Shown: positions 1 through 64,000 of the stretch, one piece after another | How positions within the stretch are numbered: the first letter of the stretch is position 1 | How the letters are laid out: the number at the start of each line of letters is the position of its first letter | Assembly: GCF_000372725.1 (NCBI RefSeq) | Contig: NW_005201732.1 | Location: forward strand, 310,001-374,000 | Direction: 5' to 3' | From: Emiliania huxleyi CCMP1516 | Lineage: Eukaryota | DNA: 64,000 nucleotides | Translations under genes and position numbers: made by a program | Notes under the pieces: model-generated | What the model saw: only the letters and a program-made list of their open reading frames with translations | Told to the model about the DNA's origin: nothing | Databases searched by the model: none

Positions 1-1636
1 TACTCGCCGCGCCCGCTCGCTCGCCACGATCCCTCCCGCAGGTAGGAAGGCACGGTCCCCGAGCACCTCCCCATCTCGCCCGCGACAAGCGTCGCGCAAG
101 GGACAGAGTCTGTCGCCGTGGCAAAAATCCCTCTCCCCGCGCAAAACACACGGTCGAGGACCTCGCCGGGATAGTGCGCCTTTGTGCGCCTCGCCGCGTG
201 GTCGATCGCGGCACCCATGGCGGCGCGAAAGCTGGCCGCCTCGTCAGAGGTCAGGTCGGCGCGCTCCTCCGAGTGGGCCGCCCACCGCGCCGCAAAGGTG
301 TGGTGGAAGGAGAGGGCCTGCGAGCTGTGGATCCGAAACTCGGGCCCGCCGCCGCCCGGCCGCTCCGCCTCGAGCACCGACTGCACGCGCAAGTAGTTGA
401 GGCCAAGTTCGGGCAGCGGCGCCACGTCCTGCTCCTGCGCCTTGACCACGACCGGGTGCAGGCCCCACGGGGAGGGCGGGGTCAGGTCGAAGCACCTGCC
501 GTCTCGCCCGGACGGCGGCGAGGGCGAGACAAAGATGACGCGGCCGACGTCCGTGCACACGCTCCGCTTCCGCTTCCGCTTCCGCCCGTGACCGGTCGTC
601 GAGCCGCTCTCCTGCGCGTACCGCTTGCGAAGCTCCTCGCCCTCCATCTTCTCGCCCGGAAGAAAGCGGTCTCGTGGACGCACCTTGGGCACGTACCGGC
701 CCTGGAGCGGAGCGCAGAAGGGTCCGTCGCGGGGGAGGGGAGGGTGGAGGCGGTGACGGGGAGGGGGTGGCGGTGAGGGGGGCGGTGGGCGGTGATGCCG
801 CCACGCTCCACGGCGTGCGTCGCAAACCCGCGGCCGGCCCCCGCACTGGGCGAGAAGCCATCCGACTGGTCCCGACGTGCCCACCGTGAGGCGTGGCTGC
901 GTGGGGCGTGGCGGCGGCAGCAGGGGCGCGGGGCGGGCCGGGAGGGAGAGGGGCCGCAGATGCGCGCAGCGCACATTGGGCATGTGTCTGCGAAGCCTCT
1001 TGGTCGCCTCCTCCAAGCTCAAGTGCGGCGGGACGTACGGCCGTCCGGCGCTGACACTGATCCAACCGCCGTCGCTGCGGTACTCACCCACCTCCTCGCC
1101 CTCGTCGTCGCCAAAGGTGGCCACAGGCGTCAGCGCGAGTTGCGGCGTGTAAACGGCGTCGTGCTGCTCGCCTCGGCGCGTCTCCTTGCTCCTGCGGCGG
1201 CCGATGTCGCGCCACGGAAAGTCTGCCGCGGCCGCGTCGAGAGGCACGACGTAGGTGCTGTAGTCGTCCTCGGGATTGACGCAGTCGGTGCCAAACACCG
1301 TCTTGTGAATCTACGAGGCGGGGACGAGCGCTCAACTGCGAGAGAGCCGGGACACGGACACAGCCCGCACGGGGCATTCGCCTGTCTCGCCGCAGCGCCA
1401 AATGTCTCCCATAGGCCGTGTGCAGTGAACTCGCTCCGCCACCGCTCCGCCTGCACTTGGTCGGGAAGGAGTCGATGCGGATCAAAGGCGAGGCAGCGCG
1501 TGGCGCGGAGCTGAAAGAAGTCGGCGTCGAGGATCTCGAGTATCACGACGGGCCGGCTGGCGCCCGACGCGTCGTCGCGCAAGAGAGCACACAGCAGCTT
1601 GTCGGCGCGCATGAGGGCAAGGGACACAGCTCGCAC
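1..1636 (-). CDS. Hypothetical multi-exon protein, continues past the window start; basic NLS-like stretch
   Basis: Joinable minus-strand exons (ADKLLCALLRDD..., IHKTVFGTDCVNPEDDY..., GRYVPKVRPRD...GRKRKRKRSVC...); no family recognised; start uncertain. Confidence 0.45.
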
Positions 1637-1702
1637 ACCAAATGTTTTTCTTTCGTTGTATGAGGGTCAGCTCGGCTAGGGTTGCGCAGCTATGAACAGG
1701 AG

Positions 1703-1779
1703 CGAGTTCGTGCTGCGCTAGGCTCAGACGGCGTGTTCGCGCTGCGCTAGGCTCAGTACGGCGAGTTCGCGCTCTGCGG
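1703..1779. repeat. ~30-bp tandem repeat, about 2.5 copies
   Basis: Repeated unit cg(a/t)gttcg(t/c)gctgcgctaggctcag(t)acgg. Confidence 0.75.
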
Positions 1780-2897
1780 CAAGGCTCTCTTGCGGAGAAT
1801 TTATCTCTCGGCTGCGTTGGCTCGCCAAAGTATTTGTTCTCGATGGCGCTGGGTCCGCTGACTGGGGCGGGCGTGGGTGTGCGTGTTTTGTAGAGAAGCA
1901 AAAACGCACGTCGTCCGGGTTCTGTCGTGTGCGTCGAGCGTGCGGGCGGAGGCGAGGCTGAGCCTGTGGGCTGTGGCGAGAGCTAAGACAGAGCAGTGCG
2001 AGAGTTACACACGACACACACGACACGACAGGGACAGGGACACAGACACAGACACACACTGCGCTCCCCTCAGCGGGTAGGGAGACGCGAACCCGACGGA
2101 GTCCGGTGGTGGGGGCCCACGCAGCCAGCCCCTCCGTTGCAAAGGTGGGTGCTGAGTCGCCGCCGCCGCTCGCTCTCGAAAAGCGTCGCGCTGCTGCCCG
2201 TTCCCGGAGCGACGAGCGCGAGTTTGGTGACCAGGGCGGGGCAAGGGGGGAGAAGATGAGGACGTCACCGAGCGGGTGGAGCTGCCGGGAAGGTGGTGGG
2301 CGGGGCGTGGATGCACCTTAAACGAGCGAGTAGCGGGAAGACCGTCGATACTCCGGCGGAAGAGTGCTCCCCCGGGTTGGAATCTTTCGACAGACATTTG
2401 TTGGGCTTTAGGGCGTGGGGGGGGCGGGCCAATGCCATGGCTTCTCCTGGAGTTTGAATTAACGGACCATGCCAAGTCCCTGAAGTTCCCTGAGTGAAAC
2501 CCTCTCTGTCTCTCGCTTTTTTTCTCCCTCCCTCCCTCTCTCCCTCTCTCTCTCTCTGGCACAGCTTCGGCATTTATCGTAACGGCCTTCCGCACGGCGG
2601 GTAACTATGTTCGGCACCAAGAGGTAAAGAAGAAAACCGTCGCGCGCGCCTCCAGCCTCTTGCTTGCCGAACGACGCCACCAACTCGCTGTACGAGACCG
2701 ACATGTCACGTGCGCACGTTTAAAAGACACGCCCCCACCCGTGGCCTCTCGGAGACTGTCCGAAGGGGCCGTGGGCATACGCGTCGTCCCGATACGATGC
2801 CGGCGAGCCGCACGCTGTCCGTTGCGGCGCGTGCGGCGCGCCAGCTCCGCCTCTCCTAGGCTGCCGGTCTCCCGTCGCAGGACGGACGTCGGTGAAG

Positions 2898-4445
2898 ATG
2901 CTGGACAAGGAGATGAAGCGAGCGGCGCTTGAGAAGAAGAAGAAGCCGGAGCAGAAGAGGACGCAGCCGGGACGCAGCCGGAAGGTGAACTTCAGTTTAG
3001 CCCGCCCCGCCACCGGCCCCGCTGCCGTCACCGACCCCTCTTCGCACAGGCCCCGGGCAACAAGGGCCCATGCGGCGAGAACATGCGCAAGCGCAGCATG
3101 GCAGCCGACTCCGAGGAGAAGGTCCTGGCCCGCGCCGCTGCCGCCGCGGCAAAGGTGTCTCCCCTCGGTGTCCCCTCCCCTGCTCGGTGTCCCCTCCCCC
3201 TCGCCTCGCCTGTGCTCCCCTCTCTTGCCCCCGCCCCGCCCCCGCCCCGCTGCTCCCCGCCTCGCCTGGCATACGCCCAATCCAGGCAGCCAGCGTCCAG
3301 CCCAGCCCCGTCTCGCCGCACGGAGTCTCTCGCCTCGCCCAGCCTCACTTCGTTCATACCTGACCCGCCGGCGGCCCCGGGTCGCCCCTGCTTGCAGGCG
3401 CGCGACTCGGCCAAGCGCAATCTAAAGGGCGATCGAAAGGCTCGCAAGGAGCGGGGCGTCAAGGAGGCCACCCGATCGGGGTGGCATCGCCGCAAGATCG
3501 AGAGCTGCTGGCGGCACCTCAACGGCGCGACCATCGAGGGCGACGATGCACTGTGGATCGATGACGGCGAGGGCGGCACGAAGCTGGCGACAAACTTCGA
3601 CCGGCTGGCCCTCGCGCTCGAGGAGCTGTCAAAGCTCCGCTGCGAGAACGAGATGTTCGACTTCGCTTGCCTCTCGATTCAGCGCGCCAATCGCATCTTT
3701 GCGGCGGGGCGAGGCGCGTTCGAGAAGGTCTTCAGCGGGCCGGGGGAGCCACTCGTGGCAACGTACCGGCTCGACCTCGTGGCCGACATGTACGAGGGGC
3801 CGCTCAAGGCGCAGGTGGAGCTCTGCGACCTGCTCAAGAATGTACACACGCTGATGCTCGAGTCGGAGTTCTACACGCGCGGCGAGGAGTACACGCGGGG
3901 CAAGTGCATCTACGGACTGCTGGTGTGTGAAAGACGTCTCGAGGCGGGGCGAGTTGTGCGGTCTCCCATACTCGACGCTGTGGATATAGGCCAACCTGCA
4001 CGCGGAGGTGGGGGGGCAGCCCTCCAAGCGGCAGCAGGAGGCGCTCACAGAGGAGACGCACGCCGACGCCGAGGACGTCCGCAAGCTGATGGCGCTCGAG
4101 GCGGAGGGCGCCATCTTTGGCGAGACCACCCTCGAGATCTTCTATGGGACAAAGGTCTGCTACGCGGCGAGGCTGTCTGCGCTCTCGTTCGAGGCTGACT
4201 CGGAGCTGCGCGACGCGCTGCTCGACTTCCGCAACAACTACCACTCACAGGGGAAGCTCGCCAAGGGCAAGGGCAAGGTCAAGGGATGCCCAGGGAAGCT
4301 CGCGGTGAGGAATCTCGTCAACCACTGGCGCCACCACAAGGTCCCCCCACCCATCTGGGGGCACGGATACCGCATCTCGACCATGTGCTGGATCGGCAAG
4401 CGATCCCGCCCGATGGTGGCTGAGCGCGACCTCCGCCGCAAGTAA
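2898..4445 (+). CDS. Putative divergent 2OG-Fe(II) dioxygenase (AlkB-like C-terminus), at least 3 introns
   Basis: GT-AG introns at about 2985-3049, 3155-3397 and 3923-3989 join the ORFs. The C-terminus has LLANL...THADAE...SALSFEA...WRHHKVPP...YRISTMCW. There may be a further 5' exon. Confidence 0.5.
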
Positions 4446-4937
4446 GGTTTGAACCGGAAAGGCCTTGCCGGAGCTCTTGTCTACTTTATCCCTCGTGTGG
4501 TGCGGAAGGCTCAAGGGAGGGAGGGAGACTGAGAGTGTATCTTCTCTGAATCGGCGTGCGTGTTTTGGTACTGGGGCTACGGAAGCGAGCTCAACGGCTC
4601 GCGAGGCTGGCGGTCGCGCGACCCGTGCGAGGTGCCTTGGCGCCTGACCCCAGGGGCGAGTCGGCGCCGGCCGCCGACTGGCTCTACTGCAGCGTCGACT
4701 GCATGCCCTCGCGGCGGTACTGCCAGCGGCCGTTCGGGGTCGAGTCGAACTTTTCACTGCGGGAGGGGACCGCGGTGCCGGTGCCGTTGAGAAAAATGTG
4801 ACTCAACGATGTGTCACAGTTCGTCATATTTCATAGACGACATTTTTCTCAGAATGCCCCCTCCTTGCTTGGCGAGGAAACCCTGGTGGGCAGCTGTACG
4901 ATGGGCGCAGCAACCGGGGGTGGGGGGGCGCGGCAGC

Positions 4938-7630
4938 TTAAATAAATAAATAAATAAAACGGACACCTCTACTGTGAGATGGGTAAAAAGGAACAGGTCC
5001 CCGCCCTTGCGATGTTTTTGTGCAGGGTTCTTTGCGGCAGCTTGTCTTTTTTCGCTCCCGTGTTTTGTTCTCCTCCACACCCAGATAGACGAGACACAAC
5101 GAGATGGCTGAGTACTTTGCAGGCGGCGGGTATCTCTGGACGCACACTGATCCACAACGGATCTGGAGGCGGGAAACCTTTCGCGCCACCTCCGTCTCCT
5201 CCTTGCTGTCGTCGAGGACGAGGGTGCCGCCATAGTGAACCCCTTCTTCCGGAGCTGCCAGGCCAGCCCCTGCGCGCGTGTCATCAGGCGCGTATGCCGG
5301 CCAGAAGCACGCAAGCTTGTGCCGGAAGTAGCAGTAGAAGAGGCAGAGGAGGGTGGGCAGCGCGACGGCCCATGTGGCGAGCACAATGTGGCGATCGAAG
5401 GTGAGCGGCGCCTCGTTGCGGTCGCACTTTGGGTCGGGGCCGACGCCGACCCCCCACGCGGTGTGGTTGATCCGGATGGGCAGCGGCAGTGCCGCCGTCA
5501 GGCGGTGGCGACCCTCGTCGTGGGTGTGCACGAATGGCGGCATTTGGACGAGGTTGAAAGCATACCTGTTCGGCAGAGCCCCGGCGCCGCCAGGAGGCAT
5601 GTCGATCTGGACCTGCTGCAGCGCCTCCTCGTAGCCCTGCAGGTCCGTGCGCAAGCGCTGCGAAATCTCCTCCACGCCTCGAGCCACGCCGAGGGCGCTC
5701 AGGGCCTCGAGCAGAAATGCTCTTGCCCGCAGAGTCACGATGGCAGTGTGCGCTCGCCACACTGCGCACATCGCACCAGCTGGGTCTGCGGGCGCCGAAT
5801 GCTCGCGAACGTAGGTGAGCAGTGCCGATGCGGTGGCCGGGCGAAACGCGGGCCCACCCATGTGCGCTGCAAGGTCGGCTCGTTCGCTAGCCGAGATCGC
5901 CTCGGCCCCGACATAGAGCCTTGCTGAGCCGGAGCCCTCCGCTGACGGCGCAAGCAGCGAACGCATCATCCGGGTGTGCATCGCCTCGACCTCGTTGTAG
6001 ATGTGCCTACAATGGACGGAACGCCCTCGCGCAAGGGTGGGACGAGTAGTGCTGCCACCCTTCCCTTCCCAAATCGCGCCCATAGTCAGCCGACGCCGCG
6101 CCATGAGCCGCTCGCGTCAACTGCCCAGCGACAGCTTCAGCCGCAGCAAGTACCTCACGACGCGTAGCCTCCTCGCTGTCGAGTGGGGGGCCTGGCGCAT
6201 GGGGCCATGGTGCGCCTCGCGGGGTGAGACTCGTGCGTGGCCGCGCCACTAATAGGGCTACTCTCATCGCACCGAGTCTCTCGAAAGCCCCATTGCGTAC
6301 GAGAGGGAGCACATCGCCGAGCATGAAGGCCTCTGCAGTGACTCCCGCCGCGGCGCGGAGCGTCGTGCCTGCAACATCCACTGCAGGTTTACGGCCACAG
6401 GATAGGGGGAGCAAGAGCCAGCATCAAGCAAGCCCACCGATGAGAGCCATCCGCCGGCTCCTCACTAAGCTCGGGGAGGCGCGGTCCCTCTTGTCGTAGA
6501 TCACGGCGGTTCAGCCGCCGCCGCGACGGGTCTACCCCCGGTGGGCTCGCACGGCCCGACTCCCCTCGCAGAGGCCGAGTCAGCTCGACTCTCACCTCCC
6601 CCGACAGTTGACTCCAGGCCTCACCCGGGGCCCTCCGGTCCCGGCCTTCCGGTCCGCCGGCTGACCCGCTGTCTCCCCACGGCACCACCCCCCCCCCGGA
6701 CCCCTCCCCCGGGTACCCCAGCCTCCGACGGGCCAGTTCCGGGCCCCCCAGGCTCCGCGTGGGTCGGAGTGGTGACGGCCACGCCGGCGGCGGGGGCGGA
6801 GGCGGTGGCGGGGGTGGCGGGTACGGTGGCGGCACTCGCGGTCGTAACGCCTGGTGTGGAGCCGCTGGGGCGGCCCCTTGACCCTGCAGCCGTTCCAGCG
6901 GCGGGGGCGGAGGTGGTAGTGTGGGTGGCGGAAACGGTGGCGGCACTGGCGGCCGCACCGCCTGGTGTGGAGCCCCAGCGGCGGCCCCTCGACCCAGCGG
7001 CCGCTCCAGCCGCGGGGGCGGAGGCGGTGGTGGTGGGGGCGGGCCTGGTGGCGGTGCCGGCCGCCGCAACTCCTGGAGCGGGGCCTCGGGGGCGGCCCCC
7101 TGCCCCTGCGGTCGTTCCAGCCGCGGTTCCACGCGTCGGCCGTCCACCGCGCTCGTGGGGGGGGGCCTAGCTCTCGTCTCCCCTCGGGAAGGGGAGGGGC
7201 CCGGATTCGCCGACGGCCCCGCCTCTCCCTGCATCAGGCCGTAGACTGCGCAGTAGCCGCGCCGCATCCCCCCTCACCCGGTCCCTCTCGATTCGGTCCC
7301 GCACCGACCGGATATCAAAGGCCGAGCTGTGTTCGGAGAGCGGGCCCGCCGATGCCACACGCCTCTTCACACAGCAGGCGTACGCCTTCATCGCCTGTCT
7401 CCCCGACGGCGTCGGTCCCGGTGCAATGTCGTTGACGAGGTAGTCCTACCCCTCCCACCGGAAAACCTGTCCAAGAAGGTCCGTCGAGCCAACCAGTCGT
7501 CTTGCCAGGCTCCGCACCTCCCGCGCCTGCACTGGCCTGAGAACGCCGGTGCCAGCCGCGAACGACAGACCGATCGCCCTAAGTTCCGCCAGGACCGCCT
7601 TCTCGCCCGCCGCCGCGGCCGCTCGATCCA
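4938..7630 (-). pseudogene. Degenerate intronless ORF chain of unknown function, possibly from a mobile element
   Basis: ORFs 7446-7630 and 7167-7391 share a frame separated by one TAG. Further frameshifted pieces lie at 6389-7267, 6007-6414 and 4938-6104. No transposase or RT motif was seen. Confidence 0.3.
6787..7140. repeat. 111-bp tandem repeat (~3.2 copies), 37-aa Pro-rich unit on the minus strand
   Basis: Unit starts near 6787, 6898 and 7009; minus translation repeats LER(P/L)xGxGAA...PPPP. Confidence 0.85.
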
Positions 7631-8103
7631 TCTCGGCCGATTTTATTATTGTTTTAAGTTTAAGCGCAGACCTCGAGAGATTTGAACCGGCTTTTCGCAT
7701 GTGTTCAGTATAATGCGAGAAGGGACATCCGATTCCTGATCCTGTTTGCCCTATTCGCCGCGCTCGGCCCCCGCTCGCTCTGATCGTTGACGAAATAGAC
7801 GCGCTCACAACGCGCGCACCACACATGAAAACACAAGCGACAAGGGGACACGCCACTGCGCGCGCCGCGGTAGCGTGGAAACGCACGTCTATCTCGTCAC
7901 ACCTATGGCGTCGGCGGAGGGTTCGCCGTCTCGGCCTCTCGCGTGCGCGCACGCACGCTGGCTGGCGTCCAGCTCGCCTCAGAGCGAGCCAGCGCGCGGC
8001 GGGGCCCTCTCGCCTGGCACGCCACGACGCTGCGACCGACCCACGGCGGCCCGCCTCCGCCACCTCTGCCCCCCCCACCGGCTCGGCGCTCCGGGCGGTC
8101 GCC

Positions 8104-10379
8104 TCAGAGCGGGATGTTGGAGTGCTTCTTCCACGGCCGCTGCACCTGCTTGTCGCGGAGCAGCTCGAGGTCCTCGCAGATGCGGGTGCGCGTCTCGCTC
8201 GGCGAGATGACCGCGTCGACGAAGCCGCGCTGCGCGGCGACGAGCGGGTTCGCAAACTTGGCCTCGTACCGCAGGGTCTCCTCCTCGACGTTCTTGCCGC
8301 GAAAGATGATCTCGACCGCGCCCTTGGCGCCCATCACGGCAACCTCGGCCGACGGCCACGCGTAGTTGACGTCGGCGCGCAGGTGCTTTGAGGACATGAC
8401 GTCGTACGCGCCGCCGTACGCCTTGCGCGTGATGACCGTCACCTTGGGCACCGTCGCCTCGGCGTACGCGAAGAGGAGCTTCGCGCCGTGCCGGATGATG
8501 CCGCCGTGCTCCTGAGCGCGGCCGGGCAGGAAGCCGGGCACCTGTGCGTCGGGGGCCGGAGAGGTCGGGGGAGGGTCCGGGGAGGGTCCGCGTGGCACGG
8601 AGGCGGGGGCACGTCGACGAATGTGAGGAGCGGGATGTTGAAGCAGTCGCAGAAGCGGACGAAGCGGGCAGCCTTGGCCGAGGCGTCGATGTCGAGGCAG
8701 CCCGCCAGCTCCTGCGGCTGGTTCGCGACGATGCCGACCGTCGCCCCCTCCATCCGCCCAAAGCCGGTGATGATGTTCTTCGCGTAGCTGGGCGAGACCT
8801 GCGCGCACACGCCGCGAGTCAGTTCTCGAGTCTCGAGAGAAAGCAGCCACGCCAGTCGAGGGGGAGGCCTCGAGCAGCTCGCGGTCATCGAGCACGCGCC
8901 GCACCAGCGCGCCCATGTCGTACGGCACGTTGGGATCCTATTCACAGCGGCAGGTGTGAAGAGACGCTGTTCACAGCTCCGCCCATGTCGTACGGCACGG
9001 CGGGATCCTCGGGGACAATCCGGTCGAGCGCCGAGTCTTGGCGCGGGGAGGGCGACGGTGAGGGGCGGGGGGGCGGATCCTGAGCGGTCGCGAGGGGAGG
9101 GGCGGGCAAAGGAGAGGGGCGGGCAAGGGGAGTGGCGGGCGGGTGGGAGCGAGGCGCGGCAGGGAGGGGAGAGGCGGCGAGATGCGGAGAGGCGGCGGGA
9201 TGCGGAGAGGCGGCGGCGAGGAGCGGCGGTGGGAGTGAGGCTCGCCTTTGCGCGCGCGCGAGTCCTCCGTCTCGCGAACCTGCGGGGCGAGGAGCAGGGT
9301 GAAGAAGGGCGGGGCGAGGAGCAGGGCGAAGAAGGGCGGGGCGAGGAGCAGGGTGAAGAAGGGGACAGGGGCGCGACAGGGGGCACGCCACCGGGCGTGT
9401 GTGCGTCCCGGGCGCCAGTGGGGCGGGTCGAGACGCCCTGGGCGGCGGCGAGGCGGGCCGTGGACGGCGGCGCGGCGGGAAAGGGTCACGGGGAGCATAG
9501 GGTCACGGGGAGCGTCTCGGAAAGTCGCACCGGCGGAGGCTCGCGGTTGGAGGAGGGGAGGAAGCCGACCAGACGGCGGAGAGCGGACATGGCCTCGAGG
9601 TCGTTGGCGGCGGAGAGGTGCGCCACGCCCGACGTGCGCGTGTGCGTGCGCGAGCCGCCCAGCTCCTCCGCCGTGATGACCTCGTTGGTGACTGTCTTGA
9701 CAACCTCGGGGCCCGTCACAAACATGTACGACGTGTGGTCAACCATCATCGTGAAGTCGGTCATGGCGGGCGAGTAGACGGCGCCGCCCGCGCACGGCCC
9801 CATGATTACCGAGAGCTGCGGCACCACCCCCGACGCCTCCACGTTCCGCTGGAAGACCTCGGCGTACCCGGCGAGCGACGCGATCCCTTCTTGGATCCGC
9901 GCGCCGCCAGAGTCGTTGAGCCCGATGACGGGCGCGCCGACGAGCATCGCCTGGTCCATGACCTTGCAGATCTTCTCCGCGTGCGACTCCGACAGCGACC
10001 CGCCGAACACTGTGAAGTCCTGCGAAAATACAAACACCCGCCGGCCGTCGACGAGGCCGTGGCCCGTCACGACGCCGTCGCCCGGCGGCACCTGCTCCTG
10101 CATGCCAAAGTCGATGCAGCGGTGCGCCTTGAGCGCGTCGTACTCGCGGAAGCTGCCCGGGTCGAGGAACAGCTCCAGTCGCTCGCGCGCCGTCAGCTTG
10201 CCGCGGTTGTGCTGCGACGCGATCCGCTGCTCGCCGCCGCCAAGCTGCGACGCGAGCACCTGCTCCTCGAGGCGCCGCCGGACGGAGGCCGCCTTGGCGA
10301 GGTGCGGCGGCGCCGCCAGCGCAGCGTTCGACGAGCTGCTCCGCGCGAAGAGGCGCACGGAGCGGGCCAGTCCAGCCAT
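8104..10379 (-). CDS. PCCB: Propionyl-CoA carboxylase beta chain, mitochondrial-type presequence, multi-exon
   Basis: [64 protein letters not shown]-terminal [10 protein letters not shown]. Confidence 0.97.
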
Positions 10380-11073
10380 TGATGAGAGATGTGTGTGCTC
10401 CGTGCCCAAGTCGGCGCGTGTTGGAAGAAATCCCAAAAATAACGAAACCTAGCGCAAGGCACTTCTCGTGCTCCAAGAGTGCGAGCTGCGAGGTTAGGTC
10501 TGGCTGTGTTTCTCCCCATCCCTTGGACTGCTTTTTTTTCTGTTAGACGACATGGAGGAGGGGAAGGGATGCGGCCCCGCGAGCGAGCATCCGAGGGATC
10601 TTCGTCATCACACGCATGCGGTCTCTCTCTCTCGTTTTTGTGTCTCTCTTTCGCTACGTGTTCAACGACGTTGAACAGTGTTTGACCACGGCGCTGTTCA
10701 CAGCGCGCGCGGACGGCAGTTCTGCGAGTCCCGCTCCGCAGGACTTTTGTAAAGCATGCTTGTGACTTGGTATTGCTAAAAATCTCTCTCTCTGCTTGTG
10801 NNNNNNNNNNNNNNNNNNNNNNNNNNNNNNNNNNNNNNNNNNNNNNNNNNNNNNNNNNNNNNNNNNNNNNNNNNNNNNNNNNNNNNNNNNNNNNNNNNNN
10901 AGGAACCGCCCCTTGCACGCCTGGACGGGCTGCGCGAGCCTGGAGGGGCGGGGGGGGGGCGGGTCGTGCGGGCGGGGCGGGGGGGGGGCGTGTGGACCGG
11001 CGGCCGGTGCGGTGCGGTCGCCTTGGTAGCTTCACAGTGTGGCGGCGGCCTGGCAGTATCTGCTCTGTGCCTT

Positions 11074-11074
11074 G

Positions 11075-11134
<60 letters not shown>

Positions 11135-11200
11135 CGTGCGTGTGTGTGTGTGTGTGTGTGTGTTTGCGTGCGTGCGTGTGTGTGTGTCCGTGTGTGTCTG

Positions 11201-11238
<38 letters not shown>
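11074..11238. repeat. (TG)n microsatellite
   Basis: Directly visible. Confidence 0.98.
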
Positions 11239-11240
<2 letters not shown>

Positions 11241-11249
11241 CGTGCGTGC

Positions 11250-12583
11250 GTGCCGCTGCAGGTCGATCTCGTCGAGGAAGACGACGCCTGGCGATCCGTT
11301 GGAGTTATTAGTTATTCAGCGCTATAGTGATTACTCCGCTCGATCTCGTCGAGGGAGAACGCCTTCTCCGACGACGGTGGCGGAGCCGTAGGAGAGGACG
11401 ACGTCGCCGTGGAAGGGCACGTGCTGCGTGATGTGCCTACAGCCGCCCCCCCCCGGCCAACCGAGGACGCGTCATCTGCGCCGCTCACACGCCGCCGCAC
11501 CCCCGCGCCGCCGCTCGCATGCTGAGAGTCGCGGTGATGCCGATGCATGTCTAGGAAGTGTCTCGGAAGTGTCTAGGAAGTGTCTCGCATGCTGAGAGTC
11601 GCGGTGATGCCGATGCGGCGGAGGCGGAGGACGAGCTGGTCGGGCATGGTCTGGTACCAGGGCGAGTCCCAGCACACGCCGAAGGTCCACCTCCCGTGGT
11701 GCACCTCCTCCACCACCAGCGAGTCGAGCACCAGCCGCGAGCCTACAGGACCGCTCGCGCAAGGCTCCGCAAAGGCGCGGCAAGGCGGCGACACCTCCTC
11801 CACCGCCAGCGAGTTGGAGCACGAGCCTGTGCCGTGTACGGCGGGGGCCCCACAGCCGGAATACGCCGTATTCCAGCGGCGCGGAACCGAGCCAGTGCCG
11901 GACCGGGCGGGAGGCGCATCTGGCAAGCGTCTCATCTAGCAAGCGCCTGGCCCGAGCGACTGCGGCTCGTTCGGCAGCGCGTCAACCTCGAAAGGGGTGC
12001 GGAAGGTGGCGTCGAGGAGGGTCTCGACGCCCTCGGTCAGGCGCTCAGAGTTCTTGTCGAACCGCTGGCACCCTTCCGGCAGCGGCGGGAAGTCGGGGTC
12101 GTACCTCTCGAGCAGCGCGGCCGTCTCGTTTTGAGAGAGCAGCGCGGCGCGCTTCTGCTCCCAATAGTAGCGGTACGCGGGTGTCCAGAAGATGAGGGCG
12201 TTGAGCATGAGCGCCGCGGTGAGGGCCAGCAAGGTGAAGAGGACCAGCGGCCAGAGGAAGCGGCGCAGCCCCCCCGGCGAGCTCTCCACGTCGGCGATGC
12301 TCATGCAGAGTGTCCTCGAGACACCCGACAGGCCCTTGGCCTCGTCCATAAAGGTCGGGCCGCTCAGGCCACCCATCGCGGACCGGGAGCGGGCGAGGTT
12401 GGGCTTGGCTCCGAGCGAGCGAGTCGTTGGGGCCTGCGTCTCTGGTGGAGAGAGCACATCCCCGTCGGCGGCGTCTTGCGCCACCGCCGACAAGCGCCTG
12501 GTCTGGATGTACTCCCTGGTCGGCTTGTCGCAGAGCGGCTCGTTTGGCTTGAGCGAGCCGGCAGCAACCCTCGTGGGTGGCAT
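11250..12583 (-). CDS. Hypothetical single-pass membrane protein, multi-exon; 3' end lost in the (CA)n tract and gap
   Basis: ORF 11936-12583 has a TM segment ([25 protein letters not shown]). Downstream exons splice in frame: ...[44 protein letters not shown]. Confidence 0.6.
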
Positions 12584-13156
12584 AGAGAGTTGGGCTTACC
12601 AAGATCGGCCGAACGCGATCAAATCGTCCAGGACGAAACGAGGCGGCACAGCGCCTTGCCTTGCAGTGTGATGTACTGGGTACCGTTTGCGAGGGAAGAA
12701 ATCATGGGGCCGCGAGTCCCATGCCAGGCAGGTTTGCCGTTCTACCCCCACCGGCCTTTGAAAAGAACAACGCGACGCGTGTTGGCCGGACCGCATCCGC
12801 GCCCGCCTTTCTGGCCTCTCGCCGTGGGCGCGCGCGGCGATCCAAGTTGCGAGGTTCCCAACACCCGCGAACTGGGGGAAAAAGTCAAGACCAGCTTTAA
12901 ATGATACGCACAGGCGCCACAGCGCACCGCGCTGCAGGAAAAGACAAATCGCACATGAGATTGGGCTTAGCACATGGAGATTTTCCGGAGAGGGGTGTGG
13001 GTGGACTATAGGCCTCTCGTCTTGCGGACAGTGCGCCGCGAGCAGAGAGCAGGGGCGAGAGCGGGGCGTCGCAAGGGGGGCGCGAGGAGCTAAGTCGATC
13101 CAGACGAGCACGACCGCTCACACGAGAGGTTGTGGAGCGCGAGGCGCTGCGCCGCC

Positions 13157-16100
13157 TCAGAGCTCGCGCATCGCGGCGCCGCCGTGGCCGTCGAAGGCGA
13201 GCTCGTGCGTGTGGTGGCGCGCGAGCTCAGGGCGGTGCGCCACGACGAGGGTGGCCGCCTCGCTCGCGGCGAGGAAGGCGAAGAAGCGCTCCTCGAAGCC
13301 GGCCTCGCAGGCGGAGGTTGGCTCGTCGGCGACGATCAGCGCCGGAGGGGAGGAGGAGCGGCACGCGAGGTAGAGGCGCGCGGCGGCGAGGCGCTGCCGC
13401 TCGCCACCGGAGAGGGAGCCGCCTGCGGGCGAGGCCGCGCCGCCGCGGTCAGCGGCGCAAGCGCGACGAAGCGAAGCGGGGAGGGGGCGGGAGCGAGTCA
13501 GCGGCGCAAGCGTGGCGAGGCTAGTGAGGGAGGGGGGGGGGGACGCCGAGGTCTGGCCGCGGCTCGTCGAGCTCGGCGCCGCCTGCGGCGAGCCTCTCGA
13601 GCCCGGCCCACGCCAGAGCCTACAGGACGGCGCCTTGAGCGCTCCTCGACCGCCCCGACAAACTTCCCAAGCGGCGGACCCAATCTGAGCCTCGAGAAAC
13701 ATGGCGTCAGCGGCGGGCGCGGCGTCGGCCAGCGGCGTGGGGTACAAGAGCTGCGCCTGCGCTCAAAGCGAAGCGAGGAGCTAAGGCGGGGGCTGGCGGG
13801 GGAGTCTCGTCCCCGCGGCGCGAGCGAGGGTGCCCGCAGACAGCCGGTCGGGAGGATGTACGGCCGCTGCGGCAGCGCGACGATCCGGTCGGACGGCGGC
13901 GTCGACACCTCGCCCGCGCGCGCCTACACGCGGCGAGGCGCCTCTGGCCCGTCACTCGGCCGGGGCGCGGCGGCGGTCCGCTCCGCGCGCGCAGCCCGCC
14001 GGCCACACGCCGAGCGCAACCCGCAGCAGCGACGACTTTCCGCAACCGTTTGGCCCCGAGACGAAGACGTGGGCTCCGCGCGGGACGGAGGCGGAGAGGG
14101 GGCCGGCGAGGGGGGGCTCGGAGAGCGCTGGCGGGGCGATGACGACGGACCGGAGCTCGAGCGCCATCCCTGCCGCCGAGCAGCGCCGCCGTGACGAGGG
14201 AGAGAGGGTGGCGCGTGTGCGCGTCGCGGGGTGAGTGTGCTGTCCCGGCTGGCTGCGCGTGGCTGGGGGGGGCGGGGTTGCACCAGAGCCCGCCGTGCGA
14301 GCCTGGACGAGGGCTCGCTCGAGCAGCGGCGGGGCCGCACCCTCGCCGCCCTTCTTGGCGGGTCCGTTGCCGTTTGCGGCTTCGGCGTGCGCCGGCTCGA
14401 GCGAGGTGAGGAGGGCGAGGACGCGGCGGGCGTGCGCCGAGGCGGTGGCTGCAGTCTTGTGCGAGAGGACGAGGTCCTGCTCACAGCCGGAGGTGTGGAG
14501 AGAGGCGTTGTGCTTTTCTGTGAAGAGAGGCGCGGGAGGGGGCGGGGTGAGGGGCGAGGGAGGGACAGGGCGGTGTTCCTTGCAAGCCATCCCAACGTGG
14601 ACGAGGAGGTGGAGCGAGGTGAGAAAGTACTCGGTCGGGTCGGCTCCGCCCGGGGCGGCGCGCACGACGGCGGGCAGCATCGCGGTGAAGGCGGCGAGGA
14701 TGCCTACGCGCCACGCGCCTCACACGCCCTCACCGCGGGGCTGCCTGCCCGCCTGAGCGGTGGAAGGCGGCGAGGGCTGTGCCGAGGTGCCGCAACACGT
14801 ACCCGTCCAGCGAGTCCGAGCCTGGGAGGGGAGGCACCGGTGGGAAGCGAGCGCGCGCGAGAGCAGGGGGAGGGCGCAAGGCTTGCCACCGAAGCGCTGC
14901 AGCTGCAGCTGCGAGGTGCGCCCGGCGGCGGCGGCGAGCGAAGCGTGCAGCGCCTCCGCCTCGGCTGCGCCGCCCCCCATGAGTGCAACCTCCTCGGCGT
15001 ACTCGACGAGGTGCGAGTGCAGCGCGAGCAGCTCCGCCTGCAGACGCTCGAGGCCAGGGCTCGAGGACGCCTCCCGCAGCGGCGCTTTCGGCGGGGGGGG
15101 GCGCTGCGGCGCGAGGAGAAGGCGGGTGAGGAGAAGGGGGGGGGGGGGTCGCCTCCGCGTCTGCCACGCCCGTCGTCATCGTCGCGATCGAGGGGCCGGC
15201 GAAGCGGGTCCAGCAGCCGGCGGCGAAGAAGAAGGAGTAGCAGTAGCAGAGCGGGCCGGGGCCCATCATGAGAGCCAGCTTGACCGAGAGGAGGGACACC
15301 TCGACCAGCGGCTTCGAGAGGGCCTGCGCGAGGGAGGTGCACGCAGGTCTGCTCGGAGGCCCGCGAGGAGGCGGCTGCACGCCTTGTGTCGTCGTCGTGG
15401 GTGGCACAAGCGGCTGCCCCCTCGCCACATCCCTCGCCGCCTCCCCCTCGCCGCGCCCTCCCGGACCCGCTCGCCCGGACCCAGTCGCCGCCGCGCGGGA
15501 GAGGGGGGGGCAAGTGGAGGGCGGGGCGGGGCGGGGCACTGCAGAGGGCGGGACAGTGCGAGCTTGCGCAGGGCAGGGCTTGCGCAGGGCAGGGCGGGGC
15601 AAGCGCAGCCGCGCACCTCGTACAGCTCGACGGCGGAAGAGCAAAACTCCGCCGGGTCTGTCAAGCACACGCCGACTGCGCCGCCGCGCGACGTGTCGGC
15701 GCTGCCCTCCGCCGCCGCCGCGAGCGCGCCGGGCAGCCTGCGCGTCGCCGTCCCCTCCGGAGCGGGCATGAGCGGCGCGTCGGCGCCCGCCGCGCCCAGC
15801 TTGTCCACGACTGTCTGCAGCAGCCGCTCGCGCAGGCAGAGCGCCGCACGCTCGCGCGAGAACTTTTGGAGGGCGGTGGTGGCGGCCGCCGGCAGCGCCC
15901 AGAGCGCGTAGGTCAGCTGCCGGCTGAAGAGCTCCTCCCACTCCCCCTTTGCGAGCAACGAGCCGAGCGAGCCGATCTCGGAAGACACCTTGACCGACAC
16001 TGCGAGCCGCACGCCCAGGCCAAGCGAGAAGACGCCGAGCCACGCGGCCGAACGGCTCCAATACGACGGCATGGCGAGACGCAGCACGGTGCGGAGCGGG

Positions 16101-16333
16101 CCGGGTGCCTTTGGAGGCCTGGACGGCGGCGGCGGCGCGACGAGTGTGCCGTCCTTCTCCGCCGGAGGCTTGAGTGCACGGCGCGCCTTGAGCTTGAGCC
16201 GGAGGAAGACGGCGCGACCGGTCACGCCGACAAAGGTGACGGCCCACCCGGCGAGGAGCACACGGCCGCGTGGCTCGTTCACCCAGGCGCGAAGGAGCCG
16301 GCTGAGGACCGAGCCCTCGACTTGGTGCACCAT
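13157..16333 (-). CDS. ABC half transporter, ABCD (peroxisomal fatty acyl-CoA importer) family, multi-exon
   Basis: Walker A GPNGCGKSSLLR, LPQRPY, signature LSGGERQRL, Walker B IVADEPTSA, VAHR; EAA-like HSHLVEYAEEVALMGG; KPLVEV TM region. Confidence 0.88.
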
Positions 16334-16360
16334 CGCCGACCCACGAAATTTCCCAAAATG

Positions 16361-16771
16361 CAGGTGTGTATTCTTTTTGCTTGATGCGGCCAGCATGCTG
16401 AAATTCTGGAAAAACCTGACCGGCCCCTGCGGTGCCCCTACCTACCTACCTACCTACCTACCCTACTTATGGGAAACTAAAAAAGAAATCACGGGCCTGG
16501 TGAAGGTGGGGTACTATACCAACTACAGTGATGGCTGGCGGTACTCTCCTGCAATCACAGTCCTTCCTGTGACGTGGCAGGCCACTATCAAGCCCTACAA
16601 GCACCAGATCACCCACTTGGGGAGGGTTGACGTCGTGATTTTTGCCGAAAATTTCTTTTTTTGCTGTGAAAATTCCGGCGTGAAGAGAGGGAAAAACCCG
16701 AAGGGAGCGCCCAGACCTACCCTACCTACCCCGGCATGCTGGCCGCCCCAAGCAAAAAGAATACACACCTG
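16361..16771. mobile_element. MITE, 411 bp, ~38-bp TIRs beginning CAGG
   Basis: caggtgtgtattctttttgcttgatgcggccagcatgc at 16361; reverse complement with 2 mismatches ends at 16771; flanks caaaatg / aaaaatg (imperfect TSD). Confidence 0.8.
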
Positions 16772-17157
16772 AAAAATGAAAAGAATTTGATGTGCGCCGC
16801 GCGGGTGCTAGCTTTCCATCAGTTAAAATCTCTGTGTGGTGGCGGCGTGCCGTCCTCCCATCCCTCCCTTGGGTTCTCCGTTTTCTTTCTTTCTTTCTTT
16901 TTCCACCGGTTAAAATCGTACGAAAATCCCTGTGTGGTGGCGGCGTGCCGTCCTCCCATCCCTCCGTTAGGTTGTGTGCTAGTGCCAGTGCGCGCCAGTC
17001 CCGTGCCCAGTGTCGTGCGAGGGAGTTTTGTTGTAAAATTCTTCCGGCGGTAAAGTTCTTTTAACGTGCCAGTGCGCGCCAGTCCCGTGCCCAGTGTTGT
17101 GCGAGGGAGCTGGTTGTAAAATTCTTTTAACCGTTCTGAAGGTGCCTATATGGGCTT

Positions 17158-18352
17158 TGTCAGGAGACAGAACACGGAGGAGCTGTATAGGTCACTAGAG
17201 ACCCACACCATCGCTACATCACCACAGCCACCAAGTCGGATACAAGTCGATGACAATGTGCGCGGCAGGACAAACCAAACATGAGACGGTTACACAAGGA
17301 CGGTCAGGCTACGGTCAGGAAGTAGGTTTGAGTTCACACTCTCCAACACTCCCCCATTGTCTCCGCAGTCTTCATGAATGAGGATGCGGCAGACAACAAC
17401 AGCAGAGTGTGAATGTGTCTGAGCGTAGGTATGCCATCCAGACGGCAGAGACGCTCGTAGAGGCGCATTGGACTTCTTGCCAGAGGCGTTGGACAGCGGG
17501 ACGGGCTAGCGCGAGGAGGCAGGACGAGGAAGAGTCAGACAGCAATGAGGTAGAGTGGCATTGCCACGTCGAACAGATGCCCAACACTCCCCCACGACGT
17601 GATAATCGCCACACAAGGCAGAGAGGGCGTGTCGATCGTCGCGTGTTCATCGCGTACAGCTCCGGTCGTGTCGAGCGGCGACGTCGGAAGTAGCGGCGGC
17701 GAAAGGCAGGGTCCACATTCGGTGCGAGATCTTTGCGGTAGCTGCCGTTGCAGCAGCCCGAGAGCTGGTAGCGGAGGCAGCAGCTGCGATGGTGGTCCGT
17801 AGGCGAGGAGAACGGACCGGTAAGGAGAAGCAAGAGGGGATACACGTGTCCACACAGCCGCAGTGCTGGCGTAGATGCGCTCTGTCGCAGAAGATCCGCA
17901 AGCACCCAAGTTGATGTTGCGGTTGTACTCATTCTGCTCAGCCTCCGAGCCGAGCAGTTGGCGGCCGCTGTGCCACCGTGCGCCGAGCCTCTGTGCCCAG
18001 CCAATCACCACGGCTCGCGCAGTTGCCCATGGTGCCAGCCAACGTATCGAGCGTAAGCCGGAAATGCTGTGCGGCAACACATCTCGCTTGTGTGCCGCAC
18101 CAGCTCTCATGTCGGCCTCAGTGCCGCACTGCTCACTCCGTGCTCTCACCGGTCGGTACCATGTCAGGAGACGGAACACGGAGGAGCTGTATAGGTCACT
18201 AGAGACCCACACCATCGCTACATCACCACAGCCACCAAGTCGGATACAAGTCGATGACAATGTGCGCGGCAGGACAAACCAAACATGAGACGGTTACACA
18301 AGGACGGTCAGGCTACGGTCAGGAAGTAGGTTTGAGTTCACACTCTCCAACA
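17158..18352 (-). mobile_element. Complete non-autonomous LTR retroelement (TRIM-like), 1195 bp
   Basis: 191-bp TG...CA LTRs at 17158-17348 and 18162-18352 with one difference seen; 5-bp TSD GGCTT; minus-strand PBS-like TGGTACCGACC next to the 5' LTR; PPT GGGGGAG next to the 3' LTR. Confidence 0.95.
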
Positions 18353-18502
18353 GGCTTCCAGTATCGGACCTTCAACAAGACATGCGCTTTTGGCCGGAGG
18401 CTGCTTCGGACACGTCCCTTGAACAAACATATATGGGTGGTCATCGCCAATTCGCGCGCTCCGACTTGCAAGGGACTGAGAATCGAGTCATACCTCCTAC
18501 AC

Positions 18503-20875
18503 ATGGTTGACATGCTCCGCGCGGACCTCGAGGCCAGCTCGTCGCCGACCATGCGAGCAAGCAGCGACGCAAAAGGCGACGAGCCCAATGCTCGTTCCGT
18601 CGCTGCTACAAGGCCATCGCTGTGTCGTTTTCCACGCCTCGCCCCGTGCTGCGGCCTCCTCGTCGTCATCGGAGCTCTGCTCGTCGGCCTCTTCGTGGGC
18701 TGGCGCCTTCGCCCCAAGGATGGCATCGTGTCCGACCTGCTCTGCCCGAACGTGTTTGACGGACCGCCTCTCTGCCACGAGCTGCTGGACTTGCCAGGTT
18801 TCCTCGCGCCCGGCTCTCTGTTCCACGAGCAGTGTCAGGAGAAGTGCAACGAGAAAGACTCGAACGTTAGCAAGGTCTGCAGGGTCGTCAAGGCCAAGCC
18901 AGGCCTGATCCCGTGCACCACCGTTCTCGATGTGAAGGAGACTGCAAAGGCGCTGGCGAGGCAGATTGGGATGGAGTACCGGAAAGGGCAGAGCCTGCGA
19001 GAAGTAATCGAGTCGGTGGTGACGGAGGACCTGAACGGCGCGGCGCGCTCATTTTTCTGGTACTTGCGCGAGACACGCCTCGATGCGCTCTTCCTCAACT
19101 ACCTGGAAAACCCAGACGGCCCTGGTCAGCTCACCCCGACCCTGGCTCCCTACTTGCTCTCTCCCTTCGGCACGGGTGCGGCGTCTCTCCTGTCGGAATT
19201 GGGGCGGTCGATCCTGTCGATCCCCGCCATCGCCCACATTCTCTACAACTCGCACCCGAGCGCGTCCATCGCGACGGCGGAGCTTCTCAACCTCCTCGGG
19301 CGTACCGGAATCCGGGTGCCTTCGCTCGTCCCTGGGGCGCTCGGCCTCGGCCTCGCTTCCGCTCAACCTCACTCCCTTGGCTTGGGGTGGCTCGCGTCCA
19401 GCCTCCTTGGCCGCGACACGCAGCTTGTGGCGCCAGACGCTCTGGGCAAGCTGATCGACCCGCAGGTCCATGCCGGCCAAGACCAGTCGCTCGCCGTCAA
19501 GCTGACGCCAACGCCCGACGATTGGAGCGAATACGTCGAGAAGTGGTACAACGCGGGCCAGGGCATCTCCCTCCGGCGCAACGACCCGAACTACCCTCTC
19601 CTCGAACGGCTGGCTAACTACTTCCAGAACTCATGGATGAGCATGCTCCTGTTCAACATCAACGGAGATGGGGTGTACCGCTTCAGCTGCGACTACGACC
19701 GCCTCTCGAAGCTCGGCGAGGCCGCGCCCGCGCTGATGAAACACCTCGTCACCCCGGATCCCACGACGAACGAGACGCTGCTTCGCGGCGGCTCTGCCTA
19801 CGGCGAGCTCATCTTTGAGATGGTGGACCACGATGGACGGCGTGTGCTCAAGCCGAGCGCGAATCAGACGCTGCTGCAGCCGCGCCAGCTTTCAGCGTTG
19901 CTGCAGTGCGCGCACAACGGTGCCCAGATCTACCACGTCGGCCTCCACGTTGCGTCGCAGTCGATGGCGTACGCGAGCAAGGATCTCGCCACTGGCCACC
20001 AAGATCTCTCCCAGGATCCCGTCTTCCGCATGCTCAACCCTGGCCGCGATGCGACGTCGAATATCAACGCGGCGGCCGACGCATCACTGGTGAACGTGCC
20101 CGGCTTCGGGTCGCGCCGCCTGAACGCAGCCGACATGAAGGCCCTCAAGGTCCACGGCGTCGCGCCCCTCCTCGCCGACCCGTGCAATGCGTCTCGCTAC
20201 AACCCCCGCCACGACCAGCACGTTACCGAGGCCACGCTCGGCCAGCTGAATTTGTTCAACCCTACCGGCCGCCGCGCTCTCGGCATCATCTGCGCCGACG
20301 TGAGCGAGCCGGAGCAGGCCATCCAGCTGCCGGAGCGGGCGTGGGGCCAATACGTCCGGCGGCTGCGCGACGACCTCCACATCGCCTCCCAGGTCGAGCC
20401 CGTCTACATCGAGCGATACGAGCCGCCCCTCTCTGCCATGGCGATCGGGATAGAGCACACGATGACCTTCTCCATCAACTTCCTTTGGGCCGAGCTCGAG
20501 CGGCAGCCGCCCGCCGAGGCCCTGCCGTTCGCCGACATGCCCAATCCTCGCGCGTTCGGCGCCGCCTTCTTCCTCGACGTTGTCGCCTCCGCAGTCATCA
20601 CCGTCTTCTCGCACAAGACTTTGCTGGAGTGCTCCGAGCCGATCCCGGAACACACGCAGACATCCATCACGAACGAGCAGCTGATTGTGGCCGACTTCCC
20701 GCGCTCCATCGAGCTCGGCTACGACGTCAAGCTGCGCAAGATGGCGCACAGCCTGCGTGCGCTGTGGGCGGAGACGAGCCTCTTCATGGAGGCGCACCAC
20801 CCGGGCTCCCCGGTGATGAATGCCTCGTTTGTCTACGAGGTTCAGCGGTGCGTCTCCTCCTCCACCTGGATCTGA
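18503..20875 (+). CDS. Divergent lipoxygenase-like protein with N-terminal TM anchor, intronless (~790 aa)
   Basis: Long clean ORF. Motifs in LOX order: ISLRR, CDYDRL, DGRRVLKP, QIYHVGLH, DPVFRMLNPG...NINAAADASLV, GIEHTM, C-terminal SSSTWI. Confidence 0.65.
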   Translation: MVDMLRADLEASSSPTMRASSDAKGDEPNARSVAATRPSLCRFPRLAPCCGLLVVIGALLVGLFVGWRLRPKDGIVSDLLCPNVFDGPPLCHELLDLPGFLAPGSLFHEQCQEKCNEKDSNVSKVCRVVKAKPGLIPCTTVLDVKETAKALARQIGMEYRKGQSLREVIESVVTEDLNGAARSFFWYLRETRLDALFLNYLENPDGPGQLTPTLAPYLLSPFGTGAASLLSELGRSILSIPAIAHILYNSHPSASIATAELLNLLGRTGIRVPSLVPGALGLGLASAQPHSLGLGWLASSLLGRDTQLVAPDALGKLIDPQVHAGQDQSLAVKLTPTPDDWSEYVEKWYNAGQGISLRRNDPNYPLLERLANYFQNSWMSMLLFNINGDGVYRFSCDYDRLSKLGEAAPALMKHLVTPDPTTNETLLRGGSAYGELIFEMVDHDGRRVLKPSANQTLLQPRQLSALLQCAHNGAQIYHVGLHVASQSMAYASKDLATGHQDLSQDPVFRMLNPGRDATSNINAAADASLVNVPGFGSRRLNAADMKALKVHGVAPLLADPCNASRYNPRHDQHVTEATLGQLNLFNPTGRRALGIICADVSEPEQAIQLPERAWGQYVRRLRDDLHIASQVEPVYIERYEPPLSAMAIGIEHTMTFSINFLWAELERQPPAEALPFADMPNPRAFGAAFFLDVVASAVITVFSHKTLLECSEPIPEHTQTSITNEQLIVADFPRSIELGYDVKLRKMAHSLRALWAETSLFMEAHHPGSPVMNASFVYEVQRCVSSSTWI

Positions 20876-21031
20876 GATGAAGGTATTGCAATAGAGAGTA
20901 CACCTGTTGATGTGCAGTGAGAGCAAGGGTCTCGGTGTTGGCTTGTCTTGTCTAGTGAGCACGGATTCTCGGTTATCGTACATAGCGACGGGTCAATGGA
21001 CGATGCGCCGTCCCTCTCAGTCTCACGCCAT

Positions 21032-21373
21032 ACGAGGTATTTTCTTCTCAATAAAACAAGGTCTGTGAACGTGTATGCAAGGTCTTGTTTCTTATCTGCC
21101 CGCGGGCCGACCCTCACAGCTAACAGCTCACCTATCTGTGAATCTCATAGACCAGCGCAAAGCGCCACAGGAGGTATTTTCTTCTCAATAACAAGGTCTG
21201 TGGAATACGAGGTATTTTCTTCTCAATAACAAGGCGGTGAGGTATTTTCTTCTCAATAACAAGGCTGTGAAGCCATCCCCAGGGCCTCCAGGGCTCGCAC
21301 CTCAACCTCTCACAGACCAGCGCATAGCGCCATAGGACGTATTTTCATTTTCTTCTCATAACAAGGCTGTGAA
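21032..21373 (+). repeat. Cluster of about 5 copies of a ~30-bp motif inside a dispersed upstream repeat
   Basis: gaggtattttcttctcaataacaagg(t)ctgtgaa near 21034, 21173, 21209, 21239 and 21338; related copy inverted at 39327-39440. Confidence 0.85.
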
Positions 21374-21450
21374 TCACCCTACTGTGAAATGAAAGCGGCA
21401 TACGGCCGTCGCCGCCCGTCGCCGCCCGTCGCCTCGAAGGGTCGAAGCCT

Positions 21451-22833
21451 GTGGTTCTGCGCCGCAGGGGGTGGCTGCGCCGCGAGCCTCAACTTCCGTC
21501 AGGGATGTGGCTCGCGCCAAACGACACACGGCTCCTCTACTCTGACTACCTCCACCTGCACAAGGACTCGCGCCGCGCCGTGTTTGACCGCTGCTTTGAC
21601 CCGCAATGGCCCTGCCGCTGGCTCCCAGAGACGGAGTACGCGCGGAACGGTTGGCAGCGCACCAACCTCTCGGGTCCGTTTGCCGAGATGCAGACGCCCG
21701 GCGCCACGGTGTCGTTCGAAACCGACGCCACCGCGGTCACGGCGCACCTCGAGTACTCGGGCGACTGCCGGCCAGGGTGCCCGTCCACACAGTGGGCCGG
21801 GCAGGAGGAGGACGCGAGGCGATGCTACGACCCACTGCGCAAAGGCAACGCGCAGCCGTCGGACGTCTGCGAGGCAAGCTGCGTACCGATCCTCTTCGTG
21901 GACGGTGTGCGTCGGCAGCTGCCACCAACCGAGGTTGGCGCGCCACGGCTGTACATCGGAGCCGTGGCGTTCGATCTCGCCGTCGATGAGGCTGCGCCGA
22001 TGGGAATGCGCCGTTTCGAGCTCTCCATGCCGTGGGGCGCTGCCACGCACCTCGCCGGCTTGAGGCTTGCCCGCCCGCCCACCTCTGACGGCATTACTGT
22101 CCAACGGCCGCCTCCTCGCGGCCGGTTCACGTACATCGCGTACGGCGACTCCATCACGCACGGGTACTGCGCCGAGACGCCGTACCCGGGCTTGATTGGC
22201 AGGCTCAACAACTGGACCGCAATCAATCTCGGCTGGGGAGGCATCCGGGTCACGCCCCGGCACGGACCAGCGCTGGGCGCTATCCCCGCCGACCTCATCT
22301 CGATGCTCATTGGCACTAACGACTACGGCGGAGGAAACTGCGAAGTTGCGGCTGGCCTATCTGAGACGCTCAATGGCATCCGGGAGGCTCAGCCGGACGT
22401 CCCGCTCGTCGTCATCACGATGATTGTGAGGCGCGAAGCAGGAGACCCGCACGGCGACTGCAGCAGCGACGGCGGCGGTGGCGGCGTCACGCTCGAGCAG
22501 CTTCGTGAGCAGCTCCGGAGGGAGGTGAACAGGCGCATCCACGCCGGCGACCGGAACCTCCACCTAGTCGAGGGTGGTGGGCTGCTCTCGCTCGGCGACC
22601 TCGGCGATGGCCTTCATCCGGCCGGCACAGACGCGATGGAGAAGCTCGCGAGAGGCATCAATGCCCACTTTCACCGTCTGGGCCTTGCGCGCACTTTTCA
22701 CTGCTACGCAGAGCGCTACCCGCACCTGCTCGAGGAGTACTGCGGCGGTACCGCCACCGAGTGCGACTGGGTGGCCCTGCAGCGCCACTGGGACCAGCAT
22801 GGCCGCGTGGGGGGGCTGCGTGCTGATTGCGAC

Positions 22834-22864
<31 letters not shown>

Positions 22865-23166
22865 ACAGCTCGCTCGGCGCGATGGCTGCGAGGCACAACC
22901 ACAGGGCCCGCGGTCACGCGGCGACGAACGCTGCGACGACTGCCGCAATCTGGTGCTCCGCCGTGGTTGGGGCGGGCGCGCTCGCCGTGGCGTTCGGAAT
23001 GCTCCTCCGGGCCAAGGGGCACACCCGCTTCGCGAAAGTCCTCGGCTCCGAGGGCGAGTACGAGCTGGAGCCCGGGCCTGCCGACAGGTCTCGGGCGCCA
23101 AAACGCCGCGGACGCAGGCAGTCACAAGACAGGGAGCTGGCTCCAGCAGAGGAGAGTCCAAGGTGA
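21451..23166 (+). CDS. SGNH/GDSL hydrolase with C-terminal TM segment
   Basis: Blocks YGDSITHG, NLGWGG, IGTND, DGLHP; poly-Pro linker then hydrophobic AIWCSAVVGAGALAVAFGMLL; start uncertain. Confidence 0.88.
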
Positions 23167-23659
23167 CGCGCACCGCTTGCGGTGGTGGATCGTGGCCCAC
23201 GATGAGACGGTTGAACGGTTCTCGCTTCTTCGTACTTCGACTTCGTGCTTCGTCTGGTGCTGGTGCTGGTGTGAAGATATCTCAGAAAATCTCCCCACAC
23301 TCAGCCGGCCGTGCTCTCGCTCTTAGCTTGAGGTTGAGCTAGCAGCAGGGCCTTGCTCTCGGTCCCCACACTCAGCAGGGCCGTGCTCTCGCTCTTGGCT
23401 TGAGAGAGCAGGAGGGCCAGGTGCACAACCCCTGGTGCCGCAACGACAGGAAAACTCACCCGCCTCCTGCACCCCGTAACCGCACAAAAAGCGTATTAGG
23501 ACTCTGTGGAGGACCCTGTGTGAGTTCCATGGTGAATTCTGTGCGAGTTACACCCTTTTTTGTGTGTGTGCGTTGCCGATTCAAACGTGCCACGCACATG
23601 TGCATCGTACAGCCCATGCACATGCGCACATGCTACATGCATGTTGCACTCTCTTGCAC

Positions 23660-23712
23660 ATGTCCATGTCCATGTCCATGTCCATGTCCATGTCCTCCAT
23701 GTCCATGTCCAT
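23660..23712. repeat. (TGTCCA)n hexamer repeat
   Basis: Directly visible. Confidence 0.95.
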
Positions 23713-23773
23713 GGACGCACATGCACCTCCCCTGCTCTGCAGACCCATGTGCAGACCCGCCTTCAACGGATTT

Positions 23774-25188
23774 TTAGTAGACTTGGACGGTCTCTGGGTC
23801 GGCGCCGCCAGCCTGGCGCCGAGGCGCCTTTGCGGGTGCGACGACTCCGCCGGAGCCCACGACTCGGCTCCTGGCGGGCCCGGCCGCGGCCCGGCCGGCG
23901 ACCACGCGGTCCCGCGCCTCGACGAACGCGTTCCGCTGGGCGAGCGCCGCCTGCGCCACCTTGCGCACGCACACGAGCTGCACGATGAAGTTGTTTCCGA
24001 AGTGGAGCAGCACCGGCAGCGCCAGGCCGCCGCCCGTGCCGAGGTAGGCGGCGCCGAAGACGAGGCCGCCGAGGAAGGTCCACGCGGCGTAGATGGAGCG
24101 CTGCACGGCAGAGCGCTCGTTCCAGATGTGCATCGCCCCGAAGACCGCCGAGCTCAGCGCGGCGGCGAGCGGCGCCGGCAGCCGCGCCTTTGAGACGAGC
24201 CCGTGGAGCAGCAGCGCGCGGAAGAGCACCTGGGAGGCGGCGGCAGGGGACAATGCAAGGAGCGTGGCAGGGAGACGCCGCCCTCTCCCACCCGCCAGGT
24301 CGGCCTCATCTCGTCCTCCTCATCTCGGCCACATCTCCCTCCTCATCTCGGCCACATCTCGGCCACATCTCCTGAAATCTCGAATCTCGCCTCCTCGCCC
24401 ATAGAGCTGCCGGCGGCGAGCTGGAGGATGGGGAGCAGGATGGCGCCGCGCGTGGCGGGGCGCCGCAGCGCCGCCCACAGCGAGAGTCGGGGAGGCTCGT
24501 CGCCTGAGGCGCTGCCGCCGCCCGCCGCCGCCTCGGCAGCTTCTGATGCGGCGGAGTCCACCCAGACGGCAACACCGTCGCGGCAAGTGACCGCGGCGAG
24601 CTTCTGGCCAAAGTCGGACGGGCAGCCGGCGAGCTGCCGCAGGCCTTGCGTCGCCGCCTGCAGCAGCCCCAGCAACGTCGCCGTCGCCGCCGCCACCGCC
24701 ACCGTGGAGGTGAGGGGCAGCAGGCGCGCGCGGCTGGGCAGCCTCCCGAGCGGCGCAAAGCGGCAGAGGACGACGCCGAGCAGCGAGCCGGCTGCGGTCT
24801 GCATGTTGAGCTGCGACAGCAGCCGGCCGCCGAGCGCGGCGGCGAAGACGGCGTTGTCGTCGGCGAGGATGGCGTCCAGCGGCAGGTCGGACAGGAAGGT
24901 GGCGCCCGAGTGCTCGTTCAGCTCCGCGAGGACACGCTCGGCGTGGAGGACGTGCGCGTTGCGCCGCTCGAGCAGCCGCGCGCGCGCTTCGTGCAGCCGC
25001 AGCCGCAGCACGTCGTCGCTCTCCCACGGCGCGTGATCCGTCTCACGCAGTGCAAGCTCCGCCTCGAGCGAGGTGCGGTTCATCTTGTGGACGGCGCCAC
25101 CGCTCACGAGCGCGCCAAGGATGGGCTGGTCGGATCCGAGCGCAGCACGGGCGCACGCCGAGAGGACGAGGACGAGGTGAAGCCTCAT
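23774..25188 (-). CDS. CPBP/Abi (type II CAAX protease) family intramembrane metalloprotease with signal peptide
   Basis: EE|VLFR across intron ~24230-24392, SSAVFGAMH, LLHFGNN; N-terminus MRLHLVLVLSACARA. Confidence 0.85.
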
Positions 25189-26772
25189 ATATACATTAAG
25201 TGAGAGACAGGCACGAAGCGGAGAGAAAGGCGGCGAGAGCTGGCGCGGGTGAAGAGGAAACAAAAATAACGCACGGGCCCACAGCGGAGCTGGGAAGAGG
25301 ACCGCCGCAAGCGGCGTGGCGTGGAGCGGTTGTGCATCCCTCCGGGGGCCCCTCTGCGCCGGGGAGGCGTTGTTGGAGGCTAGGACGCAAGCGTCCGTCG
25401 CCCTTTTCAAACTCGGGGCCCACTCCGCTACGCTCCGACCCGAATTTGGAGGGCCTGAAAGTTTAAGGTGTTGCTGCGCAAAAGGGGTCGGACGCAGGGC
25501 GCAGCTCATGCTAAGAGCTAGAAGAGGAGATAGAGAGAACAACCACCCTGTCCCGTTATTGCGTACACCAACACCACAAAACGCTCTCTCTCTCTCCTGT
25601 CCTCACTCAGGGGGGTCACAACTACCAAGTCCCTCGACTAGCTGCCACAGGGCGCAGCTGCCACAGGGCGCAGCTGGAGACGCTCTCCCTCAATCGGCAT
25701 CCACCCCCACCCGCTCCAGCCCCACTTCTGCTGCCGAGAGAGCTGAATCGAAGCAAGCGAGCCATTGCATCTTGGCGTGCTCCTGGAGCGCGGCTTTCTG
25801 CTTGGCGGCCACGAGCACGGCGGAGTCGGCGTCGTAGCGCGCATCGTTCCCGCTCATCGCCCATTCCTCCCACGTGACGTGTGTCGGCCGCGATTCGATA
25901 TCGCCACCTTCATCGCCAACGAGGACTCCCTCGACTGCAGGGGGCTCCGGCACGGGGAGGGACTCCGCCTGCTGCGCTGGCCGACCGCGCCCTCCTCCTC
26001 CATGGGCTCGATCCGAATCCGCAGCGTGTCGTCCCCAGCGGCGGTGTTCTCGCGGGAGGCGGCCGCGGGCACGCTGGGCTCGATCAGCGGCTTTCCCTCA
26101 GTTGCTCCGAAAGCACGGATTTGGCGGCGTTCTTGGCTTCAATTTTACGAATGTCTTGGCACCAGCTGAAGGCTTGCATCCGACATCACGCAGTTCGTGC
26201 ACGGTATTCGGATTTTGCTATTTGTTCGTGTGGGGGTATATTGCAGATTTGTCAATGGTACCGCGTCTGCGACGCGGGCGCCTTGCGAGCAGAGCCCTTA
26301 GGACACCCTTTATATCTTGCGCGGTCAAAATTGATACCTCTTCTTTTGGCACCTCCTGATATAATGCTGAGCGGGGCGGAGGCATGTGGGTGGTGGAGGC
26401 GGCGGCGGACGACGTCTACTACCTGGCCGCCCCCTGTGGTAGCTTAGCGATCAGGGAGGATCTACCTGTTCGGCCTCGAGGGAGCTGCTTGGGGAGAGAG
26501 GGGGGGGGGAGAGGAGAGGAGGAGACACTATGTGTCGCCGTTATCGGGGCACGCTATCCTGTGCAGTCAGGGCAAGTGGGGGCGGGGGGCACTCCCATCT
26601 CTCCTGTGTACGGGTGGTGACTGTCCCTAGTCTCGGAGGGGGGCTTGAAGGTAAGAATATTTTATTTTGTGAGAGAGGCTTGTATCTAGATCTCCGAAGA
26701 ATTCTTTGCGGCCCAGCCGCCAAAGTGAATGCCTACCGGCTGCCCAGCCGCCCCGCCGCAGCGCTAATCGCC

Positions 26773-28562
26773 ATGCCGATCCGCCGCATCTCCCCGGAGC
26801 TGATCGACGAGGTGTGCGGCTCGGTCACTCCCACATTGTCGGTGCTGAACCTGTCGCACAACGAGATTGCGACCGTCGAGAACCTGGACCGGCTCGCAGC
26901 GCTCACGCGCCTCGACCTCAGCCACAACCGCATCACGCGTCTCACCGGCCTCGAGAGCCTCAGCCGGCTGTCGTTTCTCTCGCTCACGTCCAACCGGCTC
27001 CGCGCCGTCACGGGCCTCGAGCACCTCCGACTCCTCGAGGTGCTGCTCCTCGGCGACAACCAGCTCGGCTCCGTTGCGTGCCTGCGCGCCCTCTCGTGGC
27101 TGCCAGAGCTGCGCACGCTCACGCTCGCAGGCAGTCCGCCCCCCGCTCTCCCAAGACCCACGCCTCGCACACCCACACGCACCGGCCACAGGCTCCCCAC
27201 GCCTCGCGCAGGCAACCCGCTCGCCGACGCCTCATCACACACCGCCTTCGTCGCGAGCCTCCTGCCGCGCCTCACGCTGCTCGACGGCGAGCCGCTGCGA
27301 GGGCGAGAGAGCCCGCCGCCCGGCGCCCTCGCGGTGCGCGCCTCGCCGGCTGAGGCGGAGCTGCAGGCCGATCGCCCTCGCCCGGCTGAGCCAGCTGCGG
27401 GGGAGGAGGAGGAGGAGGAGGAGGAGGAGGAGGAGGAGGAGGAGGAGGAGGAGGAGGAGGCTGCCGAGGAGGCTCGCCGGCAGCCTCGGGCGCTGCAGCT
27501 GGCGCTGCCTCCGCTGACAGACCTCGCCTCTCTCCTCCCCCCCTCCTCCTGCCCGCCTCGCCTCGACTGCGGCTTGGCGGCGGTGCTGCCCTCGTGGCCG
27601 CCGCTGCCGCTGCCGGCAAGAGACCGACGCGGAGGCATCACTCTTCCCAGAGGGCGAGGCGGGTCACTCTGGCGGCGGGGGGCGCTGTAGGCGCCGCCGC
27701 CGGCCGCCTCGCCGCCCGGCCGGCCGACCGAATGCGCCTCCCTCCGCAGCTCACGCGAGCAGTCGCTCTTGCGTCCTGACTCGCCCCGTGTTGAGCCACC
27801 AGGCGCGAGACTTGTCGAGCCGTCCAGGAGGCTGCTCGCTGCTCGTACTCTGCTCGGAGCCGCCCCCTGTAGGCGCCAGCTGGCCGAGCCCGCCGCTCGA
27901 CACCCGGCGGGGAGGCCACGCCGCGAGGCGCGGCTGCTCGTGCGACTCCGACGCTCCGTCCGCCGGGGGCACCTCTCTCGGAGAGAGCACCCCTCTCGGA
28001 GAGAGCACCCCGGGAGAGAGCACCTCGGGAGAGAGCACCCCGGGAGAGTGTGGCCACAGCCTCTACCACAACCTCTCTCCGCCGCGTGCGAGTCCGCCGG
28101 CACCGGCGCCGCCCCCGAGTCCGCCGGCGTTGGCGCCGCCCTCCCCGCCCGCTCCTCCGCCCGCGTGGCGAGATCCCCCGCGTGCCTCCGCCGCGCTGCT
28201 CTCTCCTCCGCTGAGTGGCAAGCCGCGCCCTCCGTCGCCTCCGTCGCCTCGGCCGACGCACGCGGCGCGGGTCTCTCGCTTGCACGCGCAAGCTGCGCCC
28301 TCGTGGCGCGAGCTGTGAGCGCTTCGCCCCGTCCTGTCTCAGGCGCACGTGGAGGAGGAGCTCCTGCTCTCGCGCAAGCAGCTGGCGCAGGCGCGGGCAG
28401 AGGCCGATGCGGCGAGGGCGGACGCGGATGCCGCGCTCGCCGAGGCCAAGGCGGCGAAGGAGGAGCGGGCGTCGGCGCGCGAGCTGCCCCGAGCGTGCGC
28501 CTCTGCGAGCGCTTCCCCGCCACCAGCCCGTGGCCTCGCTGCCGACCGACCCGTGCCTTGTT

Positions 28563-28612
<50 letters not shown>

Positions 28613-30815
28613 GCGTGTGGCGGCGAGTGCGAGTCGTTGCGGCTGGAGAAGGAGCTGCTCGAGATGCGGCTCGATGCGATGGGGCAGCTGCTGCAGCTGC
28701 AGGACGAGGCGATGGGCCTCGGCGGGGCGGACGGCGCCGCCGAAGCGGGCGGCGAGGTCGTCGACCAAGGCGGGGAGGAGGAGGAGGGGGAGGGCGACGC
28801 ACTAGCCGCCTCCTCGCTGCGGGCTTTGGCTGCGGGCTGGCGCGAGAAGGCGCGAGGGCGGGTGGCGCTCTCTCCCCCCCCGCCCGACCGCCACACTGCC
28901 AAGCCGCTCCCCTCCCTCCCCCTCCCTCCCCCTCCCCCCCCCCCCCCTCCTCCCCTCCCTCCCCGGTAGGCGCACGAGCAGCTGCTTCGCGCCCAGCGCG
29001 AGGGCCACTCGCGCAGGCGAGCCGTCGCGTACCTCGAGGGAGAGCTTCGCGAGGCGCTCGAGGAGAACGCACGCTTGCGCCGCGAGGCGGTCGAGGCCGA
29101 GGCGCGCTGTGAACGGCGTCTCTCCAGGGCGGGGCTGTGAACAGCGTCTCTTCACACCTGCTGCTGTGAGTAGGCGCGCGTCGCCCTCTCCAAGGCGGAG
29201 CTGGCCGCGGAGGCGGCGGCCAGGCGCGCGTCCGGGTGCGATGTCACGAGGTGTGAACAGCGTCTCTTCACGCGTGTCGCGGAGAACAGGCGTGCGGCAG
29301 AGTCCGAGGCGGCAAAGGTGAGCGGCGCGCACGCGGCCGCCTGCAGCGCCCTCGCCGAGCGGCAGAGCGAGGCGGGCGAGCTGCGCGGCGTGGCGGCGTC
29401 CCTCTGCCGCTCGCTGCGCGACGAGCTGCCCGCGGTCGTGGAGGCCGCGGCGGCGCGGCTCGCCGGCGCAGAGGGCCGCCTCGTGCCCCTCGAGGAGCGG
29501 CTCGAGTTTGCCTGCGGCCGGCTCGCCGCTCTGCCGGCCCTGCTGGCCGCCGCCAAGAGGACGGCCTCGCCCGTGCCTTCGCCGCCCTGCCCCGCCGCCG
29601 GTGCGTCGTGTGCGGAGGGGCCGCCGTCCGCGCCCCCCGCTTCGCCGCCCTCCGCCTCGCCATCCCCCGCCTCGCCGCCCTCCGCCTCGCCATCCCCCGC
29701 TTCGCCGCCCTCCGCCTCGCCGCCCTCCGCCTCGCCACACCTCGCCGCCGAGGTGGAGCGGCTCGCGGCGGAGCGGCGGGCGCTGCTGCGGCGGCTCGAG
29801 CGGCTCGGCGAGGAGGAGGAGGCGCGGGCCCGCGGCGTGCGCGGCGAGGCGGAGGCGCGCGTGATCGCCGCGCGCGGCGAGGCGGAGGCGGCGCTGGCGG
29901 AGGCGGAGGGGGCGCGGGAGGCGGCGGCGAGGCTGCAGCGAAGCGCCGAGGAGAGCGAGGCGCGGGCGGCGGCCGCCGAGGCGGCGGCGGCGGCGCATAC
30001 GGCCGAGGCGCGGCGAGAGGCGGCGGAGGAGCGGTCGCGCGCCGAGGCGTGCCGCACGACGATGACGGAGGCGGTGGGCAGCTTGCAGGCGGAGCTGAGC
30101 AGCGCACGGCAGGCGGTGCAGCGGCTGGAGCGGCGAGCGGCGCGGGGCGCTGCCGAGGCGGAGGCGACGCAGGAGGCGCTGCTCGCGCGGCTGGCAGAGG
30201 CGGAGAGCAGGCACGACAGCGAGCGCGCTCTCGCTCGCGGGGCGGCGGAGGCGTCTGCCCAACAGGCGGCGCGGCGGGCGGAGGAGGCTGCGGCAGACGC
30301 GGCGAGGGAGGCGAGGTGCGCGCTCGAGGCGGAGGCCGCGCGGCTGCGGAGGGAGGCCGCGGCGGCGGAGCTCACGCACCGGTCGCTCGAGCGCGAGCTC
30401 TCGCGAGTGAAGGTGGGCGCCGCACTTGCTCCCGTGGCACGGCCGCCCCTCCCGACACCCCCTGGAGCTCGCCGCCACGCAGGCGCAGGCGGAAGAGGCT
30501 GCCCGCGCCCAGTCGGAGCTCCACGAGGGCAAGATCCGCTCGCGCGACGCGCAGCTCGCGACGGCGCGGCGCGAGCGCAACGCGCTGCTCGCGGCGCTGC
30601 GGACGGAGCAGCGCGCCAACGCCGCCAGCGCTGCCGCAGCAGAGGCACCAGCCGCACCGGCGACGCCCCAGCCGAGGCAGGCGGGTGGGAGGGCGGCGCC
30701 CACCACCGGGGCCGACGATTGTGGCGAGCGAAGCCGCCGCGGGCTCCTGTCCGCCGCCAAACTGGACGAGCTGCGCGCCCTCACCAGCAACTTGATGGCG
30801 ACGGAGGCAGTGTGA
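26773..30815 (+). CDS. SDS22-type leucine-rich-repeat protein with long coiled-coil C-terminus, multi-exon
   Basis: About 5 LRRs (LNLSHNEI, LDLSHNRI, LSLTSNRL, LLLGDNQL, LTLAGNPL); cap LPRLTLLDG; poly-Glu; A/E/R-rich heptads. Confidence 0.8.
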
Positions 30816-31245
30816 CGTGAGTGGGCCAGTGAGGAGCTTGTGAGTTTTGTGTTGGTGAGCGTTGTCTCCTGTGAAGCTGTGTAGAGGTGCGTGTACACGA
30901 CCAGTACACTACCTCAGTCGCCAACACCGAACACGCACGACACTCGGTAAAGGGTGTGTGGATGCTGGGTTGACGGAAATCGAGGGGGACGCGAGCGCTT
31001 TCGGTGGCATGCAGCTCTTTGCGCCTGAAGCCTGGAGAGCAGCTCCTCTGCTGCTCACACACTCTGCACAGTTGACACAGCCTGCTGTGCGGCTGCCACA
31101 GCTGTGGCAGCCATGGGCTCGCCCTCACTGGCCCTCAGTCACTTGTGCTGCGGCTTGTGTGAGCGACACTGCTCGGCGACTGCCGGCACACTGTGAGACC
31201 TTGGGTGTGAGGTTAAACCACGCCACCAGCGCTTGGTCTCACATC

Positions 31246-32100
31246 GGGGGGGGTCTGACCCCCCCAGCAGCAGAGCGCTGCTGCTGGGGGGGGGGGGGGG
31301 GGTCCTGAGCGCTGCTGCTGGGGGGGGGGGCCCCACCCCCCCAGGAGAAAAAGGCAAGGACCCAGTTTTTTTTGGCGGCGGCCCCCCTTTAACCTTGGGT
31401 TGTGTTTGAACCTACCCTCGAGGCGGGTGTGTTCACCGCGCCTTCTAGCCCCGTTGGGAAANNNNNNNNNNNNNNNNNNNNNNNNNNNNNNNNNNNNNNN
31501 NNNNNNNNNNNNNNNNNNNNNNNNNNNNNNNNNNNNNNNNNNNNNNNNNNNNNNNNNNNNNTAAGAAAAAAAAAAAAACCACCCTATTCCACGGGGGAAA
31601 AAATAAGTGGCACAAAAAAAAATGGATTCCACCGGGGGGCCCCATATAACAACCGGGTTAAAGGGCGCGGGAAAAAAACCCCTCGGGGTACGCTAAACCC
31701 GACCCAAGGTTAAAGGGGGGCCCCCGCAAAGGAACCCGGGTCCTGCGCTCTGCTGCTGGGGGGGTCCCGACCCCCCCAGCAGCAGAGCGCACGGACCCAG
31801 CTCTCTTCGCCGCCGCCCCCCCTCCACCCTCGGCTCGTGTTTGAGCGTACGCTCGAGGCGGTTGTGTTCACCGCGCCTTCGAGCCCGGTTGGCAGTAGGA
31901 GGACCCGCCGGTGAGACCACTGATTTTGGTGCCGACCATAAATTCTCACCACTGGAACACATGTGGACATGTACTTTACAGCTACAGCTGCTGTCTGTAC
32001 AGAGATGCCAGCACCCCCCACTGCCACAGGCAGAGCGCTCCTGCTGGGGGGCGGGGGTCCGGACCCCCCCAGCAGCAGAGCGCTGCTGCTGGGGGGGGAG
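31246..32100. repeat. Repeat region with near-palindromic motif ccccccagcagcagagcgctgctgctgggggg; spans an N-gap
   Basis: Motif near 31260 and 32064; partial copies near 31310, 31750 and 31775. Confidence 0.75.
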
Positions 32101-32255
32101 GTCGTCAGTACTGCTACGCATATGTAATCGCCCAGAATGCACAGATCGGCCATGTTATGTAAATACGCGCCCGCGATCCATAGTGCGTCGGCCAGACGTC
32201 GCGTATTTCGGTGTCGTGCCCGATCGGGGTGTGCCTCTCAAGGCGCGCTACGCCC

Positions 32256-33150
32256 CACGTACTACGCACACGCATTCCGGATTCGAGTGAGAAGTGGCGG
32301 CCGACGGGGGTTACGCCTCACGCATTACGCATACGTTTTACGCATTCGCACGCCCAAGGTGTCAGAGAGGGCCTACGCACCACGTACTACGCACACGCAT
32401 TCCGGATTCGAGTGAGAAGTGGCGGCCGACGGGGGTTACGCCTCACGCATTACGCATACGTTTTACGCATTCGCACGCCCAAGGTGTCGGAGAGGGCCTC
32501 CGCACCACGTACTACGCACACGCATTCCGGATTCGAGTGAGAAGTGGCGGCCGGCGGGGGTTACGCCTCACGCATTACGCATACGTTTTACGCATTCGCA
32601 CGCCCAAGGTGTCGGAGAGGGCCTCCGCACCACGTACTACGCACACGCATTCCGGATTCGAGTGAGAAGTGGTGGCCGACGGGGGTTACGCCTCACGTAT
32701 TACGCATACGTTTTACGCATTCGCACGCCCAAGGTGTCGGAGAGGGCCTCCGCACCACGTACTACGCACACGCATTCCGGATTCGAGTGAGAAGTGGTGG
32801 CTGACGGGGGTTACGCCTCACGTATTACGCATACGTTTTACGCATTCGCACGCCCAAGGTGTCCGAGAGGGCCTCCGCACCACGTACTACGCACACGCAT
32901 TCCGGATTCGAGTGAGAAGTGGTGGCTGACGGGGGTTACGCCTCACGTATTACGCATACGTTTTACGCATTCGCACGCCCAAGGTGTCGGAGAGGGCCTC
33001 CGCACCACGTACTACGCACACGCATTCCGGATTCGAGTGAGAAGTGGCGGCCGACGGGGGTTACGCCTCACGCATTACGCATACGTATTACGCATTTGCA
33101 CGCCCAAGGTGTCGGAGAGGGCTTGCGCACCACGTATTACGCATACGTAT
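32256..33150. repeat. 125-bp tandem repeat, about 7 near-identical copies
   Basis: attcgagtgagaagtgg at 32281, 32406, 32531, 32656, 32781, 32906, 33031. Confidence 0.97.
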
Positions 33151-33164
33151 TACGCATCCCCCCC

Positions 33165-33480
33165 CCAACCCCCTTTATGTGCGCGCACTGGCGCTGCCGC
33201 TCGGGCTGCCATAAGTTGGCTGGGGTTGTATGTGCGCTGGTAACAACAGACTCGGGCATAGCCCTCGACAGCCACCCCCTAACCCCCCTCCCCCCCCCCC
33301 TTATGTGCGCGCACTGGCGCTGCCGCTCGGGCTGCCATAAGTTGGCTAGGGTTGTATGTGCGCTGGTAACAACAGACTCGGGCATAGCCCTCGACAGCCA
33401 CCCCCTAACCCCCCACCCACCCCCCTTTATGTGCGCGCACTGGCGCTGCCGCTCGGGCTGCCATAAGTTGGCGCTGCCGC
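33165..33480. repeat. 126-bp tandem repeat, about 2.4 copies
   Basis: ttatgtgcgcgcactggcgctgcc at 33175, 33301, 33427. Confidence 0.95.
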
Positions 33481-34154
33481 TAGGGCTGCTGCATAATCAT
33501 GAGCCTGTCTCCAAACACCTCTCCGACGCGCTCGACTATAGTCCAAATTGGACGGTGGACTATATGTCGATTGGCGGCCATTTGCTCAGGCGTCAAAATG
33601 CTGAGCTCGTACGCTGGCAGCTCCGCAGAGGTTGAGGACGGCGGTGGCGGCGCGGTGAGATCGCTGGTGTCCCTGCCCGCCTCCCTGCGGGCGTAGAAGA
33701 GCGCCGCCTCCTCGGCGGTGGCGAACCAGCCGAGGGTGACCTGCTTGCCGCCAATCATCACCTTCAGCTGGTACTTCTTGCTGCCTTGCTGCTTCGGGCG
33801 GCAGCAGACGCCTTTATAGCCGGTGTTGCTGCTGCTACTGGCGGTGAGGGTGAGGCCCTCCCTCTCCGCCTGCCGTATCGCCTCGGCGCCAGCGGGAGTG
33901 GGAGCGGGGCGAGGCTGCAGCAGCGTGGCGGCGTCGGCGCGGCCGTACTCTGACCGAGCGTAGGCGGTGGCCGCCTCTTCGACGGTGTCGAAGTAGCCGA
34001 GGTGGACACCCTTGCCGCCAGCATTCGCCTCCGCCTTGAACTTCTTGCTGCTGCGGCTGAAGGTCACGTTCTTGTAGCCAGTCGCACTGTCCTTGCGGAC
34101 GGCTGGGATCAGCGCGATGCGTTCTGTCGCTGCGGTCCGCGGCGGGGCCATCAT
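33480..34154 (-). CDS. Protein with two AP2-like DNA-binding domains, intronless
   Basis: TGYKNV...VHLGYFDTVEEAATAYAR and TGYKGV...VTLGWFATAEEAALFYARR. Confidence 0.85.
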   Translation of the reverse strand: MMAPPRTAATERIALIPAVRKDSATGYKNVTFSRSSKKFKAEANAGGKGVHLGYFDTVEEAATAYARSEYGRADAATLLQPRPAPTPAGAEAIRQAEREGLTLTASSSSNTGYKGVCCRPKQQGSKKYQLKVMIGGKQVTLGWFATAEEAALFYARREAGRDTSDLTAPPPPSSTSAELPAYELSILTPEQMAANRHIVHRPIWTIVERVGEVFGDRLMIMQQP

Positions 34155-35052
34155 GCAACGGACGCACGTAGATTCGCAAAACTTTGACAATTGGGATTCG
34201 TATTCGATTGAAACAAGGCTGGCGTGGCCTGAAATCATTTGCCAGGCAATCATCTGTTTTGGCGAGCACAAAAAGAAAAATACGTAATGCGTAATGCGTA
34301 TGCGTGATACGTAAGGGGGGGGGGGGGGCTTGGGGGCGCGCGCGGGCGAGATACATAATCCGTAAACGTGAGACGTGGTACGTAAGGCACCCGCCGCGCG
34401 GGCCATTGCACCGTCCCCCGGGCAAAGCTTTGCGGTGAAAAGGACGTATGCGTAATGCGGATACGTGATACGTCGAAGACGCCCCGCCCCCCCGCGGGCC
34501 GCGGCGCACCGGCGGAGATCCATAATCCGTATACGTGACACGTGGTACGTATGAGGCAACCACAGGGCCATCGCACCGTCACGCACGCGATGATTACGTG
34601 TATGTATTGACGTTTTCTATTTATTTTTGAAGGGGGAGGCGTTCGACGGGCTGCGTAATGCGACGCATTTGGACTGGCAAGTGACGTACACGCACCGAGT
34701 TTACGTATTCCCGAGAGGGCGTAATGTGATGCGTATGCATATGGGCCTCCGTGCATATGCGTAGCAGTACTGACGACGATTGGCTGGGGGGGGGGGTCGG
34801 CCATGGCTTTAGATGTGCAGGGGGGGACCGAGCCAGTGTGCGGCCGCTCAAATGGGGGACATGGTGTGTGTGGGCAATGTGCGGCCGCTCCATCACTAAC
34901 AACCAAACTCTCTGCACTCTGGTCTCTCTCAGTCTCTCACACACTCGAGAGAAGAACGAGACACCATAAAATAAACCGAGTTTTGCGCGCAAACAACAGA
35001 AGGTCCTGCACGCCCGCGGCGCGTCACGCGTGTTAAAGCCGTAGCGTCCGTC

Positions 35053-38000
35053 TCACACCTCGAGCTCAACCTCAAGCGGCATCTCTGCGAGCTGCATTTC
35101 GCCTCGCCTCGCCTTGCGGCGCGCTCCCCCGGCCCGCGCGCCCCTCTTGCTCGGCTGCTTGCCGAGGATGGCCTCGTTCTTGGCCCTCCGCGCGGCGTTC
35201 GCCTCGGCCTCGGTTCGGATGCCGCTCACGTCGAAGGTGTAGAGGAGCTTGTACAGGAGTACCTTGCAGACGTCTTGGATGAGGAACCACACCAGCGTGA
35301 AGGCCCACGTGAAGAGCACGTGCTCGAGGCCGAGGCCGATCAGCTGGCTGTCGGGCTCCTGCAGCGCGAGCGAGTCGGGATGCATGTTTGTGGCGACGAG
35401 CCCTCTCGAATCGAAAGGGACGAGAGCGTGGGATGCAATGGAGGGCGGGGGCAGAGTGCGCGTCTCATCTCTCGAGTGCAACGCCCGGGGAGACCTGCAC
35501 CCGGCGTCTAGGGGCTGGCTCCTGCGCGTCGAGATCTGCCCTCTCGTCGTACCGCTCGGCCGGGAAGGGCCACCTGACCGCGAGGCCGGTCGAGGCGAGG
35601 GTGGCGACCGAGGCGGCGGCGAAGACGATCTTGGAGGGGGCGCGCGTGAAGAAGAAGGACTGGGTGCGCGCGGCGAAGATCGTCCACCAGTCGCTCAGCG
35701 AGATCTTGAGGTACATCATGGCAACCACCTAACAATCAATGTCCCCCTCAACAGGCGCACGCACATAGGACCACCTGAGGGAGTGAGGAGCAGGGCTGGA
35801 GGAGGGAGAGGCGGCCATGAGGCAAGGAGGCGGCCCTGCGGGGAGGGAGGGGGGGGGGGGGGGGGGGGACCTTCCCGTACAAAAGCGACTCGCGCACGCC
35901 CATCCGGCGGATGGGCGAGCCCGGGTCCTCGGAGGAGAGGGCCCAGTGCAGCAGCAGCAGCGACGAGCCGCACGCGACGAGGCCGATCCAGCCCGCGACG
36001 AGGAAGAGGGCGGGGAGGTTCCAGCGCTCGGGGAGGGGCGAGGGGACGACGTGGTCGTACGCGATCGAGATGATGGTCGCGTCGTTGAGGATCACGATCA
36101 CCACGAGGGCGACCACGGGCAAGTTGAAGGTGGAGGGGATCGCGAGCCCGACCTGTGTGCGAGGGGACCTGTGTGCGCGCAGACGGCGGTGCGGGTGTGC
36201 GGGGTGCTTCCACAAGTGCGCTCGAGGGTCGCAGGGCCGGGAGAAGAGGGTGGGTGTGGGCACGAGCGGGCAAGCGGGCTGCAGCGGGACAAGCGGCCGG
36301 CAGGTGTGCGGCGGAGGGGGGGGTGCGGCAAGGTGCGCGGCGCTGGCGGGCCTCCGCGTCGCTCATGCGGAAGCCGTAGCTGCACTGGACGCCGCCGCAG
36401 GTGGTGGAGTCGTCGGTTCCGCTGCCAAAGTCGCCGATGTCGCTGTAGCTGCATTGGACGGCGCTGCAGGCGGAGTCGCCGCCGCCGGGTCCGCTGCCAA
36501 GGTCGGCGGTGGGGAGGGGGTAGACGTTAGGGTGGCCGGGCAGCAGCTGGTGCGCGGCGTCGTACTGCTGGGGGTGGAAGGCGAAGACGGCGACGAAGAA
36601 GAAGAGGAGCAGCTGGAAGGTGCACGCGACGCGGTAGATGACATAGTTCTTCATCCGCTGGAAGATGCAGCGCGCAATCACGATCGCGTCGACGATGACC
36701 GACAGGCCCGGCTCGGTGAGGACGAGGTCGGACGCCGCGCGCGCCGCGTCGGTCGCGCCCTCCACCGCGATGCCCACGTCGGCCTTCTTGAGGGCGGGCG
36801 CGTCGTTGACGCCGTCGCCAGTCATACCCACCGAGTGGCCGCGCTGGCGCAGCGCCTCGACGATGAGGAACTTGTGCTCGGGGAAGACCTGCGCGAACCC
36901 GTCGCTCTTTTCGATCATCGCGCCGTAGTCGCGGCCGAGCGTGCGTGGCACCTGCGGGAAGAGTCGCGGGCAGGTCAGTCACGGCACACGTTGTGCATGT
37001 TGGGCGCACCGCCACAGCCTCGCAAACACTGCACCCCTCTCCTCCCTCCCCTCTCTCCCCTCGGTGCGCCGAGGACCGTGTCTGGTGTTTGCGAGGCGAC
37101 TCGGAGGTGTGTGTCTGGGAGGCGTGCAGGGGTAAGCGGCACCTCCTCGCCCGGCAAGATGGTCGGCAGGCTGTCCGACGCGCCAATCTCGTCGCCCATG
37201 CCCAGGGCGCGCGCCGTCTCGCGCGCGATGGCACCGTGGTCGCCGGTAATCATTTTGACGACGACGCCCTGCTGCATCGCGCGCTCGATCGTCCGCTTCG
37301 TGTCTGGCCTCGGCGGGTCGAGGAAGGTGAGCATCCCGACCATCTCCATCCCGCACCCCTCGGGCCTCCTCGCGACGGCGAGCGCGCGGATGCCGCGCTG
37401 CGCCAGCTCCTCCACCTTCGCGGCGAAGACGGCGCCGATGGAGGAGCGGTTGGCTTCGTCGCACAGCCGGAGGACCACGTCGGGCGCCCCCTTGACGACG
37501 TCGAAGACGCCACCGTCTGGGCCGCGCAGCGTCGCCTCGGTGCGGCGCAGCTTCGGGTCGAACGGTGTGAAGTCGAGCTGCTCGTGCCTGTCGAGGCTCG
37601 CGGTGTCGAGGCACTCTGCCCCCAGGACGAGCGTGTCGAGCGCGTCCTTGGGAGGCTCCTTCCAGCGGGTGGCGAGGGCGGCGAGGGCGAGGATGGCCGC
37701 GTCGTCTGCGCCCTTTGCGTACGAGAGCACCTCCTGCAGCACCATCTTGTTGAGGGTGAGTGTTCCCGTCTTGTCGGAGCAGAGGACGGTCATTCCGGCG
37801 AGCTGCTCGATCGACGCGAGCCGCGCGACGATCGCCTTCTTCGCGGCGAGGAGGCGCGAGCCGAGTGCCATCGTCGCCGTGCAGACCACCTGCATCGCGA
37901 TCGGGATGGAGGTGTGAAGAGGAAGGTGTGAAGAGGAAGGTGTGAAGAGGAGGTGTGAAGAGACCACCTGCATCGCGATGGGGATGGAGGCGACGAGCAG

Positions 38001-39225
38001 CACGGCGCCGAACGAGACGGCGGGCCAGACCCCGTAGCCCTCTCCGTCGAAGGTGAGGGAGAGGTAGGTGACGGCGGCGGTGACGAGGAGGGAGGAGAAG
38101 AGGAGGAGCGCGCGCGTGATGCGCAGGATCACCTTTTGGAAGTTGCCCACGTCGTGCGTCGACCCGATCAGCGCCGCCGTCTTGCCGAAGAATGTGTTTA
38201 CGCCCGTGTGCGCCACCAGCCCCTCCGTCTCGCCAGACACGATCGTCGAGCCCATCTTGACCAGGCTTCCCTCGCCGAGGGAGACAGGGAGCGACTCGCC
38301 AGTCAGCGCCGCCTGGTCTACCTGGACCTGCATCCCGCGACCCAAGAGGATGTCGGCGGGCACGTTTGCGCCGGCGGCGAGGGCGACACGGTCTCCCGGG
38401 ACGAGTTGGGAGGCGTCTGCCTTGCGCCACGCGCCTGCCCGCTTGACCTGCGCCTCGGGCTTGAGAGACGCCTGGCGGCGGGGCGAGGGAGGGCGCGGGT
38501 TGGAGAGCACAGGGGCGGCGCGGGGAGAGGAGGAGGGGGGGTGGGGGAGAGGTCAGCTCTTGTGCGCACCTTGAGGGCGGCGACGGCGTCGCCGGCGCGC
38601 ATGTCCTCGAAGAAGCCGACGAAGCCGTTGAGGAGGAGCAGCGCGGTGAGGGTGCTCATGTCGGGCCACTCCTGCACGGCGCGCAGAGTATGCGGTGTCT
38701 CTGGGCTCTCTGGCGCAGGCGTCGGAGGAGAGACGGCGTCGCTCTCTCTGTGGGCGATCGCAGGGAGGGAGACTGGCAATGTGGAGGGGAGGGTCGCGGC
38801 GGAGCCGAGAGTATTGAGGTGCCGGGCGCGTGCGCACGGCGGGGTGGGAGGTGCGGCGGGCGGCGGGCGGCAGGCGGCGGCGGCGGCGGCGGGCGGCGGG
38901 CCGGCGGCGGTGGTGGCGGCGGCGGCGGCGGCGCCTGCAGCAGGCCCTCGATGATGATGGCAATAATGATGGTGCCGGGCATGATGCCGGTGAAGTGAGA
39001 CAGGAATATACGCCACTTGGGCGTGCGCAGGTCCGGCAGCTCGTTCCGCCCATGCTGCAGCAGCCTGCGCGCCGCCTCCTCCTCAGAGAGCCCGTCTTCG
39101 CCCGTCTGGAGGTCGAGCCGGTGCTTCAGAGCCGAGTCCTCCGAGGCGGTCTGGAGGTCCTCTGGCTCGTCAGCCTCGTCAGCGGGAGCCTGGTTGTCCC
39201 GGTCGAGCAGCGGTGGCTTGCACAT
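35053..39225 (-). CDS. P-type IIIA plasma-membrane H+-ATPase, multi-exon
   Basis: [80 protein letters not shown]. Confidence 0.95.
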
Positions 39226-39439
39226 TCCGACGGCGACGATCTCGCACAGCGGCGCAAAAACGCAGCACCCCTGGGCACAGAATCTACACCCGGCGCTGTT
39301 CACATAAACGCACAACTCCGGGCGCTGTTCACAGCCTTGTTATGAGAAGAAAATACCTGAGTGTGTGAGTGTGAAAGAAAATACGTCCTATGGCGCTATG
39401 CGCTGTCTGTGAGAGGTTGAGGCGCGAGCCCTGGAGGCC

Positions 39440-40212
39440 TGCACCCCACTCACAGTTATTTTTATGGTGTTGCTCGGGGCATAGCAGCCCATAACATGTT
39501 ATGGGTGTTATGGGTGTTATCGTGTTATGGGGCCCGGCCCCGTAACACCCATAACACCCATAACATGTTATGGGCTGCTATGAGAGAGCCGTCTCGGATC
39601 CACGGTGTTATGGCCCGAGAGGCCACACCGAACTGCTCGCCGCTGGAATTTTTGCTTCGCGCGCTGCCGCGCGCGCGCGCGAGGTTCGGCATCGATCGCC
39701 AAATATTTTCTCTTTCAAGTTAAACTCAATCACATCAACCTGCCTCCTGAGCCTGAGCGATGGCTTCAGATTGCTCAATCAAGACTTCCCCTCCCCCCCC
39801 CTTCACGCAATTTGCTTCCCGTTTCTAACTCGTACTCTAGCACACATAGTTGAAGCCGGGAATCCTCTTGAAGTCGGAGACGCGCAGGTCAAGTGACGAG
39901 GGCTTCTGGCTCTTGAACATCCTCATCCGGTAGGCCATGGTTGGCTGGTAGTAGCTACGCGGCGCGGGGCGGGCGCTCCGAAAGAAGAATTTTACCGTTC
40001 CGGGATACGCGCGGCGGGGCTCCAAAAGAAAAATCCGTGGGACACATAACAGCTGTTATGAGGTTGTTATGCTGGCTGTCATAACAACCAGTGGGAGGTG
40101 TTATGAGTGTTATGAGGTGTTATGAGGTGTTATGGGGTGTTATGAGCAGCCAGCCATAACAGCCATAACACCTGTTATGGCCGCTCCCTCAAAACCTTGT
40201 CTGGGGTCAATT
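39440..40212. mobile_element. Probable non-autonomous insertion with CATAAC/GTTATG arrays and a ~100-bp hairpin
   Basis: 39-bp perfect inverted arms in ~39480-39582; second array ~40044-40180; flanked by gaggcc at 39434 and 40213, apparently interrupting the repeat seen intact near 21271-21290. Confidence 0.5.
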
Positions 40213-40681
40213 GAGGCCCTGGGGATGGGGTGAGACTACCCGCGGGCCTAGAAGGCCCTCGCGCAGGGGGGTGGGACATTGAGACCGGTCATTCACACAC
40301 ATAAACGCACCGCCCCGGGCCCGAAATCGCACAGAGACAGTCACGCAACACGGGGTCCCAGGGAAGGCGGGCACGCGAGCAAAACCCCTATCATCCCGCG
40401 CGCAAGACGCCGACGCTCGGAGGCCGCACCGGTCAGGCGCGGCGCAGCCGGAGAGGCGGAGAGAGAGGGAGGCGCTCAATATAAACGCACAACCCCCCGG
40501 GCCCGAAATCGCACAGAGACAGTCACATTTCGAGCCTTTTTTGTTCTGCTGAATTGGAACGCGCGAAAGCGCCGGCTTTCGAACCTCGGCGCCCGCCCTC
40601 TTTCTGGCCGCGTCCCTCCCCTGTCCTCTCGACTGCACTCATCTTTTACATACATAATTTATATTGCGTACCTACGCTATC

Positions 40682-41600
40682 TCACCTCCGGTCCTCGCTC
40701 GTCGCGCAGTATAGGCTCCTCCACGCCGCGACGCTCGCGGCGCCGACCACGAGCTCTAGCGTCAGCAGCCTGACGTCGACCGCCTGGCGCGCGAGCACCG
40801 CGCCCGCGAGCGCGAGGAGGACGCGCGTCGACGCAAAGTCCACCGACGCGCGCGCGACGCAGGCGAGGGCGTTGGCGTAGCCGAGCGACGGCAGCACGGC
40901 GGTGGGGTCCCAAGCGTTGGTCACCGCGGCGCCGACGATCCACGCGCTCGCGACCGCCGACCCCTCCGCCACCCAGCCCTCCCCCCCTCCCGCGGCGAGG
41001 ACGTCGACGCACACGAACGCAGAGCTGTACGACGCAACCACGTCGCCGACGACGAGCTGAAAGTCGTCGATCCGCGGCGGCCACGTCCGCGGCGGCCGCC
41101 TCCACCACGGCGTCTCTTCCTCCTCCACCTCCGCCGCCTCCACCTCCGCCTCCGCCGCCTCGAGGCCGCTTCCAAACGCGAGCGCGTCGAGGGCGGACAC
41201 GACGAAGAAGTCGCTGTGGCGGCCGCCGCGCGAGCCGCCCGCCTCGGCCACCGAATGCAGCAGCGTGTAGAGGCCCAGCAAAACGAAGTGGCCCCCGAAC
41301 TCGAGCAGCTCGAGCGGCCCGACCAGCTCGGCGACCACGCGCGGCAGCAGCGGCGCCATGGTCGCCGTCTGGCCCACCAGCACCGCGAGCAGGGTGCGGA
41401 AGGTGGTCACGTCGCGGAAGAAGACAAGCGCCTGCTCGAGATGCGCCGAGATGCGCCGAGATGCGCCGAGATGCGCCGAGATGCGCCGAGATTGTCCGAG
41501 AAGGCCGCCTCCTCGCGCGGCAGCCCCTCCATCACCGGTGTCGGCGGCCGCCGCGTTGGCGGCGGCCGCGTCAGCAGCGGCCGCCGGGGCCGCGGCGTCT
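40682..41600 (-). CDS. Hypothetical multi-pass membrane protein, weak DUF3054-like C-terminus, possibly plastid-targeted
   Basis: Spliced ...RPPTPVMEGLPREE|ALVFFRD across the 77-nt GC-AG intron 41432-41508 (10-bp tandem repeats); several TM segments ending AAWRSLY; 5' exon not resolved. Confidence 0.55.
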
Positions 41601-42445
41601 GCGCGCGCCGTCATCTGCCTAGATGGATGCATCATGCACCCAACGTGAAGCACCCAACGTGAAGCACGAGTCATGAGAAGCGGGCTAGAGGGCGAGATCG
41701 CTCGTGCGCCGTGAGATTGTGCATCTGCATGAGAGTGGCCTGGGTGTGTGGGCTCTACACGCTGCGCAAATTTCGCCGGGTAAACGATCACAGCGTAAAG
41801 GCCACAGACACGCATGCGACGGGAGGAGCCTCGACCGCCGCACCTTCTCCGACGATCAGGACCGCCGCCCATTCTCCCGCCTCGTCGCGATGCAGCGGCT
41901 TTGTGACATGCACGTGAAGCGGCTCCCCGCTCGCCAAGGGGCAGTCGTGCGCGATGTAGGCGGCGGCACGCCGCTTCTGGCGCGAGGCAGCCGCCTCTGG
42001 GCGAGCCGCAGACTCATTCCTCGGGCGGGGCTGGCATTGCGACGCACTACAAAATTGCAGCACACGTCGTAACCGCCGGCCGAAGGTCCCAGGTACTCGA
42101 TGATCGAGCCGTTTGGGGAGGCTAGCGCAATGCGCCAGCCGTGGCTCACCCCCAGATCAAGGCCAGGCGGAGGGACGAAGGATGCCTCAATCTCGAGCCG
42201 CGGCCAGTGACCGCCCAGTGACACGCTCGGAAAAGAAAAAAGTCGATCGCGTCCGGTTGAAGGGTTGGGCTCACGAATTCTTTTCCCGTGCCTAGTGTCG
42301 TGCGTGGGACCTCGTAAAATTCTTTTCCAGGTCTGGTTGCCGGTGTTCGTAAAAGTGGCGTTTACCCGGATAGCGCCCGCGGACAGCGCCACTTCCCAGT
42401 CACGCTCGGAAAAAAAAGTCGAAGCATGGAATTCTTTTCCAATTC

Positions 42446-43898
42446 TTGTTGCCGCCGGCTCCCGATCCACCGCTGCCGGCTCACGATCCGCAGCCGCCGG
42501 CTCCCGATCCACCGCTGCCGGCTCACGAACCACCGCTGCCGCCGGCTCCCGATCCACCGCTGCCGCCGGGCAGCACGCTGTCTGAGCCGCCGCCGCATCC
42601 CGGCCCACCGCCACCGCCGCTGCCGCCGCCGCCGAGCCTCCTCGGCACGCTCTCGGCGCTCTCGCTCGCTGCGAGCACCGGCGTCGGCCTGGTCGCACAG
42701 AATGGCATCAACACGAACCTTCGGCGGCACGCGCTGCCCGATCCGTTCGTCACGGCGTGCGCCTCCTTCACCGTCGGCCTGCTCACCATCTCGGCGCTGG
42801 CTGCCGCCGAGGCGGCGGCGATGGGCGGCGGCTCGCGGTCGGCGGCCGCCGCCGCGCTGCGCGGCGCGCCCTGGTACGCCTTCACGGGCGGCCTGCTCGG
42901 GCCGTGCTACGTCGTCGGCGCCGTCCTGCTCTCGCGCGAGCTCGGCTTTGCAACCTTCCAACTGTGCGCGACGCTCGGCCAGCTCGTCGCCGCGCTGCTC
43001 GTCGACGCGGCCGGCTTCCTCCGGCTTCGCAAGCGGCGGCCGACGCGCTGGCAGCTCCTCCGCCCTCGCCCCGCTCGCCGCCCTCGAGCCCTCTCCAAAC
43101 CGCCTCCGACCCGCGCGCAGGAAGCTCGCCGCCCTCGCGCTGCTCGCCTGCGGCACAGGCCTCACCGCGGGACGCGTCTCCGCCGACGCCGAGTGGTGGG
43201 CGCTGCTGCTGCTCTGCCTCGGCGCCGCCGGCGCGGGCACCATCTTCCCGCTGCAGGCGTGCGTCAACGACGTGCTCCGCTCGCACCTCGGCACGCCCTT
43301 CCGCGCGACGGCCGTCTCGTTCGCCGTCGGCGCCGTCGCGCTCGCCGCCGTCTCCGCCGTGGCGGTCGGCGCGCGCGGCCAGGGCATCGCCGTGCGGGGG
43401 GGCGATTTGGGGGATGCGGGTGGGCGGTGGAGGGGCGCGCTCTTCACCGCCCGCATCGCGTGAGCAGGCGAGGCCTGGATGTGGACGGGAGGGCTGTGCG
43501 GCGCGGCGGCGGTGGCGGGGATGGTGGTCGGCGTGCCCCGGGTCGGCGCCGCCGCCTACTTCGCCGCCTTCCTCTGCGCACAGCTGAGCACCGCCCTCCT
43601 CTTTGACAGCGTCGGCGCCTTTGGCTTCCCGACCATCGCACCGTCCGCCCGCCGCGCCGCCGGCGTCTCGCTCGCCGTCGCCGCGGCGGCAGCCTACCAG
43701 CTGCCCGCGCCCCGCTGCGCCGCACCCGGCCGAGACGCGGGCGCGGCGCGGCGGTCGGCGGCGCGCCGCGCCTCCTTCGTCGCGGGCGGCGCGGCGGGGC
43801 GCGAGGTGTGGCTGGCCGCCCTGCTCGGGTGGAGGAGGAGGAGGAGCCGGCGCGCGTGCCGCCGCCGCGAGGAGGAGGGGGTGGAGGAGGCGGAATGA
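42446..43898 (+). CDS. DMT-superfamily transporter with two YdcZ/DUF606-like domains
   Basis: AQNGINTNL...PWYAFTGGLLG...GQLVAALLVDAAG, and a second repeat LQACVNDVL...WMWTGGLCG...AQLSTALLFDSVG; start unresolved. Confidence 0.85.
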
Positions 43899-44596
43899 GC
43901 GCGGCGGTGAGAGCCGGTAGTCTGTTGAATGTTGAACTCTTAGCATCAGGATAATCACAACGCCCGGAAATTTGGCAGGTTGGGTGGAGATATAGGTTTT
44001 ACGGAAGGAGTCTTTGACTCAAAGGGAAAAAAGAAACCCAACACGCTGACCGGGCTGTGCCTTAGCACACAAAGAGGGTGACTATACCTCTACAGTGTTC
44101 AGCTCGCGCACCTATAGGGCTCTCTAGGCGACGAGCCTATTTCTCCCAGGGTGCCTATAGAGACTTGGAGCACTTGGAGTGCAGCCAGCAACCACACATC
44201 CACGCACGTGAGCGGCCTTCTTTTTCAGTCCGCGCCCTTGTCGTGCCAGTAAAAGAAAGAAAGAAAGAAAACAGACACGCCAAACGAGGGATGGGACGAG
44301 GACAGGGTCCCTTCACGAGCAGGATTTTGGAAGGACGATCAGGGGGACAGGTGGGGCTCTCCTGCTCCTGACAAGGGACACGACAGGCTCGCAGCGCGGT
44401 GCGCGGTGGACTCCCACATCCACTGGCGGTCTCATCTCAGTCTAGCGACCTGCCTCCAGCTTGTCGCTGGCAGTCTCTCCTACCACAGGCACACTGACAC
44501 AGGGGTGGCAGGGGCTTGGCGGCGGCACGTGTGCTGTGAGAGCGGCGGGAGAATTCTTTTTCCTCTCCCGCTCACATCTGAGACCGGTAAGCGGCA

Positions 44597-46886
44597 ATGA
44601 GAGAGCCGCTTGTGCACTGCTCCCGCAGCTACGAGGAGCTCATGTGCGGCGACGCGGCGATGTCGACATCGCCCCTCGTCGCGAGCCACAAGCTCCAGAC
44701 TCCCACGCTGCAGCAGGGCGCCTCGTCGTCGAGCGGCTCGCAAGGCAGCTCGTCAGCGGCCTCTGCCGCGCCGTCGGACCTCTCGGGGGCGCCGACGGGG
44801 ATGCGCGGGGCCCTCGGCGCGGCTCATCCCGGCGACCTCGAGTCTCCCGCCGCGCCGCGCAAGCAGGCCTTGAGCGACCAGCGCGGCTGCCAGCTGCAGC
44901 CGCCGTCGGCGCCGCAAAAGGAGGGGAGCAAGGTGCACAAGAGGCACTCGGCGCCGCCGCTGGTGGGCGCCGCGCTGGTGGGGTCGGACGACGAGATGCC
45001 CGACGAGATGCCCGACCCGCGGCGCGCGCTCGACATGAGCGAGGCGGACCCGCACAACGTCAACCAGCTCTCTCTCTCTCCGATGAACATGGCGAGCCCG
45101 ACCTGTGTCTCGGCCAAGCACGGCCGCACCTCGGCGGCGGCGGAGGCGCAAGAGGAGCGGCGAAAACGGCAGCGCCGCGCGCCCGCGCCGCCCCTCGCCG
45201 CCGCCGCCGCCTCCTCCTCCCTCGACGCCGCGATGCGCTCGCCGTCCGACTCGCCGCCGCTGCGCGCAGCTCCGCGCTTTGCAGCGACGCCAGGCTCGAG
45301 GGCGACGCCCGGCTCGCCGCTGGTGCCGTCGCCGCCGTCGCGGCAGCGGATGATGCCGCCCTCGCCGCGCGGCGCCCTCGGTCGCGGCATCGGAATCCGA
45401 GAGGCTGCGCCAGTCAGCCTCTCGAGGATGAACTCGATCCGCGACACAAAGGCGCTCCTCCCCCGGCCCCGGGCAAATGGTTGGTTTGGATCACGCCCCC
45501 TCCCACCTCCAGAATTGGTATTGCCCTGCCCCTTTCGGGTTAGGACCATGAACTTCGNNNNNNNNNNNNNNNNNNNNNNNNNNNNNNNNNNNNNNNNNNN
45601 NNNNNNNNNNNNNNNNNNNNNNNNNNNNNNNNNNNNNNNNNNNNNNNNNNNNNNNNNCGAGAGAAAAGAGGATAACGAAGATGAATGAGAGGAAAGAAAA
45701 AAGAGAAAGGGGAGGGGGAAAAAAGGGAAGGAAAGAAGAGCGAACCGGTGGAGACAATAGTGAGACAAGTGAAACAGATAAAGGCAAGAAGGGAAAAAAG
45801 AAGAAGAAGGGTACATAAAGAGAAAACAGGGAGTAGGAAAGAAAAAGAAGAGAGGGAAGAGGGAGAACAAAAGGGAGAAGAAAATGAATAGTAAAAAGAA
45901 AGGGCGGTTAAGAGAAGAAAAAAGAGGAATATAACCATGTCACACTCGCCCACCTAGGGAGGCTCGCCATCCCGACCCACCCCTCCCCTCGCCGCCAGGT
46001 CCTCTTCGTATCCAGCACCAAGCGCTCCGCCTCCTTCTCCGTGCCCGCCGAGGCGCTCGACGGCTTCAAGTTCGACGACCACTTCGTCTGGCTCCGGCCG
46101 CTCGGCTCCGGCTCCTTCTCGGACGTGTACGCCGTCCAGCACAAGATGCGGCCCGCAGAGTACTACGCCATCAAGCGGTCCAAGCGCGAGTTCCGGTCGC
46201 GCGGCGAGCGGGCAGAGTACCTGCGCGAGGTGCAGCTCGCAAACTCGATGCCCGCGCACGCCAACGTGGTCGAGTACCACCGCGCGTGGCAGGACGCGTC
46301 CTTCTTCTACGTGCAGATGGAGCTCTGCCCCGGAGGGACGCTCGGCCAGCTGCTGCTGCGCGAGGGCGGCGCGCTCGCGTGCGTGGCTGGCGAGGCGCGG
46401 GTGTGGGAGCTCGTGCGCCACGTCGCGCGCGGCCTCTCGCACATCCACGCGCACGGCGTGATCCACTGCGACATCAAGCCGGACAACATCCTGCTGTCGT
46501 CGGACGGCGTCTTCAAGATCGGGGACCTCGGCCAGGCGGCGGCGCTCAAGGCGTGGAACGAGCAGGAGGGGGACGCAAAGTACCTCTCGCGCGACCTGCT
46601 CGAGTCGAAGCCCTCCACCGCCGCGGACATCTTCTCCTTCGGCATGGTGCTGTACGAGGTGCGGACAGCAGAGAGCCTGCCTGGCTCGGGGCCGCGCTGG
46701 GACGAGCTGCGGTCGGGGTCGGTGCCGCCGCCGGCCGACTGCGGCGCCGAGATGGGGCGCCTGCTGCGGAGCATGATGAGCCCGCAGCCAGAGGCGCGCC
46801 CCTCCGCCGACGGCATCCTTGATTCGTGCTGTGCGGCCGCCGCCGCCGCCGCCGCAGACCGGTGCGTAGCGGCGGCGATGGGATAG
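44597..46886 (+). CDS. WEE1: Wee1/Myt1-family protein kinase; N-terminal region separated from the kinase domain by a gap
   Basis: LGSGSFSDV, YAIKRSK, HANVVEYHRAW, HCDIKPDNI, KIGDLG, EGDAKYL. Confidence 0.85.
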
Positions 46887-47550
46887 GGCTCCGTTTGGAG
46901 CCACTCACACTGGCGGGAGGCGTCCGATCGAGCAGCGACAGGCGAGCCGTTGTGCCGCAGGAGTAAGGAGTGCAGTATGGCAGAGAGAGATGAGAGAGAG
47001 ACCCGCGCGCGGCACCGGAACCGGGGGAGTGCTGCTGCTGCAAGAGAGAGCGAGCGTGACCCATATTTAACTGGCAGTGTCCTCCTCAACGGCAATAGCC
47101 ACTTCATCTGTTGAGGGCAAATAGAAATACGCGGATAGAGAAATACCCATCGCTCTCCGTACGTGAACAAAAAAAGCGCCGCTTTGTCCTTTGATTGGCC
47201 TTGCGTAGAGACCTCGAGAGACGAAGGCCGCTCCTCCCCGGAGGCCCCTAGTCAAGAATTGACTTCAGTTGGCGGGAATAAATAAATCAGAAATAAATAA
47301 ATAAACCGGACATCCCAAGCTAGGGCTGGGTCGAGGACAGACACGTCCCCACCTTTGCAGGATTTTGCAAAAGCGAGGGGGGAGGGCGCATCGCGGCGCG
47401 GAGAGGGCTGGGCACGGGCACAGGGGATCTAAATAAATCAGAGCGGCTTATGATTTCTTTCCCCTCATCACCGCTACTCAAGGCGGCGAAGCAGCGCGGC
47501 GAAGGATATCCACCTCGAGAACCTCGAGAACACACCACTTGCGCGGTTGT

Positions 47551-49295
47551 ATGTGCGCATTTCTCCTCCTCGTTCCGCTCCTCTCCGGCCTCGTGGCGAA
47601 TGCACGAGTCAAAGACCAGCGCATCCCGGTGACTGTGCTTACCGGTTTCCTCGGCAGTGGTAAGACGACCCTGCTCAACCACCTCCTCACGAAACAGCAC
47701 GGCAAGCGGCTCGCTGTAATCGAGAACGAGTTTGGAGAGGCGCGCACACGCCTGGTCGCTGATGCCAGCGGGCGCCGAGCCCGCACGTGGTCACCGCGCT
47801 TGCCTCCCTCTCACCCAAGGTTGGTATCGACGACGCGCTGCTTGGGAAGAACGCCCGCGAGGAGGCTGAGCCTGAGATCATCGAGATGATGAACGGCTGC
47901 ATCTGCTGCACCGTCCGGCAGGACCTCATTGTCGTGCTCAAGCGGATCTCGGAGAGGGTGAGCTCCGGCAAGCTCAACATCGACGCCGTCGTGATCGAGA
48001 CGACGGTGTGCCTGTCTTGCAGCCGCCACGTCCTGTGCCAGCATTACGACCCCTCGGTGACTGCCACTGCAGGGGATGGCGGACCCTGCGCCGGTCGCCC
48101 AGACCTTCTTTGTCGACGAGTCGGTGCAGGAGTGCTTTCGGCTCGACGGGATCGTGACCCTCGTCGACGCCAAGCACATCGAGCAGCACCTCGACGAGGA
48201 GAAGGCCGAGGGCGCCGAGAACGAGGCGGTGGAGCAGGTGCTGCCCTCGCCGACCGGGCCCTGCTCCACAAGTCGGACCTGTTCACGCCTCGCGCCTCAC
48301 GCCGCATCCCTTCTCACAGGTCGCCTTCGCGGACCGGCTGCTGCTCAACAAGGTGGACCTGGTCGACGAGGGCAATTAATTACATAGCTGAGATCTAATT
48401 AATTAATTACCGGCTGCTGCTCAACAAGGTGGACTTGGTCGACGAGGCGGCTCGAGCCGAGGCGGCGGCTGCCTGGAACATTCCCTGACCCTGCCGGGAC
48501 ACTGTCCTTTAGGCGGAGCTCGCGAGGGTGGAGGGGCGGCTGCGCGCCATCAACTCGTTTGCGCCCATCCAGCGCTGCCAGCAGTCGCAGGTGGCCGTCG
48601 GCGACGTGCTCGAGCTGCGCGCCTTCGACCTGCAGCGCACGCTCGAGATGGACGACGGCTTCCTCGACACGGACGCGGAGCACGAGCACGACGCGTCGGT
48701 CAGCTCGCTCGCCATCGTCCAGCCGGGCGAGGTCGACGCCGAGCTGCTCGAGGGATGGATCGGAGACCTGTTGCGCGACCGGGGCGCCGACATCTTCCGC
48801 ACAAAGGGCATCCTCGCCATCGCGGGCGGGCGCCACGGAGCCGCCTCGACCTCACACCGCCCCTCCCTCGCTGAGGCTGCTGTGAGGCGTCTGTTCGTAG
48901 GCAGCCCGAAGAAGTGCGTCTTCCAGGGCGTGCACATGATCTTCAACAGCGCGCTCGGCGGCGAGTGGGCCGAGGGCGAGCCGCGCGAGTCGAGGCTCGT
49001 CTTCATCGGCAAGAAGTTGCAGCACGAGGAGCTGCGCGCCGGCTTCAGCGCCTGCCTCGCCACCCCGCAGCTCGACGCGCAGAGGCGCGCGGCGCTCCGC
49101 TTCGAGGTCGGGGCCCACGTCCAGTGCAAGGTCGCCCCGGACGAGTGGGCAAAGGGGCGGGTCGTCGCGCAGCTCTACAGGAACACGCCCGAGGAGGGGC
49201 GCGCAGGGGGCGTGTCGCCCTACCAGGTGGAGCTCGACGGAGGAGACCTCATCTTCGTCCCGCTCGACGACGACCAGGTCATCAGGAGGGCGTGA
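47551..49295 (+). CDS. CobW/COG0523 metal-chaperone GTPase with CobW_C and a small C-terminal beta-rich domain, multi-exon
   Basis: [53 protein letters not shown]. Confidence 0.95.
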
Positions 49296-49739
49296 GGGCG
49301 AATCGCCCCGCTGCCAGGCAGGCGTCACGATGTTCCGAGGGCCTCGCATGGGGGAGCGGCATCGCTTGGCGTGCGCGGTATAGAGGTGACCGGAACGTCG
49401 TGCCACACGCACACCACAGACATACACGCAACACGCTCACCCTCGCGTCAAAGTGCCTCTGTGCTCTGCATGGACTCACACACGTTACAGAGGATACTCC
49501 TGGATAGCGTCTGAGGTCTGTGTGCGAGACGAGGGGATACGTGTTGAAAAAATCGCATGAGGTATGCTAAAATCTAAAACGCGACCCTCACCCATGCGCA
49601 CGCGACAGCCGACAGCGCACACGCCCCCTCGGCCATGCACACAAGCCGGTGTCCGCGAGACCGACACACTCTGACCGCCCGCCGCGGCACACCATATAAG
49701 CACAACCACACAGTCCACCTCGCGCGAACGCACCTCTCC

Positions 49740-51643
49740 TCACGACGTCGGCGTGGCGAGAGGCACGGGCTGCTCCTGCGCCAGCAGCCCGTCGCTCGCC
49801 CAGCCGGCCGTGAAGGCAACCAGCCGTTCGCAATCTAGCGGGAGGGGAGAGCGCACGGCGGCGGCGGCGGCGGCGGCGGTGCCGCCCAAGCTGTCTCCCC
49901 ACTCGCTCTCGCCACCCTCGGCGAGGCTCGACGCCTTGCGGACCCACTGCGCCGACCCCCCCTGCTGCAGCAGCAGCATCCGCGTCATCAGCGAGTAGGG
50001 AGACCTCGTGGCGAGATCGTGGCTCTGCCTCCGCCGCTGCGCAGGCGCGGCGCTGTGCCGGCCCCGGCTCAAGTCGTGGGATCTGCGGCGCGGGCTGCGC
50101 GGCTTTGGCGACGGCGCCAGCCCTGGCGCGCGGCGGAGCGGGCTGCCCTCCTCGCCGCTCCCCTCTTCGCCCCCCACCGCCGGCGGCGGCTGCTGCTGCT
50201 GCGGGACCGGCACCGGCACCGCCCGCTCGGTGCCCCTCCCGCTCAGCTCCTCAGCCTGCTCCTCGGCTTGCTGCTCGGCTTGCTCCTCGCTGCAGCCGCC
50301 CACCTCTCCGGCCGCGCCAGGCGTCGTCGGCTGCAGCGAGAGCGGGTCGAGGCGGCGCCACGCCCCTGGCGCCTCCCACGCCACGTCTCGCAGCCACTCG
50401 TGCGCGCGGACGGCCTGCGAGCCGGCGGCCGCCCCGTCCGCTGGCGAGCCGAGGCGGGTCGCCGGGTTGCGCCGCAGCAGCCGCTTGGCGAAAGAAAGGA
50501 GCGGCGGCGGGAGAGACGCGTCGTAGCAGACGCGGAACGCGGGGTTCCCGATGTTGCGGTAGAGCTGCAGCACGTCGTCGACGGCGCCGCGGTCGGAGAA
50601 GGGCGTGTGTCCGTGCGTCATCTCGTACACAAGCACGCCCACAGCCCACCAGTCGACTGGCGGCCCGTGCCCCTGCATCGCAACCATCTCTGGCGCCAGG
50701 TACTCGGGCGTGCCGCAGAGCGTGCGAGACGAAGCCGCCTAGAGGAGGGGGTGCCGACAGGGCTCCGGGAGGGCGCTCGAGGGCCATCCCACGCCGAGCG
50801 CGCGCGGCTCGCCTCCGCTCCCTCCCCGCCCCCCTCTCCCCGCCCTCCCTCGCCGCGCCACCGCTTGGCGAGCCCAAAGTCGACGAGCTTGAGCAGGCCG
50901 CGCCCGTCGACCACGAGGTTGTCCGGCTTGAGGTCGCGGTACATCACCCCCTGCTCGTGCAGGTAGCCGATCGCAGACACGACGCAGACAGCATAGGTCC
51001 GCGCAACCTCGTCCGGCAGCCTGCCGCGCCGCCGGCAGCCTCCGGGCGGAGGACACCCCTCCTGCGCGCGGCGCAGGCGGGCGAGGAGCGAGCCGAGGTC
51101 GCCGCCCATGCACGCCTCCGTCATCAGGTACGTCTTGCCGTTCCGCACGTCGAAGTGCGACCCAAACGAGCGGACGATGAAGTCGTGCCGCGAGCGGGTG
51201 ATGAGCTCCGCCTCCGTCCGCGGGTCGCTGCAGGTGGCCTCGCCGCCCTCGTCGCGCGAAGAGACCTTGAGTGCGAAGCGGCCACCGTGCGTCCAGCTGC
51301 CGCCGCCGAGCGCGAGGGCGCTGCTCCCGGGAGCACGGCTCGCAGAGCGCTCGTCAGCGCAGCAGCGGTCGCCGCGGCACCTGTTACCGAGCTCGCCCGA
51401 GCCGCACACGATGCAGCCGCCGCAGCACGCCTCCCCGCCAGCACTCCCAGCGGTCCTCGCACACGCAGCAGCAGCAGCAGCATCACCACCGACGGTGCCG
51501 CCGACGGTGCCGAGAAGCCACACCGTCCCGGAAGCGCCGTTGCCGAGCACCTTGAGGAAGCCGGCGACGGGCGAGGGAGCGTACTCGTCGGTGTCCTCCA
51601 GCAGGCATAGGGGGTCCGCCGGCGAGTCCTGCGGCCAGGCCAT
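49740..51643 (-). CDS. AGC-group (PKA/PKG-like) Ser/Thr kinase
   Basis: LGNGASGTV, FALK, YRDLKPDN, DFGLAK, TLCGTPEYLAPE, DWWAVGVLVYEM; one intron. Confidence 0.9.
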
Positions 51644-53005
51644 TCAAACGGAGAGGGGACGGCAACTAGGATGGAGAGGGGACGGCGGCCAGGATGCGCA
51701 GGACCTTGGTCTCAACTGTGTGCTGCGCCGAAGGGAGCATCAAGGAGCGATGCGATACCCTAGTACCAACCTTTTTCTCTCCATCTCGCTTTGCTGGTAG
51801 GACGATCGCCGCAAACCCTGTGGTCAGCTCGATCATATTTTTTGTAGGCACCAGAACGCCAAAAAACTAGTATGTCTTCGAGGGAAAAGTAAATCCGAGC
51901 AAACCCGCGGCCGCAATGAATTAAAATGCGTGCCGTCCTCCCATCCCTCCCTTGGGTTGTCTGTTTTCTTTCTTTCTTTCTTTGAATTAAAATGGGCGGT
52001 TTTCGAGGGGAATCTGGAGAATCTGGGAATCTGCTCACGGATCCCCACCTCATCGAGTGGTATTGCTAAAAATCTCCTCATCGCAAACAAACCCTGTCAG
52101 CAGTTCACGGGTATGTTCGTAAGAGCTACATACATCGAAAATCTCTCTCCAAGACATATTTTCAATGTACGTACTTTTAGCTTACTGGGACAAAAGGGAG
52201 AAAGAAAAAGGGAGAGGGGGTTGTGTTCTTTCTCTAGGCCCCTAAGGGCCCTACGCGCGGCGTGAGAGCTCGGTGCTCGGAAGCGAGCTTTGCACGGCGA
52301 TCGAGGATGGCGCGGTTCACCCCCTCCTCACCGAAGCGATGGAGATTGCGTTCCGCGTGGTGTGACACAAATGAGAACAAAACAAACTAAATAAATAACA
52401 AATGAGCAACAAAGTTTGGTATTGCTAAAAATCTCTCTCTCAAATGAGAGGCGGGAGTGGGGAGGGTACGCGGTGCTGTCAATGTATGTGGCTCTTACGT
52501 ACATTCCCGGAGGTGGACTGCTGACAATTTTGTTTCTACCCGGTAGTTTTTCAAGGTGCTCTACAAGTTAGGCACAAAAGATAACAAAACAAAACGAGAG
52601 AGAGATACAGCCATTTAGGATTTCTAGACGATCACTGAGAAGAAAGAAGACAGCTGCCCAGCTTCGGCTGAGGGCTGACAAGCTGCCGAGCCCAAATCAC
52701 TGTGACAGTCGTGATTTCTTGTTGGTTTTCTAAAATCTCTCTCTCTCACTGAGTAGGCCAAAATCCCCACTGGGCCGGGAGCAACCTTAACTTAAGTTAA
52801 AAGAAAGAAAAAAGACCACCCAAACGAGGGATAGGGGAGGAGGACAGGGTTAACTTAAGTCGAGGTCGTGCTTTTTCTTTGGTGAGCCTGTGTGTGTGCC
52901 AGTCCGCGCCAGTCTGCGCCCTTGTCGTGCCAGTGTGCTGTGAGAGAGATTTATCTTAAGAATTCTTCTCCTAACCTTGGGTCGCCGCGCGCCAAGAAGC
53001 TCACG

Positions 53006-55528
53006 ATGCCCGACCCTCCTGCGCTGCCGCTGGACGTCGGACCCGCCGCCGGCGACGCGCGCTCCACCAGTCCCGGGGCGCAGCACGCCTACGTGCAGTC
53101 GCAGAGCCACCTGCTCAAGGCGACGAGCGACAACCCGCTGCCGACGGCGGTGCCGCCGCCGATAGCGGCGGTCGCCGGCCTGCTCGGCGTGCGCCACGTC
53201 CTCTGCCTCATCGGGCTTCCCGAGCGAGGCAAGCCCTTCATCGCCCAGCGTCTCTCCAAGTACCTCTCCTTCTTCCACGGCGCAGAGGTGAAGCTCTTCG
53301 ACGTAAACGAGGTGATGGACCGAGCCGGCGGGCCGCCCGGCTCGGACCACAACGCCATGTTCATGTTCGAGGAGATAAAGGCCTTCATGAACGCGACGTC
53401 GTCCGCCGCGGACCGCAACATGACGGTGCCTCGGGCGGGCAGCGGGAGGTCCGCCCCTGCGAGCAGCTCGAGCCCTCCGTCGCCAGAGGTGCGGCCGGTG
53501 GTGGTGCGGGAGGGGTCGGCCGAGGTGCAGCTGGCGGAGAGCCTGGCCACGCACGGCGAGGAGGAGCTGCTCGTCCACCCGAGCGACCGCCGGCGGAAGA
53601 ACGTCGACTCGGGCAAGGTTGCGATCCTCTTCGCCAACGACACCTTTGCGTGCTTCAAGGAGCAGCGCCGGAGCCGCCGCCACGGACACAGCAGCACGGT
53701 GAGCCTGCTGACCCGCCGCGTGGCTCTGCCCTGCAGGAGAAGTGGTCGGGCACGTCCAAGGAGCGGCGGAGGTGGGCGTCCGAGACGCTCGCAAAGGACC
53801 GCGCCCTCGGCGCCAAGCTCATCTTCATCGAGGTGATTGTCGACCGCGCAGACATCCTCGAGGCCAACCTGCGGGCGCGCGAGCGGGCGAAGAACGGCCC
53901 CACCGCATCGCGCGAGTCGGCGGGTCCGGCGATGTACGAGGACGAGCTGCCGGACGAGTGCCTGCGTGAGTTTGAGGACCGCGCGCGCCGCTTCCAGCGC
54001 ATCTACGTGTCGATGCAGGAGGATAGTTAATCAGTATTAGTAATATTAAAAATCAATAATGAGCGCATCTTCGTGTCGATGCAGGAGGACGGCTCCGAGG
54101 ACGACCTCTCGTACATCAAGCTCATCAACTACGGAGACAAGGTTGTGACGAACCGGATGCACGGCTACCTGCGGATGCGAATCGCCCAGTTCCTCTCGGT
54201 GATCCACCCGACGCCGCACGTCATCTACCTCTCCCGCCACGGCCAGTCTGAGTACAACGTCCTCGGGAAGCTCGGCGGCAACCCGCCCCTCTCCCCCGCG
54301 GGCCAAGAGTACGCGCGCAGGCCCGCGCAGCCGCTGCAGCTCTCTCGGTGGCACGCGACTCGCGCCGCAGCTCTCTCTCTCTCTCTCCCGGACGCCGCCT
54401 CTGTAGGCTCGCGCAGTGGGTGCCGCGCCACATCTTCTACCAGCACGGCGTGCTGACAAAATGCCGCCTCTGGCGCGCATCCGCTCCTGCGCCGCGCCGC
54501 CCTCCCCCCTCCACCGCAGGACCTCCTCCCTCCAGCGCACCATTCTCACCGCCACCCACATCCCGCACCCGATCGTGCCCGCCTCCTCCTTCGACAGCCC
54601 GGACGGCCTCCCCTCGCCGCCCGCCAAACGCAGCGCCCCGCTGGAAGCGGCGGCGACGCCTCTAGCAGCCTCCCGTGTAGGCCTCAGCTCGCCGCCCCGC
54701 CGCGGCTCGCACGAGACGGACGCCGCAACGCCCTCGGGCGGCACGCCGTCCCACCGCTTCCGCTCTCGGCAACGCTCGCGCCAGCTGCCGCCGCGCTACC
54801 TGCAGGGCGACGAGGGGGTGCTGAATGAGCCGGTGTGGGAGCAAATGTCGCGCGTCCTGTGTCCCGAGCCGCGCTGGGGAGGGGCGCGGCAAGGCCGCAG
54901 CCGGCGCCGCGGTCGCGCCGTATAGGTCGCCGCGCGTGTACCGCAACCTCGACGAGATCTTCGCGGGCGAGTACGAGGGGATGACGTACGAGGAGATCAA
55001 GAAGATTGCGCCGAGCGAGGCGACACTCCGCTCGATGGACAAGATCGGGTACCGCTACCCGCGCGGCGAGTCGTACTTCGACATCCTCGCGCGGCTCGAC
55101 CCGCTCGTGCACGAGCTCGAGTCGTACCACGAGCCGCTGCTGCTCGTCTCGCACCAGGCCGTGCTGCGGCTGCTCTACTCGTACCTGATGGGCAAGCCGC
55201 GCCACCAGGCGCCGAAGGTCGAGATCCCGCTCCACACCGTCATCCGAATCACGTACGACGGGTGCGCGACCTAGCCCTGGTAGGAGAGTGCGAAGGAGGG
55301 GCGCCCCCGTCGCCGCCGCCCTCGCCGCCGCCGCCCTCGTCACCGCCCTCGCCGCCGCCGCCCTCGTCACCGCCCTCGCCGCCGCCCTCTCTGAGCCGGC
55401 GAGCGGGTGTGCGCAGGTGGAACCCGCCGTACGAGGAGCGGTTCGTGCTCGGCCCAACCGCCAAGGGCATCCGCAACGACGGCACCATCGACGAGGGCGT
55501 CCTCGAGGACGGACAGACCAACCTCTGA
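53006..55528 (+). CDS. 6-phosphofructo-2-kinase/fructose-2,6-bisphosphatase family protein, multi-exon
   Basis: IGLPERGKPF, DLSYIKLIN, LSRHGQSEYN, TSSLQRT, LDEI, YRYPRGESY, SHQAVLR. Confidence 0.92.
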
Positions 55529-55882
55529 CGGGAGAGGGACGGGAGAGGGCGGCGCTGCTAGGCTTGGGCGAGGGGGCCGGCGGAGATAGGGTTCTCGAGC
55601 GCGGTTTCGGGTGACGGTGCCCTCGGGCGGCGGGACGGGGACGGGCCGCTTTCTCTACGGCTCAGCTCGGCCAAGGAAGATCAGAGAGACATAAGCGAGG
55701 ATGAGGAGGAAGACAAAGGTGGATTTGCTGCTTCATCGTGTGCGGTGTCGCCGGACGCCGCGCGATTCCCAGACACATGTACATGTTTGTTGTCGTGTGG
55801 TCACTGTTGTGTATTATGAGAGCCATCGAAAGTAGCGAGTTGGCGGTGTGGTGCGCGCGGTTTATGTTCACACCTCTACACT

Positions 55883-57290
55883 CTAGCTAAAATTCGGTTC
55901 CGACTCTGTCGCACGCGAGCGAGAGCGAGCACCTCGCAGCTCGCACCTGCGAAGCAGGCTGAATCGCAGCGCCTCATACTCCCCCCGCTCGACGGCCAGC
56001 CGCACGCGCACCACCACGTCCTCGCGTGCTTCGGAACGGCAATGCGCGCGTACGAGCAGGCTGGCGGGTGCGGCCGGTCCGACCAGGCTGTGGTTCGCGG
56101 GACCAACCAGCGAGCCACCCACCTCGACTCGCAGGCCGTCCGGCGGGTCGATGCGGACCTCAGGCCGTCCGACCCAAACGGGCAGCTCCGACGCCACCAC
56201 AAACCAAACGTCCCCGCTCGCGCCGCCGGCCAGCGGCTCGCCGCCGCGCCATCGCCAGGCGCGCCGTGCCGCACCGTGCCTGGCGACGTCGTCGCTGCCA
56301 CAGCCGGTGCCGACCGAGAGGCTGCGGAAGAAGCGCCGCCGTGCGGGCGGGCAGGTGGGAAGGGCAAGGTCGAGGGCGAGCGAGCAGCCGTCCGGCTCGA
56401 GCCAAGCGGCTGTCACGCGGCCGTGCTCGGGCGGTGCCGTCGAGGCGACGGGCACTGGTGGTGGTGGTGGTGGGGCGGCGGCCGCGGCGACGCAGCCGCC
56501 AGCACAGCAGATGCGCACGACGGTGTGCTTGAGCCGCACATCGCCACGAGGGTGGTGCGGGCAGGTGTCGCGCGGGAAGGGGAAGGTTGGCTTGACACGC
56601 GCCGACGGGCGCGTGTCGGCCGAGGTTGCGACGCCGAGCCGCATCTCGAAGCGATCCGAGCCGACTCTCTCGAATGAGATGACGCGGTCGTAGAGCGTGC
56701 GCCAGCCGCTCCGCCGGTCGCCGTGAGATGCCGGCGGGGCACCTGGACGCGCCTCCTCAATCGCAAAGCCAAAGAGGAGGCGCATGCCGGCTGGGGTTGC
56801 CTCAACGCCGCCCTCTGCGAGCTCCCGCGCGCCCGCCGCGGCCTCGCTCCCGACCCCGACGGCGAAGCGGTGCTCGCGGAAGCCAAGCTCCGAGAAGTCG
56901 TGCTCCCACACCCGGCCGCGGGCGCCGCGTGACGCGACGACGAGGCTGTGTGCGAGGCTCCGCATCCGCTCGCCGGAGAGGTGGTGGAAGGAGAGGGGCG
57001 CGTGCTCCTGCGCCGAGGTGTGGAACCACAGCCCGCGCCTCTCGCGTAGCAGCGAGGCGCCAGCCCACACAAAGTACTCTGGCGGCTCCGTGTGCAGCCC
57101 GCGGTAGTCTCGCACCGGGATCTGCGTGTTGAGTGTCAAGCTGAGGCACTTGCCCACGCGCATGTCGCCTGCCCAGCCGGTGTACTCGGCCTCGCAGCCG
57201 TCGATCCTCGGCCGCATGCGCAATAGCGCCGGCCAGCTCAGCACGTACCCTGCGCCGCCGAGAGCGACCGTGCCTCGTTCGCCGCTTATG
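55883..57290 (-). CDS. GT31/Fringe-like glycosyltransferase C-terminal part; 5' region not found, possibly truncated
   Basis: GGAGYVLS, AGDMRVGKCL, PLSFHHL; the ORF abuts a repeat array at 57290. Confidence 0.6.
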
Positions 57291-57456
57291 ATGTAGAGTT
57301 TGTTGTAGAGATTTCACGTTGTAGAGCGCCTCTACATCGCTCTACAACGGAGGCGCTTCGTCCCGCGGCGGATGTAGAGCTCTACAGCTCTACAGCGCTC
57401 TACATCTCTACAGCTCTACAGCGCTCTACACTCTACATCCTCTACACCCTCCCTCA
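57290..57456. repeat. TGTAGAG/CTCTACA direct and inverted heptamer array, transposon-end-like
   Basis: About 14 copies in both orientations, ending in caccctccctc. Confidence 0.85.
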
Positions 57457-57770
57457 GGCCTCCTACTGGCTGGTTGCGTGCGCTCTCCTACCGGTACGTA
57501 GTTCTCCTGCTCCTGACAAAAGGGACAGCGACAGGCTGCAGCACGGTGGACTCCTACACCAGCGACCTTCCTCCAGCTTCTCACTGGCAGCCTCTCACTC
57601 AGCTCTCTCTCACTACCACGCACGGGCACACCCACACTGAATGCGGAAAGAGGCGGCCGAGGCGCTCGCCGTGGGGTGGCTGGCAGGGGCGGTGGTAGGA
57701 GTCTCCCCTCTGTGGGCTTCGCTAAAGAAAGGTGCGGCCTGAGCGTGTCCTCGCCGTTGAGGTCTTGCTT

Positions 57771-57989
<219 letters not shown>

Positions 57990-59354
57990 CATCGGTTCTG
58001 TTGCGTGTTGGCTGGTGTGAGTGAGTATTCTTGATACGAAACCACGACGACACACACCAGTCGACTCGCATCGGTTTTGCCTCCATGAACGGCGGAGCTA
58101 TTCTCGCGCCCACACCACACCTGGCTCCAACGTGGACACGCCCATAGCTGGGGACACTACTAGGTCACGCATGGCATCAGAAGTTTTATCTCTGGGCCCC
58201 GAAAGGCATCTCTAGCAGTGTCGTTACGCATGCCCCCTCCCATCCTGGGCGCATGCGCCTCACGTCTCGCCAGAGCATAAGCCCTTGGCGTGTGGCGAGA
58301 CGAGTTTTTCTCCATCGCAGCGAGCAGCAAGCCGCCCCCCGCAAACAGCCGGAGGCATCGCCACGGCACTGGCTGCGCCGCGCTCCCGCACCCGTCGACG
58401 AAGCTCCCCCCGCGGAAGACCGCGCGTAGCGACGCCTTGTCGATCGAGATGGGCGCGCCTGAAGCTCGCCCACCTACTGCCCCTGAGAGTTGGTTACGAG
58501 TGGGATCAGCTCCCCCCCTTGGGATCAAAGCTTCCACGACCTCGCACCCAACATCTCAGGCGGGATCAGAAGGGGACTCCACACCGGACACCGCCCGGGC
58601 ACAGCCCCCCTACCCGTCGGATCGCACAGGGCCCCCTAGGAGCAGCCCACACACAATCTCGCATCGGCAGATTGCGCCTGAGTCAGGCAGACAGCAGACA
58701 AGGAGAGGAGAGAGGAGAGAGAGAGAGAGAGGAGAGAGGAGAGGGTGAGGGTGTGTGCACACGTGTGGAGCAGGGAGGGTGTCTGTGGTGGGCTATAGTC
58801 ATACTACGTGGTTAAAACCACGCGCCCCTCAGGAGCTAAGGTAGAGAGGAGCGTCCCAGACGCCTCGGTGCCTCCCACCGGCGTGAAGACCATCCGGATC
58901 TGCCTGCCTCGCCTCCGGCGATACAGTCCCCGCGATGGCCCACGGTCCTCCGTCGCCAGGTCGAACCCCCTGCCTCCCGGTTGAACCCCCAGTCCTTGTA
59001 GTCCATCATGGCGGCGCCGTTGCATGCAGCGACTCTGCTCACGTGCCACGACTGCTTTGACTGACTTATGAGTGCTGATGGATGATCTCCGACAACCCAA
59101 AACCAAAATGAAAATGCGGAGTGGCCCCACTTTGGCGTGCAGATCCTGCGTCTCTCACTGCCCGAACAACAGAGGCGGGTCCGCCGCAGGTCCCCCACTA
59201 GTGCGGGAAAAGAACTATCGGTCGGCGAGGAAGGGGCGTGACGTGACCGAATCAGAAGGCTGTTGGTGTGCGGGAAAAGAACTATCGGTCGGCGAGGAAG
59301 GGGCGTGACGTGACCGAATCAGAATCAACCCAACTGAATCGCAAGGGCTCGACA

Positions 59355-61439
59355 ATGTCTTCCCAGACCGTCGTGGAGACGCCCTCGACCGAGACGCTTC
59401 TAGGGTGCGAGTCGGAGGAGCCGGCGCCGCGGTACCCGCCATCCAAGGAGAGGAGCCTCACGGATCTGCTGCGCCGCGAGTACGAGCTTGCCACGAGCGC
59501 GCGTCCGATTCACCCGCCCGATACCGCCGCCAAGATTGCGCAGGGCTTCCCGGCGCCGGCGCCGTTCTGGGTCGGTCTGCGGCCCTTCATCCTTCTGATG
59601 CCCTTCACTGGCGTCGGCCCGGCCGTCTTTCTCATGTCGCACGGCAGCGCCGCGTACATCTGCTGCGCAGCGCTCCTGTACGCCTACCTCGCCTTTTCGG
59701 GCTACCGGATGGGGCGCGGCGACCTGGCGCTGGCGTTCGGTCGCACCAGCAGTGACGTGCACTCGTACGCCGGCAGCCCCAACGTGATCCAGTACCTGAT
59801 GCTCATGATCTGGCTGCCCGTCTGGTTCACCTCCCTCTCGTGCATCTTCAGCAGCGCGATTGTCCCAAAGCCGCTGCTGGCTGTCGCCGCCTTCTGGGGC
59901 GCCCTCTTCTTCAAGAACGGCGTGTGCATGTCGGTGGTCCTTCACCGGTACGCGTCCCACGCGGCCTTCAAGGTCGGCCCAGCCACCTCGCTGCTGCTCG
60001 GCTGCCTCGGCTGCTTTGCGTACCAAGGTGCCCTGCCCTGCCCTGCCCTGCCCCGCCCTGACGTGCACCTCTGGCCACCACCCGAGCTGCCTGGCCCGCA
60101 CGCTCCGCGCCCTCTCCGCCCGCCCCGGCGCGCCCCGGCACGCTCACGCCGCATCCACCGACGCGTCCACGCCGCGCCCGCAGGCGGCCCGCTCTGGTGG
60201 GGGTCGCGCCACCGCTCGCACCACAAGTACTGCGACACGACGGCGCGCGACCCGCACTCGCCGGCGCTCATGGGCGTGATCAACGCCTTCACCTTCTTCC
60301 TCTCCGGCGCCACCTTCGACGACGTGAGGTCGGTGCAGGCCGTCGACGAGCAGTACGTGCCTCACCACATCGACACGCCGGGCGCGCGCAGCCTGCCCCC
60401 CCTATTTACAATATCCGAGATGATTAACTCACTATCCTTAGACGCTTTAATCCCCCTACCGCTCTCATTCATCCCGCGTGTTGCAAACTTCCATTTGGCG
60501 CTCCGCCGTAGCTACTATGGCGAGACTCTGTGCTGTCGCTCTGGCATAAAGATTCTTATCACCTTGTCTTCTCTCGCCCTNNNNNNNNNNNNNNNNNNNN
60601 NNNNNNNNNNNNNNNNNNNNNNNNNNNNNNNNNNNNNNNNNNNNNNNNNNNNNNNNNNNNNNNNNNNNNNNNNNNNNNNNACCCCCCCCCCCCCTGGGGC
60701 AGGGGCAGGCGTTTTCAACCCCCCCCCAACACCCGTCCCTGCCCTCGATGCCCCGCAGGCCTCTTCGTCTCCTTCACCTCCTCGTGGGTCGGGATGGTCG
60801 CCACCCTCTGGTTCAATGTCCGCAACCACCCCATCGGTGCGGGACCCCCCACCCGCACCCCTCCCTGCACCCGGGCCACACTCCCCTGCCGCCCCTCGCG
60901 CAAACCAGGCGGCGCCGAGGACAAGGCGGCGACCGGGAAGAACCACTTCAGCGGGGGTGTCCGCCGCTCCTCCGTCACCAACAAGGCGCCCTCCCCGCCC
61001 CGCCCACACCCTGCCCCGCCAGCCGGCGCGTGCGCTCGGCCCCCTCTAACCCCCCCCCTCACCTTCTCAGGCGTGCGACGCGGTGGATTCGCCGAACACA
61101 ATCGGAGAGTGGCCGCTCTACGTCTTCCTCGACGGTGGCTCCGCCCGCCCGGCCCGCGCCTGGCGTGTCTACGCGCGCGCACCCACGACCCGCCCTGCCC
61201 TTTCCGCAGGCATCTCGTCCCTCATCTCGCCGTCGGTGGGCGAGGACGACCACGACCACCACCACACGCACCCCAACCTCGCCGTCCGGCCGGGCCGGTG
61301 GGGAGACTTGCCCGGCGCGATGGTCGTCGGCGCGCTCGAGGCGGCCGGCCTCGCGCGCAACGTCGTTCGGCAGCGGAACGGACGCAGTTTTGGCGATTGC
61401 GTCCTGACGGCCGACGACAAGTCGCCCAAGACGGACTAG
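59355..61439 (+). CDS. Membrane fatty-acid desaturase, Delta-9-like, spanning a gap
   Basis: His boxes HRYASH, WGSRHRSHHKYCDT...DPHSP and VGEDDHDHHHTHP; extra N-terminal hydrophobic segments. Confidence 0.85.
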
Positions 61440-62563
61440 CTTTGGCTTCCCCTCAAGTGGTGGAGACGGCGCCGGGAGCTGAACTCTCCCTGTCCCTCAC
61501 ACCGACCTGAAATGGTCGCGACCCCAAATGTCGCCATCCGCAATCCCTCGCGGCGCCGAGACGCCCCAGACGAAGAGAGCATAGTCAGCTCCTTGTCTCA
61601 AGCTTACTCGATCTCTTGTGTGGTCCATTGACGTACACTTGCAGCGTGCCAACTGCCAAGCCCTTTGAGCGTGTCTTGTCTGATATTGGTGCCCCCTCGG
61701 TTCCGCGCCTTTCTCTGTCACGCCTCTTGCAACTCGCTCGGGAGCGGGAGAGGGTGTGCGCGAATATTTGTTATGTGTCTATTTTCCCGATTTTCATACG
61801 TGGCTGGGTTCACAGCGATTGTAGGAAAACGAAGGGACCAAATCACGGTCGCGGCCTTCCGACTCGCGCCTCCGCCTCACTGGCACTATTGTAGCCCTGG
61901 CCGGTGCGCGTGCGGAGTTGAAGTTCCGGAGTGAAAATTCGAACGCGTTCTCTCACGGTGACCAAAAAATGTCCACCTCAGAGGCACCTCCGGAGGCAGG
62001 CCGCCGCACGCCGGCGACACAGCTCCAGCTGTCGAGCTGACCCTCAGCTCCTCTCAGAGCGGGAACTGTGACAAAAGTTGACTGAGGCGGTTGTCAGGAA
62101 TCATCATACGGATCACATGGTGGCTCTCTCATGACGGGAGACCGCCCGACCACTCCTGGGTGGCACTGCCACCGGTGTCGCTCGACGTCCTGTCGACAGC
62201 GTGCCGACAGCGACACAGATCATGTGGGACGCGTCGAGTATCGACCTCTACTGCTTACCCAGCCTTCGAGTGTATCCTGGCTGTGGTCCCACACCCACTG
62301 GTGTCCATCTCAGAGACCGCAGGAGGTCATGAGGGTCGATGGGAGTGCCAACCCCACAATGCCTAAAAACCCAGCCCAGTATATCTTCCCCATTTCCTTC
62401 TCCCTCCAATGCATGGACTCCAAGGGGGGCCCCCCTCTGCCCTCTCCAAAAGGGAAACAACTCACAAGAAGCAAGATAGCGAAAAGGAGTGACCTATCTC
62501 GGGACACATTACATCCTAGAAAATTGTGTCTCCCACTTCGCTGAGCGAGTGCGTCGTGCTGCA

Positions 62564-63940
62564 TCACGTCTGCTCACATCTCAATAGCAGCCCACGCAAC
62601 CCGAGCCGCAACGCAACAGCTGGGTCGCTCGCGCGGAGCGCTCCAAACCAGACGCTCCACGCGGTCGCCTGCGGCAGCGACGGAGCCAGGCAAGCGGCGA
62701 GCGACGGCACGGCACTGACGGCCGCATGCAACTCGGCCGCGTGTCGGCCGCCGCGCTGCGCCATCGGGCGGAGAGCGCGGGCGAGGGCGAGGGCGTCGCC
62801 ATCGCTCATCGACGCGCCGCCGCACGCAAGTGGCTGCCGCACGACGCGGGCGGCGAGGGTCGCGTCGGCCTCGTCGTCCATTGGCGGAGAAAGGAGGCGG
62901 CAGACGGAGGCGGCGAGCGCGTGCGGGCTGCGCGGGTCGGAGCAGAGGAGCAGCAGCCTACGGTGTGGCCGAGCCGCGGCTGGGAGGCGGCAGCCGCGGG
63001 AGGAGACGAGGCGCGGAGCTCGGCGCGCCGGTTCTGAACCGCACGCGCCTCGCGGCTGCGCGGCGGCGCGAGCCGGTCGAGCGAGTCGGCCGACGCCTCC
63101 GCGAGCGGCGAGAGGAGGGCAGTGCGCAGAGCCGCGGCGAGGAGGGCGGCGGGAGGCAGCCGCTCTCCGCGCGGCGCTGGCTCCCACCGCCTCCACGCCT
63201 CCTCGGCGGCGGTGCGCAGCCACACGGGGCGCGCGGCGTGGTGGATGGCGTAAGCGTGGTTGCGGCCCGAGGAGAGGACGAGGGTGAGCTTGAGGTCGCC
63301 TGGTCCTCGCCGTGGACTGTGAGTAGAACCACTCGGTGAGGAGAGGCCGAGCCGCAGCTACAGGGGGCTGCCTCCCTCGAGCAGCAGCAGCCGGTCGTCC
63401 TGCCCCACCTGCGGCCGGTGCCACCGACGCGTCACGGACGTGTCCTCGACGTGCCCAGCAGCCGGTGCGTCCTGCGCGACCTCTCTGCGCAAGCACAGCG
63501 GCCGGTCGGGCTCCAGCTCACGCCAGAGCGACTGCAGCGCGCCGGCGGTCGGCGTGCTCACGCCGAGCAAGGCCCCAGCAGCCGCAAGGATGTTGCCGCC
63601 ATCGGGCCGCATCTCGTATCGCAGCCGCGGCGGCGCGGCGCGGTCCCGCTGCCCCGGCAGAGGAGGAGGCAGTGGCGGGGGCGGCGGGCCCGGCGGCGAG
63701 GAGGATCGGGCGGCCGGCAGAGCCTCGTCGAAGTAGGCGACGCCGGGCAAACCGCTCACCAGCCTCATCCACTCCCTCGCCGCGGCGGGCGAGTGCGCGC
63801 CGCCGCCTTGCGAGTAGAACGCGACGAGGCCGGCGCTCGCGCTGGCAGGGAGCCGGAACGGGTCAAAGTCCTGCGCCTCGGCCGACCAGAGCAGAGCATT
63901 GAGCAGCTCGCGCAGCACGAGCTCGGCGCAGTCAGGCACC
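62564..63940 (-). CDS. Hypothetical multi-exon protein; starts beyond the window end
   Basis: Exon VPDCAELVLRELLNALLW...EWMRLVSGLPGVAY...YEMRP follows a CAG acceptor; Ala/Leu-rich downstream exon. Confidence 0.55.
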
Positions 63941-64000
63941 TGCGCACAGCGCGCTCGGCCGTGAGAACAGCGCGCGACGCACCGCCGAAACGCGAGAGCT

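What the first reader, a model, noticed from the sequence alone, without database searches (positions are those of the whole stretch)
8910..54089. Recurrent ~70-nt 'long duplication + filler' units that appear to create introns
Seen: a 25-40 bp stretch of coding sequence is duplicated around a short filler in unrelated genes. PCCB: 8910-8939 / 8980-9009 (30 bp, 2 mismatches, period 70). H+-ATPase: 37883-37912 / 37961-37990 (30 bp, 1 mismatch, period 78). CobW: 48333-48371 / 48409-48447 (39 bp, 1 mismatch, period 76). PFK-2/FBPase-2: 53996-54023 / 54062-54089 (28 bp, 1 mismatch, period 66). The 11.3-kb gene: 11263-11289 / 11340-11364. Each duplicated stretch contains AG|G, so removing one period restores the protein exactly (CAG|GT in the ATPase, AAG|GT in CobW). 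In PCCB, the ATPase and PFK-2 the mismatches fall in the copy predicted to be intronic. Established: introner TSDs are usually only a few bp, and duplicating a proto-splice site can create an intron. Inference: an ongoing intron-gain process, by staggered-break repair with filler or by an element making very long TSDs.
Basis: partly seen in the sequence, partly recalled or inferred. Interest (0 to 1): 0.9.

Follow-up and report, generated by a model that had tools for sequence, protein, structure and literature searches.

The report
Long-duplication insertions that create introns
In the bloom-forming alga Emiliania huxleyi, insertions of about 70 bases, made of a 15-45-base copy of the landing site plus a short filler, sit in many unrelated genes, are cut out of the RNA as introns where this could be checked, likely arise during DNA-break repair, and may be a main source of this alga's introns.

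Summary
Real, and much wider than reported. All five duplications are present. The genes are Emiliania huxleyi's. Independent DNA runs carry the PCCB unit (3 of 3) and the ATPase unit (2 of 2), so these are not artefacts. An RNA contig skips exactly the 70-nt PCCB unit, a GA-AG intron. PFK-2 probably has an empty allele. The PCCB filler is a repeated ~40-nt element: 27 of 31 distinct copies in metagenome contigs have a 14-31 bp flanking duplication (null 1 of 930), total 64-77 nt. Fifty-one more units carry other or degenerate fillers; 57 of 63 units span 64-80 nt. The starts of 21 ordinary introns resemble their own next exon (p=5e-5). E. huxleyi introners are already catalogued, but with TSD unknown or 2-4 bp and mostly unknown mechanism. 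The enzyme is not shown; break or gap repair with filler is most likely. The scan noted one similar intron on other DNA (e1-9728496).

The parts
8938..9007 (-). PCCB new intron, 70 nt, GA-AG: 28-nt copy of the next exon's start plus the repeated element
   Evidence: RNA contig skips 70 with an 8-nt ambiguity that holds only this G..AG register; filled in 3 of 3 DNA runs; protein map
8938..8979 (-). ~40-nt high-copy filler element (family A) with 11-nt direct terminal repeats, ending in the acceptor AG
   Evidence: bin depth 127698 against 75 in X1; 31 distinct flanks in 35 loci
8910..8939 (-). exonic copy of the PCCB duplication (encodes DPNVPYDMG)
37890..37967 (-). H+-ATPase new intron, 78 nt, GT-AG; both sites come from the 30-bp duplication (37883-37912 / 37961-37990); filler is a tandem derivative of family A, antisense
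   Evidence: spanned by DNA contigs of X1 and X3; 5 of 5 full-length transcript-type proteins single-copy; map
48353..48428 (+). CobW predicted new intron, 76 nt, GT-AG, AT-rich filler; duplication 48333-48371 / 48409-48447
   Evidence: removal restores [11 protein letters not shown] and an open frame; contig breaks at 48418 in X1 and X3 suggest the repeat is there too (inferred); splicing not seen directly
48429..48446 (+). 18-nt CobW micro-exon left between the new intron and the next one
   Evidence: inferred from the frame
54019..54084 (+). PFK-2/FBPase-2 unit, 66 nt, predicted GA-AG intron (or 54022-54087); AT-rich filler with an in-frame stop; probably polymorphic
   Evidence: X3 spans it; X1 DNA and X14 RNA contigs stop at 54005 with 52 letters left (inferred); proteins single-copy; map
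11288..11362 (-). predicted GC-AG intron, 75 nt, in the 11.3-kb gene; decayed 25-27 bp duplication
   Evidence: removal gives an open frame; no RNA check
11514..11616 (-). 33-bp perfect duplication plus an 11-bp tandem filler, period 70; no exact register, probably absorbed into a neighbouring intron
29102..29173 (+). predicted GC-AG intron, 72 nt, carrying family A; 6 nt match to the next exon
29224..29289 (+). predicted GC-AG intron, 66 nt, with a partial family A copy
   Evidence: donor placed by hand from the frames printed
59201..59324 (+). 57-bp perfect duplication plus 10-nt filler, period 67, upstream of a desaturase-like reading frame
23307..23404 (.). 26-bp duplication, period 72, apparently non-coding

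Best explanation
A genome-wide insertion process in E. huxleyi duplicates about 15-45 bp of the target, adds a filler so that the insert totals about 64-80 nt, and the survivors in exons act as introns (seen in RNA for PCCB, predicted for the rest); it is likely staggered-nick or gap repair in which the polymerase adds filler copied from other repeats and introns or made without a template. Shown: the anatomy, presence in independent DNA, exact GA-AG removal in PCCB, a repeated filler family, and unrelated fillers with the same footprint. Inferred: (1) the duplicated exon start gives the donor, which is easy because this alga accepts GT, GC and GA, and the filler usually gives the AG; (2) selection keeps spliceable inserts; (3) fillers with a good acceptor are re-used as templates, which makes introner-like families without a transposase of their own; (4) old inserts decay into ordinary introns, which would help explain the high GC and GA donor share. 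I put the intron-gain part at about 0.9 and the repair mechanism at about 0.5.
For: Splicing: (RNA joint 8931>9002, filled in 3 of 3 DNA runs); (ATPase). Footprint: 57 of 63 units at 64-80 nt; filler length falls as duplication length rises (slope -1.06, n=52); period mod 3 is 24/21/18. Splice logic: 44 of 55 strand-called units have an exact G[TCA]..AG register on the coding strand against 39% simulated, and 27 of 55 have it in the first 4 nt against 9%. Heterogeneous fillers: 21 family A or relatives, 13 short tandem repeats, 8 AT-rich, 21 other; one is telomere-like. Template capture: the L021 spacer plus 5 shared nt equals 21 nt of the duplicated target in L004, another gene, while L032 has a different spacer at the same site. 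Recurrence: L027 has two extra 68- and 69-nt units with different AT-rich fillers at one acceptor, absent from L007. Decay. Staggered breaks give tandem duplications, occasionally with templated inserts (PMC5730883 passages).
Against: No enzyme was identified and no genome was held. The precise 3' end of family A at AG, with 25 of 29 strand-called copies in sense orientation, fits an RNA-templated or transposase route equally well. Generic repair does not predict a fixed ~70-nt total. The slope of -1 is partly built in, because a decayed duplication end counts as filler. 30 of 55 units also have a register on the non-coding strand, so a register alone is weak. 11 of 55 lack an exact register. 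The loci were selected for family A, and 25 of 35 come from one assembly. Template capture rests on one case. Splicing of the CobW, PFK-2 and 11.3-kb units from a filled allele was not seen. An empty PFK-2 allele could also be a precise loss. Three of four locus pairs showed no presence/absence difference.
Confidence: 0.55

Rival explanations
1. Target-primed reverse transcription: a retroelement or telomerase-like reverse transcriptase inserts short RNAs, including excised introns, giving a precise 3' end, a ragged 5' end, variable duplications and untemplated or repeat fillers.
For: Family A ends exactly at AG and the duplication begins right after it in most copies; the 5' spacer varies and once matches another locus's intron start; tandem 10-11 bp and telomere-like fillers. 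The TPRT signature is recalled knowledge, not from a call.
Against: No poly(A) or shared tail among the fillers; duplications of 25-45 bp are long for TPRT (recalled; the search found no paper); unique AT-rich fillers have no evident RNA parent.
Confidence: 0.22
2. Family A and the other repeated fillers are tiny non-autonomous DNA transposons (Replitron-like, or other non-TIR introners) that make long duplications; the unique fillers are decayed or separate.
For: Direct terminal repeats, variable duplication and one fuzzy end resemble Replitron-1 insertions (PMC10288648); high copy number; a 2025 table lists an E. huxleyi family with '10bp terminal direct repeats', co-opt 5' carry 3'.
Against: Perfect young duplications flank unique AT-rich fillers too (e.g. 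L008:202, L014:1143); the Replitron survey names haptophyte hits only in two other species; a ~40-nt element is far smaller than the 910-bp Replitron-N1.
Confidence: 0.15
3. Old introns whose 5' ends were overwritten by gene conversion or slippage from the neighbouring exon, so that the duplication does not mark an intron gain.
For: Stacked units at existing acceptors (L004, L016, L027) show that existing junctions are hit again; 11514 sits at an existing donor.
Against: Probable empty PFK-2 allele; a related haptophyte record that keeps another intron reads through the PFK-2 site (P0128); L007 has duplications at 13 sites in one gene.
Confidence: 0.06
4. Assembly artefact.
For: The window has N gaps and poor contig ends.
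Against: The same units occur in runs of three studies and in metagenome contig L002.
Confidence: 0.02

Closest known systems
Introners (Gozashti et al. 2022, PMC9860276; 2025, PMC12130899), including their E. huxleyi families
   Same: Repeated sequence that creates introns in unrelated genes; 'co-opt 5', carry 3'' splice logic; E. huxleyi is already listed (five families of 37 or 70 nt in 2022, three in 2025, one with 10-bp terminal direct repeats).
   Different: TSDs there are 3-9 bp in general, and '?', 'N', 2 or 4 bp for E. huxleyi; here 14-45 bp and variable. Most fillers here are not one family, and the total insert length is conserved. Whether family A equals one of their families could not be tested.
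[quoted passage not shown]
   Same: A duplicated exon stretch supplies splice sites and the protein is unchanged (ATPase, CobW, PFK-2, L033).
   Different: A foreign filler lies between the copies and usually gives the acceptor; the process recurs across many genes rather than in single cases.
[quoted passage not shown]
   Same: New introns flanked by direct repeats around inserted DNA; parallel gains at one site.
   Different: Repeats there are described as short and may not exceed background; here they are long, far above controls, with a ~70-nt total.
Replitron-1 / Replitron-N1 of Chlamydomonas (PMC10288648)
   Same: Short direct terminal repeats, variable duplication, an end carrying parental flank.
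   Different: 0.9-3.6 kb elements with a Rep transposase; no intron formation reported in the parts read; this fits family A only.

Membership tests
Introner | similar sequence in introns of many unrelated genes | tested here: met
   family A: 31 distinct flanks in 35 loci, 4 window matches; not met for the unique AT-rich fillers
Introner | spliced out without changing the protein | tested here: met
   PCCB RNA joint and proteins; one locus only for family A
Introner, MITE type | TSD of 3-9 bp | tested here: not met
   14-31 bp
Introner, MITE type | terminal inverted repeats | tested here: not met
   the ends are direct repeats; folding is not above shuffles, z -1.13
Introner | identity with a catalogued E. 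huxleyi family | not testable with these tools
   motifs absent from the held supplements; consensus files are outside the library
Tandem genomic duplication intron | both splice sites come from the duplicated AG|G | tested here: inconclusive
   met for ATPase, CobW, PFK-2 and L033; not met for 18 of 25 sense family A copies
Tandem genomic duplication intron | intron made only of duplicated sequence | tested here: not met
   every unit counted has a filler; the scan required one
Break-repair intron gain | direct repeats above background around unrelated inserts | tested here: met
Break-repair intron gain | dependence on end-joining enzymes | not testable with these tools
   needs mutants or de novo events
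Replitron | short direct terminal repeats and variable TSD | tested here: met
   family A only
Replitron | fuzzy end copied from the parental flank; dinucleotide target | tested here: inconclusive
   one case (L021/L004); G follows the element in 30 of 31 copies, but this is confounded with donor selection
Replitron | Rep HUH transposase in a partner element | not tested
   no genome held

The most novel reading that the evidence does not exclude
E. huxleyi has a transposase-free intron factory: a repair or reverse-transcription process with a ~70-nt ruler writes a copy of the target plus arbitrary filler, strikes exon starts repeatedly, has made most of the species' introns, spawns introner families as a by-product, and is the cause of its GC- and GA-donor majority and its intronic 10-11 bp repeats.
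Probability: 0.35. Interest if true: 0.92.

Novelty: new variant of a known kind. Interest (0 to 1): 0.78.

Why it matters
How new spliceosomal introns arise is a long-standing question with few cases caught in the act. Here dozens of young introns in 146 kb keep their origin written on them, some differ between samples, and older introns keep traces. That makes the rate and mechanism of intron gain directly testable in a cultured, much-sequenced alga. It offers a mutational cause for the unusual donor usage (56% GC, 4% GA in curated genes, PMC4028052), suggests that introner screens miss families which share only half the intron, and matters for gene models in this species.

Tried and rejected
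No own genome was held, so no genome-wide scan was run. Two motif scans of viral contigs found nothing. The first read-laying run was swamped by high-copy repeats and the unit joints were not listed, so the PFK-2 and CobW readings are inferred from contig ends. The representative search for CobW used an out-of-frame query and is uninformative. Filler folding: none of five fillers was clearly above shuffles (z -1.59 to 0.64, one not computable), so a snap-back origin is not supported. Similarity of intron 3' ends to the upstream exon in ordinary introns was not significant (p=0.11). Drift of the intronic copy towards a donor consensus was too sparse to call (9 changes in positions 2-8 of 20 copies). 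A greedy aligner failed on the ATPase and was replaced. One of five training sequences was out of frame; it was removed. Helical periodicity of duplication lengths and nucleosome linkers were not tested. The genome paper was not held; PMC2784329 passages had nothing relevant. Searches that found no description of long duplications around E. huxleyi introns. One 2022 supplement was cut when stored and the consensus files of both introner papers were not visible, so they may bear on novelty.
Full report
Observation. The five duplications are present as described. A scan of the window for non-simple direct repeats found them plus units at 11514 (33 bp, period 70), 59201 (57 bp, period 67) and 23307 (26 bp, period 72). 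The PCCB cluster holds a named Emiliania huxleyi protein with the same sequence around the unit, and the PFK-2 and ATPase clusters also hold E. huxleyi records. No whole genome was held.

Not an artefact. DNA contigs of X1 and X3 span the ATPase unit (X1 1156 of 1156 letters without a gap). For PCCB, contigs of X1, X2 and X3, from three studies, cover copy plus filler from both sides, and none joins across (3 of 3). Metagenome locus L002 carries it too (98.3% identical over 1342 nt). For PFK-2, X3 spans the unit to 54123, whereas an X1 DNA contig that keeps the upstream intron stops at 54005 with 52 letters left, exactly 54072-54123. I infer an empty allele; the joint row was not printed. CobW contigs of X1 and X3 both start at 48418, the last 30 nt of copy 2, as a graph branch at a perfect repeat would give (inferred).

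Splicing. RNA contig 11 of X11 skips 70 nt at 8931>9002 with 8 letters of ambiguity, along with the four ordinary PCCB introns. The only G..AG register there is a GA-AG intron, 9007-8938. GA donors are known in this species (11 of 241 curated junctions, one checked by RT-PCR; PMC4028052 passages). All five proteins of the two top PCCB clusters read EDPNVPYDM (four from short JGI contigs, taken as transcripts, one a gene model). All 5 full-length JGI ATPase proteins have one PIAMQVV, although retention would be in frame. PFK-2 proteins read RIYVSMQEDG, but these could come from empty alleles. CobW and the 11.3-kb gene regain open frames on removal; no RNA shows this.

The PCCB filler is a repeated element. 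Its bin has depth 127698 against 75 in X1, and similar ratios in X2 and X3 (the tool warns this is not a copy number). A 26-nt pattern found 40 matches in 35 metagenome loci, 82 kb in all; 25 loci come from one assembly and 6 from a second, and their species is inferred, not shown, except for L002. One match had no right end and 8 were duplicates, leaving 31. The element is about 40 nt with 11-nt direct repeats at its ends. 27 of 31 copies have a flanking duplication scoring 12 or more, against 1 of 930 mismatched pairs; lengths are 14-31 bp and totals 64-77 nt. By a codon model 25 are sense, 4 antisense and 2 unclear. All 25 sense copies are followed by GC (14), GT (9) or GA (2), and in 18 of the 25 the exon before the donor does not end in AG. 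So the duplicated exon start gives the donor and the element the acceptor. In antisense L033 the duplication's own AG|GT gives both, as in the window ATPase, whose filler is a tandem derivative of the element.

The footprint is general. A scan at periods 30-250 gave 79 distinct units (65 in loci, 14 in the window); 51 of 65 and 6 of 14 lie at 60-79. Of 63 at period 55-110, 57 lie at 64-80, with duplications of 18-45 bp. Shuffled loci gave 0 in two replicates. Fillers: 21 family A or relatives (12 of them intact by the stricter motif), 13 short tandem repeats, 8 AT-rich, 21 other. Filler length falls with duplication length (slope -1.06, r -0.59, n=52), partly by construction. Period mod 3 is even. 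After dropping 8 weak strand calls, 44 of 55 have an exact register on the coding strand (39% simulated; 30 of 55 on the other strand) and 27 of 55 have it within 4 nt of the duplication's start (9% simulated). One gene, L007, shows 13 marked units in 4.1 kb. These loci were chosen for the element, so their density is biased; in four window genes 4 of 25 introns are clear units.

Clues to mechanism. L021 and L032 have the same site and duplication but different spacers, and 21 nt before the L021 element equal the duplicated target of L004, a different gene, with short matching sequence at both junctions. L027 has two further units of 68 and 69 nt with different AT-rich fillers at an acceptor where L007 has none; three other locus pairs showed no such difference. 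Those stacked units, and 59201 and 23307, need not be spliced singly, and a 47-nt PFK-2 intron is implied by a transcript-type protein. Together these hint that 64-80 nt is not only the splicing minimum. This is a hint from few cases.

Older introns. For the 21 other introns of PCCB, the ATPase, PFK-2 (mapped from proteins; one PFK-2 intron placed by hand) and CobW (placed by hand), the intron start aligns to its own next exon better than to others: score 104 against 56.4 (sd 7.4) globally and 61.8 (sd 8.6) within genes, p=5e-5, the floor of 20000 permutations, and the same without the first two bases. The donor dinucleotide equals the next exon's first two bases in 13 of 21 (null 7.1, p=0.003). 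All 4 GA donors among the 25 introns precede an exon starting GA. The 3' side was not significant (p=0.11). One high scorer, 54606-54680, is retained in protein P0127.

Comparison with the literature. E. huxleyi is listed as introner-bearing: five families of 37 or 70 nt with TSD '?' or 'N' in 2022 (PMC9860276, supplement rows), and three in 2025, two unknown and one called LTR, one with '10bp terminal direct repeats', co-opt 5' carry 3', automated TSDs of 2 and 4 bp (PMC12130899, supplement rows). Family A may be one of them; I could not test this. Introner TSDs are given as 3-9 bp (passages; section 23 read). Tandem-duplication and break-repair models are reviewed in PMC3443670 (passages); a potato case is in PMC4974935 (abstract). 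Replitron-1 shows direct terminal repeats, a fuzzy end and variable TSDs (PMC10288648, parts 1-5 of 7). Staggered breaks yield tandem duplications with occasional templated inserts (PMC5730883 passages). A 2024 review did not mention Emiliania (PMC11282704 passages). Ten searches found no account of long duplications in this species; the library lacks most subscription papers, including the genome paper.

Verdict. It works like an introner and family A meets the loose definition, but it fails the MITE tests, and most fillers are not that family. I favour break or gap repair with templated or untemplated filler, filtered by splicing (0.55), over reverse transcription (0.22) and a Replitron-like transposon (0.15). 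A new variant of a known kind; interest 0.78.

Noticed in passing
window 21030-21390 and 39300-39440; L007 end: A ~100-nt intergenic repeat, in partial tandem at 21 kb, ends in the same motif as family A; the 39.3-kb copy lies in a very high-depth bin; possible longer relative.
   Followed up: no
window 32248-33140 and 33169-33470: 125-bp satellite of about 7 copies next to a 126-bp repeat, near a small AP2-like reading frame (label from recall).
   Followed up: no
window 54473-54519: 47-nt intron implied by protein P0155, shorter than any young unit.
   Followed up: partly
window 54606-54680: 75-nt in-frame intron removed in P0155 but kept in P0127; strong match to its next exon.
   Followed up: partly
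L016:179-281; L022:3233: Telomere-like or G-rich repeat fillers inside long duplications.
   Followed up: no
L004, L014, L016, L022, L034: Head-to-tail arrays of duplication plus element, which would create recursive AG|G sites.
   Followed up: partly
window 17155-17340 and 18165-18350: A stretch of about 180 nt occurs twice about 1 kb apart, upstream of a long intronless reading frame (about 18500-20877).
   Followed up: no
window 36376-36470: Degenerate 26-bp repeat, period 69, inside ATPase coding sequence; it encodes a protein repeat and is not spliced in the transcript-type protein.
   Followed up: partly
window 41437-41490, 24300-24375, 57330-57450: 10-11 bp tandem repeats in introns or flanks, of the same kinds as the tandem fillers.
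   Followed up: no

What the first reader, a model, noticed from the sequence alone, without database searches (positions are those of the whole stretch)
8938..29271. Same 40-bp element forms the 3' half of introns in two unrelated genes (introner-like)
Seen: gctgtgaacagcgtctcttcacacctgCCgctgtgaAtag in PCCB (8977-8938, minus) and gctgtgaacagcgtctcttcacacctgCTgctgtgaGtag in the LRR gene (29134-29173, plus) match at 38/40. Both are in sense orientation and end in the TAG acceptor. Each is preceded by a copy of the downstream exon start, which supplies the donor. A 20-bp partial copy lies in the next LRR intron (29252-29271). Its core gtctcttcacacct is tandemly amplified in the ATPase intron (37913-37960). 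Inference: a tiny, apparently TIR-less mobile or copy-templated module that donates a 3' splice site.
Basis: partly seen in the sequence, partly recalled or inferred. Interest (0 to 1): 0.88.

Follow-up and report, generated by a model that had tools for sequence, protein, structure and literature searches.

The report
Tiny intron-maker borrowing host exon copies
In the bloom-forming alga Emiliania huxleyi, a 40-letter DNA piece found at over a hundred places usually sits behind a duplicate of the gene's own next 10-39 letters, and in the three cases tested the two together are cut out of the RNA as one intron; the piece likely spreads by being copied from intron to intron, which would help explain why this alga's introns so often start with unusual letters.

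Summary
Confirmed and far larger than the window. The DNA is Emiliania (Gephyrocapsa) huxleyi. The 38/40 match is real; RNA-type contigs from three to four studies splice out exactly 9007-8938 (GA-AG, 70 nt), 29102-29173 (GC-AG, 72 nt) and 29224-29289 (GC-AG, 66 nt). A metagenome scan hit its 120-locus limit. The typical intron is [10-39-nt copy of the downstream exon start, giving a GC/GT/GA donor] + [0-15+ nt filler] + [40-nt element ending in AG], about 68 nt in all. Fillers are shared between unrelated genes, one whole intron recurs in two unrelated genes, and inverted, flipped and fold-back copies exist: copying at DNA level from existing introns is likely. It works like an introner and carries the insertion signature of Replitron-1, but no enzyme and no empty allele were found. 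The element is probably already catalogued, with a wrong 5' splice site, as 37-nt introner families in supplements of two surveys; the anatomy was not found in print. Extrapolated copy number is roughly ten thousand. New variant of a known kind; interest 0.75.

The parts
8938..9007 (-). 70-nt GA-AG intron in propionyl-CoA carboxylase beta gene
   Evidence: joint 8931->9002 skipping 70 in 4 of 4 runs from 4 studies; only AG-ending register is 9007-8938; spliced product matches P0122
8980..9007 (-). 5' half of the intron: 28-nt copy of the downstream exon start (26/28), supplies the GA donor
   Evidence: same insert in metagenome locus L011, 98.6% over 856 nt
8938..8977 (-). 40-nt element, copy 1; last 26 nt (8963-8938) form the imperfect palindrome, ends in acceptor AG
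8910..8937 (-). exonic copy of the duplicated target (encodes DPNVPYDMG)
29102..29173 (+). 72-nt GC-AG intron in coiled-coil exons downstream of an LRR domain
   Evidence: joint 29099->29172 skipping 72 in 3 of 4 runs
29102..29133 (+). mosaic 5' half: 6 nt exon-start copy, a partial element start (29108-29127, 3 mismatches), then exon-like sequence again
29134..29173 (+). 40-nt element, copy 2
29224..29289 (+). 66-nt GC-AG intron
   Evidence: joint 29220->29287 skipping 66 in 3 of 4 runs
29250..29289 (+). 40-nt element, copy 3, diverged in its 3' half (profile score 48 against null maximum 11)
37890..37967 (-). 78-nt GT-AG intron in P-type H+-ATPase gene; both splice sites lie in a 30-nt duplication (37990-37961 and 37912-37883)
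   Evidence: the 26 codons are absent from the 99%-identical protein P0125 and from homologues; not tested with RNA reads
37913..37960 (-). filler of about four tandem copies of the element's left palindrome arm
14477..14516 (-). diverged fourth copy (mainly the 26-nt palindrome) ending at a likely acceptor in an ABC transporter gene
   Evidence: profile score 19 against null maximum 11; ABC domain; splicing not tested

Best explanation
This is a 40-nt element that forms the 3' half of about 68-nt spliced introns whose 5' half is a duplicate of the host exon, and it likely spreads as a non-autonomous copy-and-paste introner, copied at DNA level from existing introns into nicked target sites. 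Shown: anatomy, splicing of three introns, many copies, sense orientation and frame restoration. Inferred steps: (1) a staggered break or nick pair leaves a 10-39-nt target duplication that starts at a G|G; (2) DNA synthesis primed at the target copies an existing copy from its fixed AG end through the hairpin and a variable distance into that parent's own 5' half (the filler), then rejoins the target at short microhomology; (3) the duplicate's first two bases, whatever they are among GT, GC, GA, become the donor, the element gives the AG and probably the branch point (TTCAC, A about 20 nt from the end; consensus recalled); (4) selection keeps only insertions that splice cleanly, which sets orientation, G|GH sites and the 59-79-nt length window. 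Lead candidate for the trigger is a trans-acting HUH nickase of Replitron type that reads the terminal hairpin; this enzyme was not found.
For: Splicing. Duplicate starting at the acceptor: 83 of 101 analysable sites against 36 of 1010 controls; donor equals exon start in 70 of 83; GC 42, GT 24, GA 9, other 8; G before the donor in 71 of 83. Repeat period 59-79 nt in 101 of 106 sites with a repeat, of 117 examined. Sense 59 of 66; frame restored 51 of 66; in non-3n cases 35 of 46 against 7 if retained. Parent-derived filler: unrelated loci share 8 or more nt next to the element in 7 pairs against 1.6 expected; L032 and L058 share the whole intron (29-nt 5' half identical) and little else; L072/L080 share 10 nt and the same loop, with the stretch exon-derived only in L072. 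DNA-level switching: inverted insertions that still give G|GH...AG introns on the other strand (L029, L082, L090, L046), loop-flipped copies (L006, L071, L100), a fold-back (L034), a 3'-truncated copy joined at 9 nt of homology (L015); two L029 copies 30 nt apart in opposite orientation share filler and loop. Inverted copies L082 and L090 keep the exact AG end although splicing does not need it there. Junction microhomology is modest but above background (23 of 77 against 15.5%, p 0.001). Neighbouring copies are more alike than random (15.3 against 14.2 of 18, 12 pairs, p 0.012). 29 of 77 duplicates are perfect, so some events are recent. Replitron-1 shows the same geometry (PMC10288648).
Against: No empty allele among overlapping loci, so insertion and net intron gain are inferred. 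No mobilising enzyme: none in 108 of 151 window ORFs scanned, no genome to search, and Craig reports haptophyte Replitrons only from Phaeocystis antarctica and Chrysochromulina tobinii. Replitron-N1 is about 910 bp, targets RG and avoids genes; this element is 40 nt and almost wholly in coding exons, more than selection alone easily explains in a genome about 40% coding. Folding energy of single copies is unremarkable (z -2.0 to +0.2) and covariation is weak (only pairs 25-30, 26-29, 27-28 exceed shuffles, related sequences inflate this). Why duplicate plus filler stays near 30 nt (SD 3.2 against 8.3 if independent) is not explained by the copying step; longer introns of 98-263 nt are spliced in the same genes. 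Direction L058 to L032 is only suggestive (own-exon score tied first of 95). The sample was picked by an exact 20-mer, so it shows one lineage only.
Confidence: 0.55

Rival explanations
1. RNA-templated route: released intron RNA or pre-mRNA is joined or primed at G|G sites (target-primed reverse transcription by a non-LTR or Penelope-like enzyme, or partial reverse splicing into an R-loop), giving a fixed AG end, a long variable duplication and a 5'-truncated copy of the parent intron.
For: Fixed 3' end in 111 of 127 distinct sites; near-exclusive location in sense coding exons; L032 holds exactly one whole parent intron with only CAG shared upstream; long variable duplications and 5' truncation are known for non-LTR elements and PLEs.
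Against: Inverted insertions, loop flips and fold-backs need the other strand as template; L015 and the ATPase intron end inside the element at exon microhomology; no poly(A) or tandem tail; no reverse transcriptase found (window only).
Confidence: 0.22
2. Host repair only: small tandem duplications at breaks pick up templated insertions from any nearby intron end (polymerase-theta-like); only those bringing a branch point and AG survive in exons, and the commonest template wins by positive feedback. No dedicated enzyme.
For: Microhomology at junctions, mosaic 5' half at 29102-29133, iterated core in the ATPase intron, local resemblance of neighbours, many different parents (few shared fillers, about 1 parent-daughter pair expected and 2-4 candidates seen). 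Shares steps 1, 2 and 4 with the best explanation.
Against: One 40-nt family with 79-100% conservation at arm positions outside the query and an exact end even in inverted copies suggests sequence-specific recognition.
Confidence: 0.15
3. No intron gain: old introns were overwritten, the 3' half by ectopic gene conversion from a common motif and the 5' half by local slippage from the next exon.
For: No empty allele seen; ten element-free introns here keep a weak own-exon match at +2 to +8 (3.7 against 2.8 of 7, p 0.0035), so exon-start copying may be a general habit.
Against: The duplicate starts exactly at the donor and the acceptor in one register at most sites; inverted copies create introns whose AG comes from the duplicate; two independent overwriting events per intron would be needed.
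Confidence: 0.06
4. A convergent splicing signal or an assembly artefact.
For: The element sits where branch point and acceptor signals lie.
Against: 40-nt near identity, subfamilies, locus-specific duplications and inverted copies are not what a signal gives; an independent metagenome assembly has the same PCCB insert (L011) and RNA contigs skip it.
Confidence: 0.02

Closest known systems
Introners of the 'carry 3', co-opt 5'' type (Symbiodinium, Polarella glacialis classes 4-10; Aureococcus) - 10.1101/2020.10.14.339549 part 1 of 4 read, 10.1101/2022.06.06.494994 passages
   Same: Element brings the AG, donor is taken from a target duplication starting GH, so GA and GC donors arise; an inverted repeat ends at the acceptor; some classes work in both orientations.
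   Different: Their duplications are fixed at 4 or 8 nt and the element is nearly the whole intron with TIRs at both ends. Here the duplication is 10-39 nt and variable, makes up nearly half the intron, the left palindrome arm is 14 nt inside the element, and parent-derived filler is carried along.
E. huxleyi introner families in Gozashti 2022 Supplementary Tables 5-6 (PMC9860276, rows read) and Gozashti 2025 Dataset S2 (PMC12130899, rows read)
   Same: Three families of 37 nt, 54-57% GC, mostly GT donors (308, 138, 30 copies), and a 45-copy 37-nt family with a 4-nt 'TSD' at offsets 4-7 and at the end. The GT..AG piece inside this element is 37 nt in 91 of 91 canonical copies, 53.8% GC, with ACAG at offsets 4-7 and (64 of 91) at the end. 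70-nt families (19, 158 copies; '10bp terminal direct repeats') fit whole-intron clusters. Very probably the same element.
   Different: Those rows give the intron as 37 nt, TSD/TIR '?' or 'N', class LTR or Unknown, 653 copies in all. RNA here shows 66-72-nt introns starting in the exon duplicate. Their sequences are not in the supplements searched, so identity is inferred from length, GC and offsets.
Replitron-1 / Replitron-N1 of Chlamydomonas (PMC10288648, parts 1, 3, 4 of 7 read)
   Same: [quoted passage not shown]
   Different: 910 bp-3.6 kb against 40 nt; RG target; under-represented in genes; palindrome at the fuzzy end, here at the fixed end; no introns made; no Rep transposase linked here.
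Intron gain by tandem duplication of an AG|GT site, and by break repair with short direct repeats (Daphnia) - recalled, not read
   Same: The ATPase intron and L015 take both splice sites from a 30-39-nt duplication.
   Different: Those are one-off events with unrelated inserts; here one family supplies the insert at very many sites.
Penelope-like (Chlamys) and non-LTR retroelements (PMC8557442, PMC9977147, passages)
   Same: 5' truncation, partial tandem terminal repeat, inverted pieces, variable duplications.
   Different: No tail, no coding parent, far smaller; not described as intron-forming in those passages.

Membership tests
Introner (functional class) | similar sequence in introns of many unrelated genes | tested here: met
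Introner (functional class) | spliced out precisely, mRNA restored | tested here: met
   3 of 3 tested introns skipped in RNA-type contigs; frame restored 51 of 66
Introner (functional class) | splice sites carried or co-opted from a target duplication | tested here: met
   donor equals exon start in 70 of 83
Introner (functional class) | similarity reaches both intron ends (survey criterion) | tested here: not met
   5' half is locus-specific at most sites; whole-intron identity seen once (L032/L058)
Introner (functional class) | insertion shown by empty orthologous sites | tested here: inconclusive
   few overlapping loci, none empty; no genome held
TIR/MITE-type introner | inverted repeats at both termini | tested here: not met
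   right arm terminal, left arm starts at position 15 of 40; a few copies start at or near the arm (L070, L039, L002)
TIR/MITE-type introner | short fixed-length TSD (2-10 nt) | tested here: not met
   10-39 nt, median 25, among 83 sites
Replitron (non-autonomous) | short terminal direct repeats | tested here: met
   11-nt repeat at both ends of the profile consensus
Replitron (non-autonomous) | fuzzy end from parent flank and variable TSD (Replitron-1 only) | tested here: met
Replitron (non-autonomous) | RG target next to the fixed end | tested here: not met
   sense copies sit at G|G[C/T/A]; splice selection may mask an enzyme preference
Replitron (non-autonomous) | autonomous partner with Y1 Rep HUH transposase and matching ends | not testable with these tools
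   no genome; no such Pfam hit in 108 of 151 window ORFs
LTR retroelement (label in Dataset S2) | long terminal repeats, 4-6-nt TSD, internal coding region or PBS | tested here: not met
   terminal repeats 11 nt; the 4-nt 'TSD' matches the element's own internal repeat
Non-LTR / SINE / PLE insertion | 3' poly(A) or simple-repeat tail; RNA-family origin | tested here: not met
   ends in AG followed by the duplicate; no Rfam match in the window

The most novel reading that the evidence does not exclude
Intron 3' ends in E. huxleyi propagate themselves: any copy of a 26-40-nt hairpin module can template a new intron by long target duplication, with half of each new intron written from the host exon. 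This process, running for a long time, built most of the alga's tens of thousands of introns and is the cause of its GC-majority and GA donors; older introns are its decayed products. It would be a route to mass intron gain that whole-intron similarity searches cannot see, driven either by the smallest known Replitron-type element or by host repair alone.
Probability: 0.35. Interest if true: 0.9.

Novelty: new variant of a known kind. Interest (0 to 1): 0.75.

Why it matters
E. huxleyi has about 56% GC, 40% GT and 4% GA donors in 241 hand-curated junctions, put down to genome GC content (PMC4028052, passages). Element introns show GC 42, GT 24, GA 9 of 75 G-H donors because the donor is simply the first two bases of the duplicated exon: a mechanistic and testable cause. 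The anatomy explains why introner surveys that need end-to-end similarity count 653 copies or fewer, where the window density suggests some 7,000-9,000 (95% range 1,500-24,000, biased upward by window choice). It flags a systematic annotation error (false 37-nt introns, leaving duplicated peptides in gene models). Because each 5' half records its target and its parent, genealogies and ages of intron gains can be read directly: a rare natural record of how introns are born, and possibly a link between HUH transposons and intron gain.

Tried and rejected
No whole genome held, so no genome census. Viral contigs: 0 matches for two patterns; prokaryote genomes: 0; Rfam: 0. No run is on record as RNA; the four runs are treated as RNA because they skip all five PCCB introns. 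Run X9 gave no contig across the 29102 and 29224 introns (no cover). Filler as a copy of the element's own loop (direct or inverted): no covariation (p 0.16 and 0.93), rejected. First neighbour test was invalid because the palindrome matched itself on the other strand; redone. Automatic sense/antisense register count did not discriminate; inverted cases were read by hand. Clustering over-merged array loci (125 sites to 95). Search for empty sites among loci: none. Longer parent element: flanks of duplicate-less sites share nothing; window repeats at 39335-39296 (score 10.8, within null maximum 11.2), 10702 and 21064-21383 share only about 11 nt and were not accepted as parents. The label 'RAD16-like helicase' for L058 is recalled; Pfam and PDB gave no hit on the 95-aa piece. 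Paper searches (motif text, 0 papers) listed no description of this anatomy; subscription papers, Repbase (Novosib-1_EmiHux is a hit for one listed family), the surveys' sequence archives and bioRxiv supplements could not be seen and may bear on novelty. Earlier-findings look-ups gave one note on another organism's non-AG introns, not used.
Full report
Observation. The two 40-mers at 8977-8938 (-) and 29134-29173 (+) match at 38 of 40. The 14-nt core occurs three times exactly, never in 100 shuffles; the 20-nt core occurs three times exactly and once with three mismatches at 29108-29127. The spliced PCCB product is the protein annotated EMIHUDRAFT_428897 of Emiliania huxleyi CCMP1516, which names the organism. 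No whole genome was held.

Splicing. Contigs of four runs from four studies (RNA by guess; they skip all five PCCB introns) join 8931 to 9002, removing 70 nt; the joint can slide over 8 nt and the only AG-ending register is 9007-8938, a GA-AG intron. Three of the four runs remove 72 nt (29102-29173, GC-AG) and 66 nt (29224-29289, GC-AG); X9 has no cover there. The third intron ends in a full-length diverged copy (29250-29289), not a 20-nt fragment. In both layouts the bin holding the element has summed depth 1,600-9,800 against about 5-300 for the host exons, from dozens of contigs of other loci; this is no copy number but shows many copies in these strains. The ATPase insert of 26 codons is missing from a 99%-identical protein and from homologues; that 78-nt intron takes both splice sites from a 30-nt duplication and is filled with about four copies of the element's left arm.

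Family. An exact 20-mer scan of metagenome contigs stopped at 120 loci with 130 matches, mean GC 0.69; one locus (L011) is the PCCB orthologue with the same insert, one (L009) looks like a chance match, and the others were not individually assigned to species. Viral and prokaryote collections gave nothing. Of 127 distinct sites (the three window sites included) 111 have the canonical 3' end, 101 had enough flank, and 83 of these carry a copy of the post-AG sequence upstream (control 36 of 1010). The copy is 10-39 nt (median 25), starts with GC 42, GT 24, GA 9, other 8, equals the exon start dinucleotide in 70 of 83 and follows a G in 71 of 83; implied introns are 59-79 nt in all three length classes modulo 3 (these counts include array members and a few same-locus duplicates). 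A search free of splice assumptions finds a flanking direct repeat at 106 of 117 sites, period 59-79 in 101. With a codon model trained on 1,080 window codons, 59 of 66 sites (array members, non-G starts and short flanks dropped) are sense and excision restores the frame in 51 of 66, in 35 of 46 non-3n cases against 7 if retained. About 14 further copies lie in 110 kb of locus flanks (hand count). Three to four copies per 64 kb extrapolate to 7,000-9,000 per assumed 150 Mb, range 1,500-24,000, biased upward because the window was chosen for them.

Anatomy. The two ends share an 11-nt direct repeat; the last 26 nt are an imperfect palindrome with two constant C.C mismatches around a variable, often palindromic 4-nt loop. 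Arm positions outside the query are 79-100% conserved among 107 copies; covariation is weak and folding energies are ordinary. Some copies lack the first 12-14 nt and then have a longer exon copy, so the total stays near 66-70. Duplicate plus filler is nearly constant (SD 3.2 against 8.3 if independent, 77 sites). The filler is not a copy of the element's own loop but is shared among unrelated loci: 7 pairs share 8 or more nt against 1.6 expected under two nulls. L032 and L058, unrelated genes, share a whole intron, whose 5' half resembles the L058 exon (17 of 20 with one gap, tied best of 95) and not the L032 exon. L072 and L080 share 10 nt and the loop, exon-derived only in L072. About one true parent-daughter pair is expected among 94 loci if there are 10,000 copies all able to act as parents, in line with the 2-4 candidates. 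Tandem arrays of duplicate-plus-element occur (L017, L019, L027, L042, L073, L082; also RNA contigs, table 5c), as expected from slippage between the direct repeats (inference). Inverted copies form G|GH...AG introns on the opposite strand with the AG from the duplicate (L029, L082, L090, L046; host strand known for L029 and L082, read by hand), loop-flipped and fold-back copies exist (L006, L071, L100, L034), and L015 ends inside the element at 9 nt of exon homology. Junction microhomology is modest (the second test there is biased by how duplicate ends are called), and neighbours are slightly more alike than random.

Mechanism. Best reading: DNA synthesis primed at a nicked or staggered target copies an existing intron from its AG end, overshoots into the parent's 5' half, and rejoins the duplicated target; selection keeps spliceable products. 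The inverted and flipped forms argue for a DNA template; the exact end kept in inverted copies and the dominance of one hairpin argue for a sequence-specific trigger, for which a Replitron-type HUH nickase is the best analogue. Against: no enzyme found (one search covers 108 of 151 window ORFs only), no empty allele, the strong confinement to coding exons and the tight length are not fully explained. RNA-templated insertion and repair-only copying remain live rivals.

Known context. Introners that carry the acceptor and co-opt a GH donor from a 4- or 8-nt duplication are described in dinoflagellates (part 1 of 4 read, passages). The main texts of the 2022 preprint and 2025 paper do not mention E. 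huxleyi, but their supplements list it: 653 elements, 82% in genes, in families of 37 nt (54-57% GC) and 70 nt with TSD and TIR unresolved (file cut when stored), and a 45-copy 37-nt family classed LTR with a 4-nt 'TSD', plus a 5-copy 70-nt family with '10bp terminal direct repeats'. The GT..AG piece inside this element is 37 nt, 53.8% GC, with its own ACAG at exactly those offsets, so those rows are very probably this element read through gene models with a false donor; their sequences were not in the supplements. The surveys require similarity at both intron ends, which this anatomy fails. The GC-majority donors of E. huxleyi are reported and ascribed to GC content (passages). Ten element-free introns in the three genes keep a weak match to their own next exon (3.7 against 2.8 of 7, p 0.0035; an eleventh was dropped by the motif filter), a hint that older introns arose the same way. 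Nine paper searches listed no description of the long exon duplication or parent filler.

Verdict. Real, spliced, high-copy; works like an introner; not a TIR/MITE introner, not LTR, Replitron membership untested. New variant of a known kind, interest 0.75; most novel reading (self-propagating intron ends built most introns and the GC/GA donors) probability 0.35, interest 0.9.

Noticed in passing
window 20980-21400 (+) and 39250-40340 (-): Two related non-coding repeats share a 30-nt unit and blocks of about 60 nt; the second has nested short inverted and tandem repeats and two 11-nt matches to the element start spaced 29 nt apart, the same spacing as the element's terminal repeats (profile score within the null range).
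   Followed up: partly
window 10640-10765: A transcribed repeat upstream of PCCB: RNA contigs from other loci align with many differences and a common loose end at 10764 in two studies; it contains the element's first 12 nt.
   Followed up: no
window 32251-33535: Tandem arrays of a 125-nt unit (7 copies, 97% alike) and a 126-nt unit (2.5 copies), non-coding.
   Followed up: no
window 8542-8612, 8799-8868, 35359-35521, 36952-37142: Element-free introns whose first 5-9 nt match the next exon start, one with a GA donor; two are 70-71 nt long like element introns.
   Followed up: partly
L017, L019, L027, L042, L073, L082: Arrays of duplicate-plus-element put AG|G junctions head to tail with no exon between: candidate recursive splice sites.
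   Followed up: no
L005, L016, L033, L045, L099, L111: The first 4-7 nt of intron and exon differ while the next 12-20 match; the copying may sometimes overwrite the exon start with parent sequence, or the whole 5' end may be parent-derived.
   Followed up: no
window 17158-17361 and 18162-18365; 18203-20872 (+): A 204-nt direct repeat (97%) 1 kb apart in a lower-GC stretch next to an 890-codon open frame with no Pfam hit.
   Followed up: no
window 6776-7126: Three 111-nt units about 80% alike in an open frame without Pfam hit.
   Followed up: no
window 4948, 44260, 47295, 52800; L059:117-219: A short A-rich dispersed repeat recurs in intergenic DNA and in another locus (87% over 103 nt).
   Followed up: no

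What the first reader, a model, noticed from the sequence alone, without database searches (positions are those of the whole stretch)
18503..20875. Membrane-anchored, highly divergent lipoxygenase-like enzyme with Mn-LOX-type HxxxH spacing
Seen: QIYHVGLH (19925-19948), then DPVFRMLNPG...NINAAADASLV, a later His (GIEHTMTF) and a terminal Ile. Established: Fe-LOXs use HxxxxH followed by HPxxKLL...INxxAR, a later HxxxN and the C-terminal carboxylate; fungal Mn-LOXs use HxxxH (HVLFH). Here the usual Asn ligand position is Phe. An N-terminal TM helix plus a Cys-rich segment sits where a PLAT domain might be expected. The gene is intronless among intron-rich neighbours. Inference: a new algal LOX subfamily with unusual metal coordination.
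Basis: partly seen in the sequence, partly recalled or inferred. Interest (0 to 1): 0.72.

Follow-up and report, generated by a model that had tools for sequence, protein, structure and literature searches.

The report
Hidden membrane-anchored lipoxygenase family in coccolithophores
This intact, intron-free algal gene encodes a protein that standard family searches miss but that is predicted to fold like a lipoxygenase and likely oxidises polyunsaturated fatty acids from a membrane anchor with a metal site lacking the usual fifth ligand; a transcript of this gene or of a close sister gene is switched on over 100-fold in virus-resistant Emiliania cells.

Summary
Window 18503-20875 is one 790-aa ORF covered by RNA contigs without joints. 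Neither it nor 13 relatives hit Pfam Lipoxygenase. Yet the modelled catalytic domain matches only LOXs: 12 of 48,161 PDB chains score Z>=8 (10.1-12.9), all LOXs, next 5.0. Of 16 histidines in that domain, exactly three (478, 482, 652) are invariant across relatives 25-73% identical, and complete members end in W-I/V/M. The fifth-ligand site is Phe (9 of 10) or Gln, never Asn. HxxxH is real but not diagnostic of Mn: Magnaporthe MnLOX has His284/His289. An N-terminal helix, invariant cysteines and a conserved sequon suggest a secretory, membrane-anchored enzyme. In a published G. huxleyi study, a transcript whose best hit is the 68%-identical paralog EMIHUDRAFT_432118 is an unannotated core virus-resistance gene (log2FC 7.7-14 in 5 of 5 comparisons); whether it is this gene is unresolved. 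Metal, ligand geometry and activity are untested.

The parts
18503..20875 (+). Single-exon gene, 790 aa, LOX-fold protein (P0001)
   Evidence: ORF; GC3 0.84; RNA contigs without joints; 19-member cluster in public assemblies
18641..18709 (+). Predicted N-terminal transmembrane/signal-anchor helix, res 47-69
   Evidence: Hydropathy 2.57; helix 47-69 in model; similar segment in 6 of 10 relatives checked
18743..18916 (+). Cys-rich segment, res 81-138 (six Cys), in place of a PLAT beta-barrel; fold not resolved
   Evidence: Six Cys aligned in the coccolithophore paralogs; modelled helical at pLDDT mostly < 50
19484..20872 (+). LOX-like catalytic domain, about res 328-790
   Evidence: VIA-align Z 11.1-14.3, 50 of 50 rows LOX; Z 10.1-12.9 against 48,161 chains, next 5.0
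19925..19948 (+). Q-x-Y-H-x3-H: predicted metal ligands His478 and His482, likely second-shell Gln475
   Evidence: His 10 of 10 each, Gln 9 of 11; lies in the long helix at pLDDT about 70-80
20015..20092 (+). DPVFRMLNPG...INAAADASL: counterpart of soybean LOX-1 522-546; Ala525 = Ala542 (R/S switch), Leu529 = Leu546 (clamp)
   Evidence: Ungapped profile alignment to 3bnc, E 0.72; A525 and L529 each 9 of 12; Leu546 clamp from PMC12383934
20447..20479 (+). G-I-E-H-T-M-T-F: third predicted ligand His652; Thr655 (+3, always T/S/Q); Phe656 at the usual Asn site
   Evidence: His 10 of 10; +3 T8/S1/Q1; +4 F9/Q1
20819..20827 (+). Conserved N-glycosylation sequon N773-A-S
   Evidence: Equivalent N-x-S/T in 9 of 9 C-terminally complete sequences listed
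20861..20875 (+). C-terminal S-T-W-I-stop: predicted carboxylate ligand Ile790
   Evidence: I4/V3/M1 in 8 complete diverse members; last model residue aligned to the last or second-last residue of LOX chains; tail pLDDT < 50

Best explanation
A transcribed, single-exon gene encodes a member of a deeply diverged family predicted to have the lipoxygenase fold, likely anchored in a secretory membrane by an N-terminal helix and likely oxygenating polyunsaturated fatty acids at a single metal ion, most likely iron. Inferred mechanism: His478, His482, His652 and the Ile790 carboxylate bind the metal; the fifth protein ligand is lost (Phe656) and a second water would take its place, possibly held by Thr655; metal(III)-hydroxide abstracts a bis-allylic hydrogen from a substrate clamped by Leu529; O2 adds with S stereochemistry if the Ala525 rule holds. 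The disulfide-rich, glycosylated domain would face the lumen or cell surface and make oxylipins or remodel membrane lipids, with paralogs deployed in different cell states (infection, resistant or flagellated cells). Shown: ORF, transcription, conservation pattern, structural similarity of the models. Inferred: ligand geometry, metal, topology, activity, role.
For: Fold: 12 of 48,161 chains reach Z>=8, all LOXs, Z 10.1-12.9, rmsd 4.0-4.8 A over 315-364 residues, next hit 5.0; full-length model 50 of 50 rows LOX; Foldseek probability about 1.0 and TM 0.45 for LOXs against 0.10-0.13 for non-LOX rows. Independent of the models: language-model features give LOX clusters as top hit, 0.90, with 10 of 10 named hits in one family or clan; the only PDB sequence hit of the family profile is soybean LOX-1 512-556; the family HMM ranks 63 bacterial LOX ORFs above 101 neighbouring ORFs, AUC 0.76. 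Ligands: only 3 of 16 His are invariant and they are the predicted ones; C-terminus I/V/M; 3-His-1-carboxylate is the conserved first sphere, the Asn/His often second sphere (PMC13059375 passages). Substrate-positioning Leu and Ala kept. Secretory signs: invariant Cys396, 469, 597, conserved sequon, DeepLoc 'Transmembrane' for two paralog transcripts. Substrate supply: E. huxleyi has 14-23% 18:5n-3 (PMC13706080 passages).
Against: No significant sequence link: no Pfam LOX hit for P0001 or 13 relatives, none in PDB with alignment A3, hhalign probability 3.5-5.6%, P 0.007-0.012; forward beat reversed LOX in only 39 of 63; Foldseek E never below 0.001. The Atlas score sits at the level that 4-10% of shuffled proteins reach, and full-length P0003 gave no usable hit. 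Models are middling (pLDDT 57 and 67), with the ligand-bearing tail and res 658-720 under 50. The review read states all LOXs have His, Asn or Ser as fifth ligand; this family has Phe. Class II fungal LOX-fold proteins bind metal yet have nominal activity (PMC12383934 passages). Basic residues flank the helix on both sides, so topology is not settled; a second hydrophobic stretch (683-704) is unexplained.
Confidence: 0.6

Rival explanations
1. It is a manganese lipoxygenase, converging on the secreted, glycosylated fungal MnLOXs.
For: HxxxH in all family members against HxxxxH in 70 of 71 bacterial LOX references, the last one ambiguous; Gln three residues before the first His as in Magnaporthe MnLOX Gln281/His284; secretory features and no beta-barrel, as in fungal MnLOX. 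HxxxH in Gaeumannomyces MnLOX is recalled, not seen in a call.
Against: Magnaporthe MnLOX has His284/His289, so spacing does not set the metal; no structural preference for MnLOX (5fno Z 11.3, 5fx8 12.7, iron LOXs up to 12.9 and 14.3); MnLOXs keep the Asn; Mn is reported only in certain fungi.
Confidence: 0.15
2. LOX fold and metal, but different chemistry: a hydroperoxide isomerase or hydroperoxidase (eLOX3-like), or an oxidase of non-classical lipids such as sphingoid bases or alkenones.
For: Loss of the fifth ligand in 10 of 10 and about 10-14% identity to every solved LOX; E. huxleyi already has several Pfam-detectable LOXs; the paralog transcript rises together with sphingolipid hydroxylases and a desaturase in resistant cells.
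Against: Clamp Leu and switch Ala of classical dioxygenases are kept; no direct data.
Confidence: 0.17
3. A catalytically weak or dead LOX-fold surface protein that binds metal and lipid (sensor, scavenger or coat component).
For: Precedent of near-inactive class II fungal LOXs; bulky Phe at the fifth site; membrane anchor.
Against: All four first-sphere ligands, the Gln and the clamp stay conserved down to 25% identity, which fits selection on catalysis.
Confidence: 0.1
4. The LOX resemblance is a chance match of a helical model.
For: No significant sequence hit; Z near 13 can arise for helical bundles (tool note).
Against: Only LOXs score above 5.0 among 48,161 chains, over 315-364 residues ending at the C-terminus; three independent weak sequence signals point to the same family.
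Confidence: 0.05

Closest known systems
Iron lipoxygenases, catalytic domain (PF00305; human 12-LOX 3d3l, coral 8R-LOX, Cyanothece CspLOX2, soybean LOX-1)
   Same: Predicted fold, three His plus C-terminal aliphatic residue, P-x-x-x-L-x-P segment, clamp Leu and Ala switch.
   Different: 9-14% structural identity, no Pfam hit, HxxxH not HxxxxH, Phe at the Asn/His/Ser site, no PLAT barrel seen, N-terminal membrane helix, invariant Cys and sequon.
Fungal manganese lipoxygenases (Magnaporthe 5fno, Gaeumannomyces 5fx8)
   Same: Same fold at similar Z; no beta-barrel; secreted and glycosylated; Gln at -3 from the first His.
   Different: They keep Asn473-type ligand; soluble rather than anchored; Magnaporthe enzyme has HxxxxH; metal here unknown.
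Divergent bacterial PF00305 homologues with Gly at the fifth site (loci L027, L028, L029, L030, L069, L070)
   Same: Natural loss of the fifth ligand side chain, 6 of 71 references.
   Different: Small Gly rather than Phe, HxxxxH spacing, Pfam-detectable; not closer to this family by HMM; uncharacterised as far as seen.
Pfam-detectable E. huxleyi lipoxygenases (EMIHUDRAFT_452272, 432530/436360, 463448, 438543)
   Same: Same organism group; also respond to viral infection.
   Different: Carry PF00305; rise early in infection (cluster 2), whereas this family's transcripts fall in clusters 3 and 4; sequences not compared here.

Membership tests
Lipoxygenase (PF00305, EC 1.13.11.-) | Sequence match to PF00305 | tested here: not met
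   No hit at E<=1 or 10 for P0001 and 13 relatives
Lipoxygenase (PF00305, EC 1.13.11.-) | LOX catalytic-domain fold | tested here: met
   On predicted models: Z 10.1-12.9, rmsd 4.0-4.8 A, 315-364 aligned, only LOXs above 5.0
Lipoxygenase (PF00305, EC 1.13.11.-) | Three invariant His and a C-terminal Ile/Val in sequence | tested here: met
   His478/482/652 10 of 10; ends I4/V3/M1
Lipoxygenase (PF00305, EC 1.13.11.-) | Those ligands meet at one site in space | tested here: inconclusive
   Last residue aligns to the LOX C-terminus within one residue, but tail pLDDT < 50 and no coordinates to measure
Lipoxygenase (PF00305, EC 1.13.11.-) | Fifth ligand His/Asn/Ser four residues after the third His | tested here: not met
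   Phe 9 of 10, Gln 1 of 10
Lipoxygenase (PF00305, EC 1.13.11.-) | Clamp Leu and Ala/Gly stereo-switch | tested here: met
   Leu529, Ala525 by ungapped alignment to soybean LOX-1 at E 0.72; 9 of 12 each
Lipoxygenase (PF00305, EC 1.13.11.-) | Non-heme Fe or Mn and PUFA dioxygenation | not testable with these tools
   Needs protein
Iron LOX | HxxxxH spacing | tested here: not met
   HxxxH in 10 of 10; references 70 of 71 HxxxxH, one ambiguous
Plant/animal LOX | N-terminal PLAT beta-barrel | tested here: inconclusive
   No Pfam PLAT hit; res 70-327 modelled helical but at pLDDT mostly < 50
Fungal manganese LOX | Bound Mn, suprafacial and bis-allylic oxygenation | not testable with these tools
   Needs protein
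Fungal manganese LOX | Closer structural likeness to MnLOX than to FeLOX | tested here: inconclusive
   5fno Z 11.3 against 10.1-12.9 for iron LOXs; 5fx8 12.7 against 11.1-14.3
Fungal manganese LOX | Asn ligand retained | tested here: not met
   Phe656; Asn473 in Magnaporthe enzyme

The most novel reading that the evidence does not exclude
A previously unrecognised class of cell-surface, membrane-anchored lipoxygenases with a four-ligand (3-His-1-carboxylate, no Asn), possibly manganese, site, invisible to Pfam, whose paralogs are switched on in virus-resistant and flagellated Emiliania cells and oxidise membrane lipids or make oxylipins as part of antiviral resistance.
Probability: 0.2. Interest if true: 0.88.

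Novelty: new variant of a known kind. Interest (0 to 1): 0.66.

Why it matters
Algal LOX inventories are built with PF00305 (PMC5712309 passages), so this family of at least five paralog clusters is missed. It would widen the known ligand chemistry of LOXs (no fifth ligand, short His helix, membrane anchor) and give a clean natural test of what selects Fe versus Mn. It also puts a testable enzyme hypothesis on one of the 206 core virus-resistance genes of the main bloom-forming coccolithophore, a gene that study left without Pfam or structure annotation.

Tried and rejected
Pfam, PDB-sequence and profile-profile searches gave no significant LOX link; global hhalign failed. The Egh16-like (E 0.28), cysteine synthase (E 0.39) and plasmid tblastn hits (E 0.8-10) were rejected as chance. 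A second homologue search with alignment A3 found nothing new. The Atlas model of P0003 is unusable (pLDDT 0.29). No host genome is held, so paralog number and synteny were not examined. An upstream start (18254) was rejected because cluster members change frame there. L032 (HHVALH) looked like a bacterial HxxxH case but aligns as HxxxxH. The GDSL neighbour had no contig cover in 4 of 4 runs; used only as a silent control. The primary MnLOX structure papers were not held, so Gaeumannomyces spacing and soybean N694G kinetics stay unverified. Searches showed no paper describing this family as LOX; search 86 by identifier was swamped by unrelated numbers and is uninformative. bioRxiv 10.1101/2024.07.03.601694 was seen only as a search listing; its supplements are closed and may annotate the transcript. 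Earlier scan findings: none. No complex prediction was sent, as no binding is claimed.

Full report
Observation. Window 18503-20875 (+) is one 790-codon ORF with GC3 0.84. Fourteen of 17 listed runs hold over 90% of its words, 9 on record as RNA, in 6 studies. In 7 of the 8 runs laid one contig spans the ORF almost end to end with no joint, and the eighth does so with two overlapping contigs. The left neighbour, an ABC transporter, shows 9 joints in one run. The right neighbour, a GDSL hydrolase, is a single ORF with no cover in 4 of 4 runs.

Family. Searches found a small family: 4 clusters and 15 representatives at E<=0.001 among 1.84 billion. The only named members are Emiliania huxleyi hypothetical proteins EMIHUDRAFT_432118 (P0003, 68% over res 300-790) and the fragment EMIHUDRAFT_432810, so the host is likely this coccolithophore or a close relative (inferred). 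Catalytic-domain identities among eight complete members run from 25 to 73%. I aligned 13 diverse sequences out of the 112 then held, dropping near-duplicates, P0056 (insertions), P0057 and P0054 (frameshifted ends) and the tail of P0062. Of 16 histidines in res 321-790 only 478, 482 and 652 are invariant (10 of 10 each). Complete members end W-I (4), W-V (3) or W-M (1). After His652, +3 is T/S/Q in 10 of 10 and +4 is Phe in 9 and Gln in 1. Gln475 is 9 of 11; Cys396, 469 and 597 are 10 of 10. A sequon near the C-terminus is in 9 of 9 complete sequences listed; an N-terminal hydrophobic segment in 6 of 10.

Fold. Sequence methods do not reach significance: no Pfam LOX hit, a single PDB hit of the 5-sequence profile to soybean LOX-1 512-556 at E 0.72, none with 16 sequences, and hhalign P 0.007-0.012 with probability under 6%. 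The alignment pairs HVG-LH with HLCRTH across a one-residue gap. Language-model features put LOX clusters first at 0.90, a borderline score. Two AlphaFold2 models were made: full length, pLDDT 56.7, and res 320-790, pLDDT 66.7, pTM 0.73. Foldseek lists LOXs first for both, at E 0.001-0.1. VIA-align gives 50 of 50 LOX rows at Z 11.1-14.3. Against 48,161 representative chains, the 12 with Z>=8 are all LOXs (10.1-12.9, rmsd 4.0-4.8 A, 315-364 residues) and the next is 5.0. The last residue aligns to the last or second-last residue of most LOX chains, but the tail has pLDDT under 50 and distances could not be measured.

Ligands and metal. A review (PMC13059375, passages) gives three His, a His/Asn/Ser and the terminal carboxylate as common to all LOXs, and calls the 3-His-1-carboxylate set the first sphere. 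This family keeps the four and lacks the fifth. In 71 bacterial reference LOXs gathered here spacing is HxxxxH in 70, one ambiguous; the fifth site is Asn 63, Gly 6, His 2, so ligand loss has precedent but Phe does not in this set. HxxxH is therefore unusual but does not prove Mn: the Magnaporthe MnLOX residues listed in PMC10997076 (passages) are Gln281, His284, His289, Asn473, Val605 (that these are its ligands is recalled). The Gln at -3 is a Mn-LOX-like trait; structure shows no preference. The alignment maps Leu529 on the clamp Leu546 (PMC12383934, passages) and Ala525 on Ala542 (its role as the R/S switch is recalled; rule), predicting S products if active. The same paper shows that LOX-fold proteins can bind metal and be almost inactive.

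Biology. In PMC12489294 (outline, sections 12, 13, 17, 19, 23 and supplement rows read) transcript 373c_629, best hit EMIHUDRAFT_432118, is up log2 7.5, 7.3 and 6.8 in recovered cultures and 7.7, 9.8, 10.7, 14.0 and 13.7 in 5 of 5 resistant-versus-sensitive comparisons, making it one of 206 core resistance genes; it has no Pfam and no AlphaFold description. Transcript cogent14793_i1, best hit 432810, is up log2 3.2-3.8 at three of four infection times, and mixed across resistant strains (-9.0 to +3.0). The window protein's own cluster shows no NCBI entry among 15 of 19 members listed, so 373c_629 could be this gene or its paralog. Two of the five comparisons are flagellated cells, so the signal may mark a life-cycle state rather than a defence function. 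E. huxleyi also has Pfam-type LOXs that rise early in infection. Other papers seen as passages only: PMC11126961 (plus one supplement row), PMC8511707, PMC3669278, PMC5437038, PMC5712309, PMC13706080, PMC11407398.

Mechanism and verdict. It most likely works like a lipoxygenase: one metal, probably iron, on three His, the C-terminal carboxylate and two waters, abstracting a bis-allylic hydrogen from PUFAs at the luminal or outer face of a membrane (confidence 0.6; fold about 0.95). It is not filed as a PF00305 member, since the profile and fifth-ligand tests fail. Rivals are a Mn enzyme (0.15), altered lipid chemistry (0.17), a near-dead binder (0.1) and a chance fold match (0.05); these overlap a little with the main reading. 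Searches showed no description of the family as LOX. New variant of a known kind; interest 0.66.

Noticed in passing
window 17158-18352: 204-nt direct repeat, 97% identical, 1004 nt apart, with TG...CA ends, a GGCTT duplication on both sides and a purine tract and TGG primer-site-like stretch on the minus strand: looks like a small non-autonomous LTR retroelement (TRIM-like) ending about 150 nt before the LOX-like start. Present in RNA contigs with many differences, so probably multi-copy.
   Followed up: partly
window 21499-23166 (+): Single-ORF SGNH/GDSL hydrolase (Pfam E 2e-14) with a Pro-rich linker and a C-terminal hydrophobic helix, directly downstream of the LOX-like gene; no RNA contig cover in 4 of 4 runs. 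A lipase next to a LOX is suggestive, but nothing links them.
   Followed up: partly
window 13130-16396 (-): ABC transporter with ABC_membrane_2 (peroxisomal fatty-acid importer type) and 9 spliced joints.
   Followed up: partly
window 21034-21380: Four to five degenerate copies of a 30-nt unit in the 3' region of the gene (family D17); contigs show rearrangements here.
   Followed up: no
window 32123-33535: Tandem arrays with periods of 125 and 126 nt, 91-99% identical core copies (D1 and D10).
   Followed up: no
L027, L028, L029, L030, L069, L070: Divergent bacterial PF00305 homologues with Gly at the fifth-ligand site and unusual C-terminal residues (Thr, Tyr, Asn).
   Followed up: partly
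window 23777-24253 (-): Rce1-like CAAX protease domain (E 2e-12).
   Followed up: no

What the first reader, a model, noticed from the sequence alone, without database searches (positions are those of the whole stretch)
48238..48365. Older introns begin with a decayed copy of the following exon
Seen: CobW intron 48238-48319 starts gtgctgccctcgccgaccgggccctgctccacaagtcggacctgttc, while the next exon starts gtcgccttcgcggaccggctgctgctcaacaaggtggacctggtc ([14 protein letters not shown] vs [14 protein letters not shown]). Weaker echoes occur in PCCB 8542-8612 (gtgcccccgcctccgtgcc vs gtgcccggcttcctgcc), LRR 29102-29173 and 29224-29289, and PFK 53660-53736. Inference: an age series of the same duplication process, which may explain many introns and the frequent non-GT donors.
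Basis: partly seen in the sequence, partly recalled or inferred. Interest (0 to 1): 0.75.

Follow-up and report, generated by a model that had tools for sequence, protein, structure and literature searches.

The report
Introns born from long exon duplications
In the bloom-forming alga Emiliania huxleyi, many introns consist of a 20-45-base copy of the start of the next exon followed by about 40 bases of filler DNA, which likely marks how new introns are born there and would help explain why most of its introns start with GC rather than the usual GT.

Summary
Confirmed and extended. The CobW intron 48238-48319 is skipped in transcript-like contigs of 4 of 4 runs, and its start matches the next exon at 33 of 42 bases. 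A 38-nt filler shared by PCCB and LRR introns was found at 120 or more metagenome loci. In 79 of 104 usable contexts it follows a copy of the next exon (median 26 bp; control 0.7%). The copy supplies the donor (41 GC, 23 GT, 8 GA) and the filler supplies the AG. Another 69 young duplications carry other fillers (AT-rich, 10-11-mer arrays, unclassified), mostly in 57-82-nt units. Best reading: insertions at widely staggered breaks create introns, and the copy then decays. Gozashti 2022 lists 37-nt E. huxleyi introner families with target duplication unknown or absent; these are probably this filler, read from an internal GT. Known introner duplications are 3-9 bp, so the long duplication is the new part. 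The enzyme and empty-site alleles were not found.

The parts
48238..48319 (+). CobW intron (GT-AG, 82 nt), the finding
   Evidence: skipped in 4 of 4 runs; boundaries fixed
48238..48284 (+). decayed copy of the next exon's start; supplies the GT donor (inferred)
   Evidence: 33 of 42 identical on the diagonal
48285..48319 (+). 35-nt filler with the acceptor AG; not a member of the repeated filler family
   Evidence: family profile score -31.5 at the end, -18.8 best
48320..48364 (+). exon start that was copied; coding motif conserved in homologues
   Evidence: 72 of 86 homologues carry the junction-spanning motif
48333..48447 (+). young insertion in the same exon: 39-bp duplication (38 of 39 identical) around a 37-nt AT-rich filler; likely spliced as 48353-48428 through AAG|GT inside the copies
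   Evidence: splicing not shown
48447..48512 (+). CobW GC-AG intron with echo of the next exon
   Evidence: score in top 0.3%; P0027 reads across it
8938..9007 (-). PCCB young family intron: about 28-bp copy, GA donor, 38-nt family filler
   Evidence: same insertion in L011 at 98.3% identity
8542..8612 (-). PCCB GT-AG intron with echo
   Evidence: top 1.1%; called by frame and homology, not RNA-laid
29102..29173 (+). LRR family intron, GC donor in the copy
   Evidence: family score 59; contig pieces end at about 29100 in 4 of 4 runs (table 3)
29224..29289 (+). LRR older family intron
   Evidence: family score 45.5; an X1 contig piece starts at 29287
14477..14578 (-). RNA-bridged GA-AG intron with decayed family filler and no measurable echo (oldest stage, inferred)
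   Evidence: family score 23.5 vs at most 6.4 in 3 shuffled windows; joint in 4 of 4 runs
14704..14782 (-). RNA-bridged GC-AG intron with strong echo
13924..13999 (-). RNA-bridged GC-AG intron with strong echo
54606..54680 (+). RNA-bridged PFK GC-AG intron with strong echo
54321..54406 (+). PFK GC-AG intron with echo
   Evidence: top 1.1%; junction by homology
54847..54925 (+). PFK GT-AG intron with echo
   Evidence: top 1.6%; junction by homology
53660..53736 (+). PFK GA-AG intron; echo not significant on its own
   Evidence: 18.8th percentile
53996..54089 (+). young insertion: 28-bp duplication and AT-rich filler, splice sites inside the copies (54019-54084)
37883..37990 (-). young insertion: 30-bp duplication, filler a 14-mer array of the family core, CAG|GT inside the copies (37890-37967)

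Best explanation
Introns in this alga are likely born as insertions: a widely staggered break (inferred) duplicates 20-45 bp of exon around about 40 nt of filler DNA, the upstream copy supplies a GT, GC or GA donor and the filler's end (or the second copy) supplies the AG, so splicing would restore the exact mRNA. Shown: the copy-filler-copy anatomy at many loci, a narrow unit length near 70 nt, several filler types, one filler family with a fixed 3' end, and a residual 5' echo in RNA-bridged introns. Inferred: selection keeps the spliceable insertions; the intronic copy then decays, and the CobW intron (79% identity) is a middle-aged case; taking donors from GC-rich coding DNA feeds the GC and GA donors. 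The most likely filler source is nick-primed synthesis that copies short existing templates (family, 10-11-mer arrays) or none (AT-rich). The enzyme is not identified, and I put about 0.4 on that step.
For: Family: 79 of 104 contexts carry the copy vs 0.7% of 1500 mismatched pairs; median 26 bp; intron length 59-79 nt; G before the copy in 70 of 79. 113 of 124 contexts end at the same AG motif. Removing copy plus filler joins adjacent Pfam positions in L078 (SecY 243|245) and L093 (GCV_T 211|214); 10 of 16 hand-picked loci hit a Pfam family on at least one side. The alternative 37-nt intron from the GT inside the filler keeps frame in 23 of 66, which is chance. Other fillers: 69 young duplications, 54 with 57-82-nt units, 20 anchored at an AG|G edge vs 9% expected, 13 without splice sites vs 40% expected. 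Ageing: rho -0.32; one RNA-bridged decayed member. Echo in older introns. Gain hint: homologues P0030, P0032 and P0034 read into an intron elsewhere but run unbroken through the CobW junction; P0002 does the same at PFK junctions.
Against: No empty-site allele was seen in the 3 locus pairs aligned. Homologue P0012 has an intron at the same codon as the young PFK insertion. Only 7 of 42 older introns show an individually clear echo, and the second-base match is not significant. A weak 3' echo also appears in the extended set (p=0.009) but not in RNA-bridged introns (p=0.13-0.18). Read-through homologues may come from transcripts with retained introns rather than from DNA. No family intron with a fresh copy was seen as a full joint, only as contig ends. 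34 of the 51 window introns were called by hand. Metagenome contigs carry no species label. No other eukaryote genome was available as a control.
Confidence: 0.72

Rival explanations
1. Target-primed reverse transcription: a retroelement enzyme copies the 3' end of a short RNA, possibly an excised intron, at a nick, and the second nick 25-30 bp away makes the long duplication.
For: Fixed 3' end in 113 of 124 contexts, with variable 5' junctions (median spacer 4 nt). L032 and L058 share the 33 nt upstream of the filler while their exons differ, as if a whole intron was copied (one case). Long duplications for some non-LTR elements are recalled, not checked.
Against: AT-rich and 10-11-mer fillers share the duplication size and unit length without a common template. 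No reverse transcriptase or endonuclease domain in the 24 window ORFs scanned. No poly(A) tail in the listed contexts.
Confidence: 0.3
2. No gain: spliced mRNA or cDNA repairs a break in an old intron and overwrites its 5' half with the next exon's start.
For: It explains a 5'-only echo anchored exactly at the junction. P0012 has an intron at one young site.
Against: Young insertions with splice sites inside the copy echo both sides (3' scores 36-39). Close homologues with other read-through introns are unbroken at these junctions. Family members share no 5' part.
Confidence: 0.1
3. The old echoes are composition artefacts (GC 65%, GCC repeats, splice consensus), unrelated to the young insertions.
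For: Most older introns score within the mismatched range (35 of 42). The first annotation-free control was weak (65 vs 48 of 196).
Against: Within-gene permutation p=6e-5; offset and reverse-complement controls score lower; CobW 33 of 42.
Confidence: 0.07

Closest known systems
Introners (Gozashti 2022 PMC9860276, passages and supplement rows; Gozashti 2025 PMC12130899, passages and supplement rows; Roy et al. 10.1101/2020.10.14.339549, passages)
   Same: [quoted passage not shown] E. huxleyi is listed: 5 families, three of mean length 37 nt with GC 54-57%, duplication '?' or 'N'. In 2025 there are 3 families, classed unknown or LTR. The filler here read from its internal GT is 37 nt in 61 of 66 with GC 53.9%, so it is probably the same family.
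   Different: Reported duplications are 3-9 bp, 3-8 nt in Polarella and 2-4 nt for the E. huxleyi rows; here the median is 26 bp and the copy is about 40% of the intron. Unrelated fillers share the anatomy. The family sequence was not in the supplements searched, so the match rests on length and GC only.
[quoted passage not shown]
   Same: Filler between direct repeats made at staggered breaks; repeats fade with age.
   Different: Daphnia exon-intron repeats are 4-12 bp; here 20-45 bp, narrow unit length, and recurrent filler families.
Tandem genomic duplication model (PMC3443670, passages; potato case PMC4974935, abstract)
   Same: Donor taken from duplicated exon sequence; the AG|G-inside-the-copy cases follow this logic.
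   Different: There is no filler in the classic model, and the intron's 3' part there copies adjacent gene sequence. Here it is new sequence, and the process is recurrent, not a single case.
GC-AG majority in E. huxleyi (PMC4028052, passages)
   Same: 56-65% GC donors and some GA; young family donors here are 41 of 72 GC.
   Different: That paper ascribes the GC donors to genome GC content and proposes no origin by duplication.

Membership tests
Introner (filler family) | similar intron sequence at many unrelated loci | tested here: met
Introner (CobW intron 48238-48319 itself) | filler belongs to a repeated family | tested here: not met
   score -31.5 against the one family profiled; other families not profiled
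Introner (filler family) | one splice site carried, the other taken from the target duplication | tested here: met
   72 of 79 copies start GC, GT or GA; the filler ends in AG
DNA-transposon introner | short fixed target duplication of 3-9 bp | tested here: not met
   median 26 bp, range 10-53
DNA-transposon introner | terminal inverted repeats at both ends | tested here: inconclusive
   L034 folds as a long hairpin (z -4.5) but 3 other folded copies do not; only 9 of 93 show 3 or more inverted bases upstream
Introner (filler family) | removed by splicing | tested here: inconclusive
   contig ends at both LRR introns and one decayed member bridged; no full joint of a fresh copy
Introner (filler family) | autonomous partner encoding the mobilising enzyme | not testable with these tools
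   no genome held; none in 24 window ORFs
Tandem genomic duplication | intron made only of duplicated gene sequence | tested here: not met
   35-nt filler; no 3' echo in CobW (score 2) or in RNA-bridged introns
Break-repair intron gain (Daphnia type) | flanking repeats of 4-12 bp | tested here: not met
   20 bp or more by selection; median 26 bp
Break-repair intron gain (Daphnia type) | empty-site alleles or orthologues | tested here: inconclusive
   none in 3 aligned pairs; indirect protein hint

The most novel reading that the evidence does not exclude
Most E. huxleyi introns were built by this one process, and the fillers are reverse-transcribed 3' ends of excised introns: introns seed new introns by nick-primed copying, with the long target duplication supplying the donor. 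That would give the GC-AG majority and the 10-11-mer intron arrays a single origin.
Probability: 0.15. Interest if true: 0.92.

Novelty: new variant of a known kind. Interest (0 to 1): 0.74.

Why it matters
How new spliceosomal introns arise is an open question, and proven cases are few. Here young and old stages sit side by side at roughly one young event per 2-4 kb of the sampled gene-rich DNA, a sample biased towards family loci. Each event carries its own clock in the identity of the copy. The long duplication fits neither known introner nor known break-repair sizes, which points to an uncharacterised insertion chemistry. It offers a testable origin for the GC donors of a globally important alga. 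It also suggests that catalogued 37-nt introns in the reference annotation have the wrong donor.

Tried and rejected
No whole genome is held, so no genome-wide test was possible. No listed run is on record as RNA; the laid runs are contigs. I dropped joints that skipped over 1 kb between low-complexity repeats, one 668-nt joint with TC..TC ends, one that goes back, and four CobW joints that looked like a paralogue (47690, 47929, 48239, 48439); the joint tables were cut (195 and 28 rows unseen). The idea that the CobW filler is a decayed family member was rejected. The first age correlation (rho 0.43) was discarded because it counted reverse-strand self-hits; one search replaces it. The first annotation-free scan had a weak control. 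The 37-nt intron reading was rejected. Rfam found 0 hits in 4 loci, and viral contigs gave 0 matches. Three look-ups of earlier findings returned nothing. Ten paper searches listed no description of long-duplication introns in haptophytes. Term look-ups in PMC2784329, PMC10290126, 10.1101/2024.05.26.595999 and PMC11282704 found none either. The 2013 genome paper is not held, and its supplement may bear on novelty. The 2022 supplement was cut when stored, and bioRxiv supplements are closed.

Full report
Organism and data. The window is GC-rich eukaryotic DNA. A PFK exon matches a UniRef protein of Emiliania huxleyi at 100% over 94% of the query. No whole genome is held. Contigs of five runs from five studies, RNA by guess, were laid on 38000-57700 and 12900-31000. 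They gave 17 bridged introns, 15 from the joint tables and 2 from contig pieces. All 17 resolve to G[TCA]..AG.

The observation. The CobW intron 48238-48319 is skipped in 4 of 4 runs. Its first 47 nt resemble the next exon, with 33 of 42 identical on the main diagonal, a score reached by 2 of 3000 random starts. The exon keeps the conserved motif (72 of 86 homologues), so the intronic copy is the one that changed. The remaining 35 nt are unrelated to the upstream exon. The same exon was duplicated again recently (48333-48447, 38 of 39 identical, AT-rich filler), so an old and a young copy lie side by side.

Generality in the window. For the 17 bridged introns the 5' echo has permutation p=7e-4 and the 3' side p=0.31. 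Without CobW, p=0.0012. I added 34 introns called by homology, contig ends or frame. Removing the 5 named and 4 young ones leaves 42, with p=8e-5, and p=6e-5 within genes. Only 7 of 42 are individually clear. Of all 51, 50 next exons start with G, and all 5 GA donors precede GA. Overall second-base agreement is not significant (p=0.11), and 11 GT donors precede GC exons. A weak 3' echo appears in the 42 (p=0.009).

The young stage. PCCB 8938-9007 and LRR 29102-29173 and 29224-29289 share a filler. Of these, 113 end about 18 nt later in the same AG motif, and 104 had enough flank. In 79 of 104, a copy of the following sequence lies upstream (control 0.7%). The copy has median length 26 bp and begins GC 41, GT 23 or GA 8 times, with G before it in 70 of 79. 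The whole unit is 59-79 nt. A few contexts are tandem re-copies or the same site seen twice, so independent events are somewhat fewer. Several of the 25 misses show gapped copies by eye. Removing copy plus filler joins adjacent Pfam positions at 2 of 16 hand-picked loci, and 8 more hit on one side. The contigs are unlabelled; L011 is 98.3% identical to the window and carries the PCCB insertion.

Other fillers. An annotation-free scan of 244 kb found 69 near-perfect duplications of 20-50 bp without the exact core: 12 AT-rich, 19 with 10-11-mer arrays, 1 with a 14-mer array, 7 family-like and 30 other. 54 have 57-82-nt units. 20 put AG|G at the edge of the copy (9% expected), 36 inside it (51%) and 13 nowhere (40%). 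Some of the 69 are ordinary dispersed repeats.

Ageing. Copy score falls as the filler diverges (rho -0.32, p=0.001, n=104). Changes in the intronic copy lean from A/T to C/G (49 of 87 start from A or T, 56 end in C or G). The bridged intron 14477-14578 keeps a decayed family filler but no echo. The CobW filler is not of this family.

Gain or replacement. Three CobW homologues at 79-81% identity read into an intron elsewhere yet run unbroken through this junction, and P0002 does the same for PFK. This suggests gain in the Emiliania line, if those proteins were called on DNA. P0012 has an intron at the young PFK site, which counts against gain or shows parallel gain. No empty site was seen in 3 aligned pairs.

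Mechanism. The anatomy is shown. Staggered breaks 20-45 bp apart, fill-in with about 40 nt of filler, selection for spliceable products and decay of the copy are inferred. The family's fixed 3' end, where other fillers more often use internal sites, suggests a template with a defined end. One pair of loci shares a whole intron 5' part. Both fit RNA-templated copying but do not prove it.

Prior knowledge. Introners that take a GT, GC or GA donor from a 3-9-bp duplication are known. Supplement rows list E. huxleyi introner families, three averaging 37 nt at 54-57% GC with duplication unknown or absent. The filler read from its internal GT is 37 nt at 53.9% GC, but that reading keeps frame in only 23 of 66 cases. 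The family is therefore probably catalogued already, with the donor misplaced. Daphnia repair introns have 4-12-bp repeats. The GC majority was ascribed to base composition. I found no description of the long duplication in ten searches, and the 2013 genome paper could not be read.

Verdict. Real, recurrent and a new variant of known intron-gain routes. Interest 0.74.

Noticed in passing
window 17158-18352: Small LTR-like element: two direct repeats of about 190 bp with TG..CA ends and a 5-bp flanking duplication, at the start of an 890-aa open frame with no Pfam hit; very high contig depth in run X11.
   Followed up: partly
window 35729-35870 (minus): ATPase intron that looks like an old intron followed directly by a 46-nt unit echoing the next exon, with no exon between: a possible second insertion at an existing acceptor.
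   Followed up: no
window 21026-21390 and 39330-39440: Dispersed repeat sharing 8-13 nt with the filler family's end motif; a possible source element end.
   Followed up: no
L032 and L058: Two different genes share the 33 nt upstream of the family filler while their exons differ; possible whole-intron copying.
   Followed up: partly
L017, L019, L027, L042, L073, L082, L045, L005: Copy-plus-filler units repeated two or three times head to tail, as expected from slippage between the copies.
   Followed up: no
window 54847-55528: The UniRef model P0001 reads into intron 54847-54925 and stops early; homologues and RNA contigs show the PFK gene continues.
   Followed up: yes
window 11265-11365 (minus) and 11514-11616: Two more young duplications with filler (AT-leaning, and 11-mer array) in a gene fragment beside an assembly gap.
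   Followed up: partly
window 32123-33535: Adjacent 125-bp and 126-bp tandem arrays.
   Followed up: no
L032 vs L047: A 105-bp plain tandem duplication present in one and absent in the other of two near-identical contigs.
   Followed up: no
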